Positions 1 to 64,000 of a stretch of 64,000 nt of DNA are shown in pieces. Numbering within the stretch: position 1 is the stretch's first letter; every line of letters begins with the position of its first letter. The notes beneath the pieces were generated by a model, which saw only the letters and a list, made by a program, of their open reading frames with translations, searched no databases and was not told the DNA's origin. The DNA is from Thermoanaerobaculia bacterium (GTDB lineage Bacteria > Acidobacteriota > Thermoanaerobaculia > UBA5066). Location: the NCBI GenBank assembly GCA_963719225.1, contig CAVRAY010000001.1:1184001-1248000 (forward strand), given 5' to 3'. Both the position numbers and the translations under genes were made by a program.

Positions 1-82
1 CCTGCGCTCGATCCGCGACCAGTTCGTGCGCGTCGCGCGGTTCTCGGAAATCCGGGGCTGAGCCGGAGAGTCGGGAACGTCC

Positions 83-2443
83 GTGCAGCTCCCGGTTCAT
101 TCCCCGCCGCCCGAGGGCGAGATCGATCCCGTCTGCGGGATGACGGTGGATCCCGCGCGCGCCGCGGCGAAGGTCGAGCACGGCGGCAAGACCTGGTACT
201 TCTGCTCGAAGGGCTGCGCGGAAAGATTCCGGAAAGAGCCAGAGAGATCTTCTTCACCCCCTTCACTTTCTAAGAAATCTCCCGGTTCTCTCTGGACCTG
301 CCCGATGCATCCCGAGATCGTCAGGGAAAAGCCCGGAGCCTGCCCGATCTGCGGAATGGCTCTGGAGCCGTTGATGCCGACCGCCGCCGGCGGGGAGGAG
401 GAGAACCCGGAGCTTCGGGACATGTCGCGACGGTTCTGGGTGAGCCTCGGACTGACGATCCCGCTCTTTCTCTTCGAGATGGGCTCGATGGTGTCGCCCA
501 CGCTGCGGGACGCGCTGCCGTCGCGCCTGAACCTGCTCGTCCAGCTTGCTCTCGCGACACCCGTCGTCCTCTGGGGCGGGTGGCCGTTCTTCGAGAGAGG
601 CTGGGCCTCTCTTCGCACGCGAAACCTCAACATGTTCACCCTCATCGCCCTGGGAACGGGCGCGGCATACCTGTACAGCCTTGCCAGGACGGCACAAACC
701 CTCTTCACCTTTCAAAGAAACTTTGCAGACCATGACATGAGCCACGCCGCGACCGGCGTTGGCGCGCTCCACGATGTCTATTTCGAAGCCGCGGCCGGCA
801 TCACGACCCTCGTCCTGCTCGGGCAGGTGCTCGAGCTGAGAGCGCGTGCGCGAACCTCGGGGGCGATCCGGGCGCTGCTGGGCCTCGCGCCGAAGACGGC
901 GCGCGTCGTCCGCCCCGACGGCCGCGAAGAAGACGTGCCGCTCGAAAACGTGGCCGTCGGAGACCGGCTGCGCGTGAGGCCGGGCGAAAAGGTGCCCGTG
1001 GACGGGCTCGTGCTCGAGGGCGCGAGCGCGGTGGACGAGTCGATGATCACGGGCGAGCCGGTGCCGGTGGAGAAGACGAGGGGGAGCACCGTGACGGGCG
1101 GCACGCTCAACAGCGTCGGCGGCATCGTGATGAAGGCCGAGCGCGTGGGCCGGGACACGCTCCTCGCGCAGATCGTGAGACTGGTCGGCGAGGCGCAACG
1201 GAGCCGCGCGCCCATCCAGCGGCTCGCGGACGCGGTCGCCACCTGGTTCGTGCCCGCCGTCGTCCTCGTCTCCGTCCTGACGTTCGCCGCCTGGGCCGTG
1301 TTCGGCCCGCAGCCGCGTTTCGCGCACGCGCTCGTGAACGCCGTCGCCGTCCTCATCATCGCCTGCCCGTGCGCGCTCGGGCTCGCGACGCCGATGTCGA
1401 TCATGGTCGGAACCGGGCGCGGCGCGCAGGCCGGCATTCTCGTGAAGAACGCCGAAGCGCTCGAAAAGCTCGAGAAGGTGAACACGCTCGTCGTGGACAA
1501 GACGGGCACGCTGACGGAAGGGAAGCCGAGAGTGGAGAAGATTCGCGCCTTCGGCGCGTTCGACGAAAAGGAATTGTTGCGCATGGCCGCCTCGCTGGAG
1601 CGCGCGAGCGAACACCCCCTCGCGGCCGCGGTCACGGCCGCCGCCGAGGCAGCCGGTCTTACTCTTTCACCTTCGAAGGAATTCTCTTCGATCCCCGGGA
1701 AGGGCATTGCCGGAAAGGTGGACGGCCGGCCGGTCCTGCTGGGGTCTCTTCCCCTATTCGAAGAAGATTCTCTTTCTTCTTCCTTTCCCAGCGACCTCCT
1801 CGCCGAAGCAGACGCGGAGCGCGCGCAGGGTCACACGGTCCTCTTCGTGGCCGTGGACGGCAAGCCGGCGGGGTTCCTCTCGGCCGCCGATCCGATCAAG
1901 GGATCCGCGGCCGCCGCCATCGCCGAGATGCATCGCCTGGGAGTCCGCGTGGTGATGCTGACGGGCGACGCGAAGGCCACGGCCGAGAGCGTCGGCCGGG
2001 CGCTCGGAATCGACGAAGTCGTCGCGGGTGTGCTGCCGACGGCGAAGGCCGAAGCGGTGGCGCGCCTCAAGGGCGAGGGCAGGATCGTCGCGATGGCGGG
2101 CGACGGCGTGAACGACGCGCCGGCGCTCGCCGCTTCGGACGTGGGCATCGCGATGGGAACGGGGACGGACGTCGCGATCGAGAGCGCGGACGTGACGCTC
2201 CTCAAAGGCGACCTCTCCGGCCTCGTCAAGGCGCGGCGACTCTCGGAGGCGACGATGAGGAACATCCGGCAGAACCTCGTCTTCGCGTTCGTGTACAACG
2301 TGATCGGCATCCCGATCGCGGCGGGATTGCTCTACCCGTTCTTCGGGCTTCTCCTGTCCCCCGTCATCGCGAGCGCCGCGATGACGTTGAGCTCGGTCTC
2401 GGTGATCACGAACGCGCTCCGTCTCCGGCGCGTCGCGCTCTGA
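83..2443 (+). CDS. copA: Cu(I)/Ag(I)-translocating P1B-type ATPase with N-terminal YHS and CPMHP heavy-metal-binding domains
   Basis: DPVCGM..YFCSKGC (YHS), CPMHP..CPICGM, TGE, CPC in TM, DKTGT phosphorylation site, [14 protein letters not shown] and MxxSS Cu(I) ligands. Confidence 0.95.
260..284 (+). repeat. Dispersed CTAAG motif copy (in copA, encodes SLSKKS)
   Basis: ccttcacttt-CTAAG-aaatctcccg. Confidence 0.85.
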
Positions 2444-2480
2444 AACGCCGGGGTCGTAGAATCCGTGCCGGGAGCACTCC

Positions 2481-2732
2481 ATGCCTCTTCTGGAATATCG
2501 ATGTTCGGACTGCGGAAAGAAGACCGAGGACCTCGTCCTCGCGGGAGACACGGCGCGGCCGCCGAGGTGCTCGTCGTGCGGCTCGAAGAAGGTCTCGCGC
2601 CTGCTCTCGACGTTCGCGGCTCCGACGTCGTCTCCTTCCACGGGCGGCTTCGACGCGGCGACCGCCTGCGGCGGCGGCCCCTGCAGCATGCCCGAGGCCT
2701 GTGGCGCGGGCCGCGGATTCGACGAGAACTGA
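2481..2732 (+). CDS. FmdB-family zinc-ribbon protein
   Basis: MPLLEYRCSDCG...CSSCGS..VSRLLS signature; Cys/Gly-rich tail; GGAG RBS. Confidence 0.85.
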   Translation: MPLLEYRCSDCGKKTEDLVLAGDTARPPRCSSCGSKKVSRLLSTFAAPTSSPSTGGFDAATACGGGPCSMPEACGAGRGFDEN

Positions 2733-2816
2733 GGGTTCCCGAGCTTCGCGTACCTGAGGCATCTGAATCACGCGGAATGCGCTCGCCCGTCGTCCTTTGC
2801 GTGTTAGCGTTTTCGA

Positions 2817-3080
2817 ATGGAAATCCTCGCCTCGCCGCGCGCGCCCGTCTTCGGACACGACCTGCTTTCCCTTCTTCAGCAAATGGGAGGGAAAGCGAGC
2901 GTCGAGGCCCTCCAGAACGCGGCGTCCGGCGCTTTCGGCGCGGGCGCGGTATACGGGAACTGCCACGGCGACCGCTTCTCGTTCCACGAGGTGCTCGCTT
3001 TCCTCGCGTCGCGCGGCAAGCTCGAGCGTCGCGGGGACGAGGTCTTCCTCGGGTCTGAGCCTGCCTGCTCCGGCCACTGA
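2817..3080 (+). CDS. YecH/DUF2492-like small metal-binding protein
   Basis: GHDLL, FG..A.Y.NCH, L..FL..RGKL and C-terminal CSGH resemble the YecH family. Confidence 0.7.
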   Translation: MEILASPRAPVFGHDLLSLLQQMGGKASVEALQNAASGAFGAGAVYGNCHGDRFSFHEVLAFLASRGKLERRGDEVFLGSEPACSGH

Positions 3081-3119
3081 AGACACCAAGAGGCGGGACT
3101 CTCCGACGATCCCAGGGAC

Positions 3120-3169
3120 CTATTAAAGGTTGTGGTCTTATGCTTTAATAGTGCGGATCGCTATTAAAG
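3120..3169. promoter_or_regulatory. Three alternating-orientation CTATTAAAG boxes upstream of fic (probable operator/promoter)
   Basis: CTATTAAAG 3120-3128, CTTTAATAG 3143-3151, CTATTAAAG 3161-3169 in an AT-rich patch. Confidence 0.7.
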
Positions 3170-3191
3170 GTGCGTTTTCGGGAAAGGATCC

Positions 3192-4352
3192 ATGAAACGA
3201 GGGCCGACCGGAGAATTCTCGAGCCTGAATCTTGGCGGGGAAATCGTGCGCGCCTTCGTCCCGCGCCCGCTCCCTCCCGTCCCCGGGATCTCGCTGGCGA
3301 CCGTCCGAGAGAAGCTCGACCGAGCGCTCCTCGCTCTCGGACACCTCGATGCCGTCTCGGCGCTCCTGCCCGATACCCACCTCTTTCTCTACAGCTATGT
3401 CCGAAAAGAAGCGGTCCTTTCGTCGCAGATCGAAGGAACGCAATCGTCGCTCTCCGACCTTCTTCTCTTCGAGCTCGAAGAGCTACCGGGAGTTCCGCTC
3501 GCCGACGTCTCGGAGGTGTCCCGGTACGTTGCGGCGCTCGAACACGGCCTCAAACGTCTGCGAGCCGGGTTTCCGCTCTCGAACCGGCTTCTGCGCGAGA
3601 TCCATGAAGTCCTCCTGGCGAAGGGGCGTGGTGCCGACAAGGCTCCGGGCGAGTTTCGTCGCACTCAGAACTGGATCGGAGGAACGCGCCCGGGGAGCGC
3701 ACGCTTCGTTCCGCCGCCTCCGGATCGCGTCGAGGAGTGCATGGCGGCGCTCGAGCGCTTTCTGCACGACGACCCCGTGCGTACGCCGCCCCTCGAGAAG
3801 GCCGCCATGGCGCATTTGCAGTTCGAGACGATTCATCCGTTCCTCGATGGCAACGGACGGGTGGGCCGGCTGCTCGTCACCCTTCTTCTGTGGAAGGAGG
3901 GTGTTCTCCGGGAGCCTCTCCTCTATCTAAGCCTCTACCTGAAACGGCATCGCGCCCGTTACTACGAGCTGCTCCAGGCGGTCCGTACGGAGGGAGACTG
4001 GGAGGCATGGCTCGCCTTTTTCGCGGACGGTGTGTCGACGACGGCGCGAGGCGCGGTCGAGACGGCCCGCGCGATCGAGAAGCTGTTCCAAAAGGATCGC
4101 GAACGGATTCATGCGTTGGGGCGCGGGGCGAATTCAGCGCTCCTGGTTCATCACGCGCTCGAAAAGCGCCCGCTCGAAACGATCGGCCGCCTCGCCTCGG
4201 CGACGAAGCTCACGGTTCCGACGGTGACGAAGGCGATCACAGCGCTCGAGAAGCTCCGAATCGTCCGAGAAATCACGAAGAGGAGACGGGGCCGCGTGTT
4301 CTCTTACTCGGCGTACCTCGGTCTTCTCGCAGAAGGAACGGAACCGGGCTGA
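3192..4352 (+). CDS. Fic-family AMP transferase (class II, autoinhibited) with C-terminal winged HTH
   Basis: HPFLDGNGRVGR catalytic motif; N-terminal SSQIEG inhibitory helix; C-terminal TVPTVTKAITALEKLRIVREIT HTH. Confidence 0.92.
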   Translation: MKRGPTGEFSSLNLGGEIVRAFVPRPLPPVPGISLATVREKLDRALLALGHLDAVSALLPDTHLFLYSYVRKEAVLSSQIEGTQSSLSDLLLFELEELPGVPLADVSEVSRYVAALEHGLKRLRAGFPLSNRLLREIHEVLLAKGRGADKAPGEFRRTQNWIGGTRPGSARFVPPPPDRVEECMAALERFLHDDPVRTPPLEKAAMAHLQFETIHPFLDGNGRVGRLLVTLLLWKEGVLREPLLYLSLYLKRHRARYYELLQAVRTEGDWEAWLAFFADGVSTTARGAVETARAIEKLFQKDRERIHALGRGANSALLVHHALEKRPLETIGRLASATKLTVPTVTKAITALEKLRIVREITKRRRGRVFSYSAYLGLLAEGTEPG

Positions 4353-4360
4353 ATTCCGGG

Positions 4361-5035
4361 TCAGCCCCCGATCGCTCCCACCGCGAGAGCCACGACCGCG
4401 AAGTGGCAGGCCGCCGCCGCGATCACGAGCGCGTGGAAGACCTCGTGGTACCCGAAGACCCTCGGAAAGGGATTCGGACGCCGGAACGCGTAGACGGCCG
4501 CGCCGAGGCTGTACACGACTCCGCCCGCGGCGAGGAGGACGACGGCTCCCGTTCCGAGCGCCGCCTTGAGCGCGGGGAGGATCGGAAGAGCCGCCCAGCC
4601 GAGGAGGACGCACACGGCCGCGACGAGGACCTTCGGCGCCCCGACCCACGCGACGGAGAGGACGATCCCGACGATCGCTCCCGCCCACACGACGCCGAGC
4701 ATGACCCACCCCGCGCGATTCTCGAGAAGAAAGGCGAACGGCGTGTACGTCCCCGCGATGAGCAGGAAGATCGCCGAGTGGTCGACGCGCCGGAGAATCA
4801 GGCGGACGCGCTCGGACCACGTTGGCCGGTGGTAGATCGCGCTCACGGCGAAGAGCGCGACCAGGGAGATGCCGTAGACGATCGCCCCGATGCGCGCGCG
4901 CGGCCCGGTGGCGGTCAGGACGAGGATTCCCCCGGCGATGGCCGCGACGAATGCGGCGACCTCGTGGAGGACGCCCCTGAGGACCGGTTTCGCGAGGATT
5001 TCGCCTTCGGCTTCCGCCATGGTCCCGTCCATCAT
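4361..5035 (-). CDS. Hemolysin III / PAQR family membrane protein (TrhA-like)
   Basis: KPVLRGVLH, SAIYH, RRVDHSAIFLLIAGTYTP, GYHEVFH motifs; 7 TM. Confidence 0.92.
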   Translation of the reverse strand: MMDGTMAEAEGEILAKPVLRGVLHEVAAFVAAIAGGILVLTATGPRARIGAIVYGISLVALFAVSAIYHRPTWSERVRLILRRVDHSAIFLLIAGTYTPFAFLLENRAGWVMLGVVWAGAIVGIVLSVAWVGAPKVLVAAVCVLLGWAALPILPALKAALGTGAVVLLAAGGVVYSLGAAVYAFRRPNPFPRVFGYHEVFHALVIAAAACHFAVVALAVGAIGG

Positions 5036-5045
5036 GCTCCTGCGC

Positions 5046-6161
5046 CTACGCCGTCGTCTTCTGGAAGCGCGCGACGGCGAGGGCGATGATGAGGATCGTG
5101 AAGCCGGTGAGCCAGGCGATGGGCTCCCAGAGCTCGGCCACCCCCGCGCCTCTCAGCACGATGCCGCGGACGACCTGGATGAAGTACTTCGCCGGGATCG
5201 CGTACGTGATGATCTGGAAGAACTTCGGCATGCCGTCGATCGGGAAGACGTAGCCCGACAGGAAGACGAACGGCAGGAGAAAGAAGAACGACATCTGCAT
5301 CGCCTGCATCTGCGTCTTCGCGAGCGTGGAAAGCAGCATGCCGAGCCCGAGGACGGCCGCGATGAACATGAGCCCGACGAGGTAGAGCTCGACGACGCTG
5401 CCGGCGATCGGAACTTTGAACAGGAACCTCATCAGGACGATGATGAGCGTGAGCTGGAAGACGCCGATCACGACGAAGGGCGCGATCTTGCCGAGGATCA
5501 GCTCGATGCGCGTGACGGGCGTGACCTGGAGCTGCTCGAGCGTGCCCCGCTCCCTTTCGCGCACGATCGCCATCGCCGTGAACTGGATGAGCGTGAACGT
5601 GAGGATGATCGCGATGAGGCCCGGGATGATGAACGTCGCCGTCCGGAGGTCGGGGTTGTACCAGGGCCTCACGCGCACGTCGACCGGCAGCTCGGGCGAC
5701 TTCCAGCCCGCGCGCTGCGCGAGAAGGCGGATCGAAAGCCCGTTCGCGATGCCGCTCGCGATCGCCATCGCCTGGGACGCCGTCGTCGTGTCCGACGCGT
5801 TCACGATCAGGAGCGCATGGGCCGGCGCGCCGCGGTGGATGTCCTTGCCGAAATCCGCGTCGATCACGAGGCCGACGGACGCGTGCGCCGAGTCGATCTC
5901 GCGGCGGAGGTCCGCCTGGGAATCCACGTACTTGACGACGTCGAAGTACTCGCTCGCGGTCATCTTCGAGACGAGCTCGCGGCTCTCGTACGAGCGCGAT
6001 TCGTCGAGGATCGCCGTCGTCAGGTGCTTGACGTCGTAGTTGATCGCGTACCCGAAGATCATCGTCTGGAGGAGCGGGACCATGACGATCATGCGCAGCG
6101 TCAGGGGGTCCCTCTTGAGCTGCAGGAACTCCTTGCGGGCGAGGGCCAGGAACCGTTTCAT
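5046..6161 (-). CDS. ABC-2 transporter permease (YbhR/S-like)
   Basis: Start MKRFLALARKEF; IVRERERGTLEQL..TP; LSG..FP..MP; ATGA overlap with upstream ATPase. Confidence 0.92.
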   Translation of the reverse strand: MKRFLALARKEFLQLKRDPLTLRMIVMVPLLQTMIFGYAINYDVKHLTTAILDESRSYESRELVSKMTASEYFDVVKYVDSQADLRREIDSAHASVGLVIDADFGKDIHRGAPAHALLIVNASDTTTASQAMAIASGIANGLSIRLLAQRAGWKSPELPVDVRVRPWYNPDLRTATFIIPGLIAIILTFTLIQFTAMAIVRERERGTLEQLQVTPVTRIELILGKIAPFVVIGVFQLTLIIVLMRFLFKVPIAGSVVELYLVGLMFIAAVLGLGMLLSTLAKTQMQAMQMSFFFLLPFVFLSGYVFPIDGMPKFFQIITYAIPAKYFIQVVRGIVLRGAGVAELWEPIAWLTGFTILIIALAVARFQKTTA

Positions 6162-7108
6162 GCCGCGACCTCCTCCCGCGATCTCCTCTGCTTGCGCGCA
6201 AGCGAAACGAAGACGTCTTCCAGGGACGGCTCGGCCGGCTCCGGCGGCGCGAAACGGGCGAGCAGGTTTCGCGCTTCGTCGATGGAGCCGGGCTTCGCGA
6301 CGGCGCGAAGCCGCGCGCCGAAGAGGTAGGCGTCCTCGAGAGAGGCATCCTTCTGCACTTCCTCGAGCGCCACGAACGGGTCCGAGGGCGGCGTGACCTG
6401 CACGATCCGGTCCGCGAGGTCGCGCTTGAGGTCGGGTGGAGCGCCCTCCGCGATGATCGCGCCGTCGAGGATGAACGCGAGCTCGTCGCACTGCTCGGCT
6501 TCGTCCATGTAATGCGTCGTGACGAGGACCGTCATGCTCTTCTCCGCCGCGAGCTCGTAGATCAGGTCCCAGAAGAGCCGCCGTCCTCGCGGATCGACGC
6601 CTCCCGTCGGCTCGTCCAGGAACAGGAGCTCCGGCTCGTGGAGAAGCGCGGCCGCCAGCGCGACGCGCTGGCGATAGCCCGTGGAGAGTCCTTCCGTGAG
6701 GGCCGGCAGGAGCTTCGCGAAGCGGAGCCGTTCCGACAGCTCCTTGATGCGGTCGGCGAGGCGGTCCTTCGGAAGGCCGTAGATCGATCCGAAGAACGTC
6801 AGGTTCTCCTCGGCCGTAAGGTCCAGGTAGAGCGAGAACTTCTGGCTCATGTACCCGAGATGCGTCTTCCACGTGTCGGTGTCGCGCGCGACGTCGAGCG
6901 TGCGACCCTTCGGCTGCATCGTCGCGCGGCCCTCGGAGGGCTTGAGGAGCCCCGCGAGCATCCGGATCGTCGTGGATTTTCCCGAGCCGTTCGGGCCGAG
7001 GAAGCCGAAGACCTTCCCGCGGGGAACCTCGAACGAGACGTGGTCGACGGCGACGAAATTGCCGAACTTCCGCGTGAGGTTCTCGCAGCTGAGGAGGATG
7101 TCACTCAT
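6158..7108 (-). CDS. ABC transporter ATP-binding protein (YbhF C-half-like)
   Basis: GPNGSGKST, GYMSQKFSLY, LFLDEPTGGVDP, TTHYMDEAE. Confidence 0.92.
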   Translation of the reverse strand: MSDILLSCENLTRKFGNFVAVDHVSFEVPRGKVFGFLGPNGSGKSTTIRMLAGLLKPSEGRATMQPKGRTLDVARDTDTWKTHLGYMSQKFSLYLDLTAEENLTFFGSIYGLPKDRLADRIKELSERLRFAKLLPALTEGLSTGYRQRVALAAALLHEPELLFLDEPTGGVDPRGRRLFWDLIYELAAEKSMTVLVTTHYMDEAEQCDELAFILDGAIIAEGAPPDLKRDLADRIVQVTPPSDPFVALEEVQKDASLEDAYLFGARLRAVAKPGSIDEARNLLARFAPPEPAEPSLEDVFVSLARKQRRSREEVAA

Positions 7109-8001
7109 CCCTCGGCCTCGCTGAACAGGACGAACGCGTCCTCGAGGCTGGGCTCTACGCGCCGGATGTCCTCTGCCGGGACGAGACCCGCGAGCGCCTC
7201 GCGCAATTCACCTTCTAAGAAATCCCCCGTCTTCCCTTTATCTTCTCTTCCCCTCACGTGCAGCCTCGTCCCGAAGAGCGAGACGTCGTCGACCTCCTGC
7301 ACTCCCTCGAGGCGCTTCTTGACCTCGAGCCGCTTCGACGAGCGGATCTCGACGAGCGGCCGCGGATACGAGGCGAGGATCTCTTCGCGCGTGCCGAGGG
7401 CGGAAAGCCGTCCGTGATCCAGGAACGCGAGATGCGTGGCGTACTCCGCCTCGTCCATGTAGGGCGTCGAAACGACGATCGTCAGGCCTTCGTGGTGCAG
7501 CCGGTTCAGGAGCAGCCAGAACTCGCGGCGCGACACCGGGTCGACGCCGGTCGTGGGCTCGTCGAGGAGAAGGAGAGGCGGCTGCGTCATGAGCGCCGAG
7601 ACGAGCGAGAGCTTCTGCCTCATGCCTCCCGAAAGCGCTCCCGCGAGACGCTTCCCGAACCGGTCGAGGCCGACGCGCTGCAGGAGGTCCTTCGCGCGCT
7701 TCGCGGCGACGTCGTCGGGGATCTCGTAGAGCCGCGCCCTGAGGGAGAGGTTCTCGTCGATCGAGAGGTCCTCGTAAAGGCTGAAGCGCTGCGGCACGAA
7801 GCCGAACGCGACGTTTTCCGCGATGCGGACGGTGCCCGCGGTCGGCTTGAGAAGGCCGGCGACGATGCGGAACAACGTCGACTTGCCGGCGCCGTCGGGC
7901 CCGATGAGCGCGAAGAGCTCGCCCTTGTCGATCTCGAGGTCGATTCCCCTGAGGGCCTCGACCTTTTCGAACTTCCGGGCGACGCCCCGGATCTCGATCA
8001 C
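7105..8001 (-). CDS. ABC transporter ATP-binding protein (YbhF N-half-like)
   Basis: GTG start at 8001 overlapping hlyD stop; GPDGAGKST, LSGGMRQK, LLLDEPTTGVDP, STPYMDEAE. Confidence 0.92.
   Translation of the reverse strand: MIEIRGVARKFEKVEALRGIDLEIDKGELFALIGPDGAGKSTLFRIVAGLLKPTAGTVRIAENVAFGFVPQRFSLYEDLSIDENLSLRARLYEIPDDVAAKRAKDLLQRVGLDRFGKRLAGALSGGMRQKLSLVSALMTQPPLLLLDEPTTGVDPVSRREFWLLLNRLHHEGLTIVVSTPYMDEAEYATHLAFLDHGRLSALGTREEILASYPRPLVEIRSSKRLEVKKRLEGVQEVDDVSLFGTRLHVRGREDKGKTGDFLEGELREALAGLVPAEDIRRVEPSLEDAFVLFSEAEG
7205..7229 (+). repeat. Dispersed CTAAG motif copy (antisense in ABC ATPase, GDFLEGE)
   Basis: aattcacctt-CTAAG-aaatcccccg. Confidence 0.85.
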
Positions 8002-8993
8002 GGGCCGACCTTGACGCTCACTTCCGCGGGCTGCCCCGGGACGAGCGGCACGTTCCACCCCGCGTCGAGGTCCACCTTCGCGGCGTAGACCTGGTTCACG
8101 CGCTCCTCGCGCGTCTCGACCGGCTTCGGCGTGAACTCCGCGTCGGGGGAGATCTCCGTGACGTGCGCCGGGAAGGACTTGCCGGGGAACGAATCCACGG
8201 TGACGGTCGCGGGGAGCGATGTCCTCACCACGCCGAGCTTGGTCTCGGGGATGTAGGTCCGCACGTAGAGACGTCCCGTGAACGCCATCGTCAGCGCGGG
8301 CTGGGACGGCGAGAGCAGGAGGCCCGGCTCGGCCATGCGGTGGAGGACGACGCCGTCCGCGGGTGCGCGGATTTCCGCCTCTCCGGCGGTCGTCTCGGAC
8401 TGCTTGAGGACCGTGCGCGCCCGGTCCACGTCGCGCCGCGCCTGTTCCTTCTGCCACGAGCGCGTGCCTTCGCGGAGGAGGCCGAGTTTTTCTTCGCTCA
8501 TCTTGAGATTGGCCTCCGCGCGATCGAGATTCGCGCGCGCAACGTCCACGTCTCGAGGAGATCCCACTTTCTTAGAAAGTAATATCTGCTGGCGCTCGAG
8601 CTCCGGCTTCGCGAGATCCAGAGCGGCGCGACGGTCCGCGACTTCCTGCTCCGCAGCCTTGATTTCCGACCCCCGGCTTCCCGCTTCCAGGTCCTGGTAC
8701 CGCGCCTGGCTGGATTCCAGGCCGCGGCGATCGCGCTCGACGGCGAGCGCCATCTCGCCGAGGTCGAGCTTCACGAGGAGGTCGCCGGCCTTCACGCGAT
8801 CCCCTTCCTTCACCTTGACCTCGACGACGCGCCCGGCGACCTTCGGCGCGAGGTCCACGGTGGGTGCTTCGAGACGCCCGCTCAGCTTGACGAAGTTCGG
8901 GTCCTGCTTCGGCCGGCATGCGGCAATGACGATTGCCGAGGCCGCGAGTCCGGCGATCGCGACGGCCGGGAAGAAACGAGACGTCCTGCGCAT
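7998..8993 (-). CDS. HlyD/YbhG-like membrane fusion protein, probable lipoprotein
   Basis: IAAC lipobox; GRV..V.VKEGDRVKAGD lipoyl half, coiled coil, AEFTPK.VET.EER. Confidence 0.9.
   Translation of the reverse strand: MRRTSRFFPAVAIAGLAASAIVIAACRPKQDPNFVKLSGRLEAPTVDLAPKVAGRVVEVKVKEGDRVKAGDLLVKLDLGEMALAVERDRRGLESSQARYQDLEAGSRGSEIKAAEQEVADRRAALDLAKPELERQQILLSKKVGSPRDVDVARANLDRAEANLKMSEEKLGLLREGTRSWQKEQARRDVDRARTVLKQSETTAGEAEIRAPADGVVLHRMAEPGLLLSPSQPALTMAFTGRLYVRTYIPETKLGVVRTSLPATVTVDSFPGKSFPAHVTEISPDAEFTPKPVETREERVNQVYAAKVDLDAGWNVPLVPGQPAEVSVKVGP
8561..8585 (-). repeat. Dispersed CTAAG motif copy (in hlyD, LLSKKV); 15-bp palindrome ACTTTCT-W-AGAAAGT
   Basis: minus strand atattacttt-CTAAG-aaagtgggat. 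Confidence 0.85.
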
Positions 8994-9005
8994 GCGGCCG
9001 CCAGC

Positions 9006-12000
9006 CTACAGTTCCGCGGGCGCGGGCGCGAGGGTCTGGTCCGCGGCCGGCTGCGCGCCGGGCTGCTTGCGCAGCCGCCGGACCGCGCGGCCGATCGCCT
9101 GCTGCGCGTCGTCGAAGAGCGAGTAGGCGACGGGCGTCGCGAGGAGCGTGAGGAGGAGCGCGAGCGTCTGGCCGCCCACGATGACCGACCCGATCGCGCG
9201 GTTCGTGCCCGCGCCCGGCCCGGAGGAGACGAGAAGCGGCAGCATGCCGGCCACGAAGGCGAGAGTCGTCATGAGGATGGGGCGGAGGCGCTCGCGGCTC
9301 GCGAGGATGACCGCCGCGTCGCGCTCCATGCCGCGTTCGCGAAGCTGGTTCGCGAACTCGACCTGGAGAATCGAGTTCTTCTTCACGACTCCGAACAAAA
9401 CGAGGATGCCGAGCGACGTGAAGATGTTCAGCGACTGGCCGGCGATGAGAATCGAGAGGAGCGCGAACGGCACCGTGAGCGGAAGAGCGAGGAGGATCGT
9501 GATCGGATGGAGCCAGCTCTCGAACTGGGCCGCGAGGATGAGGTACATGAAGATGAACGACAGCGCGAACGCCAGGAGGAAGTTCTGCGCGGCACGGCCC
9601 TGCTCCTTCGAGCGGCCGATGAAGCGATACGTGAAGGAGGGGTCGAGGTTCATCGCCTTCGCCTCCTTCGCGAGGAGATCGATCGCGACCTGAGACGAGA
9701 AGCCCGGGTTCATGTTCGCGAGGATCGTGACCTGGCGCCGGCGGTTCAGGCGCTTGATCTCCGACGGGCCCGTGCCCGCGCGGAAGGACGTCACGTCCTC
9801 GAGCGGGACCGCACCGAGGCGGTTCGACGGCACGTTGAAGCGGCGGAGGCTCGCCTCGTCGGTGCGGTCGCCCGGCCGGGCGCGGAGGTACACGTCGTAC
9901 TGCTCGCCCCCGTCGTCGAAAGCGGAGACTTTCTCGCCGCCCACGAGGACGCGGAGGGTCTCGGAGACGTCCGCCACCGAGACGCCGAGGTCCGACGCTT
10001 TCGAGCGGGCGACGGTCACGCCGAGCTCGGGCTTGCCGAAGATGAGCGACGAGTCCACGTCCACGATGCCGGGGACCTGCGAGAGCTTCTTCATGAGCGT
10101 GTCGGAGACGGCCGCGAGCCGCGTGAGGTCCGGCCCGTTCACGACGAACATGATCTCGGCGTTCTTCTGCCCGCCCGAGAAGGCGTTCACGTACGACACG
10201 TCCGAGCGCAGCCTGGAGTCCTCGAAGTGCGGGAGGATCTGCTTGCGCACGCGGTCCATGACGGTCGTCTGCGCGTCCTTGCGCCTGTGGACGTCCACGA
10301 GCTTCACGTAGATGCTTCCGACGTTCGGGGTCTTCGCGTCGTCGGCGCCCACCGTCAGAAGCGTGTATTCGACGCCGGCGAGCGCCTTGACCTCCTTGGA
10401 GATGCGGTTCCCGATGAGGGCCGTCGCTTCGAGCGACGTTCCCTCCGGCGCGCGGAAGTTCACCTCGAACTGCGACTCGTCGTCGTAGGGCAGGAAATTC
10501 TTCGGGACGAACTTGAAGAGGACCGGTACGGCGAGAAGGGCGACGACGCACGCGAGGACGACCGCCCAGCGCCGCGCCATGGACCACGTGAGCATCGACG
10601 TGTACGCCCGGTCGATGTGCCGATAGAAGCCTCGCGACTTCGTTGAAGAGCTCTCCGACGACGCGCCGCCCTCGCCCAGGCTCTCTCTCCTTCTAAGCAA
10701 ATCTTCTTTCTTCTCTTCTTTTCTCTTCAACAACCTGGCCGACAACATGGGCGTCAGCGAGAAGGACACGAGGAGCGAGACGAGGATTGCGAAGGCCATC
10801 GTGAGGCCGAACGAGTTCATGAACCGCCCGACGATGCCGCCCATGAAGGCGACGGGAAGGAAGACGGCCACGAGCGAGAGCGTCGTCGCGAGGACGGCGA
10901 GGCCGATCTCCTTCGTCGCGTCGATCGCGGCCTGGAAAGGCATGACCTTCTTCTCCTCGATGAACCGGAAGATGTTCTCGAGAACGACGATGGCGTCGTC
11001 GATGACGATGCCGACGGCGAGCGTGAGCGCGAGGAGCGTCAGGACGTTGAGCGTGAAGCCCATCGCGTACATGAGGGCGTACGTGGAGATGATCGACGTC
11101 GGAATCGCGATCGCCGCGATGAGGGTCGACCGGAGGTTGCCGAGGAAGAGGAGCACGACGAGCGCCGCGAGGAAACCGCCGAGAACGAGGTGCTCCTGGA
11201 CGGTCGAGACGGCGGCCTTGATGAACTGCGACTGGTCGCGGACGATCTCGGTCGTGTAGCCGGCCGGGAGCTGCGGAGCGATCTCGGCGAGGCGGCCCTT
11301 GATCGCATCGATGACCTGGACCGTGTTCGTGCCCGACTGCTTGCGGACCGACAGGACGACCGTGGGAACTCCGTCCTTGCTCGCGGCGCGCTCGGCGTCC
11401 TCTTCGCTGTCCTCCACGGTCGCGACGTCGCCGATCCGCACCGGCAGCCCGCTCCGCTGCGTGATGAAGATCGCCTCGAACTCCTTCGCGTTCGCCACGC
11501 GTCCGTAGACGCGGACGGTCGCCTCGTTCGCGCCGCTCTTGAGCGTGCCGCCCGGGAGCTTCACGTTCTGCGTCTGGAGAGCGCGGCGGACGTCGACGGC
11601 GGAAAGGCCGTAGGCCTTGAGGCGCTCGGTGTCGAGGCGCACGTTGATGCGGCGCGACCGGCCGCCGAGGATCGTGACCTGCCCGACTCCGTTGACGGAC
11701 TCGAGCTGGCGGCGCAGGACCTTGTCGGCGAACTCGGTCGTCTCGCGGAGGGTCCGGTTTCCCGAGAGAGCCACGGAGAGGACCGGCGTGGCGTCGGGAT
11801 CGAGCTTCTCCACGATGGGCTGGTCGATGTCGCGCGGGAGCTCGGCGAGGACGCGGTTCACCTTGTCGCGCACTTCCTGAGCGGCGACGTCGACGTTCTT
11901 CTCGAGGATGAACGTGACGAAGACCTGCGAGATGCCCTCGGCGGAGACCGACTGGAGGTCGTCGATGCCCGCGATCGTGTTGATCGACTCCTCGATCTTG

Positions 12001-12197
12001 TCGGTGACCTCCGTTTCGACCTCCTCCGGAGCCGCTCCGGGAAGGCGGGTGATGACGGCGACCGTGGGGAAGTCGACGCGCGGATACCGGTCCACTCCGA
12101 GGCGCGTGTAGCCGACGCCTCCGACGACGACGAGCGCGATGATGATCACCGACGCGAAAACGGGCCGGCGAACGCAAAGACGGGCGAGTGCCTGCAC
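9006..12197 (-). CDS. RND efflux transporter permease (AcrB/MdtB family)
   Basis: RRPVFA start, GIVIDDAIVVLENI, KNSIL, RLRPILMTT; 1063 aa. Confidence 0.95.
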   Translation of the reverse strand: MQALARLCVRRPVFASVIIIALVVVGGVGYTRLGVDRYPRVDFPTVAVITRLPGAAPEEVETEVTDKIEESINTIAGIDDLQSVSAEGISQVFVTFILEKNVDVAAQEVRDKVNRVLAELPRDIDQPIVEKLDPDATPVLSVALSGNRTLRETTEFADKVLRRQLESVNGVGQVTILGGRSRRINVRLDTERLKAYGLSAVDVRRALQTQNVKLPGGTLKSGANEATVRVYGRVANAKEFEAIFITQRSGLPVRIGDVATVEDSEEDAERAASKDGVPTVVLSVRKQSGTNTVQVIDAIKGRLAEIAPQLPAGYTTEIVRDQSQFIKAAVSTVQEHLVLGGFLAALVVLLFLGNLRSTLIAAIAIPTSIISTYALMYAMGFTLNVLTLLALTLAVGIVIDDAIVVLENIFRFIEEKKVMPFQAAIDATKEIGLAVLATTLSLVAVFLPVAFMGGIVGRFMNSFGLTMAFAILVSLLVSFSLTPMLSARLLKRKEEKKEDLLRRRESLGEGGASSESSSTKSRGFYRHIDRAYTSMLTWSMARRWAVVLACVVALLAVPVLFKFVPKNFLPYDDESQFEVNFRAPEGTSLEATALIGNRISKEVKALAGVEYTLLTVGADDAKTPNVGSIYVKLVDVHRRKDAQTTVMDRVRKQILPHFEDSRLRSDVSYVNAFSGGQKNAEIMFVVNGPDLTRLAAVSDTLMKKLSQVPGIVDVDSSLIFGKPELGVTVARSKASDLGVSVADVSETLRVLVGGEKVSAFDDGGEQYDVYLRARPGDRTDEASLRRFNVPSNRLGAVPLEDVTSFRAGTGPSEIKRLNRRRQVTILANMNPGFSSQVAIDLLAKEAKAMNLDPSFTYRFIGRSKEQGRAAQNFLLAFALSFIFMYLILAAQFESWLHPITILLALPLTVPFALLSILIAGQSLNIFTSLGILVLFGVVKKNSILQVEFANQLRERGMERDAAVILASRERLRPILMTTLAFVAGMLPLLVSSGPGAGTNRAIGSVIVGGQTLALLLTLLATPVAYSLFDDAQQAIGRAVRRLRKQPGAQPAADQTLAPAPAEL
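10683..10707 (+). repeat. Dispersed CTAAG motif copy (antisense in RND gene, EDLLRRRES)
   Basis: ctctctcctt-CTAAG-caaatcttct. Confidence 0.8.
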
Positions 12198-12220
12198 GGT
12201 TTGGTCTCCTTATTCGCCGG

Positions 12221-13276
12221 TCAGTTGGCGCGCTGGATCTCGAGGCCGTCCACGAGACGGCGGTCGGGGCCGACGGCGACACGTTCGCCCGCCGTGAGGC
12301 CGGACCGCACCTCCAGGGAGTCTCCGTGGCGGTCTCCGATCGAGACGATGCGCTCGACCACGCGCGTCTGCCCGAGCACGAAGACGCGCGAGACGCCCGA
12401 ATCCGTGACGACGGCGGCCGCCGGCACGAGCAGCGTCTTTTCGCTCTTGGGGAGGGAGACCCGCGCCGTCACGAAGAGGCCCGGCTTCAGGACGTGGCGG
12501 GGATTCGGGACCATGGCCTCCACGACGAGCGTGCGCGCTTCCGACCGCAGGGACGGGCCGATGTAGCGGACCGTCGCGTCGAACGTGCGGTCCGGAAACG
12601 ACTGGACGGCGAGCGAGGCCTTCTGGCCGACCTGAATGGCCGACACGGCGGCCTCCGGGATCGCGAGCTCGGCCCGGAGGGGATCGATCTTCACGAGGCC
12701 GCAAATCGCCGAGCCCTTCCGGATGTAGGCGCCTGCCGAGATCTTCTTCTCGGTCACCACGCCCGAGAAGGGCGCGCGAATCGTGCAGTCGGCATGGCTC
12801 TTCTCGGCGAGCGCGACGGACGCCGCCGCGAGATCGAGGTCCGTAGCCTTGCGCTGGTCCTCGGCGCGGGCGACGACCTGTCTCTTGCGAAGCTCGGCAT
12901 AGCGCTCGACTTCGGCCTTCGCCCACGCGAGGTTCGCGCGTGCCTGGTCGAGCTGCGCCCTGGCCTCCCGGTCGTCGAGCGTCGCGAGGATGGCGCCCTT
13001 TTCCACGAAGGTTCCGCGCTCGACGCGCACGCTCACGACTTGCCCGTCGCGTTCGGAAGCGACGTCGGCGGACTCGTCGGCGGTGAGAGCGCCCGTCACC
13101 TCGAGGACGAGCGGCAGGACCCTGCTCTCGACCGGCGCGCCGTGCACGAGGATGGGCGCGGGCGTCGGGCCCGCCGCCGCGGCATGGGAGCCCGCGCCGC
13201 GCGAACAGCCCCAGACCGCGATCGTGCCGAGTGCCGCCGCGAGAATCGAGGCGAGGTTCAACCGGGTCATCGTCAC
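12221..13276 (-). CDS. RND periplasmic adaptor (MFP), lipoprotein
   Basis: VWGC lipobox; IRAPFSGVV, LKPGLFV, LLVP..AV. Confidence 0.92.
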   Translation of the reverse strand: MTMTRLNLASILAAALGTIAVWGCSRGAGSHAAAAGPTPAPILVHGAPVESRVLPLVLEVTGALTADESADVASERDGQVVSVRVERGTFVEKGAILATLDDREARAQLDQARANLAWAKAEVERYAELRKRQVVARAEDQRKATDLDLAAASVALAEKSHADCTIRAPFSGVVTEKKISAGAYIRKGSAICGLVKIDPLRAELAIPEAAVSAIQVGQKASLAVQSFPDRTFDATVRYIGPSLRSEARTLVVEAMVPNPRHVLKPGLFVTARVSLPKSEKTLLVPAAAVVTDSGVSRVFVLGQTRVVERIVSIGDRHGDSLEVRSGLTAGERVAVGPDRRLVDGLEIQRAN

Positions 13277-14937
13277 TTTCCCCCTTCGGCCTTCACCGCC
13301 GCCGCGTCGTCCCGGATCTCGATGCGTCGCTCGTCGAGAAGCGTTCCTTGCGCGCGGGCGAAGTCGGTCAGCGCCTTGCGATAGTCGGTGAGCGCGGCCG
13401 TCTCGGTGAGTACGGCCTGCGCGAGGTCGTTCTGGCGCGTGAGAACGAAGAAGTTCGTCGAGAGACCGACGCCGTAGCGTTCCTTCTCCGCGCGGAGCTG
13501 CGTCTCGGCCGCGGCGCGTCCGGCCTTCGCCGCGTCGATGCGCTGCGCGGCCGTGTCGAGGGTGAGGACCGCGTTCCGCACCTCGACCGCGACGCGCTGT
13601 TTCTGCTGCGTGACGAGGATCTCGGCCTGGCTCCTCTGCGCTTTCGCGATCGCGACGTCTCCCCGGGCCGCGCGGTTGCCGACGGGGACCGCGAGTGAGA
13701 GCCCGATCGATGCGTCGGGAAAACGCCCCTCGCCGATCGTCCCGACGGAGCGGCCGAAATCACCGGCCAACGCGTCCGGCACGACGGCCGGCCCACCCAG
13801 GAAGCCCGCCTCGGAGGCATTCGGATTGAGGCTGCCCGCGAGCCCGCGGCGGGCGTAGCCGGCCACGAGATCGAGCTGCGGTTTTAGCCGGTCCTTCGCG
13901 AAGTCCACGTCCACGTCGCGCTCGGCGAGCGCGCTCTTCGCTTCGGCGAGCTCGGGCCGGTTGCTCTCGGCCCGGGAGATTGCCTCGCCGAGGTCTATCT
14001 GAACGACCGAGGTCTCGGGCGCGTCCACCGGCTCGAGCGTCTGGTTCCAGAGAGGATCTCCGCTGTCCTTCAGGAGGAGAAGCTTGAGAGCGAGCTCGGC
14101 GCGGCGCATCTGCTCCTGCGAGGCGTACAGGTCGCCCTTCCGCCGCTCGAGCTCCGCGACGGGTTGCGCGATGTCCGTCTCCGGGAGCGCGCCGACGTCG
14201 ATCCTCGACTTCGTATCCTCGCGTTGCTCGGACGCGAGCCCCACGCTCGACGCGCGCACCTGGACGTCACGCCGCGCCGCGACGAGGTTCCAGTACGCCC
14301 GTTCCACGGTCGAGACGGTATCCGCGACGGTTCGCTTCAGAGAGGCCGTGGTGCGGGCCTTGTCGAGGCGCGCGATCCGGATCGCGCGGCGCGCGGGATC
14401 GATCGAGAGGTTCTGAAGGAGCGGCTGGCGAAGGTCCACGCCCACCGACGTGCCGTACGCGGGAGTGAGCAGGGCGAAGAAGTTGTTCGTGAGGTCTCGT
14501 GCAGCCGACGCTGAGAGACTCACGGTTCCGCCCGTCGGCAGGAGGGCGCCGATCGAAGCGGCTCCTGAATACCCCTCGTTCGAGGGTGCGAGCTCCCCCG
14601 CCGGCGCGCCGGAAAGAAGGGAATTCGCCGGGTCCGTGTGCTTGCGATATCGCGCGTCCAGGCGGAACGTGGGGTCGTAGGGCGCACCCGCCCTGAGGAG
14701 AGACGCGTCCGCGATGCGGAACGATTCGCGCTCGATGGCGATGTCGTTGTTGTTCGCCAGCGCGCGCGCCGTCGCGTCGGCGAGCGAGAGCGGGACGCCG
14801 GCCGGAGCCGCCGGCACGGGCGGGGCGGGAGGCTTCTGGACCGGAGCAGAAGGCTTCTGGAGGGGAGCGGGGGATTCCTGCGCCGGCATCGGAAACGCGA
14901 CGAAAAGCACAGCGAGGAGGACAGCCTTGCCGATCAC
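13273..14937 (-). CDS. TolC-family outer-membrane efflux protein
   Basis: Signal peptide; LSLADA...ALANN; two OEP repeats; QPLL motif. Confidence 0.92.
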   Translation of the reverse strand: MIGKAVLLAVLFVAFPMPAQESPAPLQKPSAPVQKPPAPPVPAAPAGVPLSLADATARALANNNDIAIERESFRIADASLLRAGAPYDPTFRLDARYRKHTDPANSLLSGAPAGELAPSNEGYSGAASIGALLPTGGTVSLSASAARDLTNNFFALLTPAYGTSVGVDLRQPLLQNLSIDPARRAIRIARLDKARTTASLKRTVADTVSTVERAYWNLVAARRDVQVRASSVGLASEQREDTKSRIDVGALPETDIAQPVAELERRKGDLYASQEQMRRAELALKLLLLKDSGDPLWNQTLEPVDAPETSVVQIDLGEAISRAESNRPELAEAKSALAERDVDVDFAKDRLKPQLDLVAGYARRGLAGSLNPNASEAGFLGGPAVVPDALAGDFGRSVGTIGEGRFPDASIGLSLAVPVGNRAARGDVAIAKAQRSQAEILVTQQKQRVAVEVRNAVLTLDTAAQRIDAAKAGRAAAETQLRAEKERYGVGLSTNFFVLTRQNDLAQAVLTETAALTDYRKALTDFARAQGTLLDERRIEIRDDAAAVKAEGGK

Positions 14938-15200
14938 GAGGGTCTCCTTTCATCGTCGGGGCGCGCGTCCGGGTTCGGGCGGAGGCTCGCTTTCTGGAGA
15001 CGGGGATCGATCGTCTCGGCGAGCCGCTCGAAGAGCGCGCATTTCGTCGCGAGGAGCGCTTCACGTTCCGCCTTCGTCAGCTCCACGCCGCATGCGGCCA
15101 GCTTGGCGAGCGTCGCCAGGGGATCCCTGCGGAATTCCCGCCGAAGCTCCTCGTCCGTCGCGAGTCTCCCGAATATCAGTTCCACGCATTTCTGAGACAT
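14934..15200 (-). CDS. Os1348-family / NHLP-clan small protein (nitrile-hydratase-leader-like)
   Basis: MSQKCVELIFGRLATDEELRREFRRDP...GVELTKAEREAL resembles the NHLP leader fold; GTGA overlap with tolC; GGGAGA RBS. Confidence 0.75.
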   Translation of the reverse strand: MSQKCVELIFGRLATDEELRREFRRDPLATLAKLAACGVELTKAEREALLATKCALFERLAETIDPRLQKASLRPNPDARPDDERRPS

Positions 15201-15226
15201 GGCGGCCAGATCTCCCGCGAGCGCAG

Positions 15227-15242
15227 TTCATACGCCGTGCCA
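15227..15242 (-). promoter_or_regulatory. Possible sigma-54 (-24/-12) promoter of the NHLP-tolC operon
   Basis: minus strand TGGCACGGCGTATGAA: perfect -24 TGGCACG, imperfect -12 (TGA rather than TGC). Confidence 0.4.
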
Positions 15243-15378
15243 TCGATGTGGACTTTCGTCAGCCCTGGAGGAAGTGTTTCTGAGAAGGGAGTTTAGAAGC
15301 GGGCGGGGGCGGCGCCGGAAGGTGCGGCGTGGCTCGATTCGATGCTGATTTATCGACACGTTGAACCCTCGCGTTCCC

Positions 15379-15403
15379 TCTTCCCCTTCTAAGAAGAATC
15401 CAC
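15379..15403 (+). repeat. Dispersed CTAAG motif copy (intergenic)
   Basis: tcttcccctt-CTAAG-aagaatccac; degenerate inverted partner (CTCAG core) at 15280. Confidence 0.8.
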
Positions 15404-15455
15404 CATGACCGACGCTCCGCCAATGCATGAAGCGCACGGGAGCAAGAATCTCTCC

Positions 15456-15749
15456 TCATTCCCCCGCGAGTCGGTTCATTTCCGCCGCGAGTCGGAAGTC
15501 GAGCTCCGTGAGGCCGCCGGCGTCGTGCGTCGAGAGAGCGACCGTGACGCGGTTCCACACGTTCGACCAATCGGGATGATGGTCCAGCTTCTCGGCCGCG
15601 AGCGCGGCGCGCGCCATGAAGCCGAAGGCCTCCGAGAAGTCGCGGAACGTGAACGTGCGGTGGAGCTGTTCTTCCCGGCGTGTCCAGCCGGGGATGTCGG
15701 AGAGCCGCGTGTCGGCATCGGCTGCGGAGAGTTTCGCGGGGCGCGTCAT
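15456..15749 (-). CDS. phhB: Pterin-4-alpha-carbinolamine dehydratase
   Basis: F.F.DFSEAFGFM, AEKLDHHPDWSNVWNRV.V.LSTHDAGGLTELD. Confidence 0.93.
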   Translation of the reverse strand: MTRPAKLSAADADTRLSDIPGWTRREEQLHRTFTFRDFSEAFGFMARAALAAEKLDHHPDWSNVWNRVTVALSTHDAGGLTELDFRLAAEMNRLAGE

Positions 15750-15797
15750 GGCCGCATTCTGCCTCGTATCATGCGGGTCGGGCGCCGGAGGATCTGA

Positions 15798-16940
15798 ATG
15801 CGCACAGCTCGAACGATCGGCTTTCTCGTTCTCGCCCTCGCGGGCGCGACACTCGTCTGGCTGGGAGCAGGCACGGTCCGGGCCTCGCGGCGCGAGCGCG
15901 CGGCCGAGGCGGCCTGGGCCGATTCGTTCGGACCTCTCGGGGAGATCACGGCGAAGTTCCCGGCACATCCCACGAACGCCGCGGCGCGCGCCGTCGAGGA
16001 ATCGGCCGGGAGACTCGGCATCGAGCTTCGTCCGCGCGGGGAGATGCCGCCGGATGACGAACCGGGCAAGAGGAAGAAAACGGATCTGAGCGACGTCCGC
16101 GTGCCGCTCGAACGATGGGTGGACCACGAAGCCGCGAAACCCGAGGGCCTGCCGGACGCTCCGCCCGCGGCGGTCGCGGCCTATTTCGTTTCCCACGCGG
16201 CCACGCTCGACGCACTCGAGAAGAGCCTTCTCGCGGGCCCCGCTCCGGACTGGGCCGTCGATCTCACGAAGCTTCACGCCGCGCCCGTTCCGAATGTCCT
16301 CGGTCACATGCAGCTCACGCGTGTTCTCGTCGGTCGAGCCGAGGCGAGGGCGGCGGCCAGGGACAAACGCACGGACGAATCCCTCCGCGCCGCCTTTGCC
16401 TTCACGGGCTCCCTGCGCAGCCGTCCCGAGGTCGTGAGCCAGGTCGTCTCGGCGGCTGCGACGCGCCTCGAGCTCGGGGCCATCCGGCGGATTCCGGTCG
16501 ACGCCGCCGCCTGGCGCGAACGGCTGAAAACGCTCGACCCGCGCGCGGGTCTCCTCGTGTCCCTTCGGCGCGAGGCGTGGATGGAGTACGAGGCCGCGAA
16601 AGGGCTCCTGAGGGAGAAGCTCCGCGCCGGCCCGCTTTCCGGACGTCTCGCGGCGCTCTTCGGCGCCTGGCAGGAGCGGATCGAAGCCGCCGCGGTCCTC
16701 GACGCGTGGCGGGCCACGATCGACGCCGCGTCCAAGAGCCCGGTTTCGGACGCCGAACCACGCTTTCTCGGCGAGACCTTCCAGAAGGCCCTCAGCGAGG
16801 GCGGGGTCAAGAAACCTCTCGCGGTCCCGAACCTCATCGAGTCCTGGCGCCGCGCGAACGTCGCGGCCCTCGACATCCGGAAGACGGACGAGCTTCTCGC
16901 GGCACGGGAAGCGAAGCCGCAACCGACCAAAAAACTTTGA
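15798..16940 (+). CDS. Hypothetical protein with N-terminal membrane anchor (tandem paralog 1)
   Basis: GGAGG RBS; single N-terminal TM; aligns by eye with the next ORF. Confidence 0.75.
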   Translation: MRTARTIGFLVLALAGATLVWLGAGTVRASRRERAAEAAWADSFGPLGEITAKFPAHPTNAAARAVEESAGRLGIELRPRGEMPPDDEPGKRKKTDLSDVRVPLERWVDHEAAKPEGLPDAPPAAVAAYFVSHAATLDALEKSLLAGPAPDWAVDLTKLHAAPVPNVLGHMQLTRVLVGRAEARAAARDKRTDESLRAAFAFTGSLRSRPEVVSQVVSAAATRLELGAIRRIPVDAAAWRERLKTLDPRAGLLVSLRREAWMEYEAAKGLLREKLRAGPLSGRLAALFGAWQERIEAAAVLDAWRATIDAASKSPVSDAEPRFLGETFQKALSEGGVKKPLAVPNLIESWRRANVAALDIRKTDELLAAREAKPQPTKKL

Positions 16941-18151
16941 GCCGTCGCCGAGCCGTCGTCCTGTCTTTCGGGGCGCTGTTCCTGCTGGCGGTCGTGTGGG
17001 TCGTCGGAGGAAACGCGTGGGCGGCCCGAAAGGAGGAGCAGTGCGACCGCTCCTGGACCGCAACGTTCGGCAGCCTCGATGATTTGAAGAAAAAGTATCC
17101 GAAGCGCGAGACGAACGAGACAGCGAAGAGGCTGGAAGTGCTCTCGAAGGATCTTGGGTTCGATCTCGCTCCGCGGGAGCCCGGGAGCGAGCCGCGCCAC
17201 CTCACGGCCGCCGAAGAGAAGAGAGGCCAGTCCATCTACGATTACACCTCGGCACAGATCTCCAGGCCCGAGACCTCGCTCGATGCGCCGCCCGAAGAGA
17301 TCGGCCGATTCTTCGAAGAGAAGAGCGTCGGCCTCGACGCGATCGAATTGCTTCTTGTCGCTGGACCGTCTCCGCAGTGGTCTTTCGATCTTTCCTCTTC
17401 AGAGAATGATCGAATACCAAACGGACTCGGACAGATCCGCCTTCAAAGAGTCCTGATGGCACGGTCGCTGGCGGCCGCATGCGGCGGCCGAAATGAGGCT
17501 GCGGCGCGCTCTCTCGAGGCTTCGTGGAATCTCAACGAATCGCTCCGAGGGCGGCCGGAAATGATGCCGTTACTTATGGGGATGGCAATCGCAGGGCTCG
17601 AGGTCGGAGTGCTCCGAAAGGTGGATGTCGAAGAAGATCTCTGGAGAAAGCGGCTGGCGGCGCTCGATCCGAGGGACTCTCTTTTCGATTCGCTCGTGCT
17701 CGAGTACCGGCCGGGGTCGGCGAGGAACTTCTTTAGGCATCCTTTGTCGAGCGGCGACGAGCCGTCGTGGTATCAGCGACTCCGGGATTTTTTCTTGCGC
17801 CCGACATATCGGCTCATGATGGTCGATTACTCCAATATCCGAGACGCCGCGCACATCATCCTGGCCATCTCGATGCCGAACACCAGAAACGCCTTCCTTC
17901 GTGCCGATCGGCTCGTCGTCGACGCGGAGCTGACGTCGAAGATTCTCGAAGCCAAGCAGCTCAGGAAAGAGAACGGCGGACGGTGGCCGGGGGCGATTCC
18001 CGGGATCGATGCGTCACGTTATCCGGGCGCGTCCTGGCGCTACGAGGTCTCGCCCGATGCCCGCCGGATGTCGATTGCGTTCAGCCGCGAGCTGGTGTCC
18101 CCCTTCCCGCCGGATACAAAACTTCTTCCTCTCCGCTTCTCCTCGAACTGA
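16937..18151 (+). CDS. Hypothetical protein with N-terminal membrane anchor (tandem paralog 2)
   Basis: TTG start overlapping previous TGA; WTATFGSL...YPKRETNETA..LE..LGFDLAPR matches WADSFGPL...FPAHPTNAAA..VE..LGIELRPR. Confidence 0.7.
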   Translation: MSRRRAVVLSFGALFLLAVVWVVGGNAWAARKEEQCDRSWTATFGSLDDLKKKYPKRETNETAKRLEVLSKDLGFDLAPREPGSEPRHLTAAEEKRGQSIYDYTSAQISRPETSLDAPPEEIGRFFEEKSVGLDAIELLLVAGPSPQWSFDLSSSENDRIPNGLGQIRLQRVLMARSLAAACGGRNEAAARSLEASWNLNESLRGRPEMMPLLMGMAIAGLEVGVLRKVDVEEDLWRKRLAALDPRDSLFDSLVLEYRPGSARNFFRHPLSSGDEPSWYQRLRDFFLRPTYRLMMVDYSNIRDAAHIILAISMPNTRNAFLRADRLVVDAELTSKILEAKQLRKENGGRWPGAIPGIDASRYPGASWRYEVSPDARRMSIAFSRELVSPFPPDTKLLPLRFSSN

Positions 18152-18184
18152 CGTCTCTGCCCTCTTACTCGTAGAATCCCCTCG

Positions 18185-19306
18185 ATGCGGATCGCAGTTG
18201 CGATGTCAGGGGGCGTGGACTCGTCGGTCGCGGCCCTCCTTCTCCGCCGCGAAGGCGCCGACGTGGTGGGTCTGTCGATGCACCTCTGGAATCACGACCG
18301 CGACGGGTCGGGGGCGAACACGGGCCGCTGCTGCACGCTCGACGACCTGTCCGTCGCGCGACGCGCGGCCGAGGCGATCGGCGTGCCCCACTTCGTCCTG
18401 AACCTCGAGCAGCGCTTCACGGAAGCGGTCGTGAAGCCGTTCGTGGAGAGCTATCTCGAGGGGAGGACGCCGATCCCGTGCACGGTCTGCAACACGGAGG
18501 TGAAATTCAAGACCCTCCTTCAGAAGGCCTCTGCCCTCGACTGCCAGGCCGTCGCCACGGGGCACTACGCGCGCATCGGAAGGGACGACGTCACGGGAGC
18601 CCCGCGCCTCCTGCGAGCGCGCGACCGCGCCCGCGACCAGTCCTACTTCCTCTACGACCTCACGGAAGAGCAGCTCTCACGCGCCCGCTTCCCGCTGGGA
18701 GAGCTGACGAAGCCCGAGGTGAGAGAAATCGCGCGAGAGGCGGGGCTGCCGAACTGGGACAAGCCCGATTCTCAGGAGGTCTGCTTCGTGCCGAACGGAA
18801 TGACGCCGGCGGACTTCATCCGGCTCGAGGCCGGACGTCTCGGCCTCGAGCTGCCGGCTTTCGCGGGCGCGAAGCGCGGGGAGATTTTCTTAGAAGGTGG
18901 AGAGAGAGTAGGAGCGCACGAAGGGACGATGGCCTATACCGTGGGCCAGAGAAAGGGGATCGGCGTCGCCGCGAAGGAGCCCCTGTACGTGATCGCAACC
19001 AACCCTGAAGAGAGCCGCGTCGTCGTAGGGCCGGCCCCCGCTCTCCTTTCTAAGAAAGTCTTCCTGGAGCGCGTGAGTGTGCGCTTGGCTGGAGGCGTGA
19101 GGTCGCCCGTTTCCGTGCTTGCCCGCATCCGCTCCCGCCATCCCGAGCAGGCCGCCTGCCTGACGCTCTCTGAGGGCGGTCGCGGCTCTCTCGACTTCGA
19201 GGAGCCCGTGTGCGCCGCGGCTCCCGGCCAGTCGGCGGTCTTCTACGACGTGGGCCGACCCGAGGTCGTCCTCGGCGGCGGCGTCATCTCTCGGCCCGCG
19301 GCCTGA
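18185..19306 (+). CDS. mnmA: tRNA 2-thiouridine(34) synthase, CxxC (C-type)
   Basis: AMSGGVDSS PP-loop, TPIPCTVCN, ATGHYA, DQSYFL, DSQEVCF, YTVGQRKG, PGQSAVFY. Confidence 0.96.
   Translation: MRIAVAMSGGVDSSVAALLLRREGADVVGLSMHLWNHDRDGSGANTGRCCTLDDLSVARRAAEAIGVPHFVLNLEQRFTEAVVKPFVESYLEGRTPIPCTVCNTEVKFKTLLQKASALDCQAVATGHYARIGRDDVTGAPRLLRARDRARDQSYFLYDLTEEQLSRARFPLGELTKPEVREIAREAGLPNWDKPDSQEVCFVPNGMTPADFIRLEAGRLGLELPAFAGAKRGEIFLEGGERVGAHEGTMAYTVGQRKGIGVAAKEPLYVIATNPEESRVVVGPAPALLSKKVFLERVSVRLAGGVRSPVSVLARIRSRHPEQAACLTLSEGGRGSLDFEEPVCAAAPGQSAVFYDVGRPEVVLGGGVISRPAA
18879..18903 (-). repeat. Dispersed CTAAG motif copy (antisense in mnmA, EIFLEGG)
   Basis: minus strand tctccacctt-CTAAG-aaaatctccc. 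Confidence 0.85.
19040..19064 (+). repeat. Dispersed CTAAG motif copy (in mnmA, LLSKKV)
   Basis: gctctccttt-CTAAG-aaagtcttcc. Confidence 0.85.
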
Positions 19307-19336
19307 GAGATCAACACATTATTTTCGAAGCGGGGC

Positions 19337-19365
19337 TTGACTTTCGCCTTACTTACGCCTAACTT
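19337..19365 (+). promoter_or_regulatory. Sigma-70 promoter with an 11-bp-period direct repeat in the spacer
   Basis: TTGACT-N17-TAACTT; TTCGCC (19343) and TACGCC (19354) between the boxes. Confidence 0.6.
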
Positions 19366-19384
19366 GCGCCGGCGGGGTGATTCG

Positions 19385-20299
19385 ATGGTTGCCATCAAGA
19401 GGGGCGTGAAAATCGAGGGGCAAGACGCCGTCAACATCAGGGACCTCATCGTTCCCGGCGTCGGCAATCGACGCATCTTCCGGATCCTCCTCACGAATGC
19501 CTGCCGCTTCTCGTGCGACTACTGCCCCATGCGCGCCGAGCGCGACCTGCCCCGGCATGCCCTCGCACCCGCCAGCCTCGCGCGCCTCTTCATGACCGCG
19601 TTTCGCCGCGGCTGGTGCGACGGTCTCTTCGTGACGAGCGGCATCCCGAAGGACCCGATCTTCGCGATGGAGCAGATGCTCCAGCTCGTCGAGATCCTCC
19701 GCTTCACTCACGGGTACCGGGGTTATCTCCATGCGAAGGCGCTGGCGGGCGCCGAGCCGGGCCAGATCGAACGTCTCGTGCGTCTCGTGGATCGCGTCTC
19801 CTACAACCTCGAGGCGCCGTGCCAGCGCGCGCTCGACGAGCATGCTGCCGGCAAGAGCGGGGCAAGCGGGCTTTCGCTGCTCGAGACGGCTCGGGACGCG
19901 GCGCTCGCCGTGCGCGAAGCGCGGCGCGCGTCCGCGCGCCATGCACCGGCGCCTCTTCCGGCTTCTCTTCCCGCCGGGCCGACGCCTGGCCGTCGAGGCC
20001 CCGCACTGGCGCTCGTGAACTCCAGCCGGTTTCCCGTCGAGCTCAGCACGGCCACTCGCGAAGAGCTTCGAAGGGTGCCCGGCGTCGGTCCGCGCACGGT
20101 CGAACGCATCCTGGAAACCCGGTCGCGAAGGGCGCTGAGAGATCCCGCCGATCTCAAGCGGCTCGGCGTTCAGCTCGGTCGAGCCGGCGGTTTTGTCACC
20201 TTGCGCGGACGCCTCGTCGGCACTCGCTCCATCCAGACGCTGCTCTTTGCAAATTGCTCTACTGGAGAGACTTACAAATACAGCGCGGGCACGTTTTGA
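19385..20299 (+). CDS. Putative DNA modification/repair radical SAM protein with HhH (TIGR03916-like), internally shortened
   Basis: ILLTNACRFSCDYC (CxxxCxxC), GLFVTSG, GYLHAK, DRVSYNLE; C-terminal FPVELSTATREELRRVPGVGP HhH. Confidence 0.8.
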   Translation: MVAIKRGVKIEGQDAVNIRDLIVPGVGNRRIFRILLTNACRFSCDYCPMRAERDLPRHALAPASLARLFMTAFRRGWCDGLFVTSGIPKDPIFAMEQMLQLVEILRFTHGYRGYLHAKALAGAEPGQIERLVRLVDRVSYNLEAPCQRALDEHAAGKSGASGLSLLETARDAALAVREARRASARHAPAPLPASLPAGPTPGRRGPALALVNSSRFPVELSTATREELRRVPGVGPRTVERILETRSRRALRDPADLKRLGVQLGRAGGFVTLRGRLVGTRSIQTLLFANCSTGETYKYSAGTF

Positions 20300-20363
20300 C
20301 GAAACGCCGCTCCTCTCCGGAGTCGAAATTGATCAAGGCGTATGCTAGAATTGCGGATTGCGT

Positions 20364-21149
20364 ATGGTCAAGGCCACACCATCTGCCACCCTGATTCTCA
20401 AGGACATTCGAGCCGCGCTGGATTCCCGTCTGGACGGGAAAGAGAGAGGGGATAAAGCGAAAAGCATCGTCCCCAAGGGGCCGCTCAAGGCTCTCGGCCT
20501 CCGCGCGTCCCTCGTGAGATCGATCGCGCGGGACGTCGAGTCGAAGACGCGGCCCGCGATCGATTACACGGCCGCGCTCGCCGTCGTCGATTCGGCCATG
20601 ACGCGGAAGGTGCGCGAGGAAATCCTCGTGGCGCTCGAGATTCTCGAGCATCGCCAGAAGGAGTTCGCTCCGGGCCTTTTCGCGAAAGTCGAGAAGTGGA
20701 GCGCCGTGGCCGACGACCTCGAGGTCGCCGAAGCTCTCGGGATGCGCGTGGCGGCTCCGGCTCTCAGACTCGAGCCGGCGAAGCTGAACGTGGTCAAGAA
20801 GTGGGCGAAGCTCAAGAGCGTCGGGAAGCGGCATCTCGCCGTCCTCGCCGCGACGGGACTCGTGGTGGATGGACACCGCGAAGCGACGGCCGTGCTGAAC
20901 CTGGCGGAGACTCTCCTCGACGAGCAGAATCCGCTTATGGTCGGCGCCGTCGCGCGGCTTCTGCGGGAGACGACGCGCGTCGACGCGAAAGCCGTCCAGG
21001 ATTTCCTCTTCCGGCGCTCGATCGACGGCAACCCGGACATCCTCCGCGCCGGCTCCGAAAACCTCGACGCCGCGCGCCGGGCGGCGCTCATCGCGAAGCT
21101 CGAGGCTCAGGCCGCGCTCACGGCTCCTCTCGCCGCCGCCGAGAGATAA
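20364..21149 (+). CDS. DNA alkylation repair protein (AlkD-like HEAT repeat)
   Basis: LGLRA..VR.IAR, REE...A, W.K..S..KR.A, D....V..AV..LLRE pattern; TGnTAGAAT promoter just upstream. Confidence 0.65.
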   Translation: MVKATPSATLILKDIRAALDSRLDGKERGDKAKSIVPKGPLKALGLRASLVRSIARDVESKTRPAIDYTAALAVVDSAMTRKVREEILVALEILEHRQKEFAPGLFAKVEKWSAVADDLEVAEALGMRVAAPALRLEPAKLNVVKKWAKLKSVGKRHLAVLAATGLVVDGHREATAVLNLAETLLDEQNPLMVGAVARLLRETTRVDAKAVQDFLFRRSIDGNPDILRAGSENLDAARRAALIAKLEAQAALTAPLAAAER

Positions 21150-23265
21150 CCTTTTCCCCTTTCGCTCCCCGAAAAAGCAGATAGCCCAGCGCTGCGAAGG
21201 CGAGGATGGGCAGAACGTCCGATCCGAAGAGCCCCGGCCAGAACCTCGGGCCGAGCGCGATTTTCATCGGCAGATCGAAATCCTCGTCGAACCCGAGCCC
21301 GAAGACGGGGAAGTGCAGGAACGCGACGAGGACGCCCACGAGCGCCCCTCCCGCGATGAGGCCCGAGGAGAGGAGCGTTCCTTCGCTCTCGCTCGCCTCG
21401 TCGGGCACGCGGCCGTATCTCCTGTCCGCGAGCTTGCGGACGAGGCCGCCGACGAAGATCGGCATCGTCGTGGACAAAGGCAGGTAGACGCCGACCGCGA
21501 ACGTGAGCGAGTGCCCCGTCAGGAGCTCGATGAAAACGGCGATCGCGGCCCCGATGAGAACGAGCCCCCAGGGCAGCTTCTGGTCGAGGAGCCCCGAGAT
21601 GAGCACGGCCATCAGGTTCGCCTGGGGAGCCGGAAAGTTGCGGTTTCCGATGCCGTCCACGCGGCGGAACACGGCAGCGCCGGTTGAGCGGTCCACGAGA
21701 TAGTTGCCGGATTCGAGCGCGGGGGCGTCCCCCGCATTAACCCTCACGAATGCGTAAGCCTTCCCATCCGGGCCCTTCACGTCCTCGGCGGGCGTGATCG
21801 AGGCGGCTGGGATCGGAACCGCAGCGGCGAGCCGGGTGAGCTTCGTCTCCGACGCGTTCAGAGCCCAGGTCGTCCAGCCGATCGCGAGCACGGACGTCAG
21901 GACTCCGGCGAGGATGGCGGCTTGCTGCGAGCGCGGGGTGGAGCCGACGAGGTAACCGGTCTTGAGGTCCTGAGCCGTGGTGCCGGCGTTCGAGATCGCG
22001 ATGCAGACGACGGCCGCCACGACGAGCGCGAGATAGGCATAGCTCGATCCCGTCCAGCCCACGGCGAGAAAGATGAGGCAGCTTCCGATCACGACCGCGA
22101 TCGTCATGCCGGAAAGCGGGCAGGACGACGAGCCGACGAGACCCGTGATGCGCGCCGACACGACGGAGAAGAGAAAGCCGAAGATGACGATGAGCGCCGC
22201 GCCGAGGACGTTCATCCGGAAGACGGGCACGACCGTGATGAAGGCGACGATGGCGAGCGAGCCGCCGATCACCCACGTGAGCGGTGTGTCCCGTTCGGTC
22301 CGGACGACGGAGGCCCCGCCGGCCGATCCGCTCCGAAGCTGCTTCACGGAGGCGGTGAGAGAGTCCCAGATCGACGGGGCGGCTCGCGCGAGGCCGAGGA
22401 CGCCGCCCATCGCGACCGCGCCCGCCCCGATGTAGCGCAGGTACTTGTCCTTGAGGGCGGCGTAATCCATGTCGCGGATGAGCGTCGTGGCGGGGGCGAG
22501 GGGCTCGGTCAGGTGGCTCCCGAAGAACACGACCATCGGTCCGAGAATGAGCGCCGCGAGCAGTCCGCCCGCCACCATGACGACGCTCGTCTCGTACCCG
22601 ATGATGTAGCCGACGGCGAGGAGCTCGGGCGACGTCTCGCATTCGAGGCGCGAGCCCGGATAGAAGGAGAACGCACGCCCCACGTTGTCCTTGAAGAGGC
22701 CGAGGAGCTTCGTGGAGAGCTTGAAGAGCGCGCCGAACCCGATCCCGAAGAAGATTTTTCGCGCCGACGTCCCTCCCTGCTCGCCGGCGATGAGGATCTC
22801 CGCGCATGCCGTGCCCTCGGGGAAGCGAAGAGCGCCGTGTTCCTTCACGATCAGATAGCGCCGGAGCGGGATCATCATGAGGACGCCGAGGACGCCGCCG
22901 GTGAGGGCGATCAGGAACGTGACGGGGATCTTCATCGGAAAGCCGAGGAAGATGAGAGCGGGGATCGTGAAGACGACGGCGGCCGCCACGGACTCGCCCG
23001 CCGACCCCGTCGTCTGGACGACGTTGTTCTCGAGGATCGTCGAATTCCCCAGTTTCTTGAGGATCGTGATCGCCATGACGGCGATCGGAATCGATGCCGA
23101 GGTCGTCAGGCCGACCTTGAGCCCCAGATAGACCGATGCCGCGCCGAAGACGATCCCGAGAATCGATCCGAGCGCGACGGCCCGGAACGTGAGTTCCGCG
23201 GGCGCCTCCGAGGCCGGCACCCATGGCTGGAACACGGCAGGGGTCGTCCCGTCGGGCTCGGCCAT
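21118..23265 (-). CDS. OPT-family oligopeptide transporter
   Basis: YLGLKVGLT.SASIP, LENNVVQT.GSAGES, FPEGTACAE, QDLKTGYLVG.TP..QQ, PAPQA.LM. Confidence 0.94.
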   Translation of the reverse strand: MAEPDGTTPAVFQPWVPASEAPAELTFRAVALGSILGIVFGAASVYLGLKVGLTTSASIPIAVMAITILKKLGNSTILENNVVQTTGSAGESVAAAVVFTIPALIFLGFPMKIPVTFLIALTGGVLGVLMMIPLRRYLIVKEHGALRFPEGTACAEILIAGEQGGTSARKIFFGIGFGALFKLSTKLLGLFKDNVGRAFSFYPGSRLECETSPELLAVGYIIGYETSVVMVAGGLLAALILGPMVVFFGSHLTEPLAPATTLIRDMDYAALKDKYLRYIGAGAVAMGGVLGLARAAPSIWDSLTASVKQLRSGSAGGASVVRTERDTPLTWVIGGSLAIVAFITVVPVFRMNVLGAALIVIFGFLFSVVSARITGLVGSSSCPLSGMTIAVVIGSCLIFLAVGWTGSSYAYLALVVAAVVCIAISNAGTTAQDLKTGYLVGSTPRSQQAAILAGVLTSVLAIGWTTWALNASETKLTRLAAAVPIPAASITPAEDVKGPDGKAYAFVRVNAGDAPALESGNYLVDRSTGAAVFRRVDGIGNRNFPAPQANLMAVLISGLLDQKLPWGLVLIGAAIAVFIELLTGHSLTFAVGVYLPLSTTMPIFVGGLVRKLADRRYGRVPDEASESEGTLLSSGLIAGGALVGVLVAFLHFPVFGLGFDEDFDLPMKIALGPRFWPGLFGSDVLPILAFAALGYLLFRGAKGEKVISRRRREEP

Positions 23266-23287
23266 TCTCGTGAGTCTAAGGGACCGG

Positions 23288-24265
23288 TCAGCGCGAGAGG
23301 AGCAGTCGCTCGGCGCTCGCGAGCTCCTGACCCGTGAGCGGCTTCGCGAACGGCGTCGAACGCCACCGCGCCGCACGCTCTCCCTGGGGAAGGCGGCCGA
23401 TCAACCGGATCTCGGCCTCGAGGCGCTCGTGAGCGCGGGCGTCGAGGTCGTCCAGGCGGCTCGCGAGCCGGCGAAGCCCGGAGCGCTGGTCTTCGCTGAA
23501 GTCGCGCACGAACGTCCAGCGGTCCTCGAGAAGGGCTCGTTCCTCGTCGGGTCGGTTGCGGAACGCCCGTTCGAGGGCCGAGAGCCGCTCGCGCTCCTTG
23601 TGCGCCGTGCGCTGCCAGTCGAGGAAGCGCCCCGTCAGCGCGTCCGAGGAGTCGGGAGGGCGCGAGGAAAAGCCCCCGAGGGGCATCGGAACCGGCGCGC
23701 GCGGACCGACGGGCTCGGGAAAGAACGCGTCGAGGCGCGCGAGGGTCTGGAACGAGTTGAGGAAGTCGAAATCGTGAAGGGCCGCCGCTTCGGACTTTTC
23801 CTGCGCGGTCAGCGGGGGTGCCTGGAACGAGATCGGCGTCGAACGCACGGCGACGATGTCCGGAGGAGGAAGTTCGCGGGCTTCGGTGTGCATGCTCGCC
23901 GGCTTTGCAAGCACCGGCACGGTGGGTACGGCGCCGATCGCGGTGGACGAAGCGCCCCGGCCGCGCAGAAAACGTGGAGCGGCGAATGCCGCGATCGTGA
24001 GCACGGCGGCCGCGCCCGCCAGCATCCAGAAGCTTCGCTTTGCGGCACCGGGTCCTGCGTTCAGCCTCTGCCGCAACCTCACGTCGAGATCGGGTGCCGG
24101 CTCGGAGGGAGATCCGGGGCGAATGAGCCTGTCGAGCGCCGCGTAGTCACGCGCGGCGGACCGACAGGCCGCGCATTCCTCGAGGTGCGCAACGACGGGC
24201 GCGTGTCCACCCTGCGCGGCAGACGCGGGATCCACGATCCGCTCCCGAAGCTCGTCGCACGTCAC
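23288..24265 (-). CDS. Zinc-finger (ZAS) anti-sigma factor with TM and DUF3106-like periplasmic region
   Basis: MTC...HLEECAAC (HxxxCxxC), one TM, W/F-x-x-L-x-x-E-x-R helical repeats; overlaps sigma stop. Confidence 0.75.
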   Translation of the reverse strand: MTCDELRERIVDPASAAQGGHAPVVAHLEECAACRSAARDYAALDRLIRPGSPSEPAPDLDVRLRQRLNAGPGAAKRSFWMLAGAAAVLTIAAFAAPRFLRGRGASSTAIGAVPTVPVLAKPASMHTEARELPPPDIVAVRSTPISFQAPPLTAQEKSEAAALHDFDFLNSFQTLARLDAFFPEPVGPRAPVPMPLGGFSSRPPDSSDALTGRFLDWQRTAHKERERLSALERAFRNRPDEERALLEDRWTFVRDFSEDQRSGLRRLASRLDDLDARAHERLEAEIRLIGRLPQGERAARWRSTPFAKPLTGQELASAERLLLSR

Positions 24266-24873
24266 GGGGATGTCACCGGCGGCCTGCCTGGCGCCGAGAA
24301 CGCCCGGTCTGCCGCGTCCGGCACCGCCAGCGCCGGCGAAGAGCCCGAGACCTCGAGCGCCGGTCCAAGAAATACCCGGAGGGTCTCGAGCGCTCGCACG
24401 AGGCGTCGCCGCACCTCCGTCTCGGAAACTCCGAGCGCCGCCGCGGCCGCGGCGACGGAAAGCCGCGCGACGCGCGTGAGCAGGAACGCGCTCCTTTCGC
24501 CGGCCGGCAATGCTGCGATCGCCGAACGCACCAGGGCCGTCCGGGCGGACGGAGACTCGGCGAGCTTCGAAGCCGGAACCTCGAGAACGGCGCCGGGCCT
24601 GGTGTCCTGCACGACTTTCGCGACGACGCCCCAGAGGAAGATCGGGAATGCCGATCCCGGCGCATAGGAGTCCGCCGTCCGAACGAGGCGCTCGAAGGCC
24701 TGGACGGTCGCCTCGGCCGCCGCGGAGGGCTCACGCGTGCGCTCGAAAAGCGCGTAGACCGGCTGGCGCCACCTGGCGACGATGCGCGTGAGAGCCGCAT
24801 CGTCCCCTGCCGCGACCAGAAGCAGATCACCGGAGTCTGGCGCGGGCTGGACCCCGCTCCTGGGAAAAGCCAC
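24262..24873 (-). CDS. ECF RNA polymerase sigma factor (degenerate)
   Basis: GDDAAL..IV.RW..PVY, AIAALPAGERSAFLL, AAALGVSE.EVRRRL.RA..LR (region 4); paired with anti-sigma. Confidence 0.7.
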   Translation of the reverse strand: MAFPRSGVQPAPDSGDLLLVAAGDDAALTRIVARWRQPVYALFERTREPSAAAEATVQAFERLVRTADSYAPGSAFPIFLWGVVAKVVQDTRPGAVLEVPASKLAESPSARTALVRSAIAALPAGERSAFLLTRVARLSVAAAAAALGVSETEVRRRLVRALETLRVFLGPALEVSGSSPALAVPDAADRAFSAPGRPPVTSP

Positions 24874-24911
24874 CGGGTCGATTTTGCCAGAGGAGGACGG
24901 GCCGCGCGACG

Positions 24912-25409
24912 TTACTTCTCGGATTTGAGGAAACGCGAGGTGAAGAACTCCTGCACCGCTGCATCTCCCTTTCGGGTCAGCGCGGCCATTTCGCCGTGCG
25001 CGAGCACCTCGATGACGCGGCCGTCCGGCATGAAGATCACGATGCCGGGCTGTTCGGCGCGCGTGTCGATGTTGTAGCGGACGAGAAGCTGTGCGTTCGT
25101 GCCGCTCGAGACGTCGACGAAGACGGGGACGAACTGGTTGATGAACGGTTCGAAGAATTTGCCTTTGTGGAGCGCGCGATTGAACGTGCGGCACGGCGCG
25201 CATTCGTTCGTGCCGAAGACGAGGAGGAGCCGGCGCCCGGAGTCCAGAGCCACTTTCTGGTAGTCGACGATCTGCTTTTCTCCGACGGCGTCCGCATCGA
25301 AGATGGGTCCTTCGGGAACGGCGGGCGTCGGAGCGGGCGCCGCGCGGCCGGCGAGTGAAAGGCAGACGGAGAGGCCGAGGAGAAAGGCGAAAGAGGTCCG
25401 CGGATTCAT
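24912..25409 (-). CDS. Exported thioredoxin-family protein
   Basis: Signal peptide; RRLLLVFGTNECAPCR (CxxC); P.IVIF..DG. Confidence 0.8.
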   Translation of the reverse strand: MNPRTSFAFLLGLSVCLSLAGRAAPAPTPAVPEGPIFDADAVGEKQIVDYQKVALDSGRRLLLVFGTNECAPCRTFNRALHKGKFFEPFINQFVPVFVDVSSGTNAQLLVRYNIDTRAEQPGIVIFMPDGRVIEVLAHGEMAALTRKGDAAVQEFFTSRFLKSEK

Positions 25410-25437
25410 CGTTGGTTGTTTCCTTGTCTCGAAGAGT

Positions 25438-25758
25438 TCAATTCGGCCGAAACGATTCCGTGCCGCTTTGTCGCGGCGCCTCGAAATCGATGCGGATCGT
25501 CCCGAAGGTCTTCTCGTAGAGCGCCACGTTCTGGGAAAGGGCGTTGAGCAGTTGCTTGGCATGGACCGGGGTCGTGAGAACGCGCGACAGGACGCGGACG
25601 TCGTTGCGACCCGGCACGATGCGCCCGAAGTCGAGGACGAACTCCGCCGGGTTGTGGATGATGTTCGCGAAATTGACGTAAACGCCGTTCGCGACCGAGT
25701 CATCGATCTGGAAATGGAGAGACGGAGTCTGGGATTCGGGCTTGGGCTGGTCAGCCAC
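25438..25758 (-). CDS. DUF3467 domain protein
   Basis: ANGVYVNFANIIH.PAEFVLDF, SRV..TP.HAK.LL.AL..N...YE..FG.I; GAGG RBS. Confidence 0.88.
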   Translation of the reverse strand: MADQPKPESQTPSLHFQIDDSVANGVYVNFANIIHNPAEFVLDFGRIVPGRNDVRVLSRVLTTPVHAKQLLNALSQNVALYEKTFGTIRIDFEAPRQSGTESFRPN

Positions 25759-25821
25759 GGCGGCACCTCGCGATTCGTGCGTGTGCCTCCTCGCAAGAGG
25801 CGCGCCAGTATAGTGGACGTC

Positions 25822-26685
25822 ATGCGCCGCGTCGCGATCCTCTTTCTCCTCCCGACTCTCCTCGCCGCCTCGGAGCCGACTCCGAAGCCCGCCGAAATCG
25901 ATGTGCTTTGGGGTCTTCGCGCGGAGGGGTCGACGGGGGGACGCGCTCTTCCCGGCCCGATCGATCACGTGATCGAGGCCTGCCGCGCGGCCCTCGCCGC
26001 GAAACCGGACATGCTCGAGGTGCGCTGGCGCCTCATGAGGGCCCTGTACTTCAAGGGCGAGCACACGACGAATGACGTTGCCGCAAAGAAGACGATCTTC
26101 GACGAAGGGCGGACGGTCGCCGAGCAGACCCTCATCATCCTCAGAGGAGAGGCCGGCCGTGAGGCGCACCGGGACCTCGGCAGGGCCACGCCTGTCGACC
26201 TCGTCCCGTACGTCAAGGGAAACGCCGCGGCCGCGCCGTCCTTTCTCTGGGCCGCCGTCGACTGGGGGAAATGGGCTCTCGCGTTCGGGAAGATGGCGGC
26301 GGTCAAGCAAGGCGCTGCTTCGAAGATCCGCGACTATGCGCAGGCGGTCATCCTGCTCGACCCGACGTACGACGGCGGCGGGGGATACCGCGTTCTGGGC
26401 AGGCTCCATCACCAGACGCCGGCCGTGCCGTTCTTCACGGGGTGGGCGTCGCGGTCACTGGCCCTGAAGAATCTCCGCCTCGCCGTCGAGACGGGTCCCC
26501 GGAATCTCGTGGGCCGCCAGTTTCTCGCGGAGGCGATGTGGGATTACGAGCCCGCCCGCCGTGCCGAGGCGCGCGCGATGCTGGAGAAGATTCTCACCGA
26601 GACGCCGGATCCCGACTATCTCGTGGAGAACCGGAAGACGCAGGAGGAGTCGTCGCAGCTCCTCAAGGACTGGGCCGGCCGGTGA
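25822..26685 (+). CDS. Exported TPR-like helical protein
   Basis: Signal peptide; W.L.RA.YF.G, LDPTYDGGG.YRVLGRL..P pattern. Confidence 0.7.
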   Translation: MRRVAILFLLPTLLAASEPTPKPAEIDVLWGLRAEGSTGGRALPGPIDHVIEACRAALAAKPDMLEVRWRLMRALYFKGEHTTNDVAAKKTIFDEGRTVAEQTLIILRGEAGREAHRDLGRATPVDLVPYVKGNAAAAPSFLWAAVDWGKWALAFGKMAAVKQGAASKIRDYAQAVILLDPTYDGGGGYRVLGRLHHQTPAVPFFTGWASRSLALKNLRLAVETGPRNLVGRQFLAEAMWDYEPARRAEARAMLEKILTETPDPDYLVENRKTQEESSQLLKDWAGR

Positions 26686-26689
26686 GAGA

Positions 26690-27607
26690 ATGAGCCGCGT
26701 GAGCGACAACCGGCTGCGCACCGCGATCGACCGGATCGTCTCGGAGGCCGAGAACCGTCCTCTTCTGTCCGCCATCGACGCGGCGCCGAGGCCCCAGAAG
26801 AAGGAGATCATCGAGATCCTGCGGCTCCTTCAGGAAGTCGTCTATCCCGGATTCTTCGGCGACGCGGTGCTCTACCGCGCGAACCTGCACGACCATCTCG
26901 GAGACGTCCTCTTTCACATTCACCTGAGGCTCGCGAAGGAGATCGAGAAGGCGCTCCCTCTTGCGGGGGGCCGCGACGCGAATGCCGTCGACCTGACGAC
27001 GCGCTTCTTCGAAGGCCTGCCCGGGATCGCCGACCTCCTCGCCGAGGACGTGCGTGCCGCGTTCGACGGCGATCCCGCCGCGACCGGCTTCGACGAGATC
27101 GTCCTCGCCTATCCGGGAGTGAAGGCCGTCTTCACCTATCGTCTGGCCCACGCGCTCTACGACCTCGGCGTGCCGCTGATCCCGCGCATCATGACCGAGT
27201 TCGCGCACCTCGAGACGGGCGTCGACATCCATCCCGGCGCGCGCATCGGCCGCTCTTTCTTCATCGATCACGGGACGGGAACCGTCATCGGCGAGACCAC
27301 GGACATCGGCGATCGCGTGAAGCTGTACCAGGGGGTCACGCTCGGCGCGCTGTCGTTCCCGAAGAACGAGCGGGGAGAGCTCATCCGCGGCCGGAAGAGG
27401 CATCCGACCGTGATGGACGATGTCGTCATCTACGCGGGGGCGACGATCCTCGGCGGCGAGACCGTGATCGGGAAAGGCTGCGTCATCGGCGGCAGCGTGT
27501 GGCTGACGTCGTCCGTGCCGCCGGGCACTCGCGTGACCCTTCCGAACGACCAGCTCCGGATCGAAACGCGTGCCGTTCTCGAGGCGCCCATCCACTCTTC
27601 AAAATGA
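26690..27607 (+). CDS. cysE: Serine O-acetyltransferase (EpsC/CysE type)
   Basis: GDPAA, YPG..A...YRLAH, TGVDIHPGARIG, FIDHGTG.VIGET, KRHPT. Confidence 0.93.
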   Translation: MSRVSDNRLRTAIDRIVSEAENRPLLSAIDAAPRPQKKEIIEILRLLQEVVYPGFFGDAVLYRANLHDHLGDVLFHIHLRLAKEIEKALPLAGGRDANAVDLTTRFFEGLPGIADLLAEDVRAAFDGDPAATGFDEIVLAYPGVKAVFTYRLAHALYDLGVPLIPRIMTEFAHLETGVDIHPGARIGRSFFIDHGTGTVIGETTDIGDRVKLYQGVTLGALSFPKNERGELIRGRKRHPTVMDDVVIYAGATILGGETVIGKGCVIGGSVWLTSSVPPGTRVTLPNDQLRIETRAVLEAPIHSSK

Positions 27608-28129
27608 CCGCGCCCGCCTGACGGCCTCCCGCGAGAGCTGCCGGGCCTCGGAGAGGAGCCGCGCCACCGTCTTTCCGGTTCCGGGCACCACGCGCCGCGG
27701 CGCGACGTCCGCGAGCGGGACGAGGACGAAGAGACGGCTCGTCATCCGCGGGTGCGGAACGGTCAGGCGCCGCGTCGCGATCCGCTCGTTTCCATAGAGG
27801 AGGAGGTCGAGGTCGAGGGGGCGAGGCGCGTTTCGAGGCCCGCCCGGCTTTCGGCCGGCAGAGATTTCGGATTTTCTTAGATGGGTGAGGAGGGCCTGCG
27901 CAGAGAGCGAGGTCGTTCCGACGATGACGGCATTGAGGTAGTCGGGCTGATCGGATGGGCCTCCGACCGGCGAGGTGCCATAGAGAAGAGATATTTTAGG
28001 ATTTCTTAGAAAGGGAGAGAGGCTTCGGAGCGCGTTGCGGAAGGCGCGACGGGTGTTGCCGACGTTGCCGCCCACGCCGATGGCCACGAAGACGGGCCTG
28101 GGGCGCGCCAGGGCTCTTTTCACCTTCAT
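27599..28129 (-). CDS. folK: 2-amino-4-hydroxy-6-hydroxymethyldihydropteridine diphosphokinase
   Basis: IGVGGNVG, QPDYLNAV, PRPLDLDLLLY, LTVPHPRM..R.FVLVPL. Confidence 0.93.
   Translation of the reverse strand: MKVKRALARPRPVFVAIGVGGNVGNTRRAFRNALRSLSPFLRNPKISLLYGTSPVGGPSDQPDYLNAVIVGTTSLSAQALLTHLRKSEISAGRKPGGPRNAPRPLDLDLLLYGNERIATRRLTVPHPRMTSRLFVLVPLADVAPRRVVPGTGKTVARLLSEARQLSREAVRRARSF
27866..27890 (-). repeat. Dispersed CTAAG motif copy (in folK, THLRKS)
   Basis: minus strand cctcacccat-CTAAG-aaaatccgaa. Confidence 0.8.
27995..28019 (-). repeat. Dispersed CTAAG motif copy (in folK, SPFLRNP)
   Basis: minus strand ctctcccttt-CTAAG-aaatcctaaa. Confidence 0.85.
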
Positions 28130-28190
28130 CCACGTCCCCGCCTCGCGGCTCGGCCGCGGCACGTACCTACGATCCTCGCCTGCGGCTCGG

Positions 28191-28215
28191 CTCTTCGGTT
28201 CTAAGAAAATCTTCC
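28191..28215 (+). repeat. Dispersed CTAAG motif copy (intergenic)
   Basis: ctcttcggtt-CTAAG-aaaatcttcc. Confidence 0.8.
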
Positions 28216-28261
28216 GAGCGGTTTACCGAAGCGCGACTCGCCGCGCGCATCGCTCCTGCGC

Positions 28262-28597
28262 TCAGTATTCGTCGTCCGAGTCCCCGGCGCCCCCCTCGAG
28301 CGTCTTCGCCTCGCCGAGGGGGAGCTCCTCGTCGTCGTCGACGCGCTTGGCGGCCGGGTCCTCGGGCTCGCCGGTCGCGACGTCTTCGTCCTCGCGGTTG
28401 CGGTCGAACACGTCCGGGTCCGCGAACTCGTCACGCTTGGCGCGGCGCGCGGCATGAAGGACGACTGGAGACGTCGGTTGCGGAGGCGCATCTTTCTGAT
28501 CCGCGCCGCATTTCGGGCAATGGACGGGCGTCTTCCGGAGGTCGTAGAACTTCGTTCCGCACCTGAAACACGTATGTTTGAATCCGAGGTCCGGCAA
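28262..28597 (-). CDS. FYDLN-acid domain protein (TIGR02300-like zinc ribbon with acidic tail)
   Basis: TTG start after GGAGG; LG.KHTCFRCGTKFYDLRK.P.HCPKCG; acidic C-terminus. Confidence 0.85.
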   Translation of the reverse strand: MPDLGFKHTCFRCGTKFYDLRKTPVHCPKCGADQKDAPPQPTSPVVLHAARRAKRDEFADPDVFDRNREDEDVATGEPEDPAAKRVDDDEELPLGEAKTLEGGAGDSDDEY

Positions 28598-28682
28598 TGC
28601 GCCTCCTGCCAAACGGGGCCGGAACATAACATCCTTGGTTTTTCAGGGTCAACGCGCCGGGGAACCGTACACTCCGGTCGAG

Positions 28683-29876
28683 ATGCCGGCCCCCTCCACG
28701 GTCCCCAGGATTTGCGCCCTCGCGGTCTGTCTCTCGGCCGTCGTCCTTTCCGGACCCGCGCGCGCGCAAATGCCGTTCGCTCCCTTTGGCGGGCGCTCCG
28801 TCGCGCTCGGAGGCGCCTCGATGGGGCTCGGGCCGGACGTCGCGGCCGGAGTCGACAATCCGGCGGCCGTCCCGGACCGGAAGTTCGCGTTCACGATCTC
28901 CGCGGGCCTCCTGACGCGGGAGAGCGGCGACTTTCTGGCCCCGCTGCGCCTCATCCCGGGGAACAACCCGGCCGCTCTCGCGTCGGGCTCGCAGCCTCAG
29001 AGCTACGCCGACGTGGTTCGGGCGCTCCGCACCCTCGCGGATCCGGGAAACGGCCTCGCCGGCAACGGGAGCGTCGGCCTTGCGATCGCCCACGGCGGCT
29101 GGGAGCTTTCGTTCACGGACTGGGGCTACAGCGGTCTTTCCGCCCGCGTGGACCTCGCCCACACGGCGCTCGGAACGAGCCCGGCCACGTCGATCGCGTT
29201 CAACGACTCGGCGGCGGCGTTTCGGGGCCTCGAGCTGAAGGACCTCGCGCTCGCGAAATCGATGTCGTTCTTCCTCGGCCGCGTGACGGTGGGCGCCGCG
29301 GTTCATGCGCTATGGGGCACGACGTACACGAAGGAGGAGTCGGCGTTCACGGTGGACGTCGGCGATCCCTTCAACCTCGCCCAGCGCGCGCTGACGGGAA
29401 CGGCGCGTTCCCATACCGACGTGTCGTTCGACGTCGGCGCTCTCGTGTCGCTGGGCGTCGTGAAGGTCGGTGGGTCCTGGCGAGGAATCAACAAGCCTTC
29501 CTTTCCCTTTACCGACGACGGGCCGGCCGCGGACCGCGGCCGTTCCGTCACGTACGGCCAGCAGGCCCGGATCGGCGCCTCCGCGAAGATCCCGGTCCTC
29601 GGTCTCCTCGTCGCGGCGGATTACGACCTGATCGCCAGCGACACGCTCGTGCCCGGCCTGCGCGTGCGGCAGGTCGGCGGAGGCCTCGAGTGGGAGTTCC
29701 TGCTCGTCGCCGTGCGCGCCGGCGCCTCGTTGAACCTGGAGTCGCCGGACCGATCGCCCGCCTTCACGGGCGGCGCCGGGGTCGTCATCGGCCCCGCGAA
29801 GGTGGATCTCGGGGGCTGGTACCGCACGGATCAGAGCGCGCTCGGCGTCTCGCTCACGGCCCGCGTCGGCCTCTAG
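28683..29876 (+). CDS. Outer-membrane beta-barrel protein, TraF-like/FadL-PorV superfamily
   Basis: Signal peptide; GGRSVALGGA, DNPAA, INKPSF, amphipathic strands to the C-terminus. Confidence 0.65.
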   Translation: MPAPSTVPRICALAVCLSAVVLSGPARAQMPFAPFGGRSVALGGASMGLGPDVAAGVDNPAAVPDRKFAFTISAGLLTRESGDFLAPLRLIPGNNPAALASGSQPQSYADVVRALRTLADPGNGLAGNGSVGLAIAHGGWELSFTDWGYSGLSARVDLAHTALGTSPATSIAFNDSAAAFRGLELKDLALAKSMSFFLGRVTVGAAVHALWGTTYTKEESAFTVDVGDPFNLAQRALTGTARSHTDVSFDVGALVSLGVVKVGGSWRGINKPSFPFTDDGPAADRGRSVTYGQQARIGASAKIPVLGLLVAADYDLIASDTLVPGLRVRQVGGGLEWEFLLVAVRAGASLNLESPDRSPAFTGGAGVVIGPAKVDLGGWYRTDQSALGVSLTARVGL

Positions 29877-29888
29877 GAGGCTGTCCGC

Positions 29889-31025
29889 GTGCTGCGCTTC
29901 GAGCTCCTCGGCTCCGACGCGGGCGGCCCGCGGCGCGGGCGCCTGACGCTCGACCACGGGGTCGTCGAGACGCCCGCATTCCTGCCCGTCGGCACGGCCG
30001 GAACCGTGAAGGCGGCGCGGTGGAGCGACCTCGAAGCCGCGCGCGCCGAGATGGTCCTCGCGAACACGTACCACCTCATGCTCCGCCCGGGAGGGGACGT
30101 GATCCGCCGCCTCGGCGGCCTTCACCGCTTCATCGCGTGGGAGCGGCCGATCCTCACGGACTCCGGCGGGTACCAGGTGATGTCCCTCGCCGGAACCCGG
30201 AGGCTTTCCGAGGAAGGCGTCCTTTTCCGGAGCCACGTCGACGGGTCGGAGCACTTCCTCTCGCCGGAGCGTGCGGTGGACCTGCAGCTCGGCGACTTCG
30301 GAGTCGACGTCGCGATGGTCCTCGACGAGTGCACCCCCTATCCCGCGACCGAAGAGGCCGCGCGCGCGTCGATGGAGCTCACGCACCGCTGGGCCCGGCG
30401 GTCCCTGGAAAAGCATCTCGAGATCGGAGGAGACCGCGGCGCGCTCTTCGGCATCGTGCAGGGCGGGGTTTTCCCGCGCCTTCGCGACGAGAGCGCGGCG
30501 GCGGTCGCGTCGCTGCCGTTCGACGGCATCGCATGCGGGGGTCTCTCGGTCGGCGAGCCCAAACCCGAGATGCGCGCGATGGTGGCCCACACGGCCCCGC
30601 TTCTTCCCGCGCACAAGCCCCGCTACCTCATGGGCGTCGGGCGCCCGGACGACCTCCTCGACGCCGTCGCCCGCGGCTTTGATCTCTTCGATTGCGTGCT
30701 CCCGACGCGCGCGGCGCGCCACGGCCTTCTCTACACGGCGCGGGGCACGCTCGCCATCAAGCACGCGCGATATCGCGAGGACGAAGATCCGCCGGACCCG
30801 GGTTGCACCTGCCCGACGTGCCGGCGCCACTCCCGCGCGTACCTCAGACATCTCTTCCTCGCGCGCGAGCCCACGGCCGCGACACTGCTCACCGTCCACA
30901 ACCTCACGGCGATCCTTGACTTGATGAGGGGAATCCGTGAGGCTCTCGACGCGAAACGGTACGCGGCGTGGGCGGCGGAAACGCTCCCGGCATGGTCGCG
31001 ATCGATCGGAAAGGACTCGACATGA
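29889..31025 (+). CDS. tgt: tRNA-guanine transglycosylase
   Basis: TPAFLPVGT.GTVK, NTYHL, TDSGGYQV, GIVQGG, YLMGVG, FDCVLPTR, CTCPTC Zn site. Confidence 0.96.
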   Translation: MLRFELLGSDAGGPRRGRLTLDHGVVETPAFLPVGTAGTVKAARWSDLEAARAEMVLANTYHLMLRPGGDVIRRLGGLHRFIAWERPILTDSGGYQVMSLAGTRRLSEEGVLFRSHVDGSEHFLSPERAVDLQLGDFGVDVAMVLDECTPYPATEEAARASMELTHRWARRSLEKHLEIGGDRGALFGIVQGGVFPRLRDESAAAVASLPFDGIACGGLSVGEPKPEMRAMVAHTAPLLPAHKPRYLMGVGRPDDLLDAVARGFDLFDCVLPTRAARHGLLYTARGTLAIKHARYREDEDPPDPGCTCPTCRRHSRAYLRHLFLAREPTAATLLTVHNLTAILDLMRGIREALDAKRYAAWAAETLPAWSRSIGKDST

Positions 31026-31345
31026 ACCCGATCCTCCTTCAGGCGGCGCCCGCGACGGCGACCTCGCCGATCGTGCAGATGGTGCCGTACATCCTCATGT
31101 TCGTGATCTTCTACTTCGTGCTCCTCGCGCCCATGCGCAAGCAGCAGAAGAAGCAGAAGGAGCTCCTCGCCGGCCTGAAGAAAGGCGACCGGGTCGTGAC
31201 ATCGGGCGGCATTCACGGGACGGTCCAGCAGGTCGAAGACCAGATCGTCTGGCTGAAGATCGCGGACACGGTGAAGATCAAGATCAACCGCAGCGCGATC
31301 GCGGGCCCGAGCGGGGAGCCCGACTCGAAAGAATCCGCCGCGTAA
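31022..31345 (+). CDS. yajC: Preprotein translocase subunit YajC
   Basis: IFYFVLL.P..KQQK..., LKKGDRVVTSGGIHG. Confidence 0.95.
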   Translation: MNPILLQAAPATATSPIVQMVPYILMFVIFYFVLLAPMRKQQKKQKELLAGLKKGDRVVTSGGIHGTVQQVEDQIVWLKIADTVKIKINRSAIAGPSGEPDSKESAA

Positions 31346-31359
31346 TGCGAAACTAGGGG

Positions 31360-32568
31360 GTGCCTTCCGGGCGTTTCCTGACGTTTCTCCAGTCTTCCGA
31401 CTGGCATCTGGGCTCCGCCCTCACGGGCGGCGGGCTGTCCCTGACGCCCGAGGCGCGCGCGGCGCGGCGCGACGAGGTGGATGCCGCCGCGGAGCGGGCC
31501 GTGGCCGCGGCGACCGCCTGCGGCGCCGAAGCGCTGCTCGTGCCGGGCGATTTGTGGGACGCCGAGAACGTGCCCGCCGCGACGATTCACCGGCTCCTCG
31601 AGACCTTCGCGTCCTTCGCGCCGCGCCCCGTGTACGTGGCGCCGGGGAATCACGACTTCGCGGGGCCGGGCGGGTACTACGACCCGGCTCTTCTCTCCGC
31701 TCTGGGCATGAAGGCGTGGCCGCCGAACGTGGTCGTGTTCCGCGCGGCGGAATGGACGGCCTCGCCGTTTCCCGGGCGCGACGACGTCACGGTCGTCGGT
31801 CGCGCGTTTCTTTCCCCGGCGATGGTCGTCGAGCGCCCCCTCTCGCCGCCGCCGTCGCGTCCGTCGACGCCCCTCGCCCTCCTCCTTCTCCATGGCTCGC
31901 TCGAGTCCTACACGGGACCCGACTCGCCGCGGGGGACGAAGCGCACGGCGCCGTTCTCGGTGCGCGAGATTGCCGCGGCGGGCTTCTCCTGGGCCGCGCT
32001 CGGGCACCACCACCACGTCCACGTCGTGTCGGACGATTTCGGCCGCCCGCTTGGAGCCTACGCGGGCTGCCCGACGGGACGCGGTCTCGACGAAGCGGGT
32101 CCGCGGGTCTTCCTCAAGGTGACGCTGACCCGCGAAGGGCCGGCGCGGATCGAAAGGATCCCGGCCGACACGCGCACCGTGCGTGACGTCGTCGTGGACG
32201 TCAGCGATCTCGAGGCAGGCCCCCTCGTCGAGAGGGTCGAGGCTGCGCTCGCCGAGGCCGGCGTGGAAGCGCCCGATCTCGTGCGCGTGACGTTGACGGG
32301 AACGCAGGCTTACGGCGCGCGTCCCGCCGACCTCGTCCGGCCGATGGCCGCACGCGTGCGACATCTCGCGGTCCGCGACCAGACCGAGCCGCCCCCGCCC
32401 GAAGCGGGTCCCCGCTCGGCGGAGGGGCGGTTCGCGTCGGACCTTCTCGCGTACCGGGCGTCCGCGGTCGACGACGCACGGCGACGGGCCGCCGACCTGG
32501 CGCTTCGACTCGGCCGCGATGCGCTCGCGGGGAGGCCCGTCAGGCCGCCGGAGGCCGAGGAACGATGA
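31360..32568 (+). CDS. Mre11/SbcD-like DNA repair exonuclease (YhaO type)
   Basis: SDWHLG, PGDLWD, PGNHD, LLHG, ALGHHH, YAGCP.G.GLDE.G phosphoesterase motifs. Confidence 0.88.
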   Translation: MPSGRFLTFLQSSDWHLGSALTGGGLSLTPEARAARRDEVDAAAERAVAAATACGAEALLVPGDLWDAENVPAATIHRLLETFASFAPRPVYVAPGNHDFAGPGGYYDPALLSALGMKAWPPNVVVFRAAEWTASPFPGRDDVTVVGRAFLSPAMVVERPLSPPPSRPSTPLALLLLHGSLESYTGPDSPRGTKRTAPFSVREIAAAGFSWAALGHHHHVHVVSDDFGRPLGAYAGCPTGRGLDEAGPRVFLKVTLTREGPARIERIPADTRTVRDVVVDVSDLEAGPLVERVEAALAEAGVEAPDLVRVTLTGTQAYGARPADLVRPMAARVRHLAVRDQTEPPPPEAGPRSAEGRFASDLLAYRASAVDDARRRAADLALRLGRDALAGRPVRPPEAEER

Positions 32569-35474
32569 AGATCGAGCGCATCCGCATCGAGGGTTTCGGT
32601 GCGCTTCGCGATCTCGACCTCGCATGGCCCGAGGGAAGCGTGCTGCTCGCGGTCGACCCGAACGAGACGGGCAAGACGACGCTCTGCGAAGCCATCGTCG
32701 CGGCCCTGTACGGGCTTCCGAAGACGCGCGGCGTGGCGGGGCGGGTCCGCGAGGTGAGAAGACCGCGGAGCGGGGCCCCATTGCGCGTGGGTCTCGACGT
32801 CCTGGCCGGCGGGACCCGCTGGTCGGTCGACCGGGATCTCGAGCTCGGCACGCTGCGCGTCGTGGACCGGGACCGCGGGCTCGAGAGGACCCAGGAGTTC
32901 CTGCGCCCGGGGAACCGGGACGCCTTCGGCGAGACCGTCACGGGAGGGCTCACGGAGGATCTCTTCCGCGCGACGGCGTACGTTTCGCAGAACGTGCTCG
33001 ACCGCGATTCCCTCGACGCAGGGCTCACCGTCGAGCTCGCGCGCATCGCCGACTCGGGCGGCGGAGAGGCATCGGTCGTGCGCGCGTTGAAGACTCTCGA
33101 CGCGGTGCTCCTGGAAATGCCCGAACCCGCCGCGGGCGCGAAGATCTCCGTGGACACCGAGATCGCGCGGCTCGGCAGGCGTGTCGAGGGCCTCAAGCAG
33201 CGGCGGGCTGAGCTGGCGGCCCGCCGCGCCGTCGCGGCACAGGCCTCCGCGCGTCTGTCCGGATGCGTGAAGGCGTACGACGAGACCCGGCGGGCCGCGG
33301 AGATCGCGACTCTCGTGGAGGTTCTTGCGCACCGTCACGCGCTCGCGAAGAGGCGCGAGACGCTAGCCTCGGCGCTCGCCCGGCGAAACGAGGCCGAGAG
33401 CGAGGCCCGGGCCCTGGCTCCGGAGGCCGAGCTCTTCTCCGACGACGCCCTCGCCGCCGTGGACCGGCTCCGCGAAGAGCGGGGAAACCGGCCTCAGGCC
33501 CTCGAGGGGGCGCGGACCGCCTACACGGAAAGCCTTCGCCTCGCCGAGAGGGAAGCGGAGGAGACGGGACGCCGGTTCGGCCCGGCGGCCCGCCTCGGGG
33601 AGGCGGAGCGTGCCGGCCTCGAGGACATGCTTCGTGCCGAGCTGGCGACCTCGCGCGATCTCGCGGACGCCGAGCGGGTCCTCGACGAGAAGTGGAACGG
33701 CCTCCGCCGGGACGGCCTCGCGGAGGACTTCGTGCGCCTCGAGGCTCTTCCGTCCGAGGAACGCGGCTTCCTCGCCGGCGCCGAGGAAGAGCGCGCGGGC
33801 CTCGAGCTCGAAGGCGTGCGGCTGGACCGGCGCGTCGCCGACGCGGGTGCGACGGCCGCGATCGCGGCGGGCGAGCGGTCGCAGCGCGTCAGGCTCGCGC
33901 GGTCGCTCGTTCTCGCAGCCGCGTTTCTCGTGCCCTTCGTCGCGTGGCTCTCCTGGCGCTCTGCGGGCGTGCCCTTCTACATGACCGCGTCCCTCGCGGC
34001 TTTCGTCCTCACGCTCGGACTCTTCGGCGGCATCGCGTGGGCGCGCGCGATCCGGTACAGGGTCGGCGACGAGGCCCGGGCGCGCGAGGAGGAAGCCGTG
34101 AGCCGGCGCAAGGCGGTCGATCTGCGCAAGCGGCTCTCGAACATGCGCCTGAGGCTCGACAAGCTCGCGCGCGCGGCGGGCTATCGGGACGCGTCGTCCC
34201 TGCTGAAGGCGCACCGCCGGACGCGTAACGCCGAGGAGCCGCGGCGACAGCTCGTCGCCGTGACAGCGCGCCGCGACGATGCGAAAGAGCGTCTCGAGTC
34301 TCTCGGAGAGGCTCTGCGACCGCATCGCGCGGCCCTCTCTCTCCCCGAGGGACTTCCGACCCCGGAGGAGGCCGAGCGCTCCCTCGCCCTTCTCGCCGAT
34401 CTCGCACGCGCGAAGCAGGATGCCCGAACCCGCGAGGAGGTTCTCGCGCGCGAGAAAGAGCGTCTCGATCGCGAGGAAGCCGACCTGGCCGCGCTCGAGG
34501 GACGACTGCGGGAGGCGGTGCGGAGGACAGGCGTCCCAGGCGCGCTCCCTCTGACCGAGAGTCTGCTTGCCGTGGAAGCGGGTCGTCGCAAGGCAGCGCG
34601 CTTCCGAAGACTCCTCGAGCACGAGCTTCCGGCCCGGCGGGAGAGTGCGGGAGAGGGGGAGGAAGCGGACCTCGCGTCCCGGCTCGTCGGGCTCGACGAA
34701 GAGGCCGCGCGACTCTCCGCGCGTCTCGGAATGGATCCCCAGTCGCTCGCGCTTCCCGACACGCCGGAGGCCGCGCGGCGCCAGGCCGATGCCGCGCGGA
34801 AGGCGATGTCGGTCGCCGAGAGCGCGCGCACGACGGCCGAGCGCGAGCTCGCCGATGCGGCGCGAGAGGGCGGCGAGACGGCGCGCGCCGTCGAGGAAGA
34901 TCTCGCGACGGCCGAGGCCTTTCTCGCGAGAGCGGTGCTGTTCCGCGACGCGCTCGACCTCGCCCGCGGCACCCTCGCGGCGGCCGCCTCCTCTGTCTAC
35001 GGCGACTTTCGCCGAGGCCTGCAAACGGCATCGCGCGAGATCCTCGCGACCTGGCAGACGCCGTACGAGGCTCTCGAGTTCGGCGACGACCTCTCGCTCT
35101 CGGCGCTCGTGCGCGGCGGGCGTGTCGCGACGAAGGCGGAGATCCAGTCGGGCCTGTCGACGGGCGCGCGCGAACAGCTGCACCTCACGGCACGCCTGGC
35201 GGCGCTGCGCTATCTCGGCACGGGCGCCTCGGGCGTGCCGCTCCTCCTCGACGACCCGCTCGTGGGCGCCGACGACGAGCGATTCCTCGCCGTAATGCGT
35301 TTCCTCGCCACGGACGTCCTCGGCGAGCGTCCGGTCCTCGTCGTCTCCTGTCACGGCTGGCGGCACGAGCGGCTCCTCGAAGCGCTTCCATCCGAGGTCG
35401 TGAGGAAGCTGGCCCGCGTCTCTCTGGCTCCGTATTCCGCACGCCTTGGCTCCCCCGGTCCCGGCGGGACCTGA
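32565..35474 (+). CDS. SbcC/YhaN-like SMC-type AAA ATPase with central two-TM segment
   Basis: I.GFG, PNETGKTT Walker A, long coiled coils, 2 TM helices, LSTGAREQL signature, LLLDDP Walker B, SCH. Confidence 0.85.
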   Translation: MKIERIRIEGFGALRDLDLAWPEGSVLLAVDPNETGKTTLCEAIVAALYGLPKTRGVAGRVREVRRPRSGAPLRVGLDVLAGGTRWSVDRDLELGTLRVVDRDRGLERTQEFLRPGNRDAFGETVTGGLTEDLFRATAYVSQNVLDRDSLDAGLTVELARIADSGGGEASVVRALKTLDAVLLEMPEPAAGAKISVDTEIARLGRRVEGLKQRRAELAARRAVAAQASARLSGCVKAYDETRRAAEIATLVEVLAHRHALAKRRETLASALARRNEAESEARALAPEAELFSDDALAAVDRLREERGNRPQALEGARTAYTESLRLAEREAEETGRRFGPAARLGEAERAGLEDMLRAELATSRDLADAERVLDEKWNGLRRDGLAEDFVRLEALPSEERGFLAGAEEERAGLELEGVRLDRRVADAGATAAIAAGERSQRVRLARSLVLAAAFLVPFVAWLSWRSAGVPFYMTASLAAFVLTLGLFGGIAWARAIRYRVGDEARAREEEAVSRRKAVDLRKRLSNMRLRLDKLARAAGYRDASSLLKAHRRTRNAEEPRRQLVAVTARRDDAKERLESLGEALRPHRAALSLPEGLPTPEEAERSLALLADLARAKQDARTREEVLAREKERLDREEADLAALEGRLREAVRRTGVPGALPLTESLLAVEAGRRKAARFRRLLEHELPARRESAGEGEEADLASRLVGLDEEAARLSARLGMDPQSLALPDTPEAARRQADAARKAMSVAESARTTAERELADAAREGGETARAVEEDLATAEAFLARAVLFRDALDLARGTLAAAASSVYGDFRRGLQTASREILATWQTPYEALEFGDDLSLSALVRGGRVATKAEIQSGLSTGAREQLHLTARLAALRYLGTGASGVPLLLDDPLVGADDERFLAVMRFLATDVLGERPVLVVSCHGWRHERLLEALPSEVVRKLARVSLAPYSARLGSPGPGGT

Positions 35475-35487
35475 AGCGCCAGCGTTC

Positions 35488-35496
35488 TGCTAGACT
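35488..35496 (+). promoter_or_regulatory. Extended -10 promoter upstream of secD
   Basis: TGcTAGACT; GGAGG RBS before GTG 35601. Confidence 0.45.
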
Positions 35497-35600
35497 CCGC
35501 CGGTTCGCCCGGGAGTTGCCCGGGCGCATCCCGCGGTCTTCCCGTCTCCCCGGTGGCCCCGTGCCGCCTCCGGACGGGCCCGCCTCCGGAGGTTGCGTTC

Positions 35601-37232
35601 GTGAACAAGCCCACTGGATGGCGCGTCGGCGTGACGTTGGCCGTCCTCATCGGTTCGGTCGCAGCCTACTGGTGGCGCGGCCACGAGGCGTTGAAGAAGT
35701 CGCCGACGGCCCCACCCAACCCGACGACCTCGGACGTCCTCAGGAACGGGCTCAAGCTGGGCCTCGACCTGCGCGGCGGCATCCACCTCGTCATGCAGGT
35801 CAAGACCGCCGATGCGCTGCGCGTCGAGTCGCAGGACACGCTCGAGCGCTTGAAAGACGAGGGCGGCAAGCGCGGCATCGCGATCGTGGCGACGGGCCCG
35901 GCCGACGCCACCGGATTCGGGCTGAGGCTCGACGAGAAGACGGACGCTGCGAAGCTCAAGGATCTCGTGACGAGCGTCCTCCCGCCGAACGCGTGGTCCG
36001 TCGACCAGCGCGGCCGCGAGTGGAAGATCTCGTACAAGGATTTCGAGCGCCTTCAGATCGAGGACCAGGCCGCACGGCAGGCCGTCGAGACGATTCGCAA
36101 CCGCGTCGACGCTCTCGGGGTCGCCGAGCCCGTCATCCAGAGACAGGGAACGGACCGCATCGTCGTCGAGATCCCCGGCGTGGACGACCCGAGCCGCGTC
36201 AAGGAGATCATCGGCACGACGGGTCTCCTCGAGCTGAAGCTCGTGGACGACCGCGGCGGACCGTATCCCTCCATGGATGCCGCCCGCGGCGCTTACGGCG
36301 GGACGGTGCCCGAGGATCTCGAAGTCGTCGAGGGGTTCACGGAAGACGCGGACGCCCGCACGCGGAGCACCGTCTGGTATGTGCTGAAGCGTGCCGCAGC
36401 CGTCACGGGGCGCGACCTGAAAAACGCGCGCGTCGACCGCGACAAGTTCAACCAGCCGGCCGTCATGTTCTTCCTGAATGCCGCGGGCGCCGTGAAATTC
36501 GCGAAGGCGACCGGCGAGAACGTCGGTAAGCATCTCGCCATCGTGCTCGACAAGCGCGTTCAGTCCGCGCCGGTGATCAACAGCCAGATCAAGGAGAGCG
36601 GCATCATCGAGGGGAACTTCACGGCCGAGAAGGCCGACGCGCTCTCGCTCGTGCTCCGCTCGGGTGCCCTCCCGGCCGAGATGATCATCCTCGAGGAGCG
36701 CACGGTCGGGCCGTCGCTGGGACTCGATTCGATCAAGAAGGGCGTCCTCGCCTCGATCGTCGGCATGATCTGCGTCTTCGTCGCGATGGTTATCTATTAC
36801 CGCCTCTCCGGCGTGAACGCGGTCGTCGCCCTCGTCCTGAACGCGCTCATCCTGCTCGGAGCGATGGCCTACATCAACGCGACGCTCACGCTGCCGGGCA
36901 TCGCGGGCTTCATCCTCACGATCGGCATGGCGGTCGATTCGAACGTCCTCATCTTCGAGCGTATCCGCGAGGAGATGGACAACGGCAAGGCTCCGAAGGC
37001 GGCCATCGATCTCGGTTTCAAGCGCGCCTGGGGAACGATCGTCGACACCCACGTCACGACGATTTCCGCCGCCCTTTTCCTGTTCCAGTTCGGCACCGGT
37101 CCCGTCAAGGGGTTTGCGGTCACGCTCGTCATCGGCCTTCTGGCCTCCGTCTTCACCGCGGTCTTCGTTTCGCACCTCCTCTTCGACCTGATCTACGGGC
37201 CGAAGGAGCGCGTCGAGACCCTTTCCATCTGA
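35601..37232 (+). CDS. secD: Protein translocase subunit SecD
   Basis: LKLGLDLRGG, RNRVDALGVAEP, LRSGALP, VGPSLG, LTLPGIAG.ILTIGMAVDSNVLIFERIREE. Confidence 0.97.
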   Translation: MNKPTGWRVGVTLAVLIGSVAAYWWRGHEALKKSPTAPPNPTTSDVLRNGLKLGLDLRGGIHLVMQVKTADALRVESQDTLERLKDEGGKRGIAIVATGPADATGFGLRLDEKTDAAKLKDLVTSVLPPNAWSVDQRGREWKISYKDFERLQIEDQAARQAVETIRNRVDALGVAEPVIQRQGTDRIVVEIPGVDDPSRVKEIIGTTGLLELKLVDDRGGPYPSMDAARGAYGGTVPEDLEVVEGFTEDADARTRSTVWYVLKRAAAVTGRDLKNARVDRDKFNQPAVMFFLNAAGAVKFAKATGENVGKHLAIVLDKRVQSAPVINSQIKESGIIEGNFTAEKADALSLVLRSGALPAEMIILEERTVGPSLGLDSIKKGVLASIVGMICVFVAMVIYYRLSGVNAVVALVLNALILLGAMAYINATLTLPGIAGFILTIGMAVDSNVLIFERIREEMDNGKAPKAAIDLGFKRAWGTIVDTHVTTISAALFLFQFGTGPVKGFAVTLVIGLLASVFTAVFVSHLLFDLIYGPKERVETLSI

Positions 37233-37251
37233 CCAGAGAAGCGGAGAGAAC

Positions 37252-38484
37252 GTGCGCCTCCTCCACAAGACGAACATCGACTTCCTGAAGGTCAAGTGGA
37301 TCTGCATCTCTCTGTCGATCCTCTCGATCGTCATCGGCACGATCTCGCTGATCGTGAAGGGCGGCCCGAACCTCGGGATCGACTTCACTGGCGGCGCGCA
37401 GATCGTCTACCGGTTCTCGAAGAACCCCGACGAAGACCAGATCCGCAAGATCGTCGAAGCGGCGAACGTCAAGGTCGTCTCCGTCCAGCGCTTCGACAAG
37501 CCCGAGAAGAACGAGGTCCTGCTGCGCGTCCCCCTCGAGAAAAAGGAAGGGCGTGACCTCTCGAAGGAAATCACGACGGCGCTCACCAAGGATCTCTTTC
37601 CGAAGGGGACGGAAGCCGGAGTGTTCGACTTGAACCTGAACGGAGGCGATCTGCTTCTCGCGAAGCTGATCGCCGACGACCCCGAGAAGCTCGCGACCCG
37701 GCCCAGCGCCGACCCCAAGGTGGAGTACGGCCGTGAGGCGCAGGCGATCATCGCGGCGCGCTCGGAACGAGGGCTCTTCGCATCCGTGGACGAGGCCGCG
37801 AAGACCCCGGGCGTGTCGCCGGCCGCCGGCGAGTGGCTCAAGGCGAAGACGGTCACGGGACCCTTCACACTTCTCTCGGCCGAGAACGTCGGCCCCCAGG
37901 TCGGAAAGGACCTGCGCGAGAAGGGCATGTGGGCCATCCTCTTCTCCTGGGCGGCGATGCTCGCGTACATCGCGTTCCGCTTCCGCTCCGCCTCCTTCGG
38001 AACGGCGGCGGTCGTGGCGCTCATCCACGACACGTGGATGACTCTCGGGCTCTGTTCGATCCTGAACCTCGAGATCTCGCTCACGGTCGTCGCGGCCTTC
38101 CTCACGCTGATCGGCTATTCCGTGAACGACACCGTCGTCGTCTTCGACCGGATCCGTGAGAACCGCGAAAAGTCCAAGCGCACGCCGCTCGCCGAGCTCG
38201 TGAACCACTCCATCAACCAGACGCTGTCGCGGACGATTCTGACCTCCGTGCTCACGTTCGTGGTCGTCGTCGTGCTCTTCTTCCTCGGGGGCGAGGTCCT
38301 CCGCGGCTTCGCGTTCGTGATGATCGTCGGCATCATCGTCGGGACCTACTCGTCGATCTTCATCGCGGCTCCGCTCGTGGTCGTGTGGGAGGAGTGGAAG
38401 CGGAAACGGGCCGAGAAGAAGCCCCGGCCCGCGCCCGCGCCCGCGAAGGGCGGAAAGGCCGCCGCCGCGAAGGCGAGATCGTGA
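37252..38484 (+). CDS. secF: Protein translocase subunit SecF with an inserted HhH-like segment
   Basis: LGIDFTGG, VGPQVGKDL, ALIHD, GYSVNDTVVVFDRIREN, GTYSSIFIA; extra ~75 aa insert in the periplasmic domain. Confidence 0.96.
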   Translation: MRLLHKTNIDFLKVKWICISLSILSIVIGTISLIVKGGPNLGIDFTGGAQIVYRFSKNPDEDQIRKIVEAANVKVVSVQRFDKPEKNEVLLRVPLEKKEGRDLSKEITTALTKDLFPKGTEAGVFDLNLNGGDLLLAKLIADDPEKLATRPSADPKVEYGREAQAIIAARSERGLFASVDEAAKTPGVSPAAGEWLKAKTVTGPFTLLSAENVGPQVGKDLREKGMWAILFSWAAMLAYIAFRFRSASFGTAAVVALIHDTWMTLGLCSILNLEISLTVVAAFLTLIGYSVNDTVVVFDRIRENREKSKRTPLAELVNHSINQTLSRTILTSVLTFVVVVVLFFLGGEVLRGFAFVMIVGIIVGTYSSIFIAAPLVVVWEEWKRKRAEKKPRPAPAPAKGGKAAAAKARS

Positions 38485-38574
38485 CGAACGTGAGGGCGGC
38501 TCCGGCAGGGTAGAAGCTACGGGCGGCCGAGGGCGCCCTTCTTGCATGATTCCGGTACCAGGAGGACTCCCCAC

Positions 38575-39390
38575 GTGCTGGTGGTCTTCACGGACCTGGA
38601 CGGGACTCTCCTCGAGGAGGACGGTTCGCTCTCCGAGGACGCGCGTGCGGCCGTGGGCGCCCTTTCGGCCGCGGGGATTCCCGTCGTTCCGCTCACGAGC
38701 AAAACGCGGCTCGAGCTCGAGAGCTGGATCGCGGTCCTCGATGCCGGAGGCGCCGGGGCTTTCGAGAACGGCGCGGGGATTCTGACGTCGGGAGATACGA
38801 AGACGGTGATTCCGGGGACAGGAGAACGGGAGATTCTTAGAAGGAGAGAGACCGAAGTCCTGCCCGCTGCGGTCGCCGTTGGCGAGCTGCGCCTCGCCCT
38901 CGATGCGCTTCGCCGGCACACGGGCCTTTCCCTCTTCTCCTTCGAAGAAATCCCCGACGCCGAGTGGGTACGCCTCACCGGCCTCCCGCTCGACGACGCG
39001 GGCGCGGCGCGTGCGCGGGAGTTCGATCTTCCGTTCATCGTCTCCGACGGCGACGCCTCCGCGGTCTTGTCCGCGCCGCTTCCGCCGCGCGTTCGACTGG
39101 TTCGCGGCGGGCGCTTCTGGCACCTCTCGGGCCTCCACGACAAGGCAGACGCCGCGCGAAGACTTCTCGAGCTCCTCCGCCCGTCCCGGACGATCGGGCT
39201 CGGCGACGCGCCGAACGACGCCGCGTTCCTTCGGATCATGGATCATCCCGTCCTCGTCCCGAAGAAGGCGGGAGTCGACGAAACGTTGCGCGCCGCCCTT
39301 CCCCGCGCTGGCGTCGCGCCGGCCCCCGGAGGCGCGGGCTGGAGCGCGGCCGTGCGCGCTCTCGTTCCCGCGGAAAGGATGGGTGCGTGA
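38575..39390 (+). CDS. Mannosyl/glucosyl-3-phosphoglycerate phosphatase (HAD IIB, MpgP/GpgP)
   Basis: AGGAGG RBS then GTG; FTDLDGTLL, TSKT, ENGA, REF..PF, GGRFWHL, DK, GLGDAPND. Confidence 0.85.
   Translation: MLVVFTDLDGTLLEEDGSLSEDARAAVGALSAAGIPVVPLTSKTRLELESWIAVLDAGGAGAFENGAGILTSGDTKTVIPGTGEREILRRRETEVLPAAVAVGELRLALDALRRHTGLSLFSFEEIPDAEWVRLTGLPLDDAGAARAREFDLPFIVSDGDASAVLSAPLPPRVRLVRGGRFWHLSGLHDKADAARRLLELLRPSRTIGLGDAPNDAAFLRIMDHPVLVPKKAGVDETLRAALPRAGVAPAPGGAGWSAAVRALVPAERMGA
38826..38850 (-). repeat. Dispersed CTAAG motif copy (antisense in phosphatase, EILRRRE)
   Basis: minus strand ctctctcctt-CTAAG-aatctcccgt. Confidence 0.85.
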
Positions 39391-39391
39391 G

Positions 39392-40684
39392 ATGACCCTG
39401 ATCGCGAGCCCCGAGCTCGATGCCGGCGTGATGACGCTCCTCAAGAATCTCGGCCGCGTGGACCTCCTGGTCGGGATCCCGTCGTTCAACAACGCCCGAA
39501 CGATTGGGCACGTCGTACGCGCCGTCGCGGCGGGCCTCGCCCGCCACTTCCCCGAGGCGAAGACGGTTCTCGTGAACAGCGACGGCGGCTCGACGGACGG
39601 GACACGCGACGTGGTGGTGAAGACGGAGCTCGGCGACCTCACCGAGATCCTCGTGGACGCGGTTCCGTCCTCGCCCCTTTCGCGCATCGTGACGCCGTAC
39701 TCCGGGCTGCCGGGAAAGGGGAGCGCGCTCCGCACGATCTTCCGCATCGCCGCCGAGCTGGAGGCCTCCGCGTGCTGCGTCGTCGACAGCGACCTGCGCA
39801 GCATCACGCCGGAATGGGTGGAGCTCCTCTTGACCCCCGTTCTCGACCACGGGTACGAGTTCGTCGCGCCCCTGTACGCGCGGCACCGGTACGACGGCAC
39901 GATCACGAACACGATCGTGTATCCGCTCACGCGCGCGCTCTACGGGCACCGCGTGCGTCAGCCCATCGGCGGAGATTTCGGGTTCTCGGGCAGACTCGCG
40001 AGCCGGTTCCTCGAGTACGAGGGCTGGGAAGGCCCCGTCGCGAGGTACGGCATCGACATCTTCATGACGACGACGGCGCTCGCCGAGAACCACCGGGCGT
40101 GCCAGTCCTTCCTCGGCGCGAAGCTCCACGATCCGAAGGACCCGGGAGCGGACCTTCAGGACATGCTCGTCCAGGTCGTCTCGACCCTCTTCGACCTGAT
40201 GGGACGCTACTCGGACGTCTGGAAAGGAGTCAAAGGCTCCCAGGACCTCCGCACCTTCGGCCTGCCGTACGCGGTCGGACTGGAGCCGGTGCCCGTCAAG
40301 ATCGACCGGCTGGTCTCGCTCTTCCGACAGGGCGCGGCCGAGCTTCCTCCCGTCTGGAAGAGCTTCCTCGCCGAAGACGTCTTGCGCGGCATCCAGGAAG
40401 CCGCCGCGCGCGTCCCGCCCTCTCTTTCCGACGAGCTCTTCGTGCGGATCGTCTACGACGCCGCGGCGGGGTACACCCGGAAGAGCCTGCCGAGGGAAAC
40501 GCTCATCCGGTCCCTGATCCCGCTTTACCTCGGCAAGGTGGCGACGTTCGTGGAAGAGACGCGCGAGGCCGAGGCTGCGGAGGCCGAAGCGCGGCTCGAG
40601 ACCCTCGCGCGCGTCTACGAGAGCGAGAAGGCGTCTATCGTCCTGGCCTGGGACACGAAGAAGAAAGAACAGGCGAACCCCTAA
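39392..40684 (+). CDS. GT2 glycosyltransferase, glucosylglycerate synthase (Ggs)-like
   Basis: VGIPSFNN..TI, SDGGSTDGT, GKGSA, VDSDLRSITPEW, Y.RH.YDGTITN, RQPIGGDF, YGIDI.MT, K.HD.KDP. Confidence 0.8.
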   Translation: MTLIASPELDAGVMTLLKNLGRVDLLVGIPSFNNARTIGHVVRAVAAGLARHFPEAKTVLVNSDGGSTDGTRDVVVKTELGDLTEILVDAVPSSPLSRIVTPYSGLPGKGSALRTIFRIAAELEASACCVVDSDLRSITPEWVELLLTPVLDHGYEFVAPLYARHRYDGTITNTIVYPLTRALYGHRVRQPIGGDFGFSGRLASRFLEYEGWEGPVARYGIDIFMTTTALAENHRACQSFLGAKLHDPKDPGADLQDMLVQVVSTLFDLMGRYSDVWKGVKGSQDLRTFGLPYAVGLEPVPVKIDRLVSLFRQGAAELPPVWKSFLAEDVLRGIQEAAARVPPSLSDELFVRIVYDAAAGYTRKSLPRETLIRSLIPLYLGKVATFVEETREAEAAEAEARLETLARVYESEKASIVLAWDTKKKEQANP

Positions 40685-40696
40685 AGGAGGTCCGTG

Positions 40697-41377
40697 ATGC
40701 TCGAGAACCTCGGAAGGCAGATCGGCGACGCGTTTCTGAGACTGGGGGACGCCTTCCTCTCGGTCATCCCCGCGTTCGTGGTCCTCGTGGGCGCCCTCCT
40801 CGTCGGACTCATCGTGGGGGTCCTCATCCGGCTCGCGCTGAACCTCGTCTTCCGGATGGCGCGCGGAGGCGACTCGAGCCCGCTCCTGCGCGCCGCGGGA
40901 TTGAAGACCGCTCCCTCCGCCCTGGCGGCGGGTATCTCGTTCTGGGCGGCCGTCCTCGTGGCGCTCGCGGTGGGCGTGAACGCCCTCGAACCGGGAGCTC
41001 TCCGGAACGTGCTGGCGGACATCGTCGCGTTCCTGCCCCGCATCCTGACGTCCGCGCTCATCGTCCTCCTCGGGTTCGGTCTGGCCGCCCTGGCGCGCCG
41101 GAGCGTTCTCCTGGCAGCCGTCAACTCGGGCCTGCCATGGGCGCGAGCGGGCTCGCGTCTCGTCCACGCCGCCGTTCTCGTCTTCTTCGTGGCCATGGCG
41201 CTCGACAACCTCGGCGTGGCCCGCTCGATCCTCGTCGCGGCTTTCTCGATCGTGGCGGGAGGCTTCGTCCTCGCGCTCGCCCTTGCCTTCGGCCTCGGCG
41301 CGCGCGACCTCGCGAAGGGCTATCTCGAGAAGAGGCTCCGCGCGGAAGAGGAGGAGAGCGGCATCCATCACGTCTGA
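40697..41377 (+). CDS. CmpX/MscS TM-helix-repeat membrane protein (no MscS pore domain)
   Basis: FLP.I..A..I, ALD.LG.A..I, ALAFGLGARDLA; ends without the MscS beta-domain. Confidence 0.75.
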   Translation: MLENLGRQIGDAFLRLGDAFLSVIPAFVVLVGALLVGLIVGVLIRLALNLVFRMARGGDSSPLLRAAGLKTAPSALAAGISFWAAVLVALAVGVNALEPGALRNVLADIVAFLPRILTSALIVLLGFGLAALARRSVLLAAVNSGLPWARAGSRLVHAAVLVFFVAMALDNLGVARSILVAAFSIVAGGFVLALALAFGLGARDLAKGYLEKRLRAEEEESGIHHV

Positions 41378-41410
41378 GCGCCAGAGCCGCGCGCTTCGGT
41401 CCTTTGGGCG

Positions 41411-42631
41411 TCAGGACTTGAGGACGCCTCCCTCGGTCGCGATCGCTTCCAGGAGCTGATCTCCCGCGTCCGGGATGGCGGCGAGGACCCGGGCCCAGTT
41501 CGGGATGAGCGGAACACCAAGCGGATCGAGATTAAACTGCTCCACGCCGGCCTTGAGCGCTTTCGCGAAGGTGGCCACCGCCGACTCCTCCTCGTGGCGC
41601 TGGAAGACCAGCCCGTTGAAGCGCGCGAGAGAGTAGTAGTCGTTGAGCGCGTCCTCGGCGCGGCGCTGGTACGAGGCCAGGAGGGACTTCAGCGCGCCCT
41701 CCGAAAGCACGACGTCCGCGGCGGCGAGCGTGCGGAGCAGGTGCTTGGCGATGTCGCAGGCCATGCGGTGCAGTCCGCTGTTCGGGTCGTCGGGCGAGAG
41801 GGCCTGGTGCTTGTGGTCGTACTGATCGGCGAGATCGATCTGGCAGACGCGCCGCGGCGCGCTGTGCCGGAAGACCTCCGAGAGGACGCCGATCTCGAGA
41901 CCCCAGTCCGCCGGCACGCGGACCTGGCGCGCGAGGTCCGCCGACAGCGCGAATTCGCCCGCGAGGGGATAGCGGAAAGACGAGAGGAACTCGAGATAAG
42001 GATGCGATCCCAGGAGCGCCCGAAGGGCCGAGAGGAGCGGCCAGACGAAAAGGCGCACGACGCGCCCGTTGAGGCGGTCGGTGAATCGCGCGTAGTACCC
42101 CTTGCAGAAGTCGAAGTTGTAGATCGGGTTGACCAGCGGGTAGAGAAGCCTCGAGAGCGAGGCTCGGTCGTAGTCGATGACGTCGGCGTCCTGGAGCGCG
42201 ATGTGCTCGATGTTCCCGAGCGCCAGCAGGTATCCGAAGGCCATCCAGCAGGCCCTGCCCTTGCCGCGTTCCCCGAGCTTGAGGTCGCTCCCTTCCAGCT
42301 TCGCGAGGAGAGCCGTCACGCCCGGGCCGTCGTTCCAGAGGACGACCGTGCGCACCTTCATCCTCTTGAAATACTCCAGCGCGCCGCGGTATCCCGCCTC
42401 GTCGGCCCGGTCGAGCGAGATCACGACCGTGTCGAGATAGGCGAGCTGGGAGATCTCGTCGCAGATGCGCGCGAGCGCGGGGCGCTCGAGCTCGTTGACG
42501 AGGCAGGGGATGAGGAGCGCAGTGCGCGCGCGCCGCGTGGTGCGCGCGATGGCCTCGTCCAGCTCCTGGGTCGGCCGGTTTCCGAGGCGCGTCAGCGTCG
42601 TGATCGAGCCGGCCTGGAAGAAGTCGCTCAT
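41411..42631 (-). CDS. gpgS: Glucosyl-3-phosphoglycerate synthase (GT2 family)
   Basis: MSDFFQ.G.ITTL, GKGR.CW, DAD, FCKGYYAR, GRV.RL, FRYPLAGEF, DWGLEIG, YDHKHQ. Confidence 0.85.
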   Translation of the reverse strand: MSDFFQAGSITTLTRLGNRPTQELDEAIARTTRRARTALLIPCLVNELERPALARICDEISQLAYLDTVVISLDRADEAGYRGALEYFKRMKVRTVVLWNDGPGVTALLAKLEGSDLKLGERGKGRACWMAFGYLLALGNIEHIALQDADVIDYDRASLSRLLYPLVNPIYNFDFCKGYYARFTDRLNGRVVRLFVWPLLSALRALLGSHPYLEFLSSFRYPLAGEFALSADLARQVRVPADWGLEIGVLSEVFRHSAPRRVCQIDLADQYDHKHQALSPDDPNSGLHRMACDIAKHLLRTLAAADVVLSEGALKSLLASYQRRAEDALNDYYSLARFNGLVFQRHEEESAVATFAKALKAGVEQFNLDPLGVPLIPNWARVLAAIPDAGDQLLEAIATEGGVLKS

Positions 42632-42687
42632 TTCACCCGAACATATCAGCCCGCGGACCGCTGCGCGGTCTAAACTTCTTCCCCCCT

Positions 42688-43935
42688 TCACCGCTCGGCA
42701 GAACTTGCTTCGTCCCCGAGAACGCCCTCCCATCTCGCGACCACGACGGCCGCGACGCAATTGCCGGCCAGGTTGATGGACGTCCGGGCCATGTCCATGA
42801 GCTCGTCCACGGCGAGGATCATCGCGACCCCCGCTTCACCCGGCAGGTTGAACGACGCGCAGCCGGCCGCGATGATGACGAGCGACGCCCGCGGCACGGC
42901 GGCGACGCCCTTCGTCGTGAGCATGAAGACGAGGCACATGTAAACCTGTTCGACGAGCGAGAGATGCCGGCCCGCGGCCTGGGCGATCGTGAGGGTCGCG
43001 AGGACGATGTAGAGCGTCGAGCCGTCCAGGTTGAAGCTGTAGCCAGCGGGAAGGACGAAGCCTGCCACGCTCTTGGGGACCCCGAACTCGACGATGCGCT
43101 CGAGGGCGCGGGGGAGCGCGGCCTCGGAAGAGGCCGTCGAGAACGCGATGAGGAAGGGCTCGCGGATCTTCCCGAAGAAGCGCTTCACGGAGACCCGCGC
43201 GAGCTTGAGGGCCGGAACGAGGACGAGGAGCGCAAAGACGACGAGAGCCGCGTAGAGCGATCCGACGAGCTTCGCGTAGCTGTTGAGAACCTTGATGCCG
43301 TGATGCGAAACGGCACCCGCCATGGCCCCGAACACGCCGAGGGGTGTGAGCGCCATGACGTAGTCCGTGAGCTTGAAGAGCACGGCCACCGCGGACTCGA
43401 AGAAGTCCACGAACGCCGTCGCGCGTGTTCCGACGTGTGCAGCCGCGATGCCGAGAAGCGTCGCGAAGATGACGATCTGGAGGATGTCCTGTCGGGCCAT
43501 CGCGTCGATCACGTTCGACGGGAAGAGATGGAGGAGTGTCTCGACGAGCGTCTTCGGCTTGGCGAGGGTCTCGCCCGTGGGCGGAAGCGTGAGGTCGAGG
43601 CCCGGCTTGACGAGGTTCGCGAAGGCGAGGCCGATCAGGAGGGCGATCGTGGTCGCGACCTCGAAATAGATGAGCGCCTTCACACCCATGCGCCCGACAG
43701 CCTTCACGTCCCCCGTCCTGCCGATGCCGAGGACGATCGTGGCGAAGATGAGCGGGACGACGAGCATCTTGATGAGGCTGATGAAGGCTCTCGAGAGGAA
43801 TCGGAACGTCTCGTAAGCCCACGGGTACGTCTCGGCGGGAAGGAAATGCCCGAGGACGACGCCGAGGATCAGCGCGTAGAAGATGAGCGCCGTGGACGAC
43901 AGCCACCTGCGGCGGCGAGGAGGGAAGGCGCTCAC
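42688..43935 (-). CDS. Dicarboxylate/amino acid:cation symporter (GltP/DctA family)
   Basis: FI.LIKM, AFSTASSEAALP, GYSFNLDGS, KGVAAVPRAS, DMARTS.N..GN. Confidence 0.93.
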   Translation of the reverse strand: MSAFPPRRRRWLSSTALIFYALILGVVLGHFLPAETYPWAYETFRFLSRAFISLIKMLVVPLIFATIVLGIGRTGDVKAVGRMGVKALIYFEVATTIALLIGLAFANLVKPGLDLTLPPTGETLAKPKTLVETLLHLFPSNVIDAMARQDILQIVIFATLLGIAAAHVGTRATAFVDFFESAVAVLFKLTDYVMALTPLGVFGAMAGAVSHHGIKVLNSYAKLVGSLYAALVVFALLVLVPALKLARVSVKRFFGKIREPFLIAFSTASSEAALPRALERIVEFGVPKSVAGFVLPAGYSFNLDGSTLYIVLATLTIAQAAGRHLSLVEQVYMCLVFMLTTKGVAAVPRASLVIIAAGCASFNLPGEAGVAMILAVDELMDMARTSINLAGNCVAAVVVARWEGVLGDEASSAER

Positions 43936-44591
43936 GTCGTTCCGACTCCGCGCGCGCGCCGCAGCCGCCGTGCCCTCCAGGTCTCCCACAGGAGCGGCAG
44001 CATCGAGACGGCGATGATGGCGAGGATGACGAGAGAGAAATTCTTCTTGACGATCGGGATGTTGCCGAAGAAGAAGCCCGAGAAGACGCAGACCGCGACC
44101 CAGAGCACCCCGCCGATCACGTTGTACGCCAGGAATACCCCGTAGCGCATCGAGCCGACTCCCGCCACGAAAGGCGCGAACGTTCGCACGATCGGAACGA
44201 ACCGCGCGAGGATGATCGTCTTTCGTCCGTACCTCTCGTAGAACTCTTCCGTCTTCCGGAGGTGCTCCTGCTTGAGGTACTTCACGCTTCCGCTGAAGGC
44301 GCGCAGGCCGATCCGCTTGCCGATCCAGTAGTTGACCGTGTCCCCGAGGATCGCTGCGAGCGACAGGACGAGAAACAGCAGCCAGACGTTCAGCGTGCCG
44401 AGCGACGCGAGCGCTCCGGCCGTGAAGAGGAGCGAGTCGCCGGGCAGAAAAGGAGTCACGACGAGGCCGGTCTCGCAGAAGACGATGGCGAAGAGAATGA
44501 GGTGCGTGAACGTTCCGTAGTCCCGGACGACGTCGGCCAGGTGCCTGTCGAGATGGAGGAAGACGTCGACCAGCTGCTTGACGAAGTCCAT
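43932..44591 (-). CDS. dedA: DedA family protein
   Basis: IVFCETGLVVTPFLPGDSLLF, GDTVNYWIG, ARFVPIVRTFAPFVAG. Confidence 0.93.
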   Translation of the reverse strand: MDFVKQLVDVFLHLDRHLADVVRDYGTFTHLILFAIVFCETGLVVTPFLPGDSLLFTAGALASLGTLNVWLLFLVLSLAAILGDTVNYWIGKRIGLRAFSGSVKYLKQEHLRKTEEFYERYGRKTIILARFVPIVRTFAPFVAGVGSMRYGVFLAYNVIGGVLWVAVCVFSGFFFGNIPIVKKNFSLVILAIIAVSMLPLLWETWRARRLRRARGVGTT

Positions 44592-44653
44592 CGGGGCTCC
44601 TTCGATGGCGCGGAGATTAACCGGAAAGGCCCGTGAGCCCCGATAATGGGGCC

Positions 44654-46843
44654 GTGCTGCGCTTCGAGGACATCCTGGAGAAAGTCGAGTCCTACCACCC
44701 CGGCCTGGACGAGGACCTGCTGCGCCGGGCGTACGTCGTCTCGGCCCACGAGCACCGCAACCAGCTCCGCTCCTCGGGCGAGGCCTACCTCGTCCACCCG
44801 CTCAACGTCGCGATGATCCTCGCCGAGATGAAGCTCGACGAGGCGTCGATCGCCGCCGGGCTTCTCCACGACGTTCTCGAGGACACGACCCTCACGAAGG
44901 AACGCCTGTCGGAGCTGTTCGGACCCGACGTGGCCCACCTCGTGGACGGCGTCACGAAGATCGGCAAGTACGCCTACACGTCGAAAGAGGCCCAGCAGGC
45001 CGAGACGTTCCGCAAGATGCTCCTCGCGATGACGGACGACCTCAGGGTCATCCTCGTCAAGCTCGCCGACCGCCTCCACAACATGCGGACTCTCGAGCAC
45101 GTGCCGGAGGCGAAGCAGCGTGCGGCAGCCTCCGAGACGATGGAGATCTACGCGCCCCTCGCGAACCGGCTCGGCATGGGCAAGATGAAAGGGGAGCTCG
45201 AGGATCTCTCGTTCCGCTTCCTTCATCCCGAGGAGTTCTCGGCCCTCCGCGCTGCCGTGGACGAGCGGATGGCGGCCTCGGCCGCGAACGTCGAGAAGAT
45301 CCGCCAGGAGCTCGTCGCCAAGACCGGCGCCATGGGCATCGAAGCCGAGATCACCGGGCGCGTGAAACGCTACTGGTCGATCCGCCAGAAGCTGATCCGC
45401 CAGGCGATTCCTCTCGAGCAGCTCTACGACGTCCTCGCGTTCCGCGTTCTCGTGGACTCGATTCCCGACTGCTACACGGTCCTCGGGATCGTGCACCAGG
45501 TCTGGCGGCCGGTGCCGGGCCGCATCAAGGATTACATCGCGATGCCGAAGCGGAACTTCTACCAGTCCCTCCACACGACGCTCGTCCCGGAGGGTGCGCC
45601 GCCTTTCGAGGTGCAGATCCGCACGCGCGAGATGGACCTCATCGCGGAGAACGGCATCGCGGCGCACTGGAAGTACAAGGAAGGAAAGCCCGTGCGAACG
45701 GACGCGCGGCACGAGGAGCACGTCGGAGTCCTGAGACAGATCCTCGAAACGACGAAGGACGTGTCGGACCCGCGTGAGTTCCTGTCCTCCCTGAGGATCG
45801 ACCTCTATCCGGACGACGTCTACACCTTCAGCCCGAAAGGGGCGGTCTACTCCTTCCCACGCGGTGCGACCCCGGTGGATTTCGCGTACCGGATCCACAC
45901 GGACGTCGGTCACCACTGCGTCGGCGCGCGCCTGAACGGGCGTCTCGTCCCGCTCAAGACGCCGCTCGCGAACGGCGACATCGTGGAGATCCTCACGTCT
46001 CCCTCCGCGCAGCCCTCCCGGGACTGGCTGTCGTTCGCGCTGACGTCGCGCGCGCGGAACAAGATCCGCGCATTCATTCACGTCGCCGAGAAGGAGCAGT
46101 CGATCGAGATCGGCCGCCGCCTTCTCGAGCGGGAGCTCAAGAAGTGGAAGAAAAGTCTCCCGAAGCTCCTCGAGGCGAAGGCTTTCGACCCGTTCCTCGC
46201 CGATTTCGGCGCCGGAAAGGTCGACGACCTGGTCGCGGACGTGGGATCCGGGAAAGTCGCTCCGCGCGCACTCGTCGCGAAGCTGCTGCCGGAGACGGCG
46301 GCGGCCGCTCCGCCCTCTCCCTCGAAGGTCTCGGCGATCTCGAGCGTCGTCCGGCGGGTCCTGCCCTTCGGCGCGGCGGCGGGAATTCGCGTCAAGGGCG
46401 AGAACGACCTGCTTGCGACGCTGGCCCGATGCTGCCAGCCGGTGCCGGGCGATGACATCGTCGGCTACGTGACGCGCGGAAGGGGCGTCTCCGTTCACGC
46501 CACGACCTGCCCGAACGTACGTTCGCTGCTGTTCGACCCGAGCCGCGAGATCCCGGTTGAGTGGGCGACGGCGAAAGACGCTTCCGTCACGGTCGACCTC
46601 GAGATCCGGACCGAAGACCGCCAGGGAATGCTGGCGCGCATCACGCAGGTTCTCTCGGCCGCGAATTCGAACATTCGGTCGATCGAGGCCCGCACGAGCC
46701 TCGACTGCAACGCCTCGATCGAGGCAAGCGTCACGACCCGGGATCGCCGGCACCTCGAGCGGCTGCTCGTCTCGCTCCGCGCCCTCCCCGGCGTGACGGA
46801 CGTGCGGCGCAAGCTCCGCGACTCGGACGCCGAAGCGGGCTGA
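44654..46843 (+). CDS. rel: Bifunctional (p)ppGpp synthetase/hydrolase (long RSH)
   Basis: R.SGE.Y..HP, LHDVLED hydrolase, KLADRLHNMRT, GRVK, YQSLHT, EVQIRT, TGS, CC-P.PGD, ACT. Confidence 0.96.
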   Translation: MLRFEDILEKVESYHPGLDEDLLRRAYVVSAHEHRNQLRSSGEAYLVHPLNVAMILAEMKLDEASIAAGLLHDVLEDTTLTKERLSELFGPDVAHLVDGVTKIGKYAYTSKEAQQAETFRKMLLAMTDDLRVILVKLADRLHNMRTLEHVPEAKQRAAASETMEIYAPLANRLGMGKMKGELEDLSFRFLHPEEFSALRAAVDERMAASAANVEKIRQELVAKTGAMGIEAEITGRVKRYWSIRQKLIRQAIPLEQLYDVLAFRVLVDSIPDCYTVLGIVHQVWRPVPGRIKDYIAMPKRNFYQSLHTTLVPEGAPPFEVQIRTREMDLIAENGIAAHWKYKEGKPVRTDARHEEHVGVLRQILETTKDVSDPREFLSSLRIDLYPDDVYTFSPKGAVYSFPRGATPVDFAYRIHTDVGHHCVGARLNGRLVPLKTPLANGDIVEILTSPSAQPSRDWLSFALTSRARNKIRAFIHVAEKEQSIEIGRRLLERELKKWKKSLPKLLEAKAFDPFLADFGAGKVDDLVADVGSGKVAPRALVAKLLPETAAAAPPSPSKVSAISSVVRRVLPFGAAAGIRVKGENDLLATLARCCQPVPGDDIVGYVTRGRGVSVHATTCPNVRSLLFDPSREIPVEWATAKDASVTVDLEIRTEDRQGMLARITQVLSAANSNIRSIEARTSLDCNASIEASVTTRDRRHLERLLVSLRALPGVTDVRRKLRDSDAEAG

Positions 46844-47029
46844 CTCTCTCCGTCCCAGCCTCGAAGTTTGACGATTTTCCGTGCTGTTTTTTGGAGCGGG
46901 CTCGAGGCGCCGGCCCGCGGGAGGAACGCGCGGCTTCGCCCCTACGCTCGCATCCGCTCCGGCGGGATGGGGCGGACTTATACCAAAGCCTTTGCACAGG
47001 AGCAAGGGAAATCTTGCGGGCCTAACGAC

Positions 47030-47058
47030 TTGACACCCTTCGGGGGGAACTTCAAAAT
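47030..47058 (+). promoter_or_regulatory. Sigma-70 promoter for the pilMNOPQ operon
   Basis: TTGACA-N17-CAAAAT in an AT-richer intergenic region. Confidence 0.6.
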
Positions 47059-47123
47059 AGGGCGAGTCAATCCCTTTTCGCGTCTCGCCCCCGGAGGACC
47101 GGGTCGAGGGAAGGAACCCTATC

Positions 47124-48179
47124 GTGCTGTTCCGAAAGGCGAAAAACCTGGTCGGTCTCGACATCGGCTCGTCCGCCGTGAAGCTCGTGGAGCTCAAAGA
47201 GGGCAAGGAGGGGACGTTCCAGCTCGTCAAGGCGGGCCTCGAAGTCCTCTCGCCCGAGGCGATCGTCGACGGCGCGATCATGGACTCTTCCCTCGTCGTC
47301 GAGACGATCTCGCGTCTGCTCGCGTCGACGGGAGTGAAGAACCCGAACGTGGCTGTCTCGGTGTCCGGGCACTCGGTCATCGTCAAGAAGATCATGCTGC
47401 CCACCATGCCGGAGGAGGAGCTTTCCGAGTCCATCCGGTGGGAAGCCGAGCAGTACGTCCCGTTCGACATCAATGACGTCTACCTCGACTACGTCGTCCT
47501 GGACCCCGGCGCCGTGGGCGAGACCATGGGCGTCCTCCTCGTCGCCGCCAAGAAGGAGAAAGTGGACGACTTCAAGAACGTCGTCACGCAGGCCGGGCGC
47601 ACACCCGCCCTCGTGGACGTGGACGCCTTCGCGCTCCAGAACTGCTACGAGGTGAACTACGGAGCGGATCCGGGGCGTGTCGTGGCGCTCGTGAACGTCG
47701 GAGCCTCCGTCATGAACGTGAACATCCTCTCGCAGGGCCAGACGGTCTTCTGGCGCGACATCACGTTCGGCGGGAACCAGTTCACCGACGCCCTTCAGAA
47801 GGCCTACTCCCTCAATTTCGAGCAAGCCGAGTCTCTGAAGAAGGGGGAGCCGGTCGCGGGCCAGACGGCCCAGACGATCCAGCCCGTCCTCACGGGAGTG
47901 GCCGAAGATGCGGCAGCCGAGCTGCAGAAGACTCTGGATTTCTTCCAGGCCACCTCCGGCGCGGATCGCGTGGACTCGATCATGATTTCCGGCGGCGGCG
48001 CGAAGGCCGCCCACCTCGAGGACGTCCTGAAGGACAAGTTCGGGCTCCCCGTGGAGGTCCTGAACCCTTTCCGGTCGATCTTCACGGACGATCGCGCGGT
48101 CGACGCCGCCTGGCTCTCCGAGGCGTCGCCGGCGCTCGCGATCGCCGTGGGCCTCGGCGTGAGGAAGATCGGGGAGTAG
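47124..48179 (+). CDS. pilM: Type IV pilus assembly protein PilM
   Basis: GLDIGSSAVKLVEL, WEAEQYVPFD, DVDAFAL.N, FGG..FT, SGGGA, AVGL. Confidence 0.95.
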   Translation: MLFRKAKNLVGLDIGSSAVKLVELKEGKEGTFQLVKAGLEVLSPEAIVDGAIMDSSLVVETISRLLASTGVKNPNVAVSVSGHSVIVKKIMLPTMPEEELSESIRWEAEQYVPFDINDVYLDYVVLDPGAVGETMGVLLVAAKKEKVDDFKNVVTQAGRTPALVDVDAFALQNCYEVNYGADPGRVVALVNVGASVMNVNILSQGQTVFWRDITFGGNQFTDALQKAYSLNFEQAESLKKGEPVAGQTAQTIQPVLTGVAEDAAAELQKTLDFFQATSGADRVDSIMISGGGAKAAHLEDVLKDKFGLPVEVLNPFRSIFTDDRAVDAAWLSEASPALAIAVGLGVRKIGE

Positions 48180-48183
48180 CGGC

Positions 48184-48852
48184 ATGATTCGCATCAACCT
48201 CCTCGCCGAAGCCCGGCCGCAGCGCAAGAAGAAGGGTGTCGCCGCCCTCGGGGGCGCCGGGCGGCTCAACACGCTCCTCATGGGAGGCGTGATCGGCCTG
48301 GCCATCCTCATCGGCATCGTGCATTACTGGGTGCTCCGTTCCCAGATCAAGGCCCAGGAAGAGAAGATCCGGATCGCCCAGATCGAAGTCGCGCGCCTCG
48401 AAGCCGTCCTCAAGGAAGTGAAGGATTACGAGGCGAAGAAAGCCCGCGTCCAGCGCAAGGTCGACCTCATCAACCAGCTCAAGCAGAACCAGCGCGGTCC
48501 GGTGCGTCTCATGGACGAGGTTTCGAAGGCGCTCCCCGACCTCGTCTGGCTCGAACGCATGGACTACCACGGCACCACGATCTCCATCGACGGCAAGGCC
48601 TTCAATCCGCCCGCGGTCGCGAACTTCGTGGCGAATCTCAAGCTCGTGCCCTCTTTCCAGGAGCCGAAAGTGGAGTTCACGGCCTGCAGCGGGCCAGGCG
48701 GCTCGGCGCTCTATTGCTTCAAGACGAATTTCGGATTCTCGAACACAGACCGTACGCAGCCCGACAGCGGCGCCGCGAGGGCCGCCGAGCCGGCTCAAGC
48801 GCCGCAACCGACCGAGACGCCGAAGCCGGCCGGAAAGCCGAAGAAGGTCTAG
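48184..48852 (+). CDS. pilN: Type IV pilus assembly protein PilN
   Basis: MIRINLL, TM, coiled coil, LP..VWL. Confidence 0.92.
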   Translation: MIRINLLAEARPQRKKKGVAALGGAGRLNTLLMGGVIGLAILIGIVHYWVLRSQIKAQEEKIRIAQIEVARLEAVLKEVKDYEAKKARVQRKVDLINQLKQNQRGPVRLMDEVSKALPDLVWLERMDYHGTTISIDGKAFNPPAVANFVANLKLVPSFQEPKVEFTACSGPGGSALYCFKTNFGFSNTDRTQPDSGAARAAEPAQAPQPTETPKPAGKPKKV

Positions 48853-48861
48853 GGGAAAGCC

Positions 48862-49527
48862 ATGGCGACGCTCGACCTCAAACAGCTCGAAGGGAAGCCC
48901 TGGTACTACGGGCTGGGTATCGGCCTGGGCGTCGCCCTCGCGCTCTACGCCGCCGCCTACTACCAGCTTCCGAACTTCAGCGAGATGAAGCAGACGCTGG
49001 AGAACAAGAAGAACGAGCTCGACCAGCTGAACCAGAAGATCACGCAGGGCCGCGCCGCCGAGCGCCGCCTGCCGCAGCTGCGGGAGGAAGTCCGCCGGAC
49101 CGAGCTCGATCTGCAGCGGCTTCTTCAGATCCTTCCGACGGCGCGCAACGCCGAGGAGCTCATCAAGAAGATCCAGGCGCTCGCGGGACAAGGTGAGTTC
49201 TTCCTCAAGAAGTGGACGCCGAAGGAGTACATCAACAGGGACTTCTACGCGGAGTGGCCCATCGACCTCCAGATCGACGGGACCTACCACAATCTCGCGC
49301 TTTTCTTCGAGAAGGTGGCGCGGTTCTCCCGGATCATCAATATCGAGGATCTGGTCATGACCGGCTATCCGGACGCGGCCGGAGGCCGCACGCTCGGGGC
49401 GACGTTCTCGATGAAGACATTCATTTATCTCGGCGACACGGAGGCGGCGACGCCTGCGGCGGCCGGGCCGAAGAAGGCGGCTCCTCCCCCCGGCGCCAAG
49501 AAGAAAGCCGCAGGGCTCGAGGGATGA
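48862..49527 (+). CDS. pilO: Type IV pilus assembly protein PilO
   Basis: TM, coiled coil, LP, FYAEWPI...GTYH.L..FF.KV....RIINI. Confidence 0.92.
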   Translation: MATLDLKQLEGKPWYYGLGIGLGVALALYAAAYYQLPNFSEMKQTLENKKNELDQLNQKITQGRAAERRLPQLREEVRRTELDLQRLLQILPTARNAEELIKKIQALAGQGEFFLKKWTPKEYINRDFYAEWPIDLQIDGTYHNLALFFEKVARFSRIINIEDLVMTGYPDAAGGRTLGATFSMKTFIYLGDTEAATPAAAGPKKAAPPPGAKKKAAGLEG

Positions 49528-50048
49528 GCGCGCGTCGTCTCCTCGCCGCGATCGCACTGCCGGCCTTGCTCCTGGCAGCGCCTGCGCCGTCGCGCGCCCA
49601 GGCCCCGCCCGCCACCTCGGCCGCTCCGGCTCCCGCGACCGCTGCGGCTGCCGCTCCTGCTCCGGGAGCTCCGGGCAAGGTCACCGAGCAGGATTTCACC
49701 CCGTCCGTCTACACGTACGAGGTTGCCGGACGGCGGGACCCCTTCCGCTCGCTGCTCGTGCGAAACCCGTCGGACAAGGATCGTGTGCGCCCGCCGGGCC
49801 TCGCGGGGGTCATGGTGGACGAGCTCGAGCTCCAGGGCACGATCAAGGTCAAGCAGGGCTGGGTCGCGATGATGCGCGGCCCGGACAACAAATCGCACCT
49901 CGTCCGCAAAGGGACGACGCTCTTCGACGGCGAGGTCATCGAAGTGTCGGCAACGGAAGTGACGTTCCGTCAGAACGTGAACGATCCGACGAACCCCAAG
50001 CCTTTCCGGGAAGTGGTCAAGGCGCTCTCACTCCATAAGAAGTCGTGA
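49524..50048 (+). CDS. pilP: PilP-like pilus assembly protein (no lipobox)
   Basis: Y....RRDPF.SL, L.L.G.I....W.A....PD.K.H.V..G..G.V..V; position between pilO and pilQ. Confidence 0.8.
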   Translation: MSARRLLAAIALPALLLAAPAPSRAQAPPATSAAPAPATAAAAAPAPGAPGKVTEQDFTPSVYTYEVAGRRDPFRSLLVRNPSDKDRVRPPGLAGVMVDELELQGTIKVKQGWVAMMRGPDNKSHLVRKGTTLFDGEVIEVSATEVTFRQNVNDPTNPKPFREVVKALSLHKKS

Positions 50049-50134
50049 CCGAAGGGATGTCCATGACGACGAAGCTGATGGGCACTAGGAACTCGAAGGG
50101 CACGGGAGACCTCGTGCCGTCCGGGGGAGGAAGC

Positions 50135-52909
50135 ATGCGGCGGAACCGAAGGGGATCGATGTCCCGTTTCGCGGCGCTCGCGCTGGTCGGCGCCGTGCTC
50201 GGCGGCTGCGCCTCGCGCAGCGACCGCGTCGCCTCCGGAAACCCGTCCGCAACCGGCATGCCTGCAAACGGCGTTGCGCCAGCGACGCTCACGGGGGCCA
50301 CCCTCCTGACCGACGGAGAAACGCCTCGGCTCCTCCTCAGCGGCAACGGCCCTCTCTCTCCGACGCTTTACAACCGCGAAGGCTCGACGAAGGTCGTCGT
50401 CGACATCGCGAACGCGGTCGTGTCCCCGGGTCTCGAGCCCCCGCGCGCCGACGGTGTGGTTCTGTCGCGCCTCGACATGAAGTCGTTCACCGAGATGGGG
50501 AAGCCCCACATCCAGTTCGAGCTGACGGGACGGTCGCCGCTCGCCCCTGCGATCACATCGGAATCCGGCTCGCCGGCGATGGCGATCGCGCTCGGAAAAG
50601 CCGCTCCAACGGCGGCCGTGCCGGACCTGAAAGTGGCGTCCGCGGCTCTGCCCGCGCCGGCTCCCGTCGCGCCGGCTCCGGCCGAACCAACGGTCAAGGT
50701 CGAGGACGTGGCGGCTGACATGCGCGCCTCCGCTCCCCCTCCCGCGACCGTTTCGGCGCCCCCTCTCGTGATCGCCGGAGCGGACCAGCCGCCGGTGCCC
50801 GTCCGCCACGCCGCGACCGGCCGCGCCGCGACGCGCCTGTCGGCCGTGGGTGTCCACGTTTCGGATGGCAAGCTCGTCGCGACGCTGGCGGGCAACGGAA
50901 GCTTCACGTACGAGACGTTCGCTCTCCAGAACCCGCCGCGCTACGTCGTGGATCTTCCGGGCGTTCTGCTCGCCATGCCGAAACGGGCCCAGGACGTCAA
51001 GCATTCCGCCGTGAGCCGCGTTCGCGTCTCGCAGTTCAAGGCCGGTCCCGAGCCCGTGACGCGCGTCGTGTTCGACCTTGCGTCTCCTTCCGAGCCCGCG
51101 GCGAAGGCTTCGCCCTCGGCGCTTGCGCTCGTCTTCGGAAGCAGCGCCACGAGCGCCTCGTCGGGCAAGAGCGCCTCCGCATCCATGAGCGCCTCCGGTA
51201 ACGCCCCGGCGGTCGCTCCGGCGGCCGCGAAGGCCCCCGAGCCGCAGCCGGCGATCGTGCGCGCCGCGCCCGAAAAGATCGCGGCGGCGCCCCCCGTGCC
51301 AGCCGCTGCCTCGTACGAGAAGCACGAGGTCGACGACCCGAAAGAGCCCGTCGTGAGCGAGGGCCGCGCTCTCGACGTGACGACGTCCGCAGCCCCATCG
51401 AGGCCCGCGGCTTCGGCCGCTCAAATAGAGGCTCCGGCCGTCGCGACGCTTTCGGCCCCGAAACCCGAAGCGACGCGTCTCGTGCAGGCGTCGCCCGAGG
51501 TCCACGAGGTGAAGTCTCCGCCTTCGGCACCCGCGCCTCCCACCCGGTCGGCCTCTGCCGAGCCGCGCCGGAAAAAAGTCGCGACGGCCGAGGACAAGGC
51601 CCTGATCGAGGCGGCCGAGGCCCTTCTCGTCCAGCAGGACGGGTCCTCGCGTCCCCGCGAGATTGCGAATCCCTACGAGACCCGCACGCTCGGCTCGGGC
51701 GACAAGCAGTACACCGGCGAGCCCATCACCCTCAATCTCAAGGACGCCGACATCAAGGACACGCTCCAGCGGTTCAGCGAGCTGACGCAGCTGAACATCG
51801 TCCTCGATCCGGATGTGCGTGGAACGGTCACCGTGAGCCTGCAAGACATCCCCTGGGACCAGGCGCTCGAGCTGATCCTCAAGATCAACCAGCTCGGGTA
51901 CGTGCTCGAGGGGAACATCATGCGGATCGCGTCCACGACCAAGCTCACGCAGGAGGAAAACGCGAGGCAGCAGTTCCTTCTGGCGCAGGACAAGAACCGC
52001 CCGCTCAGGACCGTGCTCCAGAAGATCTCGTACGCGAACGCGAATGAAATGGCCGCTACGGCGCGCAAGGTCATGTCGGCGCGCGGCGACATCTTCATCG
52101 ACGCGCGTTCGAACACGCTCATCATCAAGGAGCTCCCCGACTACCTCCCGACGGTCCTCGATCTCATCAAGAACCTGGATATCGCGAGCCCACAGGTCAT
52201 GATCGAGGCGCGGATCGTCGAGGCAAACCGCACGTTCTCGAACGAAGTCGGCATCGTGTGGGGCTTCACCGGCGTCGCCGACGCCTCGCACGGCAACACG
52301 ACCGGCCTCGTCTTCCCGAACGCGGGCAACGTCGCCGGCAACGTCTCGCTTCCCAGCGGAGCGCCCCAGGTCCTGAGGCTCAGCCTCGCGAACGTCCTCG
52401 ACACGTTCCATCTCGACGCTTCGCTCCACGCGGCCGAGTCGCGCGGCCTCGTCAAGGTCATCTCGACACCGAAGGTCCAGACGCAGACCGGCGAGGAAGC
52501 GTCGATCCAGTCGGGCTTCCAGATCCCCGTCCAGACGACCGTGAACAACACGACGTCGGTCCTCTACATCAACGCGACGCTCCGGCTCGACGTCACGCCT
52601 CAGATCACGAACGAAGGCACCGTCATCATGAACATCACGATCCAGAAACGTGAGCCGGCGGTCGGCATCAACATCGCGGGAGGGCAGAACATCCCTCTCA
52701 CGACGCGCGACGCCAAGACGCGGCTCATGGTACGCGACGGCGGCACGGCCGTGATCGGCGGAATCTTCAAGATCACCACGAACGACGGGCAGTCGATGAT
52801 CCCAGGCCTTTGGAAAATACCGATCCTCGGCAATCTGTTCAGGAGCCGGACTCAGACGGAGAGCACGGACGAGCTCATGATTTTCATCACGCCGCGGATC
52901 ATTCGGTGA
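50135..52909 (+). CDS. pilQ: Type IV pilus secretin PilQ with two AMIN domains and an N-terminal lipobox
   Basis: GGAGG RBS; LGGC lipobox; F.LQNPPRYVVDLPG AMIN; YTGEPITLNLKDADI, VPW-like IPWDQAL, QVMIEARIVE, IP.L.KIPILG.LF, ELMIFITPRII. Confidence 0.95.
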   Translation: MRRNRRGSMSRFAALALVGAVLGGCASRSDRVASGNPSATGMPANGVAPATLTGATLLTDGETPRLLLSGNGPLSPTLYNREGSTKVVVDIANAVVSPGLEPPRADGVVLSRLDMKSFTEMGKPHIQFELTGRSPLAPAITSESGSPAMAIALGKAAPTAAVPDLKVASAALPAPAPVAPAPAEPTVKVEDVAADMRASAPPPATVSAPPLVIAGADQPPVPVRHAATGRAATRLSAVGVHVSDGKLVATLAGNGSFTYETFALQNPPRYVVDLPGVLLAMPKRAQDVKHSAVSRVRVSQFKAGPEPVTRVVFDLASPSEPAAKASPSALALVFGSSATSASSGKSASASMSASGNAPAVAPAAAKAPEPQPAIVRAAPEKIAAAPPVPAAASYEKHEVDDPKEPVVSEGRALDVTTSAAPSRPAASAAQIEAPAVATLSAPKPEATRLVQASPEVHEVKSPPSAPAPPTRSASAEPRRKKVATAEDKALIEAAEALLVQQDGSSRPREIANPYETRTLGSGDKQYTGEPITLNLKDADIKDTLQRFSELTQLNIVLDPDVRGTVTVSLQDIPWDQALELILKINQLGYVLEGNIMRIASTTKLTQEENARQQFLLAQDKNRPLRTVLQKISYANANEMAATARKVMSARGDIFIDARSNTLIIKELPDYLPTVLDLIKNLDIASPQVMIEARIVEANRTFSNEVGIVWGFTGVADASHGNTTGLVFPNAGNVAGNVSLPSGAPQVLRLSLANVLDTFHLDASLHAAESRGLVKVISTPKVQTQTGEEASIQSGFQIPVQTTVNNTTSVLYINATLRLDVTPQITNEGTVIMNITIQKREPAVGINIAGGQNIPLTTRDAKTRLMVRDGGTAVIGGIFKITTNDGQSMIPGLWKIPILGNLFRSRTQTESTDELMIFITPRIIR

Positions 52910-52920
52910 GGAGCGAACTG

Positions 52921-53514
52921 ATGAAGAAGCGCTTTTTCACTTTCGCCGCCATCCTCGCTGTGCTCGCGGCCGCCGCGCTCCCCGGCTGCTCGACGAACAC
53001 GCAGGGCGACAGCGCCTCGCCGGTCTTCCTCGCGGGCGATTTCACGCTCCTGCCCCTCCAGAAGTGCGTGAACGACAATACGCCGCTTCAGTTCCAGACG
53101 ACCACGCTCCGGAATCGCCTCAAGAACCCGATCACGAGCTCGATACAGTTTCTCGACGTCCAGATCGACTCCTACTTCGTCGTCTGGAAGCGCATCGACG
53201 GTGGGACGACCGCGTCGCCCACTCAGCAATTCGGCGGCAACCTGATCGTTCCGGCGAACGGACAGTCCACTCTGACGAACTATCCCTTCATGTCGGCGGA
53301 CAGCCTCATCCGCCCGCCGCTCGACCAGCTCTTCCCGTTCAACGGCGGCGTCGACAAGGAGACGGGACGGGCGGAGATCCGCCAGGCCGGAAACGTCACG
53401 TGGTACGGCCACACGTTTGCCGGGCAGGCCGTCGTCTCGGACGTGGCGACTTTCGACATGATCTTCATCTTCTGCGGGTCCACCGGGCGTATCGAGGCGA
53501 AGCGTGCCCAGTGA
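52921..53514 (+). CDS. Hypothetical beta-rich lipoprotein
   Basis: MKKRFF...AALPGC lipobox; GAGGAG RBS; directly after pilQ. Confidence 0.8.
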   Translation: MKKRFFTFAAILAVLAAAALPGCSTNTQGDSASPVFLAGDFTLLPLQKCVNDNTPLQFQTTTLRNRLKNPITSSIQFLDVQIDSYFVVWKRIDGGTTASPTQQFGGNLIVPANGQSTLTNYPFMSADSLIRPPLDQLFPFNGGVDKETGRAEIRQAGNVTWYGHTFAGQAVVSDVATFDMIFIFCGSTGRIEAKRAQ

Positions 53515-53527
53515 CGAGGTGACTTCC

Positions 53528-55516
53528 ATGCGACGTTTCCAGATTCCGAGCGCCGCCCTGGTCGCGGGCCTTGCGATCCTTCTGAGCGGCTGCTCCGGCG
53601 AGACGCCGACGGCTCCGTCATCGGGCGGGGGGAACGGCGGTAACGGCGGTGGTGGCAACGGCTCGTGCACGGTGCTGGTCTCGATGTCGGCCACGACGCA
53701 GAGCCCTCTCGTCGGGACGGCCGCCATCGTGCGGGCGACGGTCACGCGCGCCGGAGTTCCGATTCCGGACGGCGGTTCCGTGCAGTTCACCACCGATCTC
53801 GGCTTTTTCGGAGAGAACGGCCTCAACACGATCTCGAAGACGACTGTCGGCGGCGTAGCCGACGTGACCGTTGTCTCCAACGACGCCGGCACGGCGCACG
53901 TCAAGGCGCTCTTCGACTGCGCGAATGCGCAGATCAACCTGAATTTCGGCGGCATTCCGGACACGGGCCCGTTCATCTCGTCGCTCACGCCGACCACAGG
54001 TTCGTGCGCGGGCGGCGACCTGGTGACGATCCTGGGGGGTCGCTTCACCGGAACGAGCATCGACGTGTTCTTCGGCGGCGTGAGAGGCTCGATCAGGGGA
54101 GCCGTCACGGACACGCAGATCGTCGTGTCGACGCCCGCGCGCACGTTGAGAGATTCGGCCGTGCCCGAGACGGTCGACGTCGTCGTCAGGGTGAACGGCG
54201 CGTCCTCGGCGCCCAAGTCGTTCACCTACGCGTGCATCCCGATCAATCAGAGGATCTTCATCTCGTCGATCGTTCCGACGGAAGGTACGTCCGCGGGGGG
54301 CGACCTGGTGACGATCAACGGCGGCAATTTCGGCTCCAACATCGCGACGACGCGGGTCACCTTCTGCGGCCGGCCGGCGCAGATCACGGCGCAGCAGGAT
54401 CAGCAGATCACCGTCACGACTCCGGCGAGCCCGTTGGATCTGGAAGTGTGCGACGTCGTCGTCACGCGCGACCTCGGCCTCGTCTCGCAGCAGTCCGCCA
54501 CCGCGCCGCAGCAGTTCACCTTCCGCCGCGTGCTCACGCCGGTGATCAACTCGGTATCGCCGAGGACGGGCCCGAACGACGCCTCGACCCGGGTCACGAT
54601 CTTCGGCTCCGGCTTCCAGTTCCCGCTCCAGGTCTTCATGACGGGCGGGACGTGCGGCGCGCAGCGCGTCGAGGCTGCCGTTTCGGACATCTCGCTGACC
54701 ACGATCGTCTTCAAGACGCCGATCGCGACGAACAACGTCTGCCTCATGAACCAGCTCGTCGACATCGAGGTCCTGAACCCGACGACGGGGAAGAAGGCGT
54801 CGTGCCCGGCCTGCTTCAAGTTCTACTCGTGCCCGACCTCGGGCTCCGCCGCGCCTTCGTCCGCGGACGGGACGGTACCGACCACCGTCGTCATCTCGGG
54901 CGCGAACTTCGAGTCTCCGATCACGGCGAACTTCAAGACGGTGAACGACAACCTCATCGCGTTGAACGTGACGTCGGTGTCCGCGAACGCGATCGTCCTG
55001 ACGATGCCGCCGGCCAGCCAGCTCCTGGGCGGCTCCCCGGCGTGCGCGGACATCACCGGCAACATCGAAATCACGTTCCTTGGCCTCACGTGCGCCCCGA
55101 TCCAGGTGCCCTTCAGGTATCACCTTTCGCCGCCGTTCGCGTCGACCGCTGGTCCGAACAACCTGAGCCAGGACGGCTCGCCGTTCCCCGCCACGGGCGC
55201 GCCGGCGACGATCACCGTGACCGGAGGCAACTTCACCGATCCGATGACGGTACAGCTCGTCAAGGACGGCAGCGTGGTCGCGAACACCCTGGTGAACAAC
55301 GCGAACGTCGCGAACGTGAACACCCTTACGTTCGTCGCGCCGGCCGTGCTGGACTCGTCCCTCAACAAGCAGAACTGCACCCTTGGCGGAACGATCTCGG
55401 GCACCCAGCTCGTCCCGACGTCGTTCGGGATCCGCCTGACCAGCACGCGGACGGGTTGCACCACCGACCTGCCGAATGTGCTCGTGTACCATCCGCTCGA
55501 TCCGACGTGCAAGTGA
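53528..55516 (+). CDS. Lipoprotein with an Ig-like (Big_1) domain and multiple IPT/TIG repeats
   Basis: LSGC lipobox; PDG..V.FTTDLG; repeated P.I.S..P..G...GG..VTI.G.NF units; many Cys. Confidence 0.85.
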   Translation: MRRFQIPSAALVAGLAILLSGCSGETPTAPSSGGGNGGNGGGGNGSCTVLVSMSATTQSPLVGTAAIVRATVTRAGVPIPDGGSVQFTTDLGFFGENGLNTISKTTVGGVADVTVVSNDAGTAHVKALFDCANAQINLNFGGIPDTGPFISSLTPTTGSCAGGDLVTILGGRFTGTSIDVFFGGVRGSIRGAVTDTQIVVSTPARTLRDSAVPETVDVVVRVNGASSAPKSFTYACIPINQRIFISSIVPTEGTSAGGDLVTINGGNFGSNIATTRVTFCGRPAQITAQQDQQITVTTPASPLDLEVCDVVVTRDLGLVSQQSATAPQQFTFRRVLTPVINSVSPRTGPNDASTRVTIFGSGFQFPLQVFMTGGTCGAQRVEAAVSDISLTTIVFKTPIATNNVCLMNQLVDIEVLNPTTGKKASCPACFKFYSCPTSGSAAPSSADGTVPTTVVISGANFESPITANFKTVNDNLIALNVTSVSANAIVLTMPPASQLLGGSPACADITGNIEITFLGLTCAPIQVPFRYHLSPPFASTAGPNNLSQDGSPFPATGAPATITVTGGNFTDPMTVQLVKDGSVVANTLVNNANVANVNTLTFVAPAVLDSSLNKQNCTLGGTISGTQLVPTSFGIRLTSTRTGCTTDLPNVLVYHPLDPTCK

Positions 55517-55613
55517 CTTCCTTTCCAGCAGCTCTTTCGGTTCGGGCCGCCTCCGGGCGGCCCGAACTGTCTCGAAACCGGATGCCGTAGACTTCGAAGT
55601 CGGATCAAGGAAC

Positions 55614-57224
55614 ATGGCCCTTTTCGGCGGTCCTTCCACCCCGGTGTCCCGACTCGAGGAGCTCAAGAGGCTCCTTCAGAAGGACCCCACGTCGCGTCAG
55701 TTCCTGGCGCTGGCCGAGGAGTACCGCCGGCACGGCAAGTACCGCGATGCCGTCATCACTCTCGAGCGCGGGCTCCAGCTGCACTCCACCTCGGTTGCGG
55801 CGCACGTCGCTCTCGGACGGACCTATCAGCAGCTGGACCGCCTCGAGGACGCGATTCGCGCGTTCACGAACGCGCTTCGGCTCGATCGCGAGAACCTCGT
55901 CGCCATTCGCCAGCTGGCCGAGGTCTACCTGGCCCGGGGAGACAAGATCGAGGCGATCAAGAAGCTGAAGCTCTATCGCGGCCTCAAGGCCGGAGACCGC
56001 GACGTAAACGACATCATTCAGAAGCTCGAGGAGGAGATGTCCGCAGCGGTTGCCGAGCGTCCCCGTTCGGGCGTCCAACCTGTGTTTGCGGATTTTTCCA
56101 CGGTGCCGCGCCCGTCCCCATCGCCGAGCGGGATTCGCCGGGTTCAGACGATCCCGCGCCTCGAGCGTGTGGAACCACCGTCTCCTCCGCCCCCGCCGCC
56201 GGAGACGAAGCCCGACCTCATGGAGCTCACGTACGACGGCCCGAAAGCCTCGAGGCCCGTCGAGGCGGTTCGCCTGACTGCGCCGGAGCCGCCCCCTCCT
56301 CCGGCGATGCCGCCACCTCCACCGCCGTTATCGCCGCCGGTCGTGGAGGCTCTCGTCGCGAACTCTTCCACCGCGCCGGTTTCGTCCGAGGTGCCGCCTC
56401 TGTCGCCGTTTACCGCGCCGATCGCGCCGATTCGCGAACAGCCGGAGCCCGAGAAGGCGCCGTTCGTGCTCGCCGAGAACGAAGCAGAGCTGGACGTTCC
56501 GGAAGAGCAGGCGACGGCCCCCTTCACATTTCCCGTGGATCTTTACAGGACGGAAGCGGCCACTTTTTCCGCCCGGGTGCCAGCCGAAACGGCCCCGTTC
56601 GACGTCCCCGACGCGGGTCTCGGCGCGCCTCCGGAGAGCGAGCCGCTCGTCTCGGAGACTCTCGGAGACCTCTACCGCGCCCAGGGCCACATGGCCGATG
56701 CCCGGGAGACGTATCGCACACTCGCGGAAACCGCGGCCGACGAAGCGCGTGCCCGGGCGCTGCGCGAGAAAGCCGCGGCTCTTCCGCAGGCGGAGAGGAC
56801 CGACCATCCGCGCCTCAGGCGTCTCGGGCGGCGCTTTCCCGCGCGCCCCGAAGCGACCGTCGATGATCTCAAGGGGATCCTCCTGAACCTCGTCCAGGGG
56901 ACGGAAGGGATTCGCGCGGCGACCCTGACCGACCTCGAGGGGCTTCCGGTCGTGATGGCCGGACCGGCGTCTCGGGAGGCCTCGATGGAAACCCTCGTCG
57001 CCGAGCTCAGCTCTTTCCTGAAGAACGTCCGGCGCACGACGGCCGAGACCGGCACGGGCGAGCTCGAATCGCTCGCGGTCGCGGGCCCGACCGGCGGAGT
57101 CGTGGTCTCACCCGTCAATGGCGATTACTCTCTCATCCTGCGAGTCGACCCCGAGGCGGCGCTCGGCGAGATCCGGTGGGAGGCGGCGCGCACCGCGCGC
57201 GCTCTCCGCCCGGCGGTTCGCTGA
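55614..57224 (+). CDS. TPR protein fused to a C-terminal roadblock/LC7 (MglB/MglC-like) domain
   Basis: DP.SRQF..LAEEYR..G TPRs; Pro-rich linker; SETLGDLY.AQG; C-terminal L..LV...EG.RAA.L.D.EG..V...LG..RW. Confidence 0.8.
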   Translation: MALFGGPSTPVSRLEELKRLLQKDPTSRQFLALAEEYRRHGKYRDAVITLERGLQLHSTSVAAHVALGRTYQQLDRLEDAIRAFTNALRLDRENLVAIRQLAEVYLARGDKIEAIKKLKLYRGLKAGDRDVNDIIQKLEEEMSAAVAERPRSGVQPVFADFSTVPRPSPSPSGIRRVQTIPRLERVEPPSPPPPPPETKPDLMELTYDGPKASRPVEAVRLTAPEPPPPPAMPPPPPPLSPPVVEALVANSSTAPVSSEVPPLSPFTAPIAPIREQPEPEKAPFVLAENEAELDVPEEQATAPFTFPVDLYRTEAATFSARVPAETAPFDVPDAGLGAPPESEPLVSETLGDLYRAQGHMADARETYRTLAETAADEARARALREKAAALPQAERTDHPRLRRLGRRFPARPEATVDDLKGILLNLVQGTEGIRAATLTDLEGLPVVMAGPASREASMETLVAELSSFLKNVRRTTAETGTGELESLAVAGPTGGVVVSPVNGDYSLILRVDPEAALGEIRWEAARTARALRPAVR

Positions 57225-57263
57225 ACACCTCGGGGGAAACGCACCGGTGACCGAAAGGGAACG

Positions 57264-57755
57264 ATGAACGTCAAGGAGATCAAGGAACTCGTCGAGCTGG
57301 TGTCGCGCCGGGGACTCGCCGGCCTCGAGATCGAACGGGCGGGGTTCCGCCTCCGCATCGAGGGCGCCCCCGCTCACCGTGCCGCGCCCGTCTTCACGCA
57401 GGCCTCCGTCGAGCGCGCCACTACCGAAGCGCCCGCACTGCCTCCCGCTGCGCCGGCAGCGTCCGTCGCCCATCGCGTCCCGCCCGGCCCGCCCGGTTCT
57501 GGAGAGCGCGAGGGATTCCACGTCATCACCGCGCCCATCGTCGGCACGTTCTACCGCTCTCCGAACCCCGATTCCGACGCATTCGTGAAAGTCGGCGACG
57601 TCGTCGAGAAGGGCAAGACCCTCTGCATCGTCGAGGCGATGAAGCTCATGAACGAAATCGAGGCGGACATCGCGGGCACGGTGGTGGCCATCTACCCGCA
57701 GAACGCCCAGCCGGTGGAATTCGGAGAAAAACTCTTCGCAATCCAGCCGCGCTGA
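57264..57755 (+). CDS. accB: Acetyl-CoA carboxylase biotin carboxyl carrier protein
   Basis: [25 protein letters not shown]. Confidence 0.96.
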
Positions 57756-57765
57756 CGGGGACGAC

Positions 57766-59132
<1,367 letters not shown>

Positions 59133-59136
<4 letters not shown>

Positions 59137-59687
59137 AGGATCTCGCGAAGGACCCCGCATCCGAAGCGCCTCGCCGCGTGTACCTCGTCGGTTTCATGGG
59201 GAGCGGCAAGACGACGAGCGGGCGGATTCTCGCAGACCGCTGGAACGTCCCGTTCGTCGATCTCGACCTCGCCTTCGAGTCGATCTCCGGCCGAACGATC
59301 CGAGAGACGTTCGAGGCGCACGGGGAAGCTTATTTCCGGGAACGGGAATCGGAGCTTCTGCGCGGGACGGCAACTCTCGCTCAGGCCGTGGTCGCGCTCG
59401 GAGGCGGAACGTTCACGTTTCCCGAGAACGTCCGCTTCGTGAAGGAGCACGGCATCTCCGTGTTCCTCGATCCTCCCTTCGACGTGCTCGCAGCACGGCT
59501 CGCCGAAAAAGCCGCCGATCGACCGCTGTTTGGCTCGCTCGAGTCAGCCCGAAAGCTCTGGGAAGCGCGTCGGCCCTTCTATAAAATGGCGGACCGGGCC
59601 CTGGACGTGAATCACGAGACGACTCCCGGCGAGGTCGCCGGCCGGCTTGCCCGCCTGCTCGACCCGGGGAACGCCGGGGGCCGCTGA
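59133..59687 (+). CDS. aroK: Shikimate kinase
   Basis: [25 protein letters not shown]...Y; TTG start overlaps accC stop. Confidence 0.9.
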
Positions 59688-59688
59688 C

Positions 59689-60447
59689 GTGCGTTATCTC
59701 ATCCTGTCCGACCTTCATTCGAACGACGAGGCTCTGACCGCCGTTCTCCGCCGCGTGAAGCGCAAGACGTTCGACCGGGTCGTGTGCCTCGGCGACTTCG
59801 TCGGCTACGCCGCGGATCCGAACAAGGTCCTGGACCGATTCCGGAAGCTCCGCCGGACGACGATTTCGGTGCGCGGGAACCACGACAAGGTCGTCGCCGG
59901 CGTGGAGGAGGGGCTCCTGTTCAATCCGCCCGCGCTCGAAGCGGTGCGCTGGACGGTTGAACGGCTCTCGAAGCAGAACATGGAGTTCCTGAAGAAGCTC
60001 CCGCTCGGGCCGGAAGTCGTGGACGGTCGCTTCGTCGTGTGCCACGGCTCGCCGCTCGACGAGGATGCCTACATCTTCTCGGACTTCGATGCCTCGCTGA
60101 ATTTCGTTCAGATGCACCGCTTCGCCGAGGGCATCGACCTGTGCTTTTTCGGCCACAGCCACATCCCCTCGATCTTCACGCTCGAGCCGGGCGGCATCCG
60201 GGTGGAAGCCGTGCGCGAGGCGCGCCTGAAGCTGCGCCTCGAGCCGGGGAAGCGCTACCTCGTGAATCCCGGCTCGGTCGGCCAGCCGAGGGACCGGAAC
60301 CCGCGCGCCGCCTACGCGATCTATGACGCGAGCGCTCGTGTGGTCCATTTCGACCGCGTGCCCTACGACGTGGGCGCCACGCGCCGCAAGATCCAGCGCG
60401 CGGGACTGCCCGCCGTTCTCGGCGACCGGCTCGTCGTCGGGCTCTAG
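59689..60447 (+). CDS. Metallophosphoesterase family protein
   Basis: SDLHSN, LGDFVGY, RGNHD, HGSP, GHSH, NPGSVGQPRD. Confidence 0.92.
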   Translation: MRYLILSDLHSNDEALTAVLRRVKRKTFDRVVCLGDFVGYAADPNKVLDRFRKLRRTTISVRGNHDKVVAGVEEGLLFNPPALEAVRWTVERLSKQNMEFLKKLPLGPEVVDGRFVVCHGSPLDEDAYIFSDFDASLNFVQMHRFAEGIDLCFFGHSHIPSIFTLEPGGIRVEAVREARLKLRLEPGKRYLVNPGSVGQPRDRNPRAAYAIYDASARVVHFDRVPYDVGATRRKIQRAGLPAVLGDRLVVGL

Positions 60448-60464
60448 TCCGGCCGGCGGACCCG

Positions 60465-62567
60465 ATGCGCAGCCTCCGCCTTCGTGCCCCCGCTGCCTTC
60501 GTCGCCTCCGCCGTCCTCGCGGGCTGTGTCACGTTCGGTTCCGAGAAGGGACCGCCGAAAGGCACGTATCGCGAGCGCCTGATCGGGTACGCCGCTCTTC
60601 TGCGAATGGAGGACCGCCGCGCATACGATCCGCTGCTGTCGGGACGCACGGCAGCCTCTCCGGATCCCTGGCTGCGCGCCAAGACCGCGCTCGCGGTCTC
60701 CCGCCTGAAGGATACGGACGCATCCGTGTACCTGCCCGTGCTCCTGAAGGACCCAGAGGCCTCCGTGCGCCGCGCCGCCACGTTCGGAGCCGGGCTTTCG
60801 GGTGACGCCCGCCTTCTGCACTTCCTCGTTGCGGCGCTGGGCGATCCCGATGACCAGACCGCCGCGAATGCCGCCGAGGCTCTCGGGAAAATTGGCGGAA
60901 AAGACGCCACGGACGCCCTGCTCGCCGCTCTTGCAAAGCCCAGGGGCCCGCGGGCGGGGTGCGCGCTCGCGCTGTTTCGGAAGCCCGAGGCGCGAAGTGT
61001 CACGGCGTTGCTCGCCGCGTTCGGAGAAGAGGATTCTGCTCCCGAGCTCGGGCGCGCGGTCGTCTATTCACTGTCACGAAAACCAGATCCCGCGGCAGTT
61101 CCGGCGCTTCGCGCGGTGCTTAGAAGGGAAGAAGAAGGGGCGTCCCGCACGCCCGCGAGCGAGGAAGTCGCCTGGGCGGCGCGAGGTCTTGGGATCCTCG
61201 AGGATGAGGAGAGCGTCCCCGACCTCGTCCGCCTCGCGGCCAGCCGCGACATCTCGGTTGCCGTTCAGGCCCTGACCGCGCTCCATTCACTTTCTAACAA
61301 AAGTGTCTTTTCCCTTCGCGAGGAATTGACTCGCGGCGCACGGGAAATTGCTCTTCTCCGAGCAAACGATTCCCTTCCCGGAGTGGCCATCGCCGCTTTG
61401 CGCCTCCTCGGAGCGTTGCCCGACTCCCCCGCGTCGCGTGCGACGCTCGAAGAGAACCTGCTCAAGAAGGGGTGGAGAGGACAGGCGGCCCTCGTGTCTC
61501 TGACGCACCTCGACGCGGCTCGGTCGCCGGAGGCCGCTGCGGCCCGGATCGACGCGGCGGCCCTTCTCGGCGGCACCCTCGAGCTGCGACTCGGTGCCGC
61601 CGAGGCCCTGCAGTTCTTCGGAGGCGATGGTCCGCCGAAGGTTCTCGCGACGGCCCTCCTCGCCGACCGTGCCGCGCGCGTGCGCGCATCCGCCCTTTCC
61701 TCCGTTTCGAAGAAGCAATCTCCGCATCTCTCTTCCTGGCTGCTCGCCGGCTTGATCGATCACGACGCTGCGGTGCGCGATGCCGCACTCGACGCAGGGG
61801 CGCCCCTCCTCGAGAAGGGAAGCGCGGAGCTGAAGCGCGCATGGATGGCCGCGTTCGATCGCGCTTTCGAGTCCGGCGAGCCGGATTTCACCGTCGGCGC
61901 CCTCGATGCCGCGGCGGCCCGCGGCGAGGCCGGACGCGTCCTCGTGGCTGCGCACGCGAACGACCCGGACGCCGTCACGCGCGAGAAGGCGCGGCGGCTC
62001 CTCGTCGAGAAATACGGGGCCGCCAACGGCTCGTTTCGGCCGATCCCGGCCGGAACGCGGCTTTCGACCGAGGATTACGCGCGCGTCTCCCGCGCCGCGA
62101 ACGAGTCTGTTTTCGAGGCGGAGATCGCCACGGCCCGCGGCCCGATCCGGATGGAGCTTCTCGCCGAGGACGCGCCCCTCACGGTCGAGAGCTTTCGCAC
62201 GCTCGCCGCGAAGGGCTTCTTCGACGGAATGGTGATTCACCGAGTCGTGCCGGACTTCGTCGTCCAGACCGGCGACCCGCGCGGAGACGGAAGCGGCGGA
62301 CCTGGTTACGCCATCCGGGACGAGATCAACCCGGCCCGGTACACGCGCGGCGCCGTCGGAATGGCCCTCTCCGGCGCCGATACGGGCGGCTCGCAATGGT
62401 TCGTCACGCTTTCCACGCAGCTCCACCTCGACGGCGGCTACACCGTGTTCGGGCGCGTTCTCGAGGGGTGGGACGTCCTCGATCGCATCGAGCAGGACGA
62501 CCGGCTCGTGTCCGTGCGCGTGACGTCCCATCCGCGTTCGGCCCGTCCGCCCGGAGCCGTGCCGTGA
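60465..62567 (+). CDS. HEAT-repeat lipoprotein fused to a cyclophilin-type peptidylprolyl isomerase
   Basis: LAGC lipobox; HEAT repeats; AP.TV..F, HRVVPDFVVQTGDP.GDGSGGPG, DTGGSQWF, HLDGGYTVFG.V. Confidence 0.9.
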   Translation: MRSLRLRAPAAFVASAVLAGCVTFGSEKGPPKGTYRERLIGYAALLRMEDRRAYDPLLSGRTAASPDPWLRAKTALAVSRLKDTDASVYLPVLLKDPEASVRRAATFGAGLSGDARLLHFLVAALGDPDDQTAANAAEALGKIGGKDATDALLAALAKPRGPRAGCALALFRKPEARSVTALLAAFGEEDSAPELGRAVVYSLSRKPDPAAVPALRAVLRREEEGASRTPASEEVAWAARGLGILEDEESVPDLVRLAASRDISVAVQALTALHSLSNKSVFSLREELTRGAREIALLRANDSLPGVAIAALRLLGALPDSPASRATLEENLLKKGWRGQAALVSLTHLDAARSPEAAAARIDAAALLGGTLELRLGAAEALQFFGGDGPPKVLATALLADRAARVRASALSSVSKKQSPHLSSWLLAGLIDHDAAVRDAALDAGAPLLEKGSAELKRAWMAAFDRAFESGEPDFTVGALDAAAARGEAGRVLVAAHANDPDAVTREKARRLLVEKYGAANGSFRPIPAGTRLSTEDYARVSRAANESVFEAEIATARGPIRMELLAEDAPLTVESFRTLAAKGFFDGMVIHRVVPDFVVQTGDPRGDGSGGPGYAIRDEINPARYTRGAVGMALSGADTGGSQWFVTLSTQLHLDGGYTVFGRVLEGWDVLDRIEQDDRLVSVRVTSHPRSARPPGAVP
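61109..61133 (-). repeat. Dispersed CTAAG motif copy (antisense in HEAT-PPIase, VLRREEE)
   Basis: minus strand ttcttccctt-CTAAG-caccgcgcga; degenerate + partner cattcacttt-CTAAC-aaaagtgtc at 61294. Confidence 0.7.
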
Positions 62568-62737
62568 AATTCGCCGTCGGGCGAAGCCTGCAGCTCGTCG
62601 GGCTCGTGCTCGTGGGTCTGGGTCTCGTCATCGGGCTCCTGAGGAACGACCTGAGGTTCGAGGAGCGGATGTTCTTCGCCGGCGGCGCCGTCTTCTTCGC
62701 GGGCTGGCTGCTCGTGCGACCGTTCAAGGCTCCATGA
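62564..62737 (+). CDS. Small two-TM membrane protein
   Basis: GTG start overlapping upstream stop, ATGA overlap downstream; GRSLQLVGL..., two hydrophobic helices. Confidence 0.7.
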   Translation: MKFAVGRSLQLVGLVLVGLGLVIGLLRNDLRFEERMFFAGGAVFFAGWLLVRPFKAP

Positions 62738-63645
62738 AAGTGTTCGTCGGCCGACCCCTCGTCGAGCCGTCCACGACCGAGCTTCTTGCGGGGCATACCG
62801 TCGTCACGGGAGACGGGAACCTCCCGCGGTCCGAGTGGCCGCTCCTGTCGGACGCCGACGCACTCCTTCCGACGCCGCGCGAGCGGATCACGGACGAGCT
62901 CCTCGCGGCCTCTCCGCGGACCCGGATCGTGGCGAGCCACTCGGTCGGGGTCGACCACATCGATCTCGAGGCGTGCCGCCGGCGCGGCATCCTCGTCACC
63001 AACACGCCGGACGTCCTCACCGAGGCGACGGCGGACCTCGCCTGGGCGCTGATCCTGGCGGTCGCGCGGCGGCTGGGCGAGGGCGAGGCGCTCGCGCGCT
63101 CGGGGACGTGGGACGGCTGGAAACCCCGGGAGCTTCTCGGCATCTCCCTCTCCGGGCGCACGCTGGGCATCTACGGCATGGGCCGTATCGGGCGGGCGGT
63201 GGCGAGGCGCGGCGAGGCGTTCGGAATGGCGGTCGTGGCCTTCGGCAGGAGTCGGAGTGAAAAGGACCTGGAAGAATTCCTTTCGAATGTGGATGTGCTG
63301 TCGATCCACACGCCTTTGACCGAGGAGACGCGCGGAAGGTTCGGAGAGAAAGAGATCCTTCGAATGAAAGAGGGGGCGATCCTCATCAACACCGCGCGGG
63401 GCCCGATCGTGGACGAGGAGGCACTCGTCGCGGCCCTTCGTTCGAGGCATCTTCTGGGCGCGGGTCTCGACGTCTACGAAAAAGAGCCCGCAATCCATCC
63501 CGGGCTGGTCTCGCTGCCGAACGTCGTTCTCCTCCCGCATCTCGGCTCGGCCACGTTCGAGACGCGCCTCGCCATGGCGCGCCTCGCGTGCGAGGAGATC
63601 GCGCGCTTCGCGCGCGGCGAGCCGCCGCTGCACCCGGTTCCGTAG
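62734..63645 (+). CDS. D-glycerate dehydrogenase / glyoxylate reductase (D-2-hydroxyacid dehydrogenase)
   Basis: VG.DHID, NTPDVLTEATAD, GMGRIG, INTARG, GLDVYE.EP, PHLGSAT. Confidence 0.93.
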   Translation: MKVFVGRPLVEPSTTELLAGHTVVTGDGNLPRSEWPLLSDADALLPTPRERITDELLAASPRTRIVASHSVGVDHIDLEACRRRGILVTNTPDVLTEATADLAWALILAVARRLGEGEALARSGTWDGWKPRELLGISLSGRTLGIYGMGRIGRAVARRGEAFGMAVVAFGRSRSEKDLEEFLSNVDVLSIHTPLTEETRGRFGEKEILRMKEGAILINTARGPIVDEEALVAALRSRHLLGAGLDVYEKEPAIHPGLVSLPNVVLLPHLGSATFETRLAMARLACEEIARFARGEPPLHPVP

Positions 63646-63676
63646 GCCCGGAGCTTCGCTCGCGAGCGCCTCGCTC

Positions 63677-63701
63677 ATTCACCCCTCTAAGAAAATCTTC
63701 T
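63677..63701 (+). repeat. Dispersed CTAAG motif copy (between convergent genes)
   Basis: attcacccct-CTAAG-aaaatcttct. Confidence 0.85.
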
Positions 63702-63708
63702 TTGAGGG

Positions 63709-63999
63709 TCACCCGATTGAGATGTCCCGCCTTTCGAGCGATCGTGCGGCCAGTATCAGCGGCGCGCTTGCGGCTACGGTTGCCAGAGTGAGGAAAGCGG
63801 CGAGCAGCGGCCACGGCGCCAGATCGACCTTCAGGAGCGATGCGAGAAGCAGGCGAAGCTCGTTCGAGACGACGAGCGTCGAAAGCAGGGAGAGGGCCGT
63901 CGAAAGGACGAGCGCGAAGAGCCCTCCCGTGGAGAGCGCGACGCTGACCGCGTTCGGGGCGTCGTAGCGCGGGAAGAGGGCGCCGAGGCCGAGGTGGAG
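63709..63999 (-). CDS. C-terminus of a membrane protein, putative ABC-2 permease (partial, runs off the window)
   Basis: Read manually: LHLGLGALFPRYDAPNAVSVALSTGGLFALVLS...SLERRDISIG-stop. Confidence 0.6.
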   Translation of the reverse strand, partial: LHLGLGALFPRYDAPNAVSVALSTGGLFALVLSTALSLLSTLVVSNELRLLLASLLKVDLAPWPLLAAFLTLATVAASAPLILAARSLERRDISIG

Positions 64000-64000
64000 C

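Follow-up and report, generated by a model that had tools for sequence, protein, structure and literature searches.

The window, a 64-kb stretch of DNA from a Thermoanaerobaculia bacterium, holds among other genes those for a copper P-type ATPase, an ABC ATPase, an RND permease, MnmA, FolK, a HAD phosphatase and a 2-hydroxyacid dehydrogenase, and an AT-rich motif is scattered through and between them (Table 1). All 13 cores reported by the sequence-only reading were found at their coordinates and on their strands, and 10 of them lie in the coding frames of eight genes, where they are read, as claimed, as LSKK, FLEG, LRRR or LRRE, and HLRK or FLRN. Seven of its eight proposed degenerate copies score 18 to 33 bits on a position weight matrix (PWM) for the genome, but the copy at 50035 scores -10 bits and does not stand; the core at 61119 is weak, and a strong copy at 38943(+) had been overlooked. 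The claimed excess of the 9-mer TTCTWAGAA was borne out, with nine copies counted in the window against a mean of 0.02 and a maximum of 1 in 100 dinucleotide shuffles.

Table 1. Copies of the motif in the 64-kb window, with core positions and scores in bits on the genome PWM.
Feature	Positions	Strand	Core and score	Spacing (bp)	Gene and remarks
Single site	257..296	+	270, 40 bits		Copper P-type ATPase ORF 83-2443, N-terminal part; LSKK
Single site	700..739	+	713, 26 bits		Copper ATPase gene; N = A
Two same-strand sites	1661..1785	+	1674, 28 bits; 1759, 32 bits		Copper ATPase gene; N = G
Single site	7202..7241	+	7215, 41 bits		ABC ATPase gene 7105-8001(-); FLEG
Weak site	8549..8588	-	8571, 16 bits		HlyD-type gene 7998-8993(-)
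Single site	10680..10719	+	10693, 41 bits		Loop of RND permease gene 9006-12149(-)
Back-to-back pair	15258..15415	-, +	15280(-), 20 bits; 15389(+), 30 bits	109	Intergenic
Pair	18867..19076	-, +	18889(-), 36 bits; 19050(+), 25 bits	161	Inside mnmA, 18203-19306(+)
Site	27854..27893	-	27876, 24 bits	325	folK, 27599-28129(-); nearest 5' inverted partner at 28201
Pair	27983..28227	-, +	28005(-), 39 bits; 28201(+), 14 bits	196	28005 in folK, 28201 upstream of folK
Pair	38814..38969	-, +	38836(-), 31 bits; 38943(+), 29 bits	107	Inside HAD phosphatase gene 38575-39390(+)
Pair, left arm weak	61097..61320	-, +	61119(-), 8 bits; 61294(+), 33 bits	175	Inside gene 60465-62567(+)
Single site	61695..61734	+	61708, 18 bits		
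Wide pair	63336..63713	-, +	63358(-), 21 bits; 63687(+), 31 bits	329	63358 in 2-hydroxyacid dehydrogenase gene, 63687 just after gene

The whole source genome contains 273 copies of TTCTWAGAA, and the 165 in coding DNA are well above the 3.5 to 8.3 obtained under codon-preserving nulls; neither a null-level frequency, nor confinement of the copies to the window, nor loss of the flanking consensus, each of which the sequence-only reading had set against itself, was found. About 770 genome copies (on average only about one per 6 kb) conform to a polar site of about 45 bp, in which the core, CNTTCNAAGAA, has pyrimidine-rich flanks and is followed by a pyrimidine-rich 3' tail reaching about +30 to +43. 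Nine core bases are almost invariant; the core can be written TTC-N-AAG-AA, with T far commoner than G, A or C at the variable second core base, and because this base varies, the palindrome that had been taken for recognition symmetry is incidental. Scores, in bits, were obtained with a genome PWM seeded on exact sites, strong sites being those of at least 20 bits (n = 718), while distribution and strand counts were made on 766 sites. Sites occupy all six reading frames and are indifferent to the transcribed strand (264 of 532 in sense orientation; 84 of 172 among unpaired sites), which accords with the earlier description of a lineage-specific signal at the DNA level that is independent of frame and strand. 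The motif has no match in Rfam, and no published description was found in a literature search of main texts outside most subscription journals.

The positions and rare codons of the sites are maintained across species. Relative to G013, a genome with 76% amino acid identity, 51 of 68 sites were kept, and synonymous A/T bases were retained at 70 to 81% in cores and 64 to 75% in flanks, compared with a background of 11 to 17%. The protein positions concerned are poorly conserved (core amino acid identity to the outgroup of 26%, as against 65%), and amino acid replacement and lengthened loops accompany sites in essential proteins, including tRNA synthetases and MnmA. The orthologue comparison proposed by the sequence-only reading was made for mnmA, in which both positions of the pair are kept in many genus orthologues and the motif is lacking in six outgroup orthologues. 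HIP1 is a short palindrome of exact sequence, linked to a methyltransferase, and the near invariance of the nine core bases might suggest a comparable repeat, linked to methylation or restriction or generated by mutation; however, the long degenerate flanks are conserved too and are not hypermutable, and the site, unlike HIP1, is polar, variable at one core base and, as described below, paired, so that an origin of this type is scarcely credible.

Most sites stand back to back with another. With partners of at least 14 bits at distances of 28 to 400 bp, an inverted partner was present on the 5' side of 547 of the 718 strong sites (76%) and on the 3' side of 29, and these numbers became 625 and 56 when the partner threshold was lowered to at least 0 bits; 505 kb of G013 yielded 54 (-,+) pairs versus four (+,-) pairs. 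Spacing is mostly 66 to 350 bp, pairs being rare below about 65 bp, most frequent at 66 to 100 bp, with a peak near 75 to 77 bp, and at background by about 500 bp: per 100 bp of spacing there were 329 at 66 to 100 bp, followed by 188, 122, 62, 34 and 17, over a background of 6.8 at 501 to 1000 bp. No helical phasing of the spacing was detected (Rayleigh p>0.14). The dimeric protein that had been envisaged on a palindromic core is wrong in detail, since each site is polar and two-fold symmetry relates one site to another, separate one. Hundreds of these pairs are maintained by constraint at the DNA level, but the pair as the unit of selection is unsupported, because arms are lost independently (both kept in 13 pairs, one in nine, neither in one; Fisher p=1) and retention is as frequent among single sites (20 of 27) as among paired ones (31 of 41).

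Any two arms can pair, at about -26 kcal/mol as RNA, and on either strand the purine arm comes first and the pyrimidine arm second, features that would suit an RNA or single-strand structure, such as a long stem cut by RNase III, an enzyme found in five of five genomes, or a terminator working in both directions, or a mirror repeat able to form a triplex. Yet permuted pairs are as stable as real ones (11 to 25 of 60 permutations had a duplex energy as low), mirror identity is without consistent excess (z of -2.5 to +2.4), and the location of pairs is not that of terminators, 186 of 315 lying entirely within one gene and convergent gaps holding six of 73 intergenic pairs although they make up 17% of intergenic bases. 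We judge such structures to be very improbable. Arm-to-arm identity within pairs was not in excess (p=0.16), perfect inverted runs of at least 16 bp numbered one against 3.2, and no hairpin covariation between arms was found; the lack of excess in identity, duplex energy and perfect inverted runs indicates separate recognition of each site on duplex DNA.

Inverted arms around a spacer also characterize REP/BIME sequences, MITEs and Rickettsia palindromic elements (RPEs), the last of which lie inside coding frames, and the sites could be what is left of the ends of a miniature mobile element or a REP/RPE-like insertion, as the spacing peak and the 19 to 45 extra residues seen in 11 of 23 coding pairs relative to the outgroup G071 might suggest. 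In 12 of the 23, however, the net insertion is at most eight residues and ancestral coding sequence makes up the spacer, as in mnmA. One 93-bp set of paralogues aside, spacers are mutually unrelated and share no internal sequence, and the arms, which show neither covariation nor a surplus of perfect inverted repeats, are conserved at synonymous sites. An origin from mobile elements is thus largely refuted, and we attach very little probability to it.

The sites are concentrated around the terminus, with 564 in the terminus half and 202 in the origin half; the contig order of G000 was inferred from skew, parS and dif rather than from overlaps, and the source genome has a single parS, at C2:333826. 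A step model (AIC 418, versus 429 for a linear and 510 for a constant model) centres a 2-Mb domain 2.65 Mb from the origin; dif lies at 2.58 Mb, and sites are 2.7-fold denser in this domain of about 2 Mb centred on dif. Sites also occur outside the terminus, the origin half still having about one third of the density. Six of seven control words had no comparable terminus excess, the seventh having only 10 copies, and the bias was retained in intergenic DNA alone (69 versus 23 sites per 100 kb) and in each of the five classes of coding score. It was repeated in G055 (59 of 92 sites; p=0.006), and G049, from the second genus, showed origin depletion (6 of 76 sites; p=0.003), replicates that are not independent because related genomes share inherited sites; for G019 the origin-terminus reading is blurred because only 739 kb separate parS from dif. 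A site was present within 220 bp of dif in all eight genus genomes examined, and none occurred in the rRNA region scanned.

The earlier claim that the signal has no replichore polarity was upheld: 395 of 766 sites are on the leading strand, as are 40 of 89 in G055 (counted by hand) and, marginally, 137 of 242 unpaired sites. KOPS are polarised toward dif (PMC4786541), and a KOPS-like word in the source genome is skewed 505 to 326, whereas the motif has no polarity. Like Chi of RecBCD/AddAB, the motif is a polar, lineage-specific word dispersed in genes (PMC5443536), and it could act as a Chi-like stop for AddAB end resection, a (-) site followed by a (+) site shielding the enclosed segment against resection from either end of a linear fragment. 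The orientation rule suits directional recognition on a 3'-terminated strand (PMC5443536), the flexible, unphased spacing suits a translocating enzyme, and an addAB-like gene pair, assigned by short motif and size only, lies at C1:1.93-1.94 Mb. Chi, however, is an 8-nt site with replication-strand skew (PMC5443536); our site is far longer, lacks the skew and is systematically paired at short range, and four-fold sites inside pairs are not extra conserved (0.549, against a background of 0.541). A Chi-like role is, in our view, distinctly unlikely.

An uptake or transfer-bias sequence spread by molecular drive, whose apparatus would have to favour two inverted sites, is a more substantial rival, if still an unlikely one. 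Like the Pasteurellaceae USS and Neisseriaceae DUS, the motif is lineage specific, occurs in hundreds of copies on both strands and in all frames, and combines a strict core and degenerate polar flanks with poorly conserved protein positions (PMC2817400, PMC7811141); independent arm loss suits site-by-site selection, low-GC, probably foreign DNA is poorer in sites (6.7 to 8.5 versus 16 to 18 per 100 kb), and comEC, comEA, a GspH/FimT-like pilin gene, pilQ and a comM-like gene were found. Nevertheless, GC-rich windows (>70%) are poor in sites as well (8.7 per 100 kb), the competence genes are just as present in motif-free genera, and the motif differs from USS and DUS in sequence, in its lower density and in the 19- to 45-residue loop expansions that often accompany it. 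USS of Haemophilus influenzae are relatively evenly spread, with a neighbour no more than 100 bp away for only 23% of them and no more than 30 bp away for 17%, and pairing brings no gain in uptake (PMC7811141); the close hairpin pairs of USS and DUS contrast with our one-orientation pairs. The uptake signal favoured earlier as one of two options is weakened because of the terminus-centred distribution and the fixed-orientation pairs at 66 to 350 bp.

All 29 genomes of the genus carry the motif in abundance; it is sparse in a second genus and does not exceed background in the rest of the phylum sample. The 63 genomes of the family divide into 29 with many copies, eight with few and 26 without it. 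A search for over-represented 8-mers recovered the motif in G000 and detected no comparable AT-rich word in 155 kb of G071 or G050; a k-mer orientation test found no analogous outgroup pairs but equally missed the motif in G000, and hence has low power. Viral contigs gave 23 matches to the pair pattern, all at 31 to 41% GC, which we take to be chance. Contigs of relatives aligned to the mnmA pair contained no strand-changing joint, a result on which we rest nothing. Several candidates for a reader were rejected. MatP (PF06303) was detected in none of 17 family genomes by a profile that detects the E. coli control, and a histone fold in none of 25 genomes. The ParB adjacent to dif is family-wide, and its recognition helix is essentially unchanged in motif-free genera, so that, unlike the parS/NBS systems, helix and motif do not track each other. 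An extra HU, encoded between fmt and ftsK, occurs in 25 of the 28 other genomes of the genus and all eight of the second genus (relatives number at least 6,501), but motif-free G060 and G061 have it as well, and G019 lacks it; a secreted double-HhH ComEA-like protein occurs in motif-free G041 too. The 3' end of 16S rRNA, considered as a template or guide, is motif-like but reaches no more than 7 bits and carries GG in place of the sites' AA. Terminase_6N, the only terminase family searched, was absent from four motif-bearing genomes, which leaves a packaging drive without support, and no clear reader candidate emerged from a partial gene-content comparison covering about 0.4 Mb of each genome.

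In the comparisons made, the motif did not group with USS/DUS, matS, Chi, KOPS, parS, MITE/REP, terminators or HIP1, and its fixed pairing rule and terminus-centred domain match none of the systems tested. Protein binding, one branch of the sequence-only reading, is still the most likely explanation, shorn of the palindromic dimer site. We put at about evenly balanced the more specific proposal that the polar site of about 45 bp is the binding or loading site of a lineage-specific protein that organises the chromosome in the terminus domain, its reader being hypothetical. The nearest analogy is with matS/MatP of E. coli: matS, which was detected in silico before its protein, is a 13-bp palindrome with 23 copies within the Ter region, and both it and our motif are scattered, terminus enriched and non-polar with respect to replication (PMC3116907, PMC4786541). 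Unlike matS, the motif is polar, about 45 bp long, present in about 770 copies, paired, and only 2.7-fold enriched over its domain, with one third of that density left in the origin half. From this analogy we guess that the role could be compaction, segregation or control of SMC or FtsK in the terminus half.

Each site would be read singly on double-stranded DNA, and the bound factor may act toward the 5' side of its site, by sliding, spreading or flexible bridging, which could cooperatively stabilise a second, inverted site there; weak partner sites might then be improved stepwise by point substitution and by the expansion of loops. More tentatively, and with rather less than even confidence, we suggest an undescribed grammar of orientation and distance, in which hundreds of back-to-back pairs would be read by a directional loader, much as two opposed origin sites serve to load a double helicase or paired CTCF sites to bound a loop, and the terminus half would be structured in this way. 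Few systems of dispersed functional DNA words are known, and we found no paper on such sites for this phylum. The motif provides a ready bait for its putative reader, with single versus paired sites, correct versus flipped orientation and variable spacing. If the proposal is true, the sites matter enough for essential proteins, among them tRNA synthetases and MnmA, to have been rewritten and lengthened on their account. A DNA-level signal that replaces residues and accompanies loop expansions in core enzymes also bears on how protein insertions and codon bias are read.

All 13 cores and all nine exact TTCTWAGAA 9-mers that the sequence-only reading had reported for the window are present, and the motif extends well beyond it. 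The window occupies C1:1184001-1248000 of its source genome, G000 (4.75 Mb in two contigs, 68% GC, completeness of 97%, contamination of 6%). Judged by RelA (86 to 92% identity), the closest relatives with a taxonomic label are Acidobacteriota, placed in Thermoanaerobaculia wherever the label includes a class. G000 contains 273 copies of TTCTWAGAA and about 770 sites at or above 18 bits on a position weight matrix (PWM) that was seeded from exact sites and built from the same sites that it scores; as an empirical null, the motif-free genome G071 gave no match of at least 16 bits in 387 kb. The top over-represented 9-mers genome-wide, under an order-4 Markov model, come from the motif. Genes were called with a purpose-built dicodon model (3,902 genes, 89% coding, some starts wrong), and coding DNA held 165 copies of TTCTWAGAA, compared with 3.5 after synonymous-codon shuffling and 8.3 expected under a dicodon null that kept the amino acids; CTWAG by itself was under-represented (341 versus 939). 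Positions C(-4), T(-2), T(-1), C(0), A(2), A(3), G(4), A(5), and A(6) are near-invariant, position +1 is variable (T in 65%, G in 19%), and the flanking consensus seen in the window persists genome-wide, giving a polar word: pyrimidines dominate the 5' flank as far as about -13, and the 3' tail, also of pyrimidines and poor in G, reaches +30 or further. Core and flanks are conserved in either orientation and in every frame, demonstrating that the motif is under constraint at the DNA level, through selection or drive.

The 13 core copies described from the window are real, but their pairing had been overlooked. Strong sites (at least 20 bits) had an inverted partner (at least 14 bits) within 28 to 400 bp on the 5' side in 547 of 718 cases and on the 3' side in 29 of 718, the (-) site lying first and the (+) site second on the plus strand, with tails outward; the reverse order occurred just six times at 28 to 250 bp. 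Within the window, four pairs reach both thresholds and three others have a weak or distant partner. Pair density per 100 bp of spacing falls from 329 at 66 to 100 bp to background (about 6) past 500 bp, spacings below 66 bp are uncommon, and no helical phasing was found. The orientation rule was repeated in the relative G013 (54 versus 4 pairs) and in G049, of a second genus (6 versus 0). Spacers are mutually unrelated and of normal GC content, and an origin of the sites as mobile-element remnants is considered extremely unlikely. The arms of one pair are neither more alike nor more stably paired than random arms; we regard action through RNA structure as very improbable. The lack of arm covariation argues for sites that would be read separately on duplex DNA, and the fixed orientation, together with free, unphased, decaying spacing, suggests that a bound factor may slide, spread, or bridge flexibly in one direction.

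Both sites in mnmA lie at the same codons (TTA, TCT, and CTT) in many of 23 other sequences of the genus, flanking a spacer of ordinary MnmA sequence, and at these codons the motif is absent from six outgroups, one of them unpublished (G025). Across 300 orthologues, 51 of 68 aligned sites were retained in G013 (6 unaligned), and synonymous A/T bases within sites were retained at 64 to 81%, against a background of 11 to 17%; retention was 9/33 in the second genus (9 unaligned) and 0/43 in G071 (15 unaligned), and seven genomes gave the same pattern over the window region. Among 23 coding pairs compared with G071, some of which share an arm, 12 show no notable length change and 11 are accompanied by 19 to 45 extra residues. 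An Ala/Pro linker of relatives is swapped in the genus for Ser/Lys runs encoded by the motif. Amino acid identity is reduced 5' of sites (0.67 versus 0.75 to 0.78) and not on the 3' side, which is consistent with weak or decayed partners. Members of a pair are lost independently of each other, and unpaired sites are retained no less well than paired sites, which speaks against a strict pair model.

Copies of CNTTCNAAGAAA numbered 135 to 547 in each of 29/29 genomes of the genus (reversed control, 0 to 8), 7 to 76 in 8/8 genomes of the second genus, and 0 to 6 in the 26 remaining family genomes; TTCTWAGAA occurred 0 to 4 times in 16 genomes of other families (the unpublished G025 and G030 among them). 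Outside the genus, 297 genomes sampled from the phylum (including the unpublished G025, G167, and G264) had no more than 49 copies each, and their counts were mostly near their own controls (widest gap, 45 versus 12). The paired pattern was found at 66 loci in 241 million metagenome records, 59 with a GC content of at least 60% and 56 with a best match of at least 60% to a G000 protein. The motif is a genuine, conserved, lineage-specific feature, and literature searches found no published description of it. The motif was compared with matS, KOPS, and SlmA (PMC3116907 and PMC4786541), USS/DUS (PMC2817400 and PMC7811141), and Chi (PMC5443536), and also with general features of REP, MITE, RPE, HIP1, ORC, and CTCF. 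It falls short on one or more defining tests for each family, and its pairing rule fits none of the systems tested. Uptake drive, one of the two possibilities first raised for the motif, appears unlikely, and a modification-linked repeat is scarcely credible.

The G000 origin lies on C2, marked by a dnaA-gyrB-parAB cluster and a single parS; when C1 is placed after C2, as inferred, 564 sites fall in the terminus half and 202 in the origin half (309 versus 113 units when clusters are collapsed). This bias persists within intergenic DNA and each coding-score class, and a similar excess is absent from six of seven control words, the seventh having only 10 copies. For the collapsed units, the best-fitting model is a step domain at 1.65 to 3.65 Mb, centered no more than 70 kb from dif, with the window just inside it. 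The distribution agrees in G055 and G049, and in G019 sites are dense on C1 and the end of the contig with dif, which together hold 40 of 67 sites in about 1.45 Mb out of 3.9 Mb, but parS there lies just 739 kb from dif; P values for the bias overstate it, as the compared genomes share ancestry. Genome-wide there is no strand bias toward replication, as had been argued from the 7+/6- split in the window, nor toward transcription, and a Chi-like signal is judged improbable. The dif-centered domain points, by analogy, to a role in chromosome organization, and we would give roughly even credence to the proposal that the sites serve such a role via a one-sided factor. The closeness of dif and parS in G019 reflects either strong replichore asymmetry or misassembly.

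Coordinates of dif and of genes and loci observed alongside the motif (L numbers denote stretches of G000 or its relatives)
Feature	Coordinates	Position in stretch	Remarks
dif, G000	C1:2037575		GC skew turns here
Second parA/parB pair	G000:C1:2037865-2039524	L132:7865-9524	Abuts dif
Short imperfect palindrome	About 14 bases right of dif	L132-L149	Roughly GCCTRA-N5-TWMGGC
dif, G019	C2:107795		739 kb from parS (3.9-Mb genome)
Sole parS, G019	C2:846494		
Extra HU-family gene	G000:C1:2998748-2999026	L207:8748-9026	Between fmt and ftsK
Predicted secreted protein	G000:C1:1007226-1007921	L358:4226-4921	Two ComEA-type HhH domains
comEA and adjoining GspH/FimT-like pilin gene	G000:C2:230425-231488	L367:4425-5488	Conserved across family genera
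pilMNOPQ-like cluster with PilQ secretin	Window 47124-52909		Downstream of relA/spoT
Paralogous Ser/Thr-kinase-like gene set	G000:C1:2293328-2319700 and others		Related pairs, identical 93-bp spacing
Two rho-like genes	G000:C1:953711 and C1:3852363		Short protein motif only

The parA/parB genes beside dif are a terminus-linked partition-like system: this ParB, whose recognition helix is unlike that of the origin ParB, occurs in 56/63 family genomes and adjoins dif at every family dif locus seen. The nearby palindrome, conserved in the genus and looser in other family genera, is possibly a site of this ParB or of an Xer accessory factor. All candidate reader proteins examined were rejected. Both the genus and the second genus have the extra HU gene, as do G060 and G061; it was not found in the 24 other genomes of the family. 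A long frame (mostly about 800 amino acids) with an HHH_3 match, presumably a Tex-like protein, was seen in 12 of 13 motif-free genomes and not in any of the 12 motif-bearing ones; G061 lacks it as well. The top-scoring site of G000 sits in the linker of the predicted secreted double-HhH protein, and a motif pair lies immediately upstream of the comEA/pilin locus in both G000 and G013.
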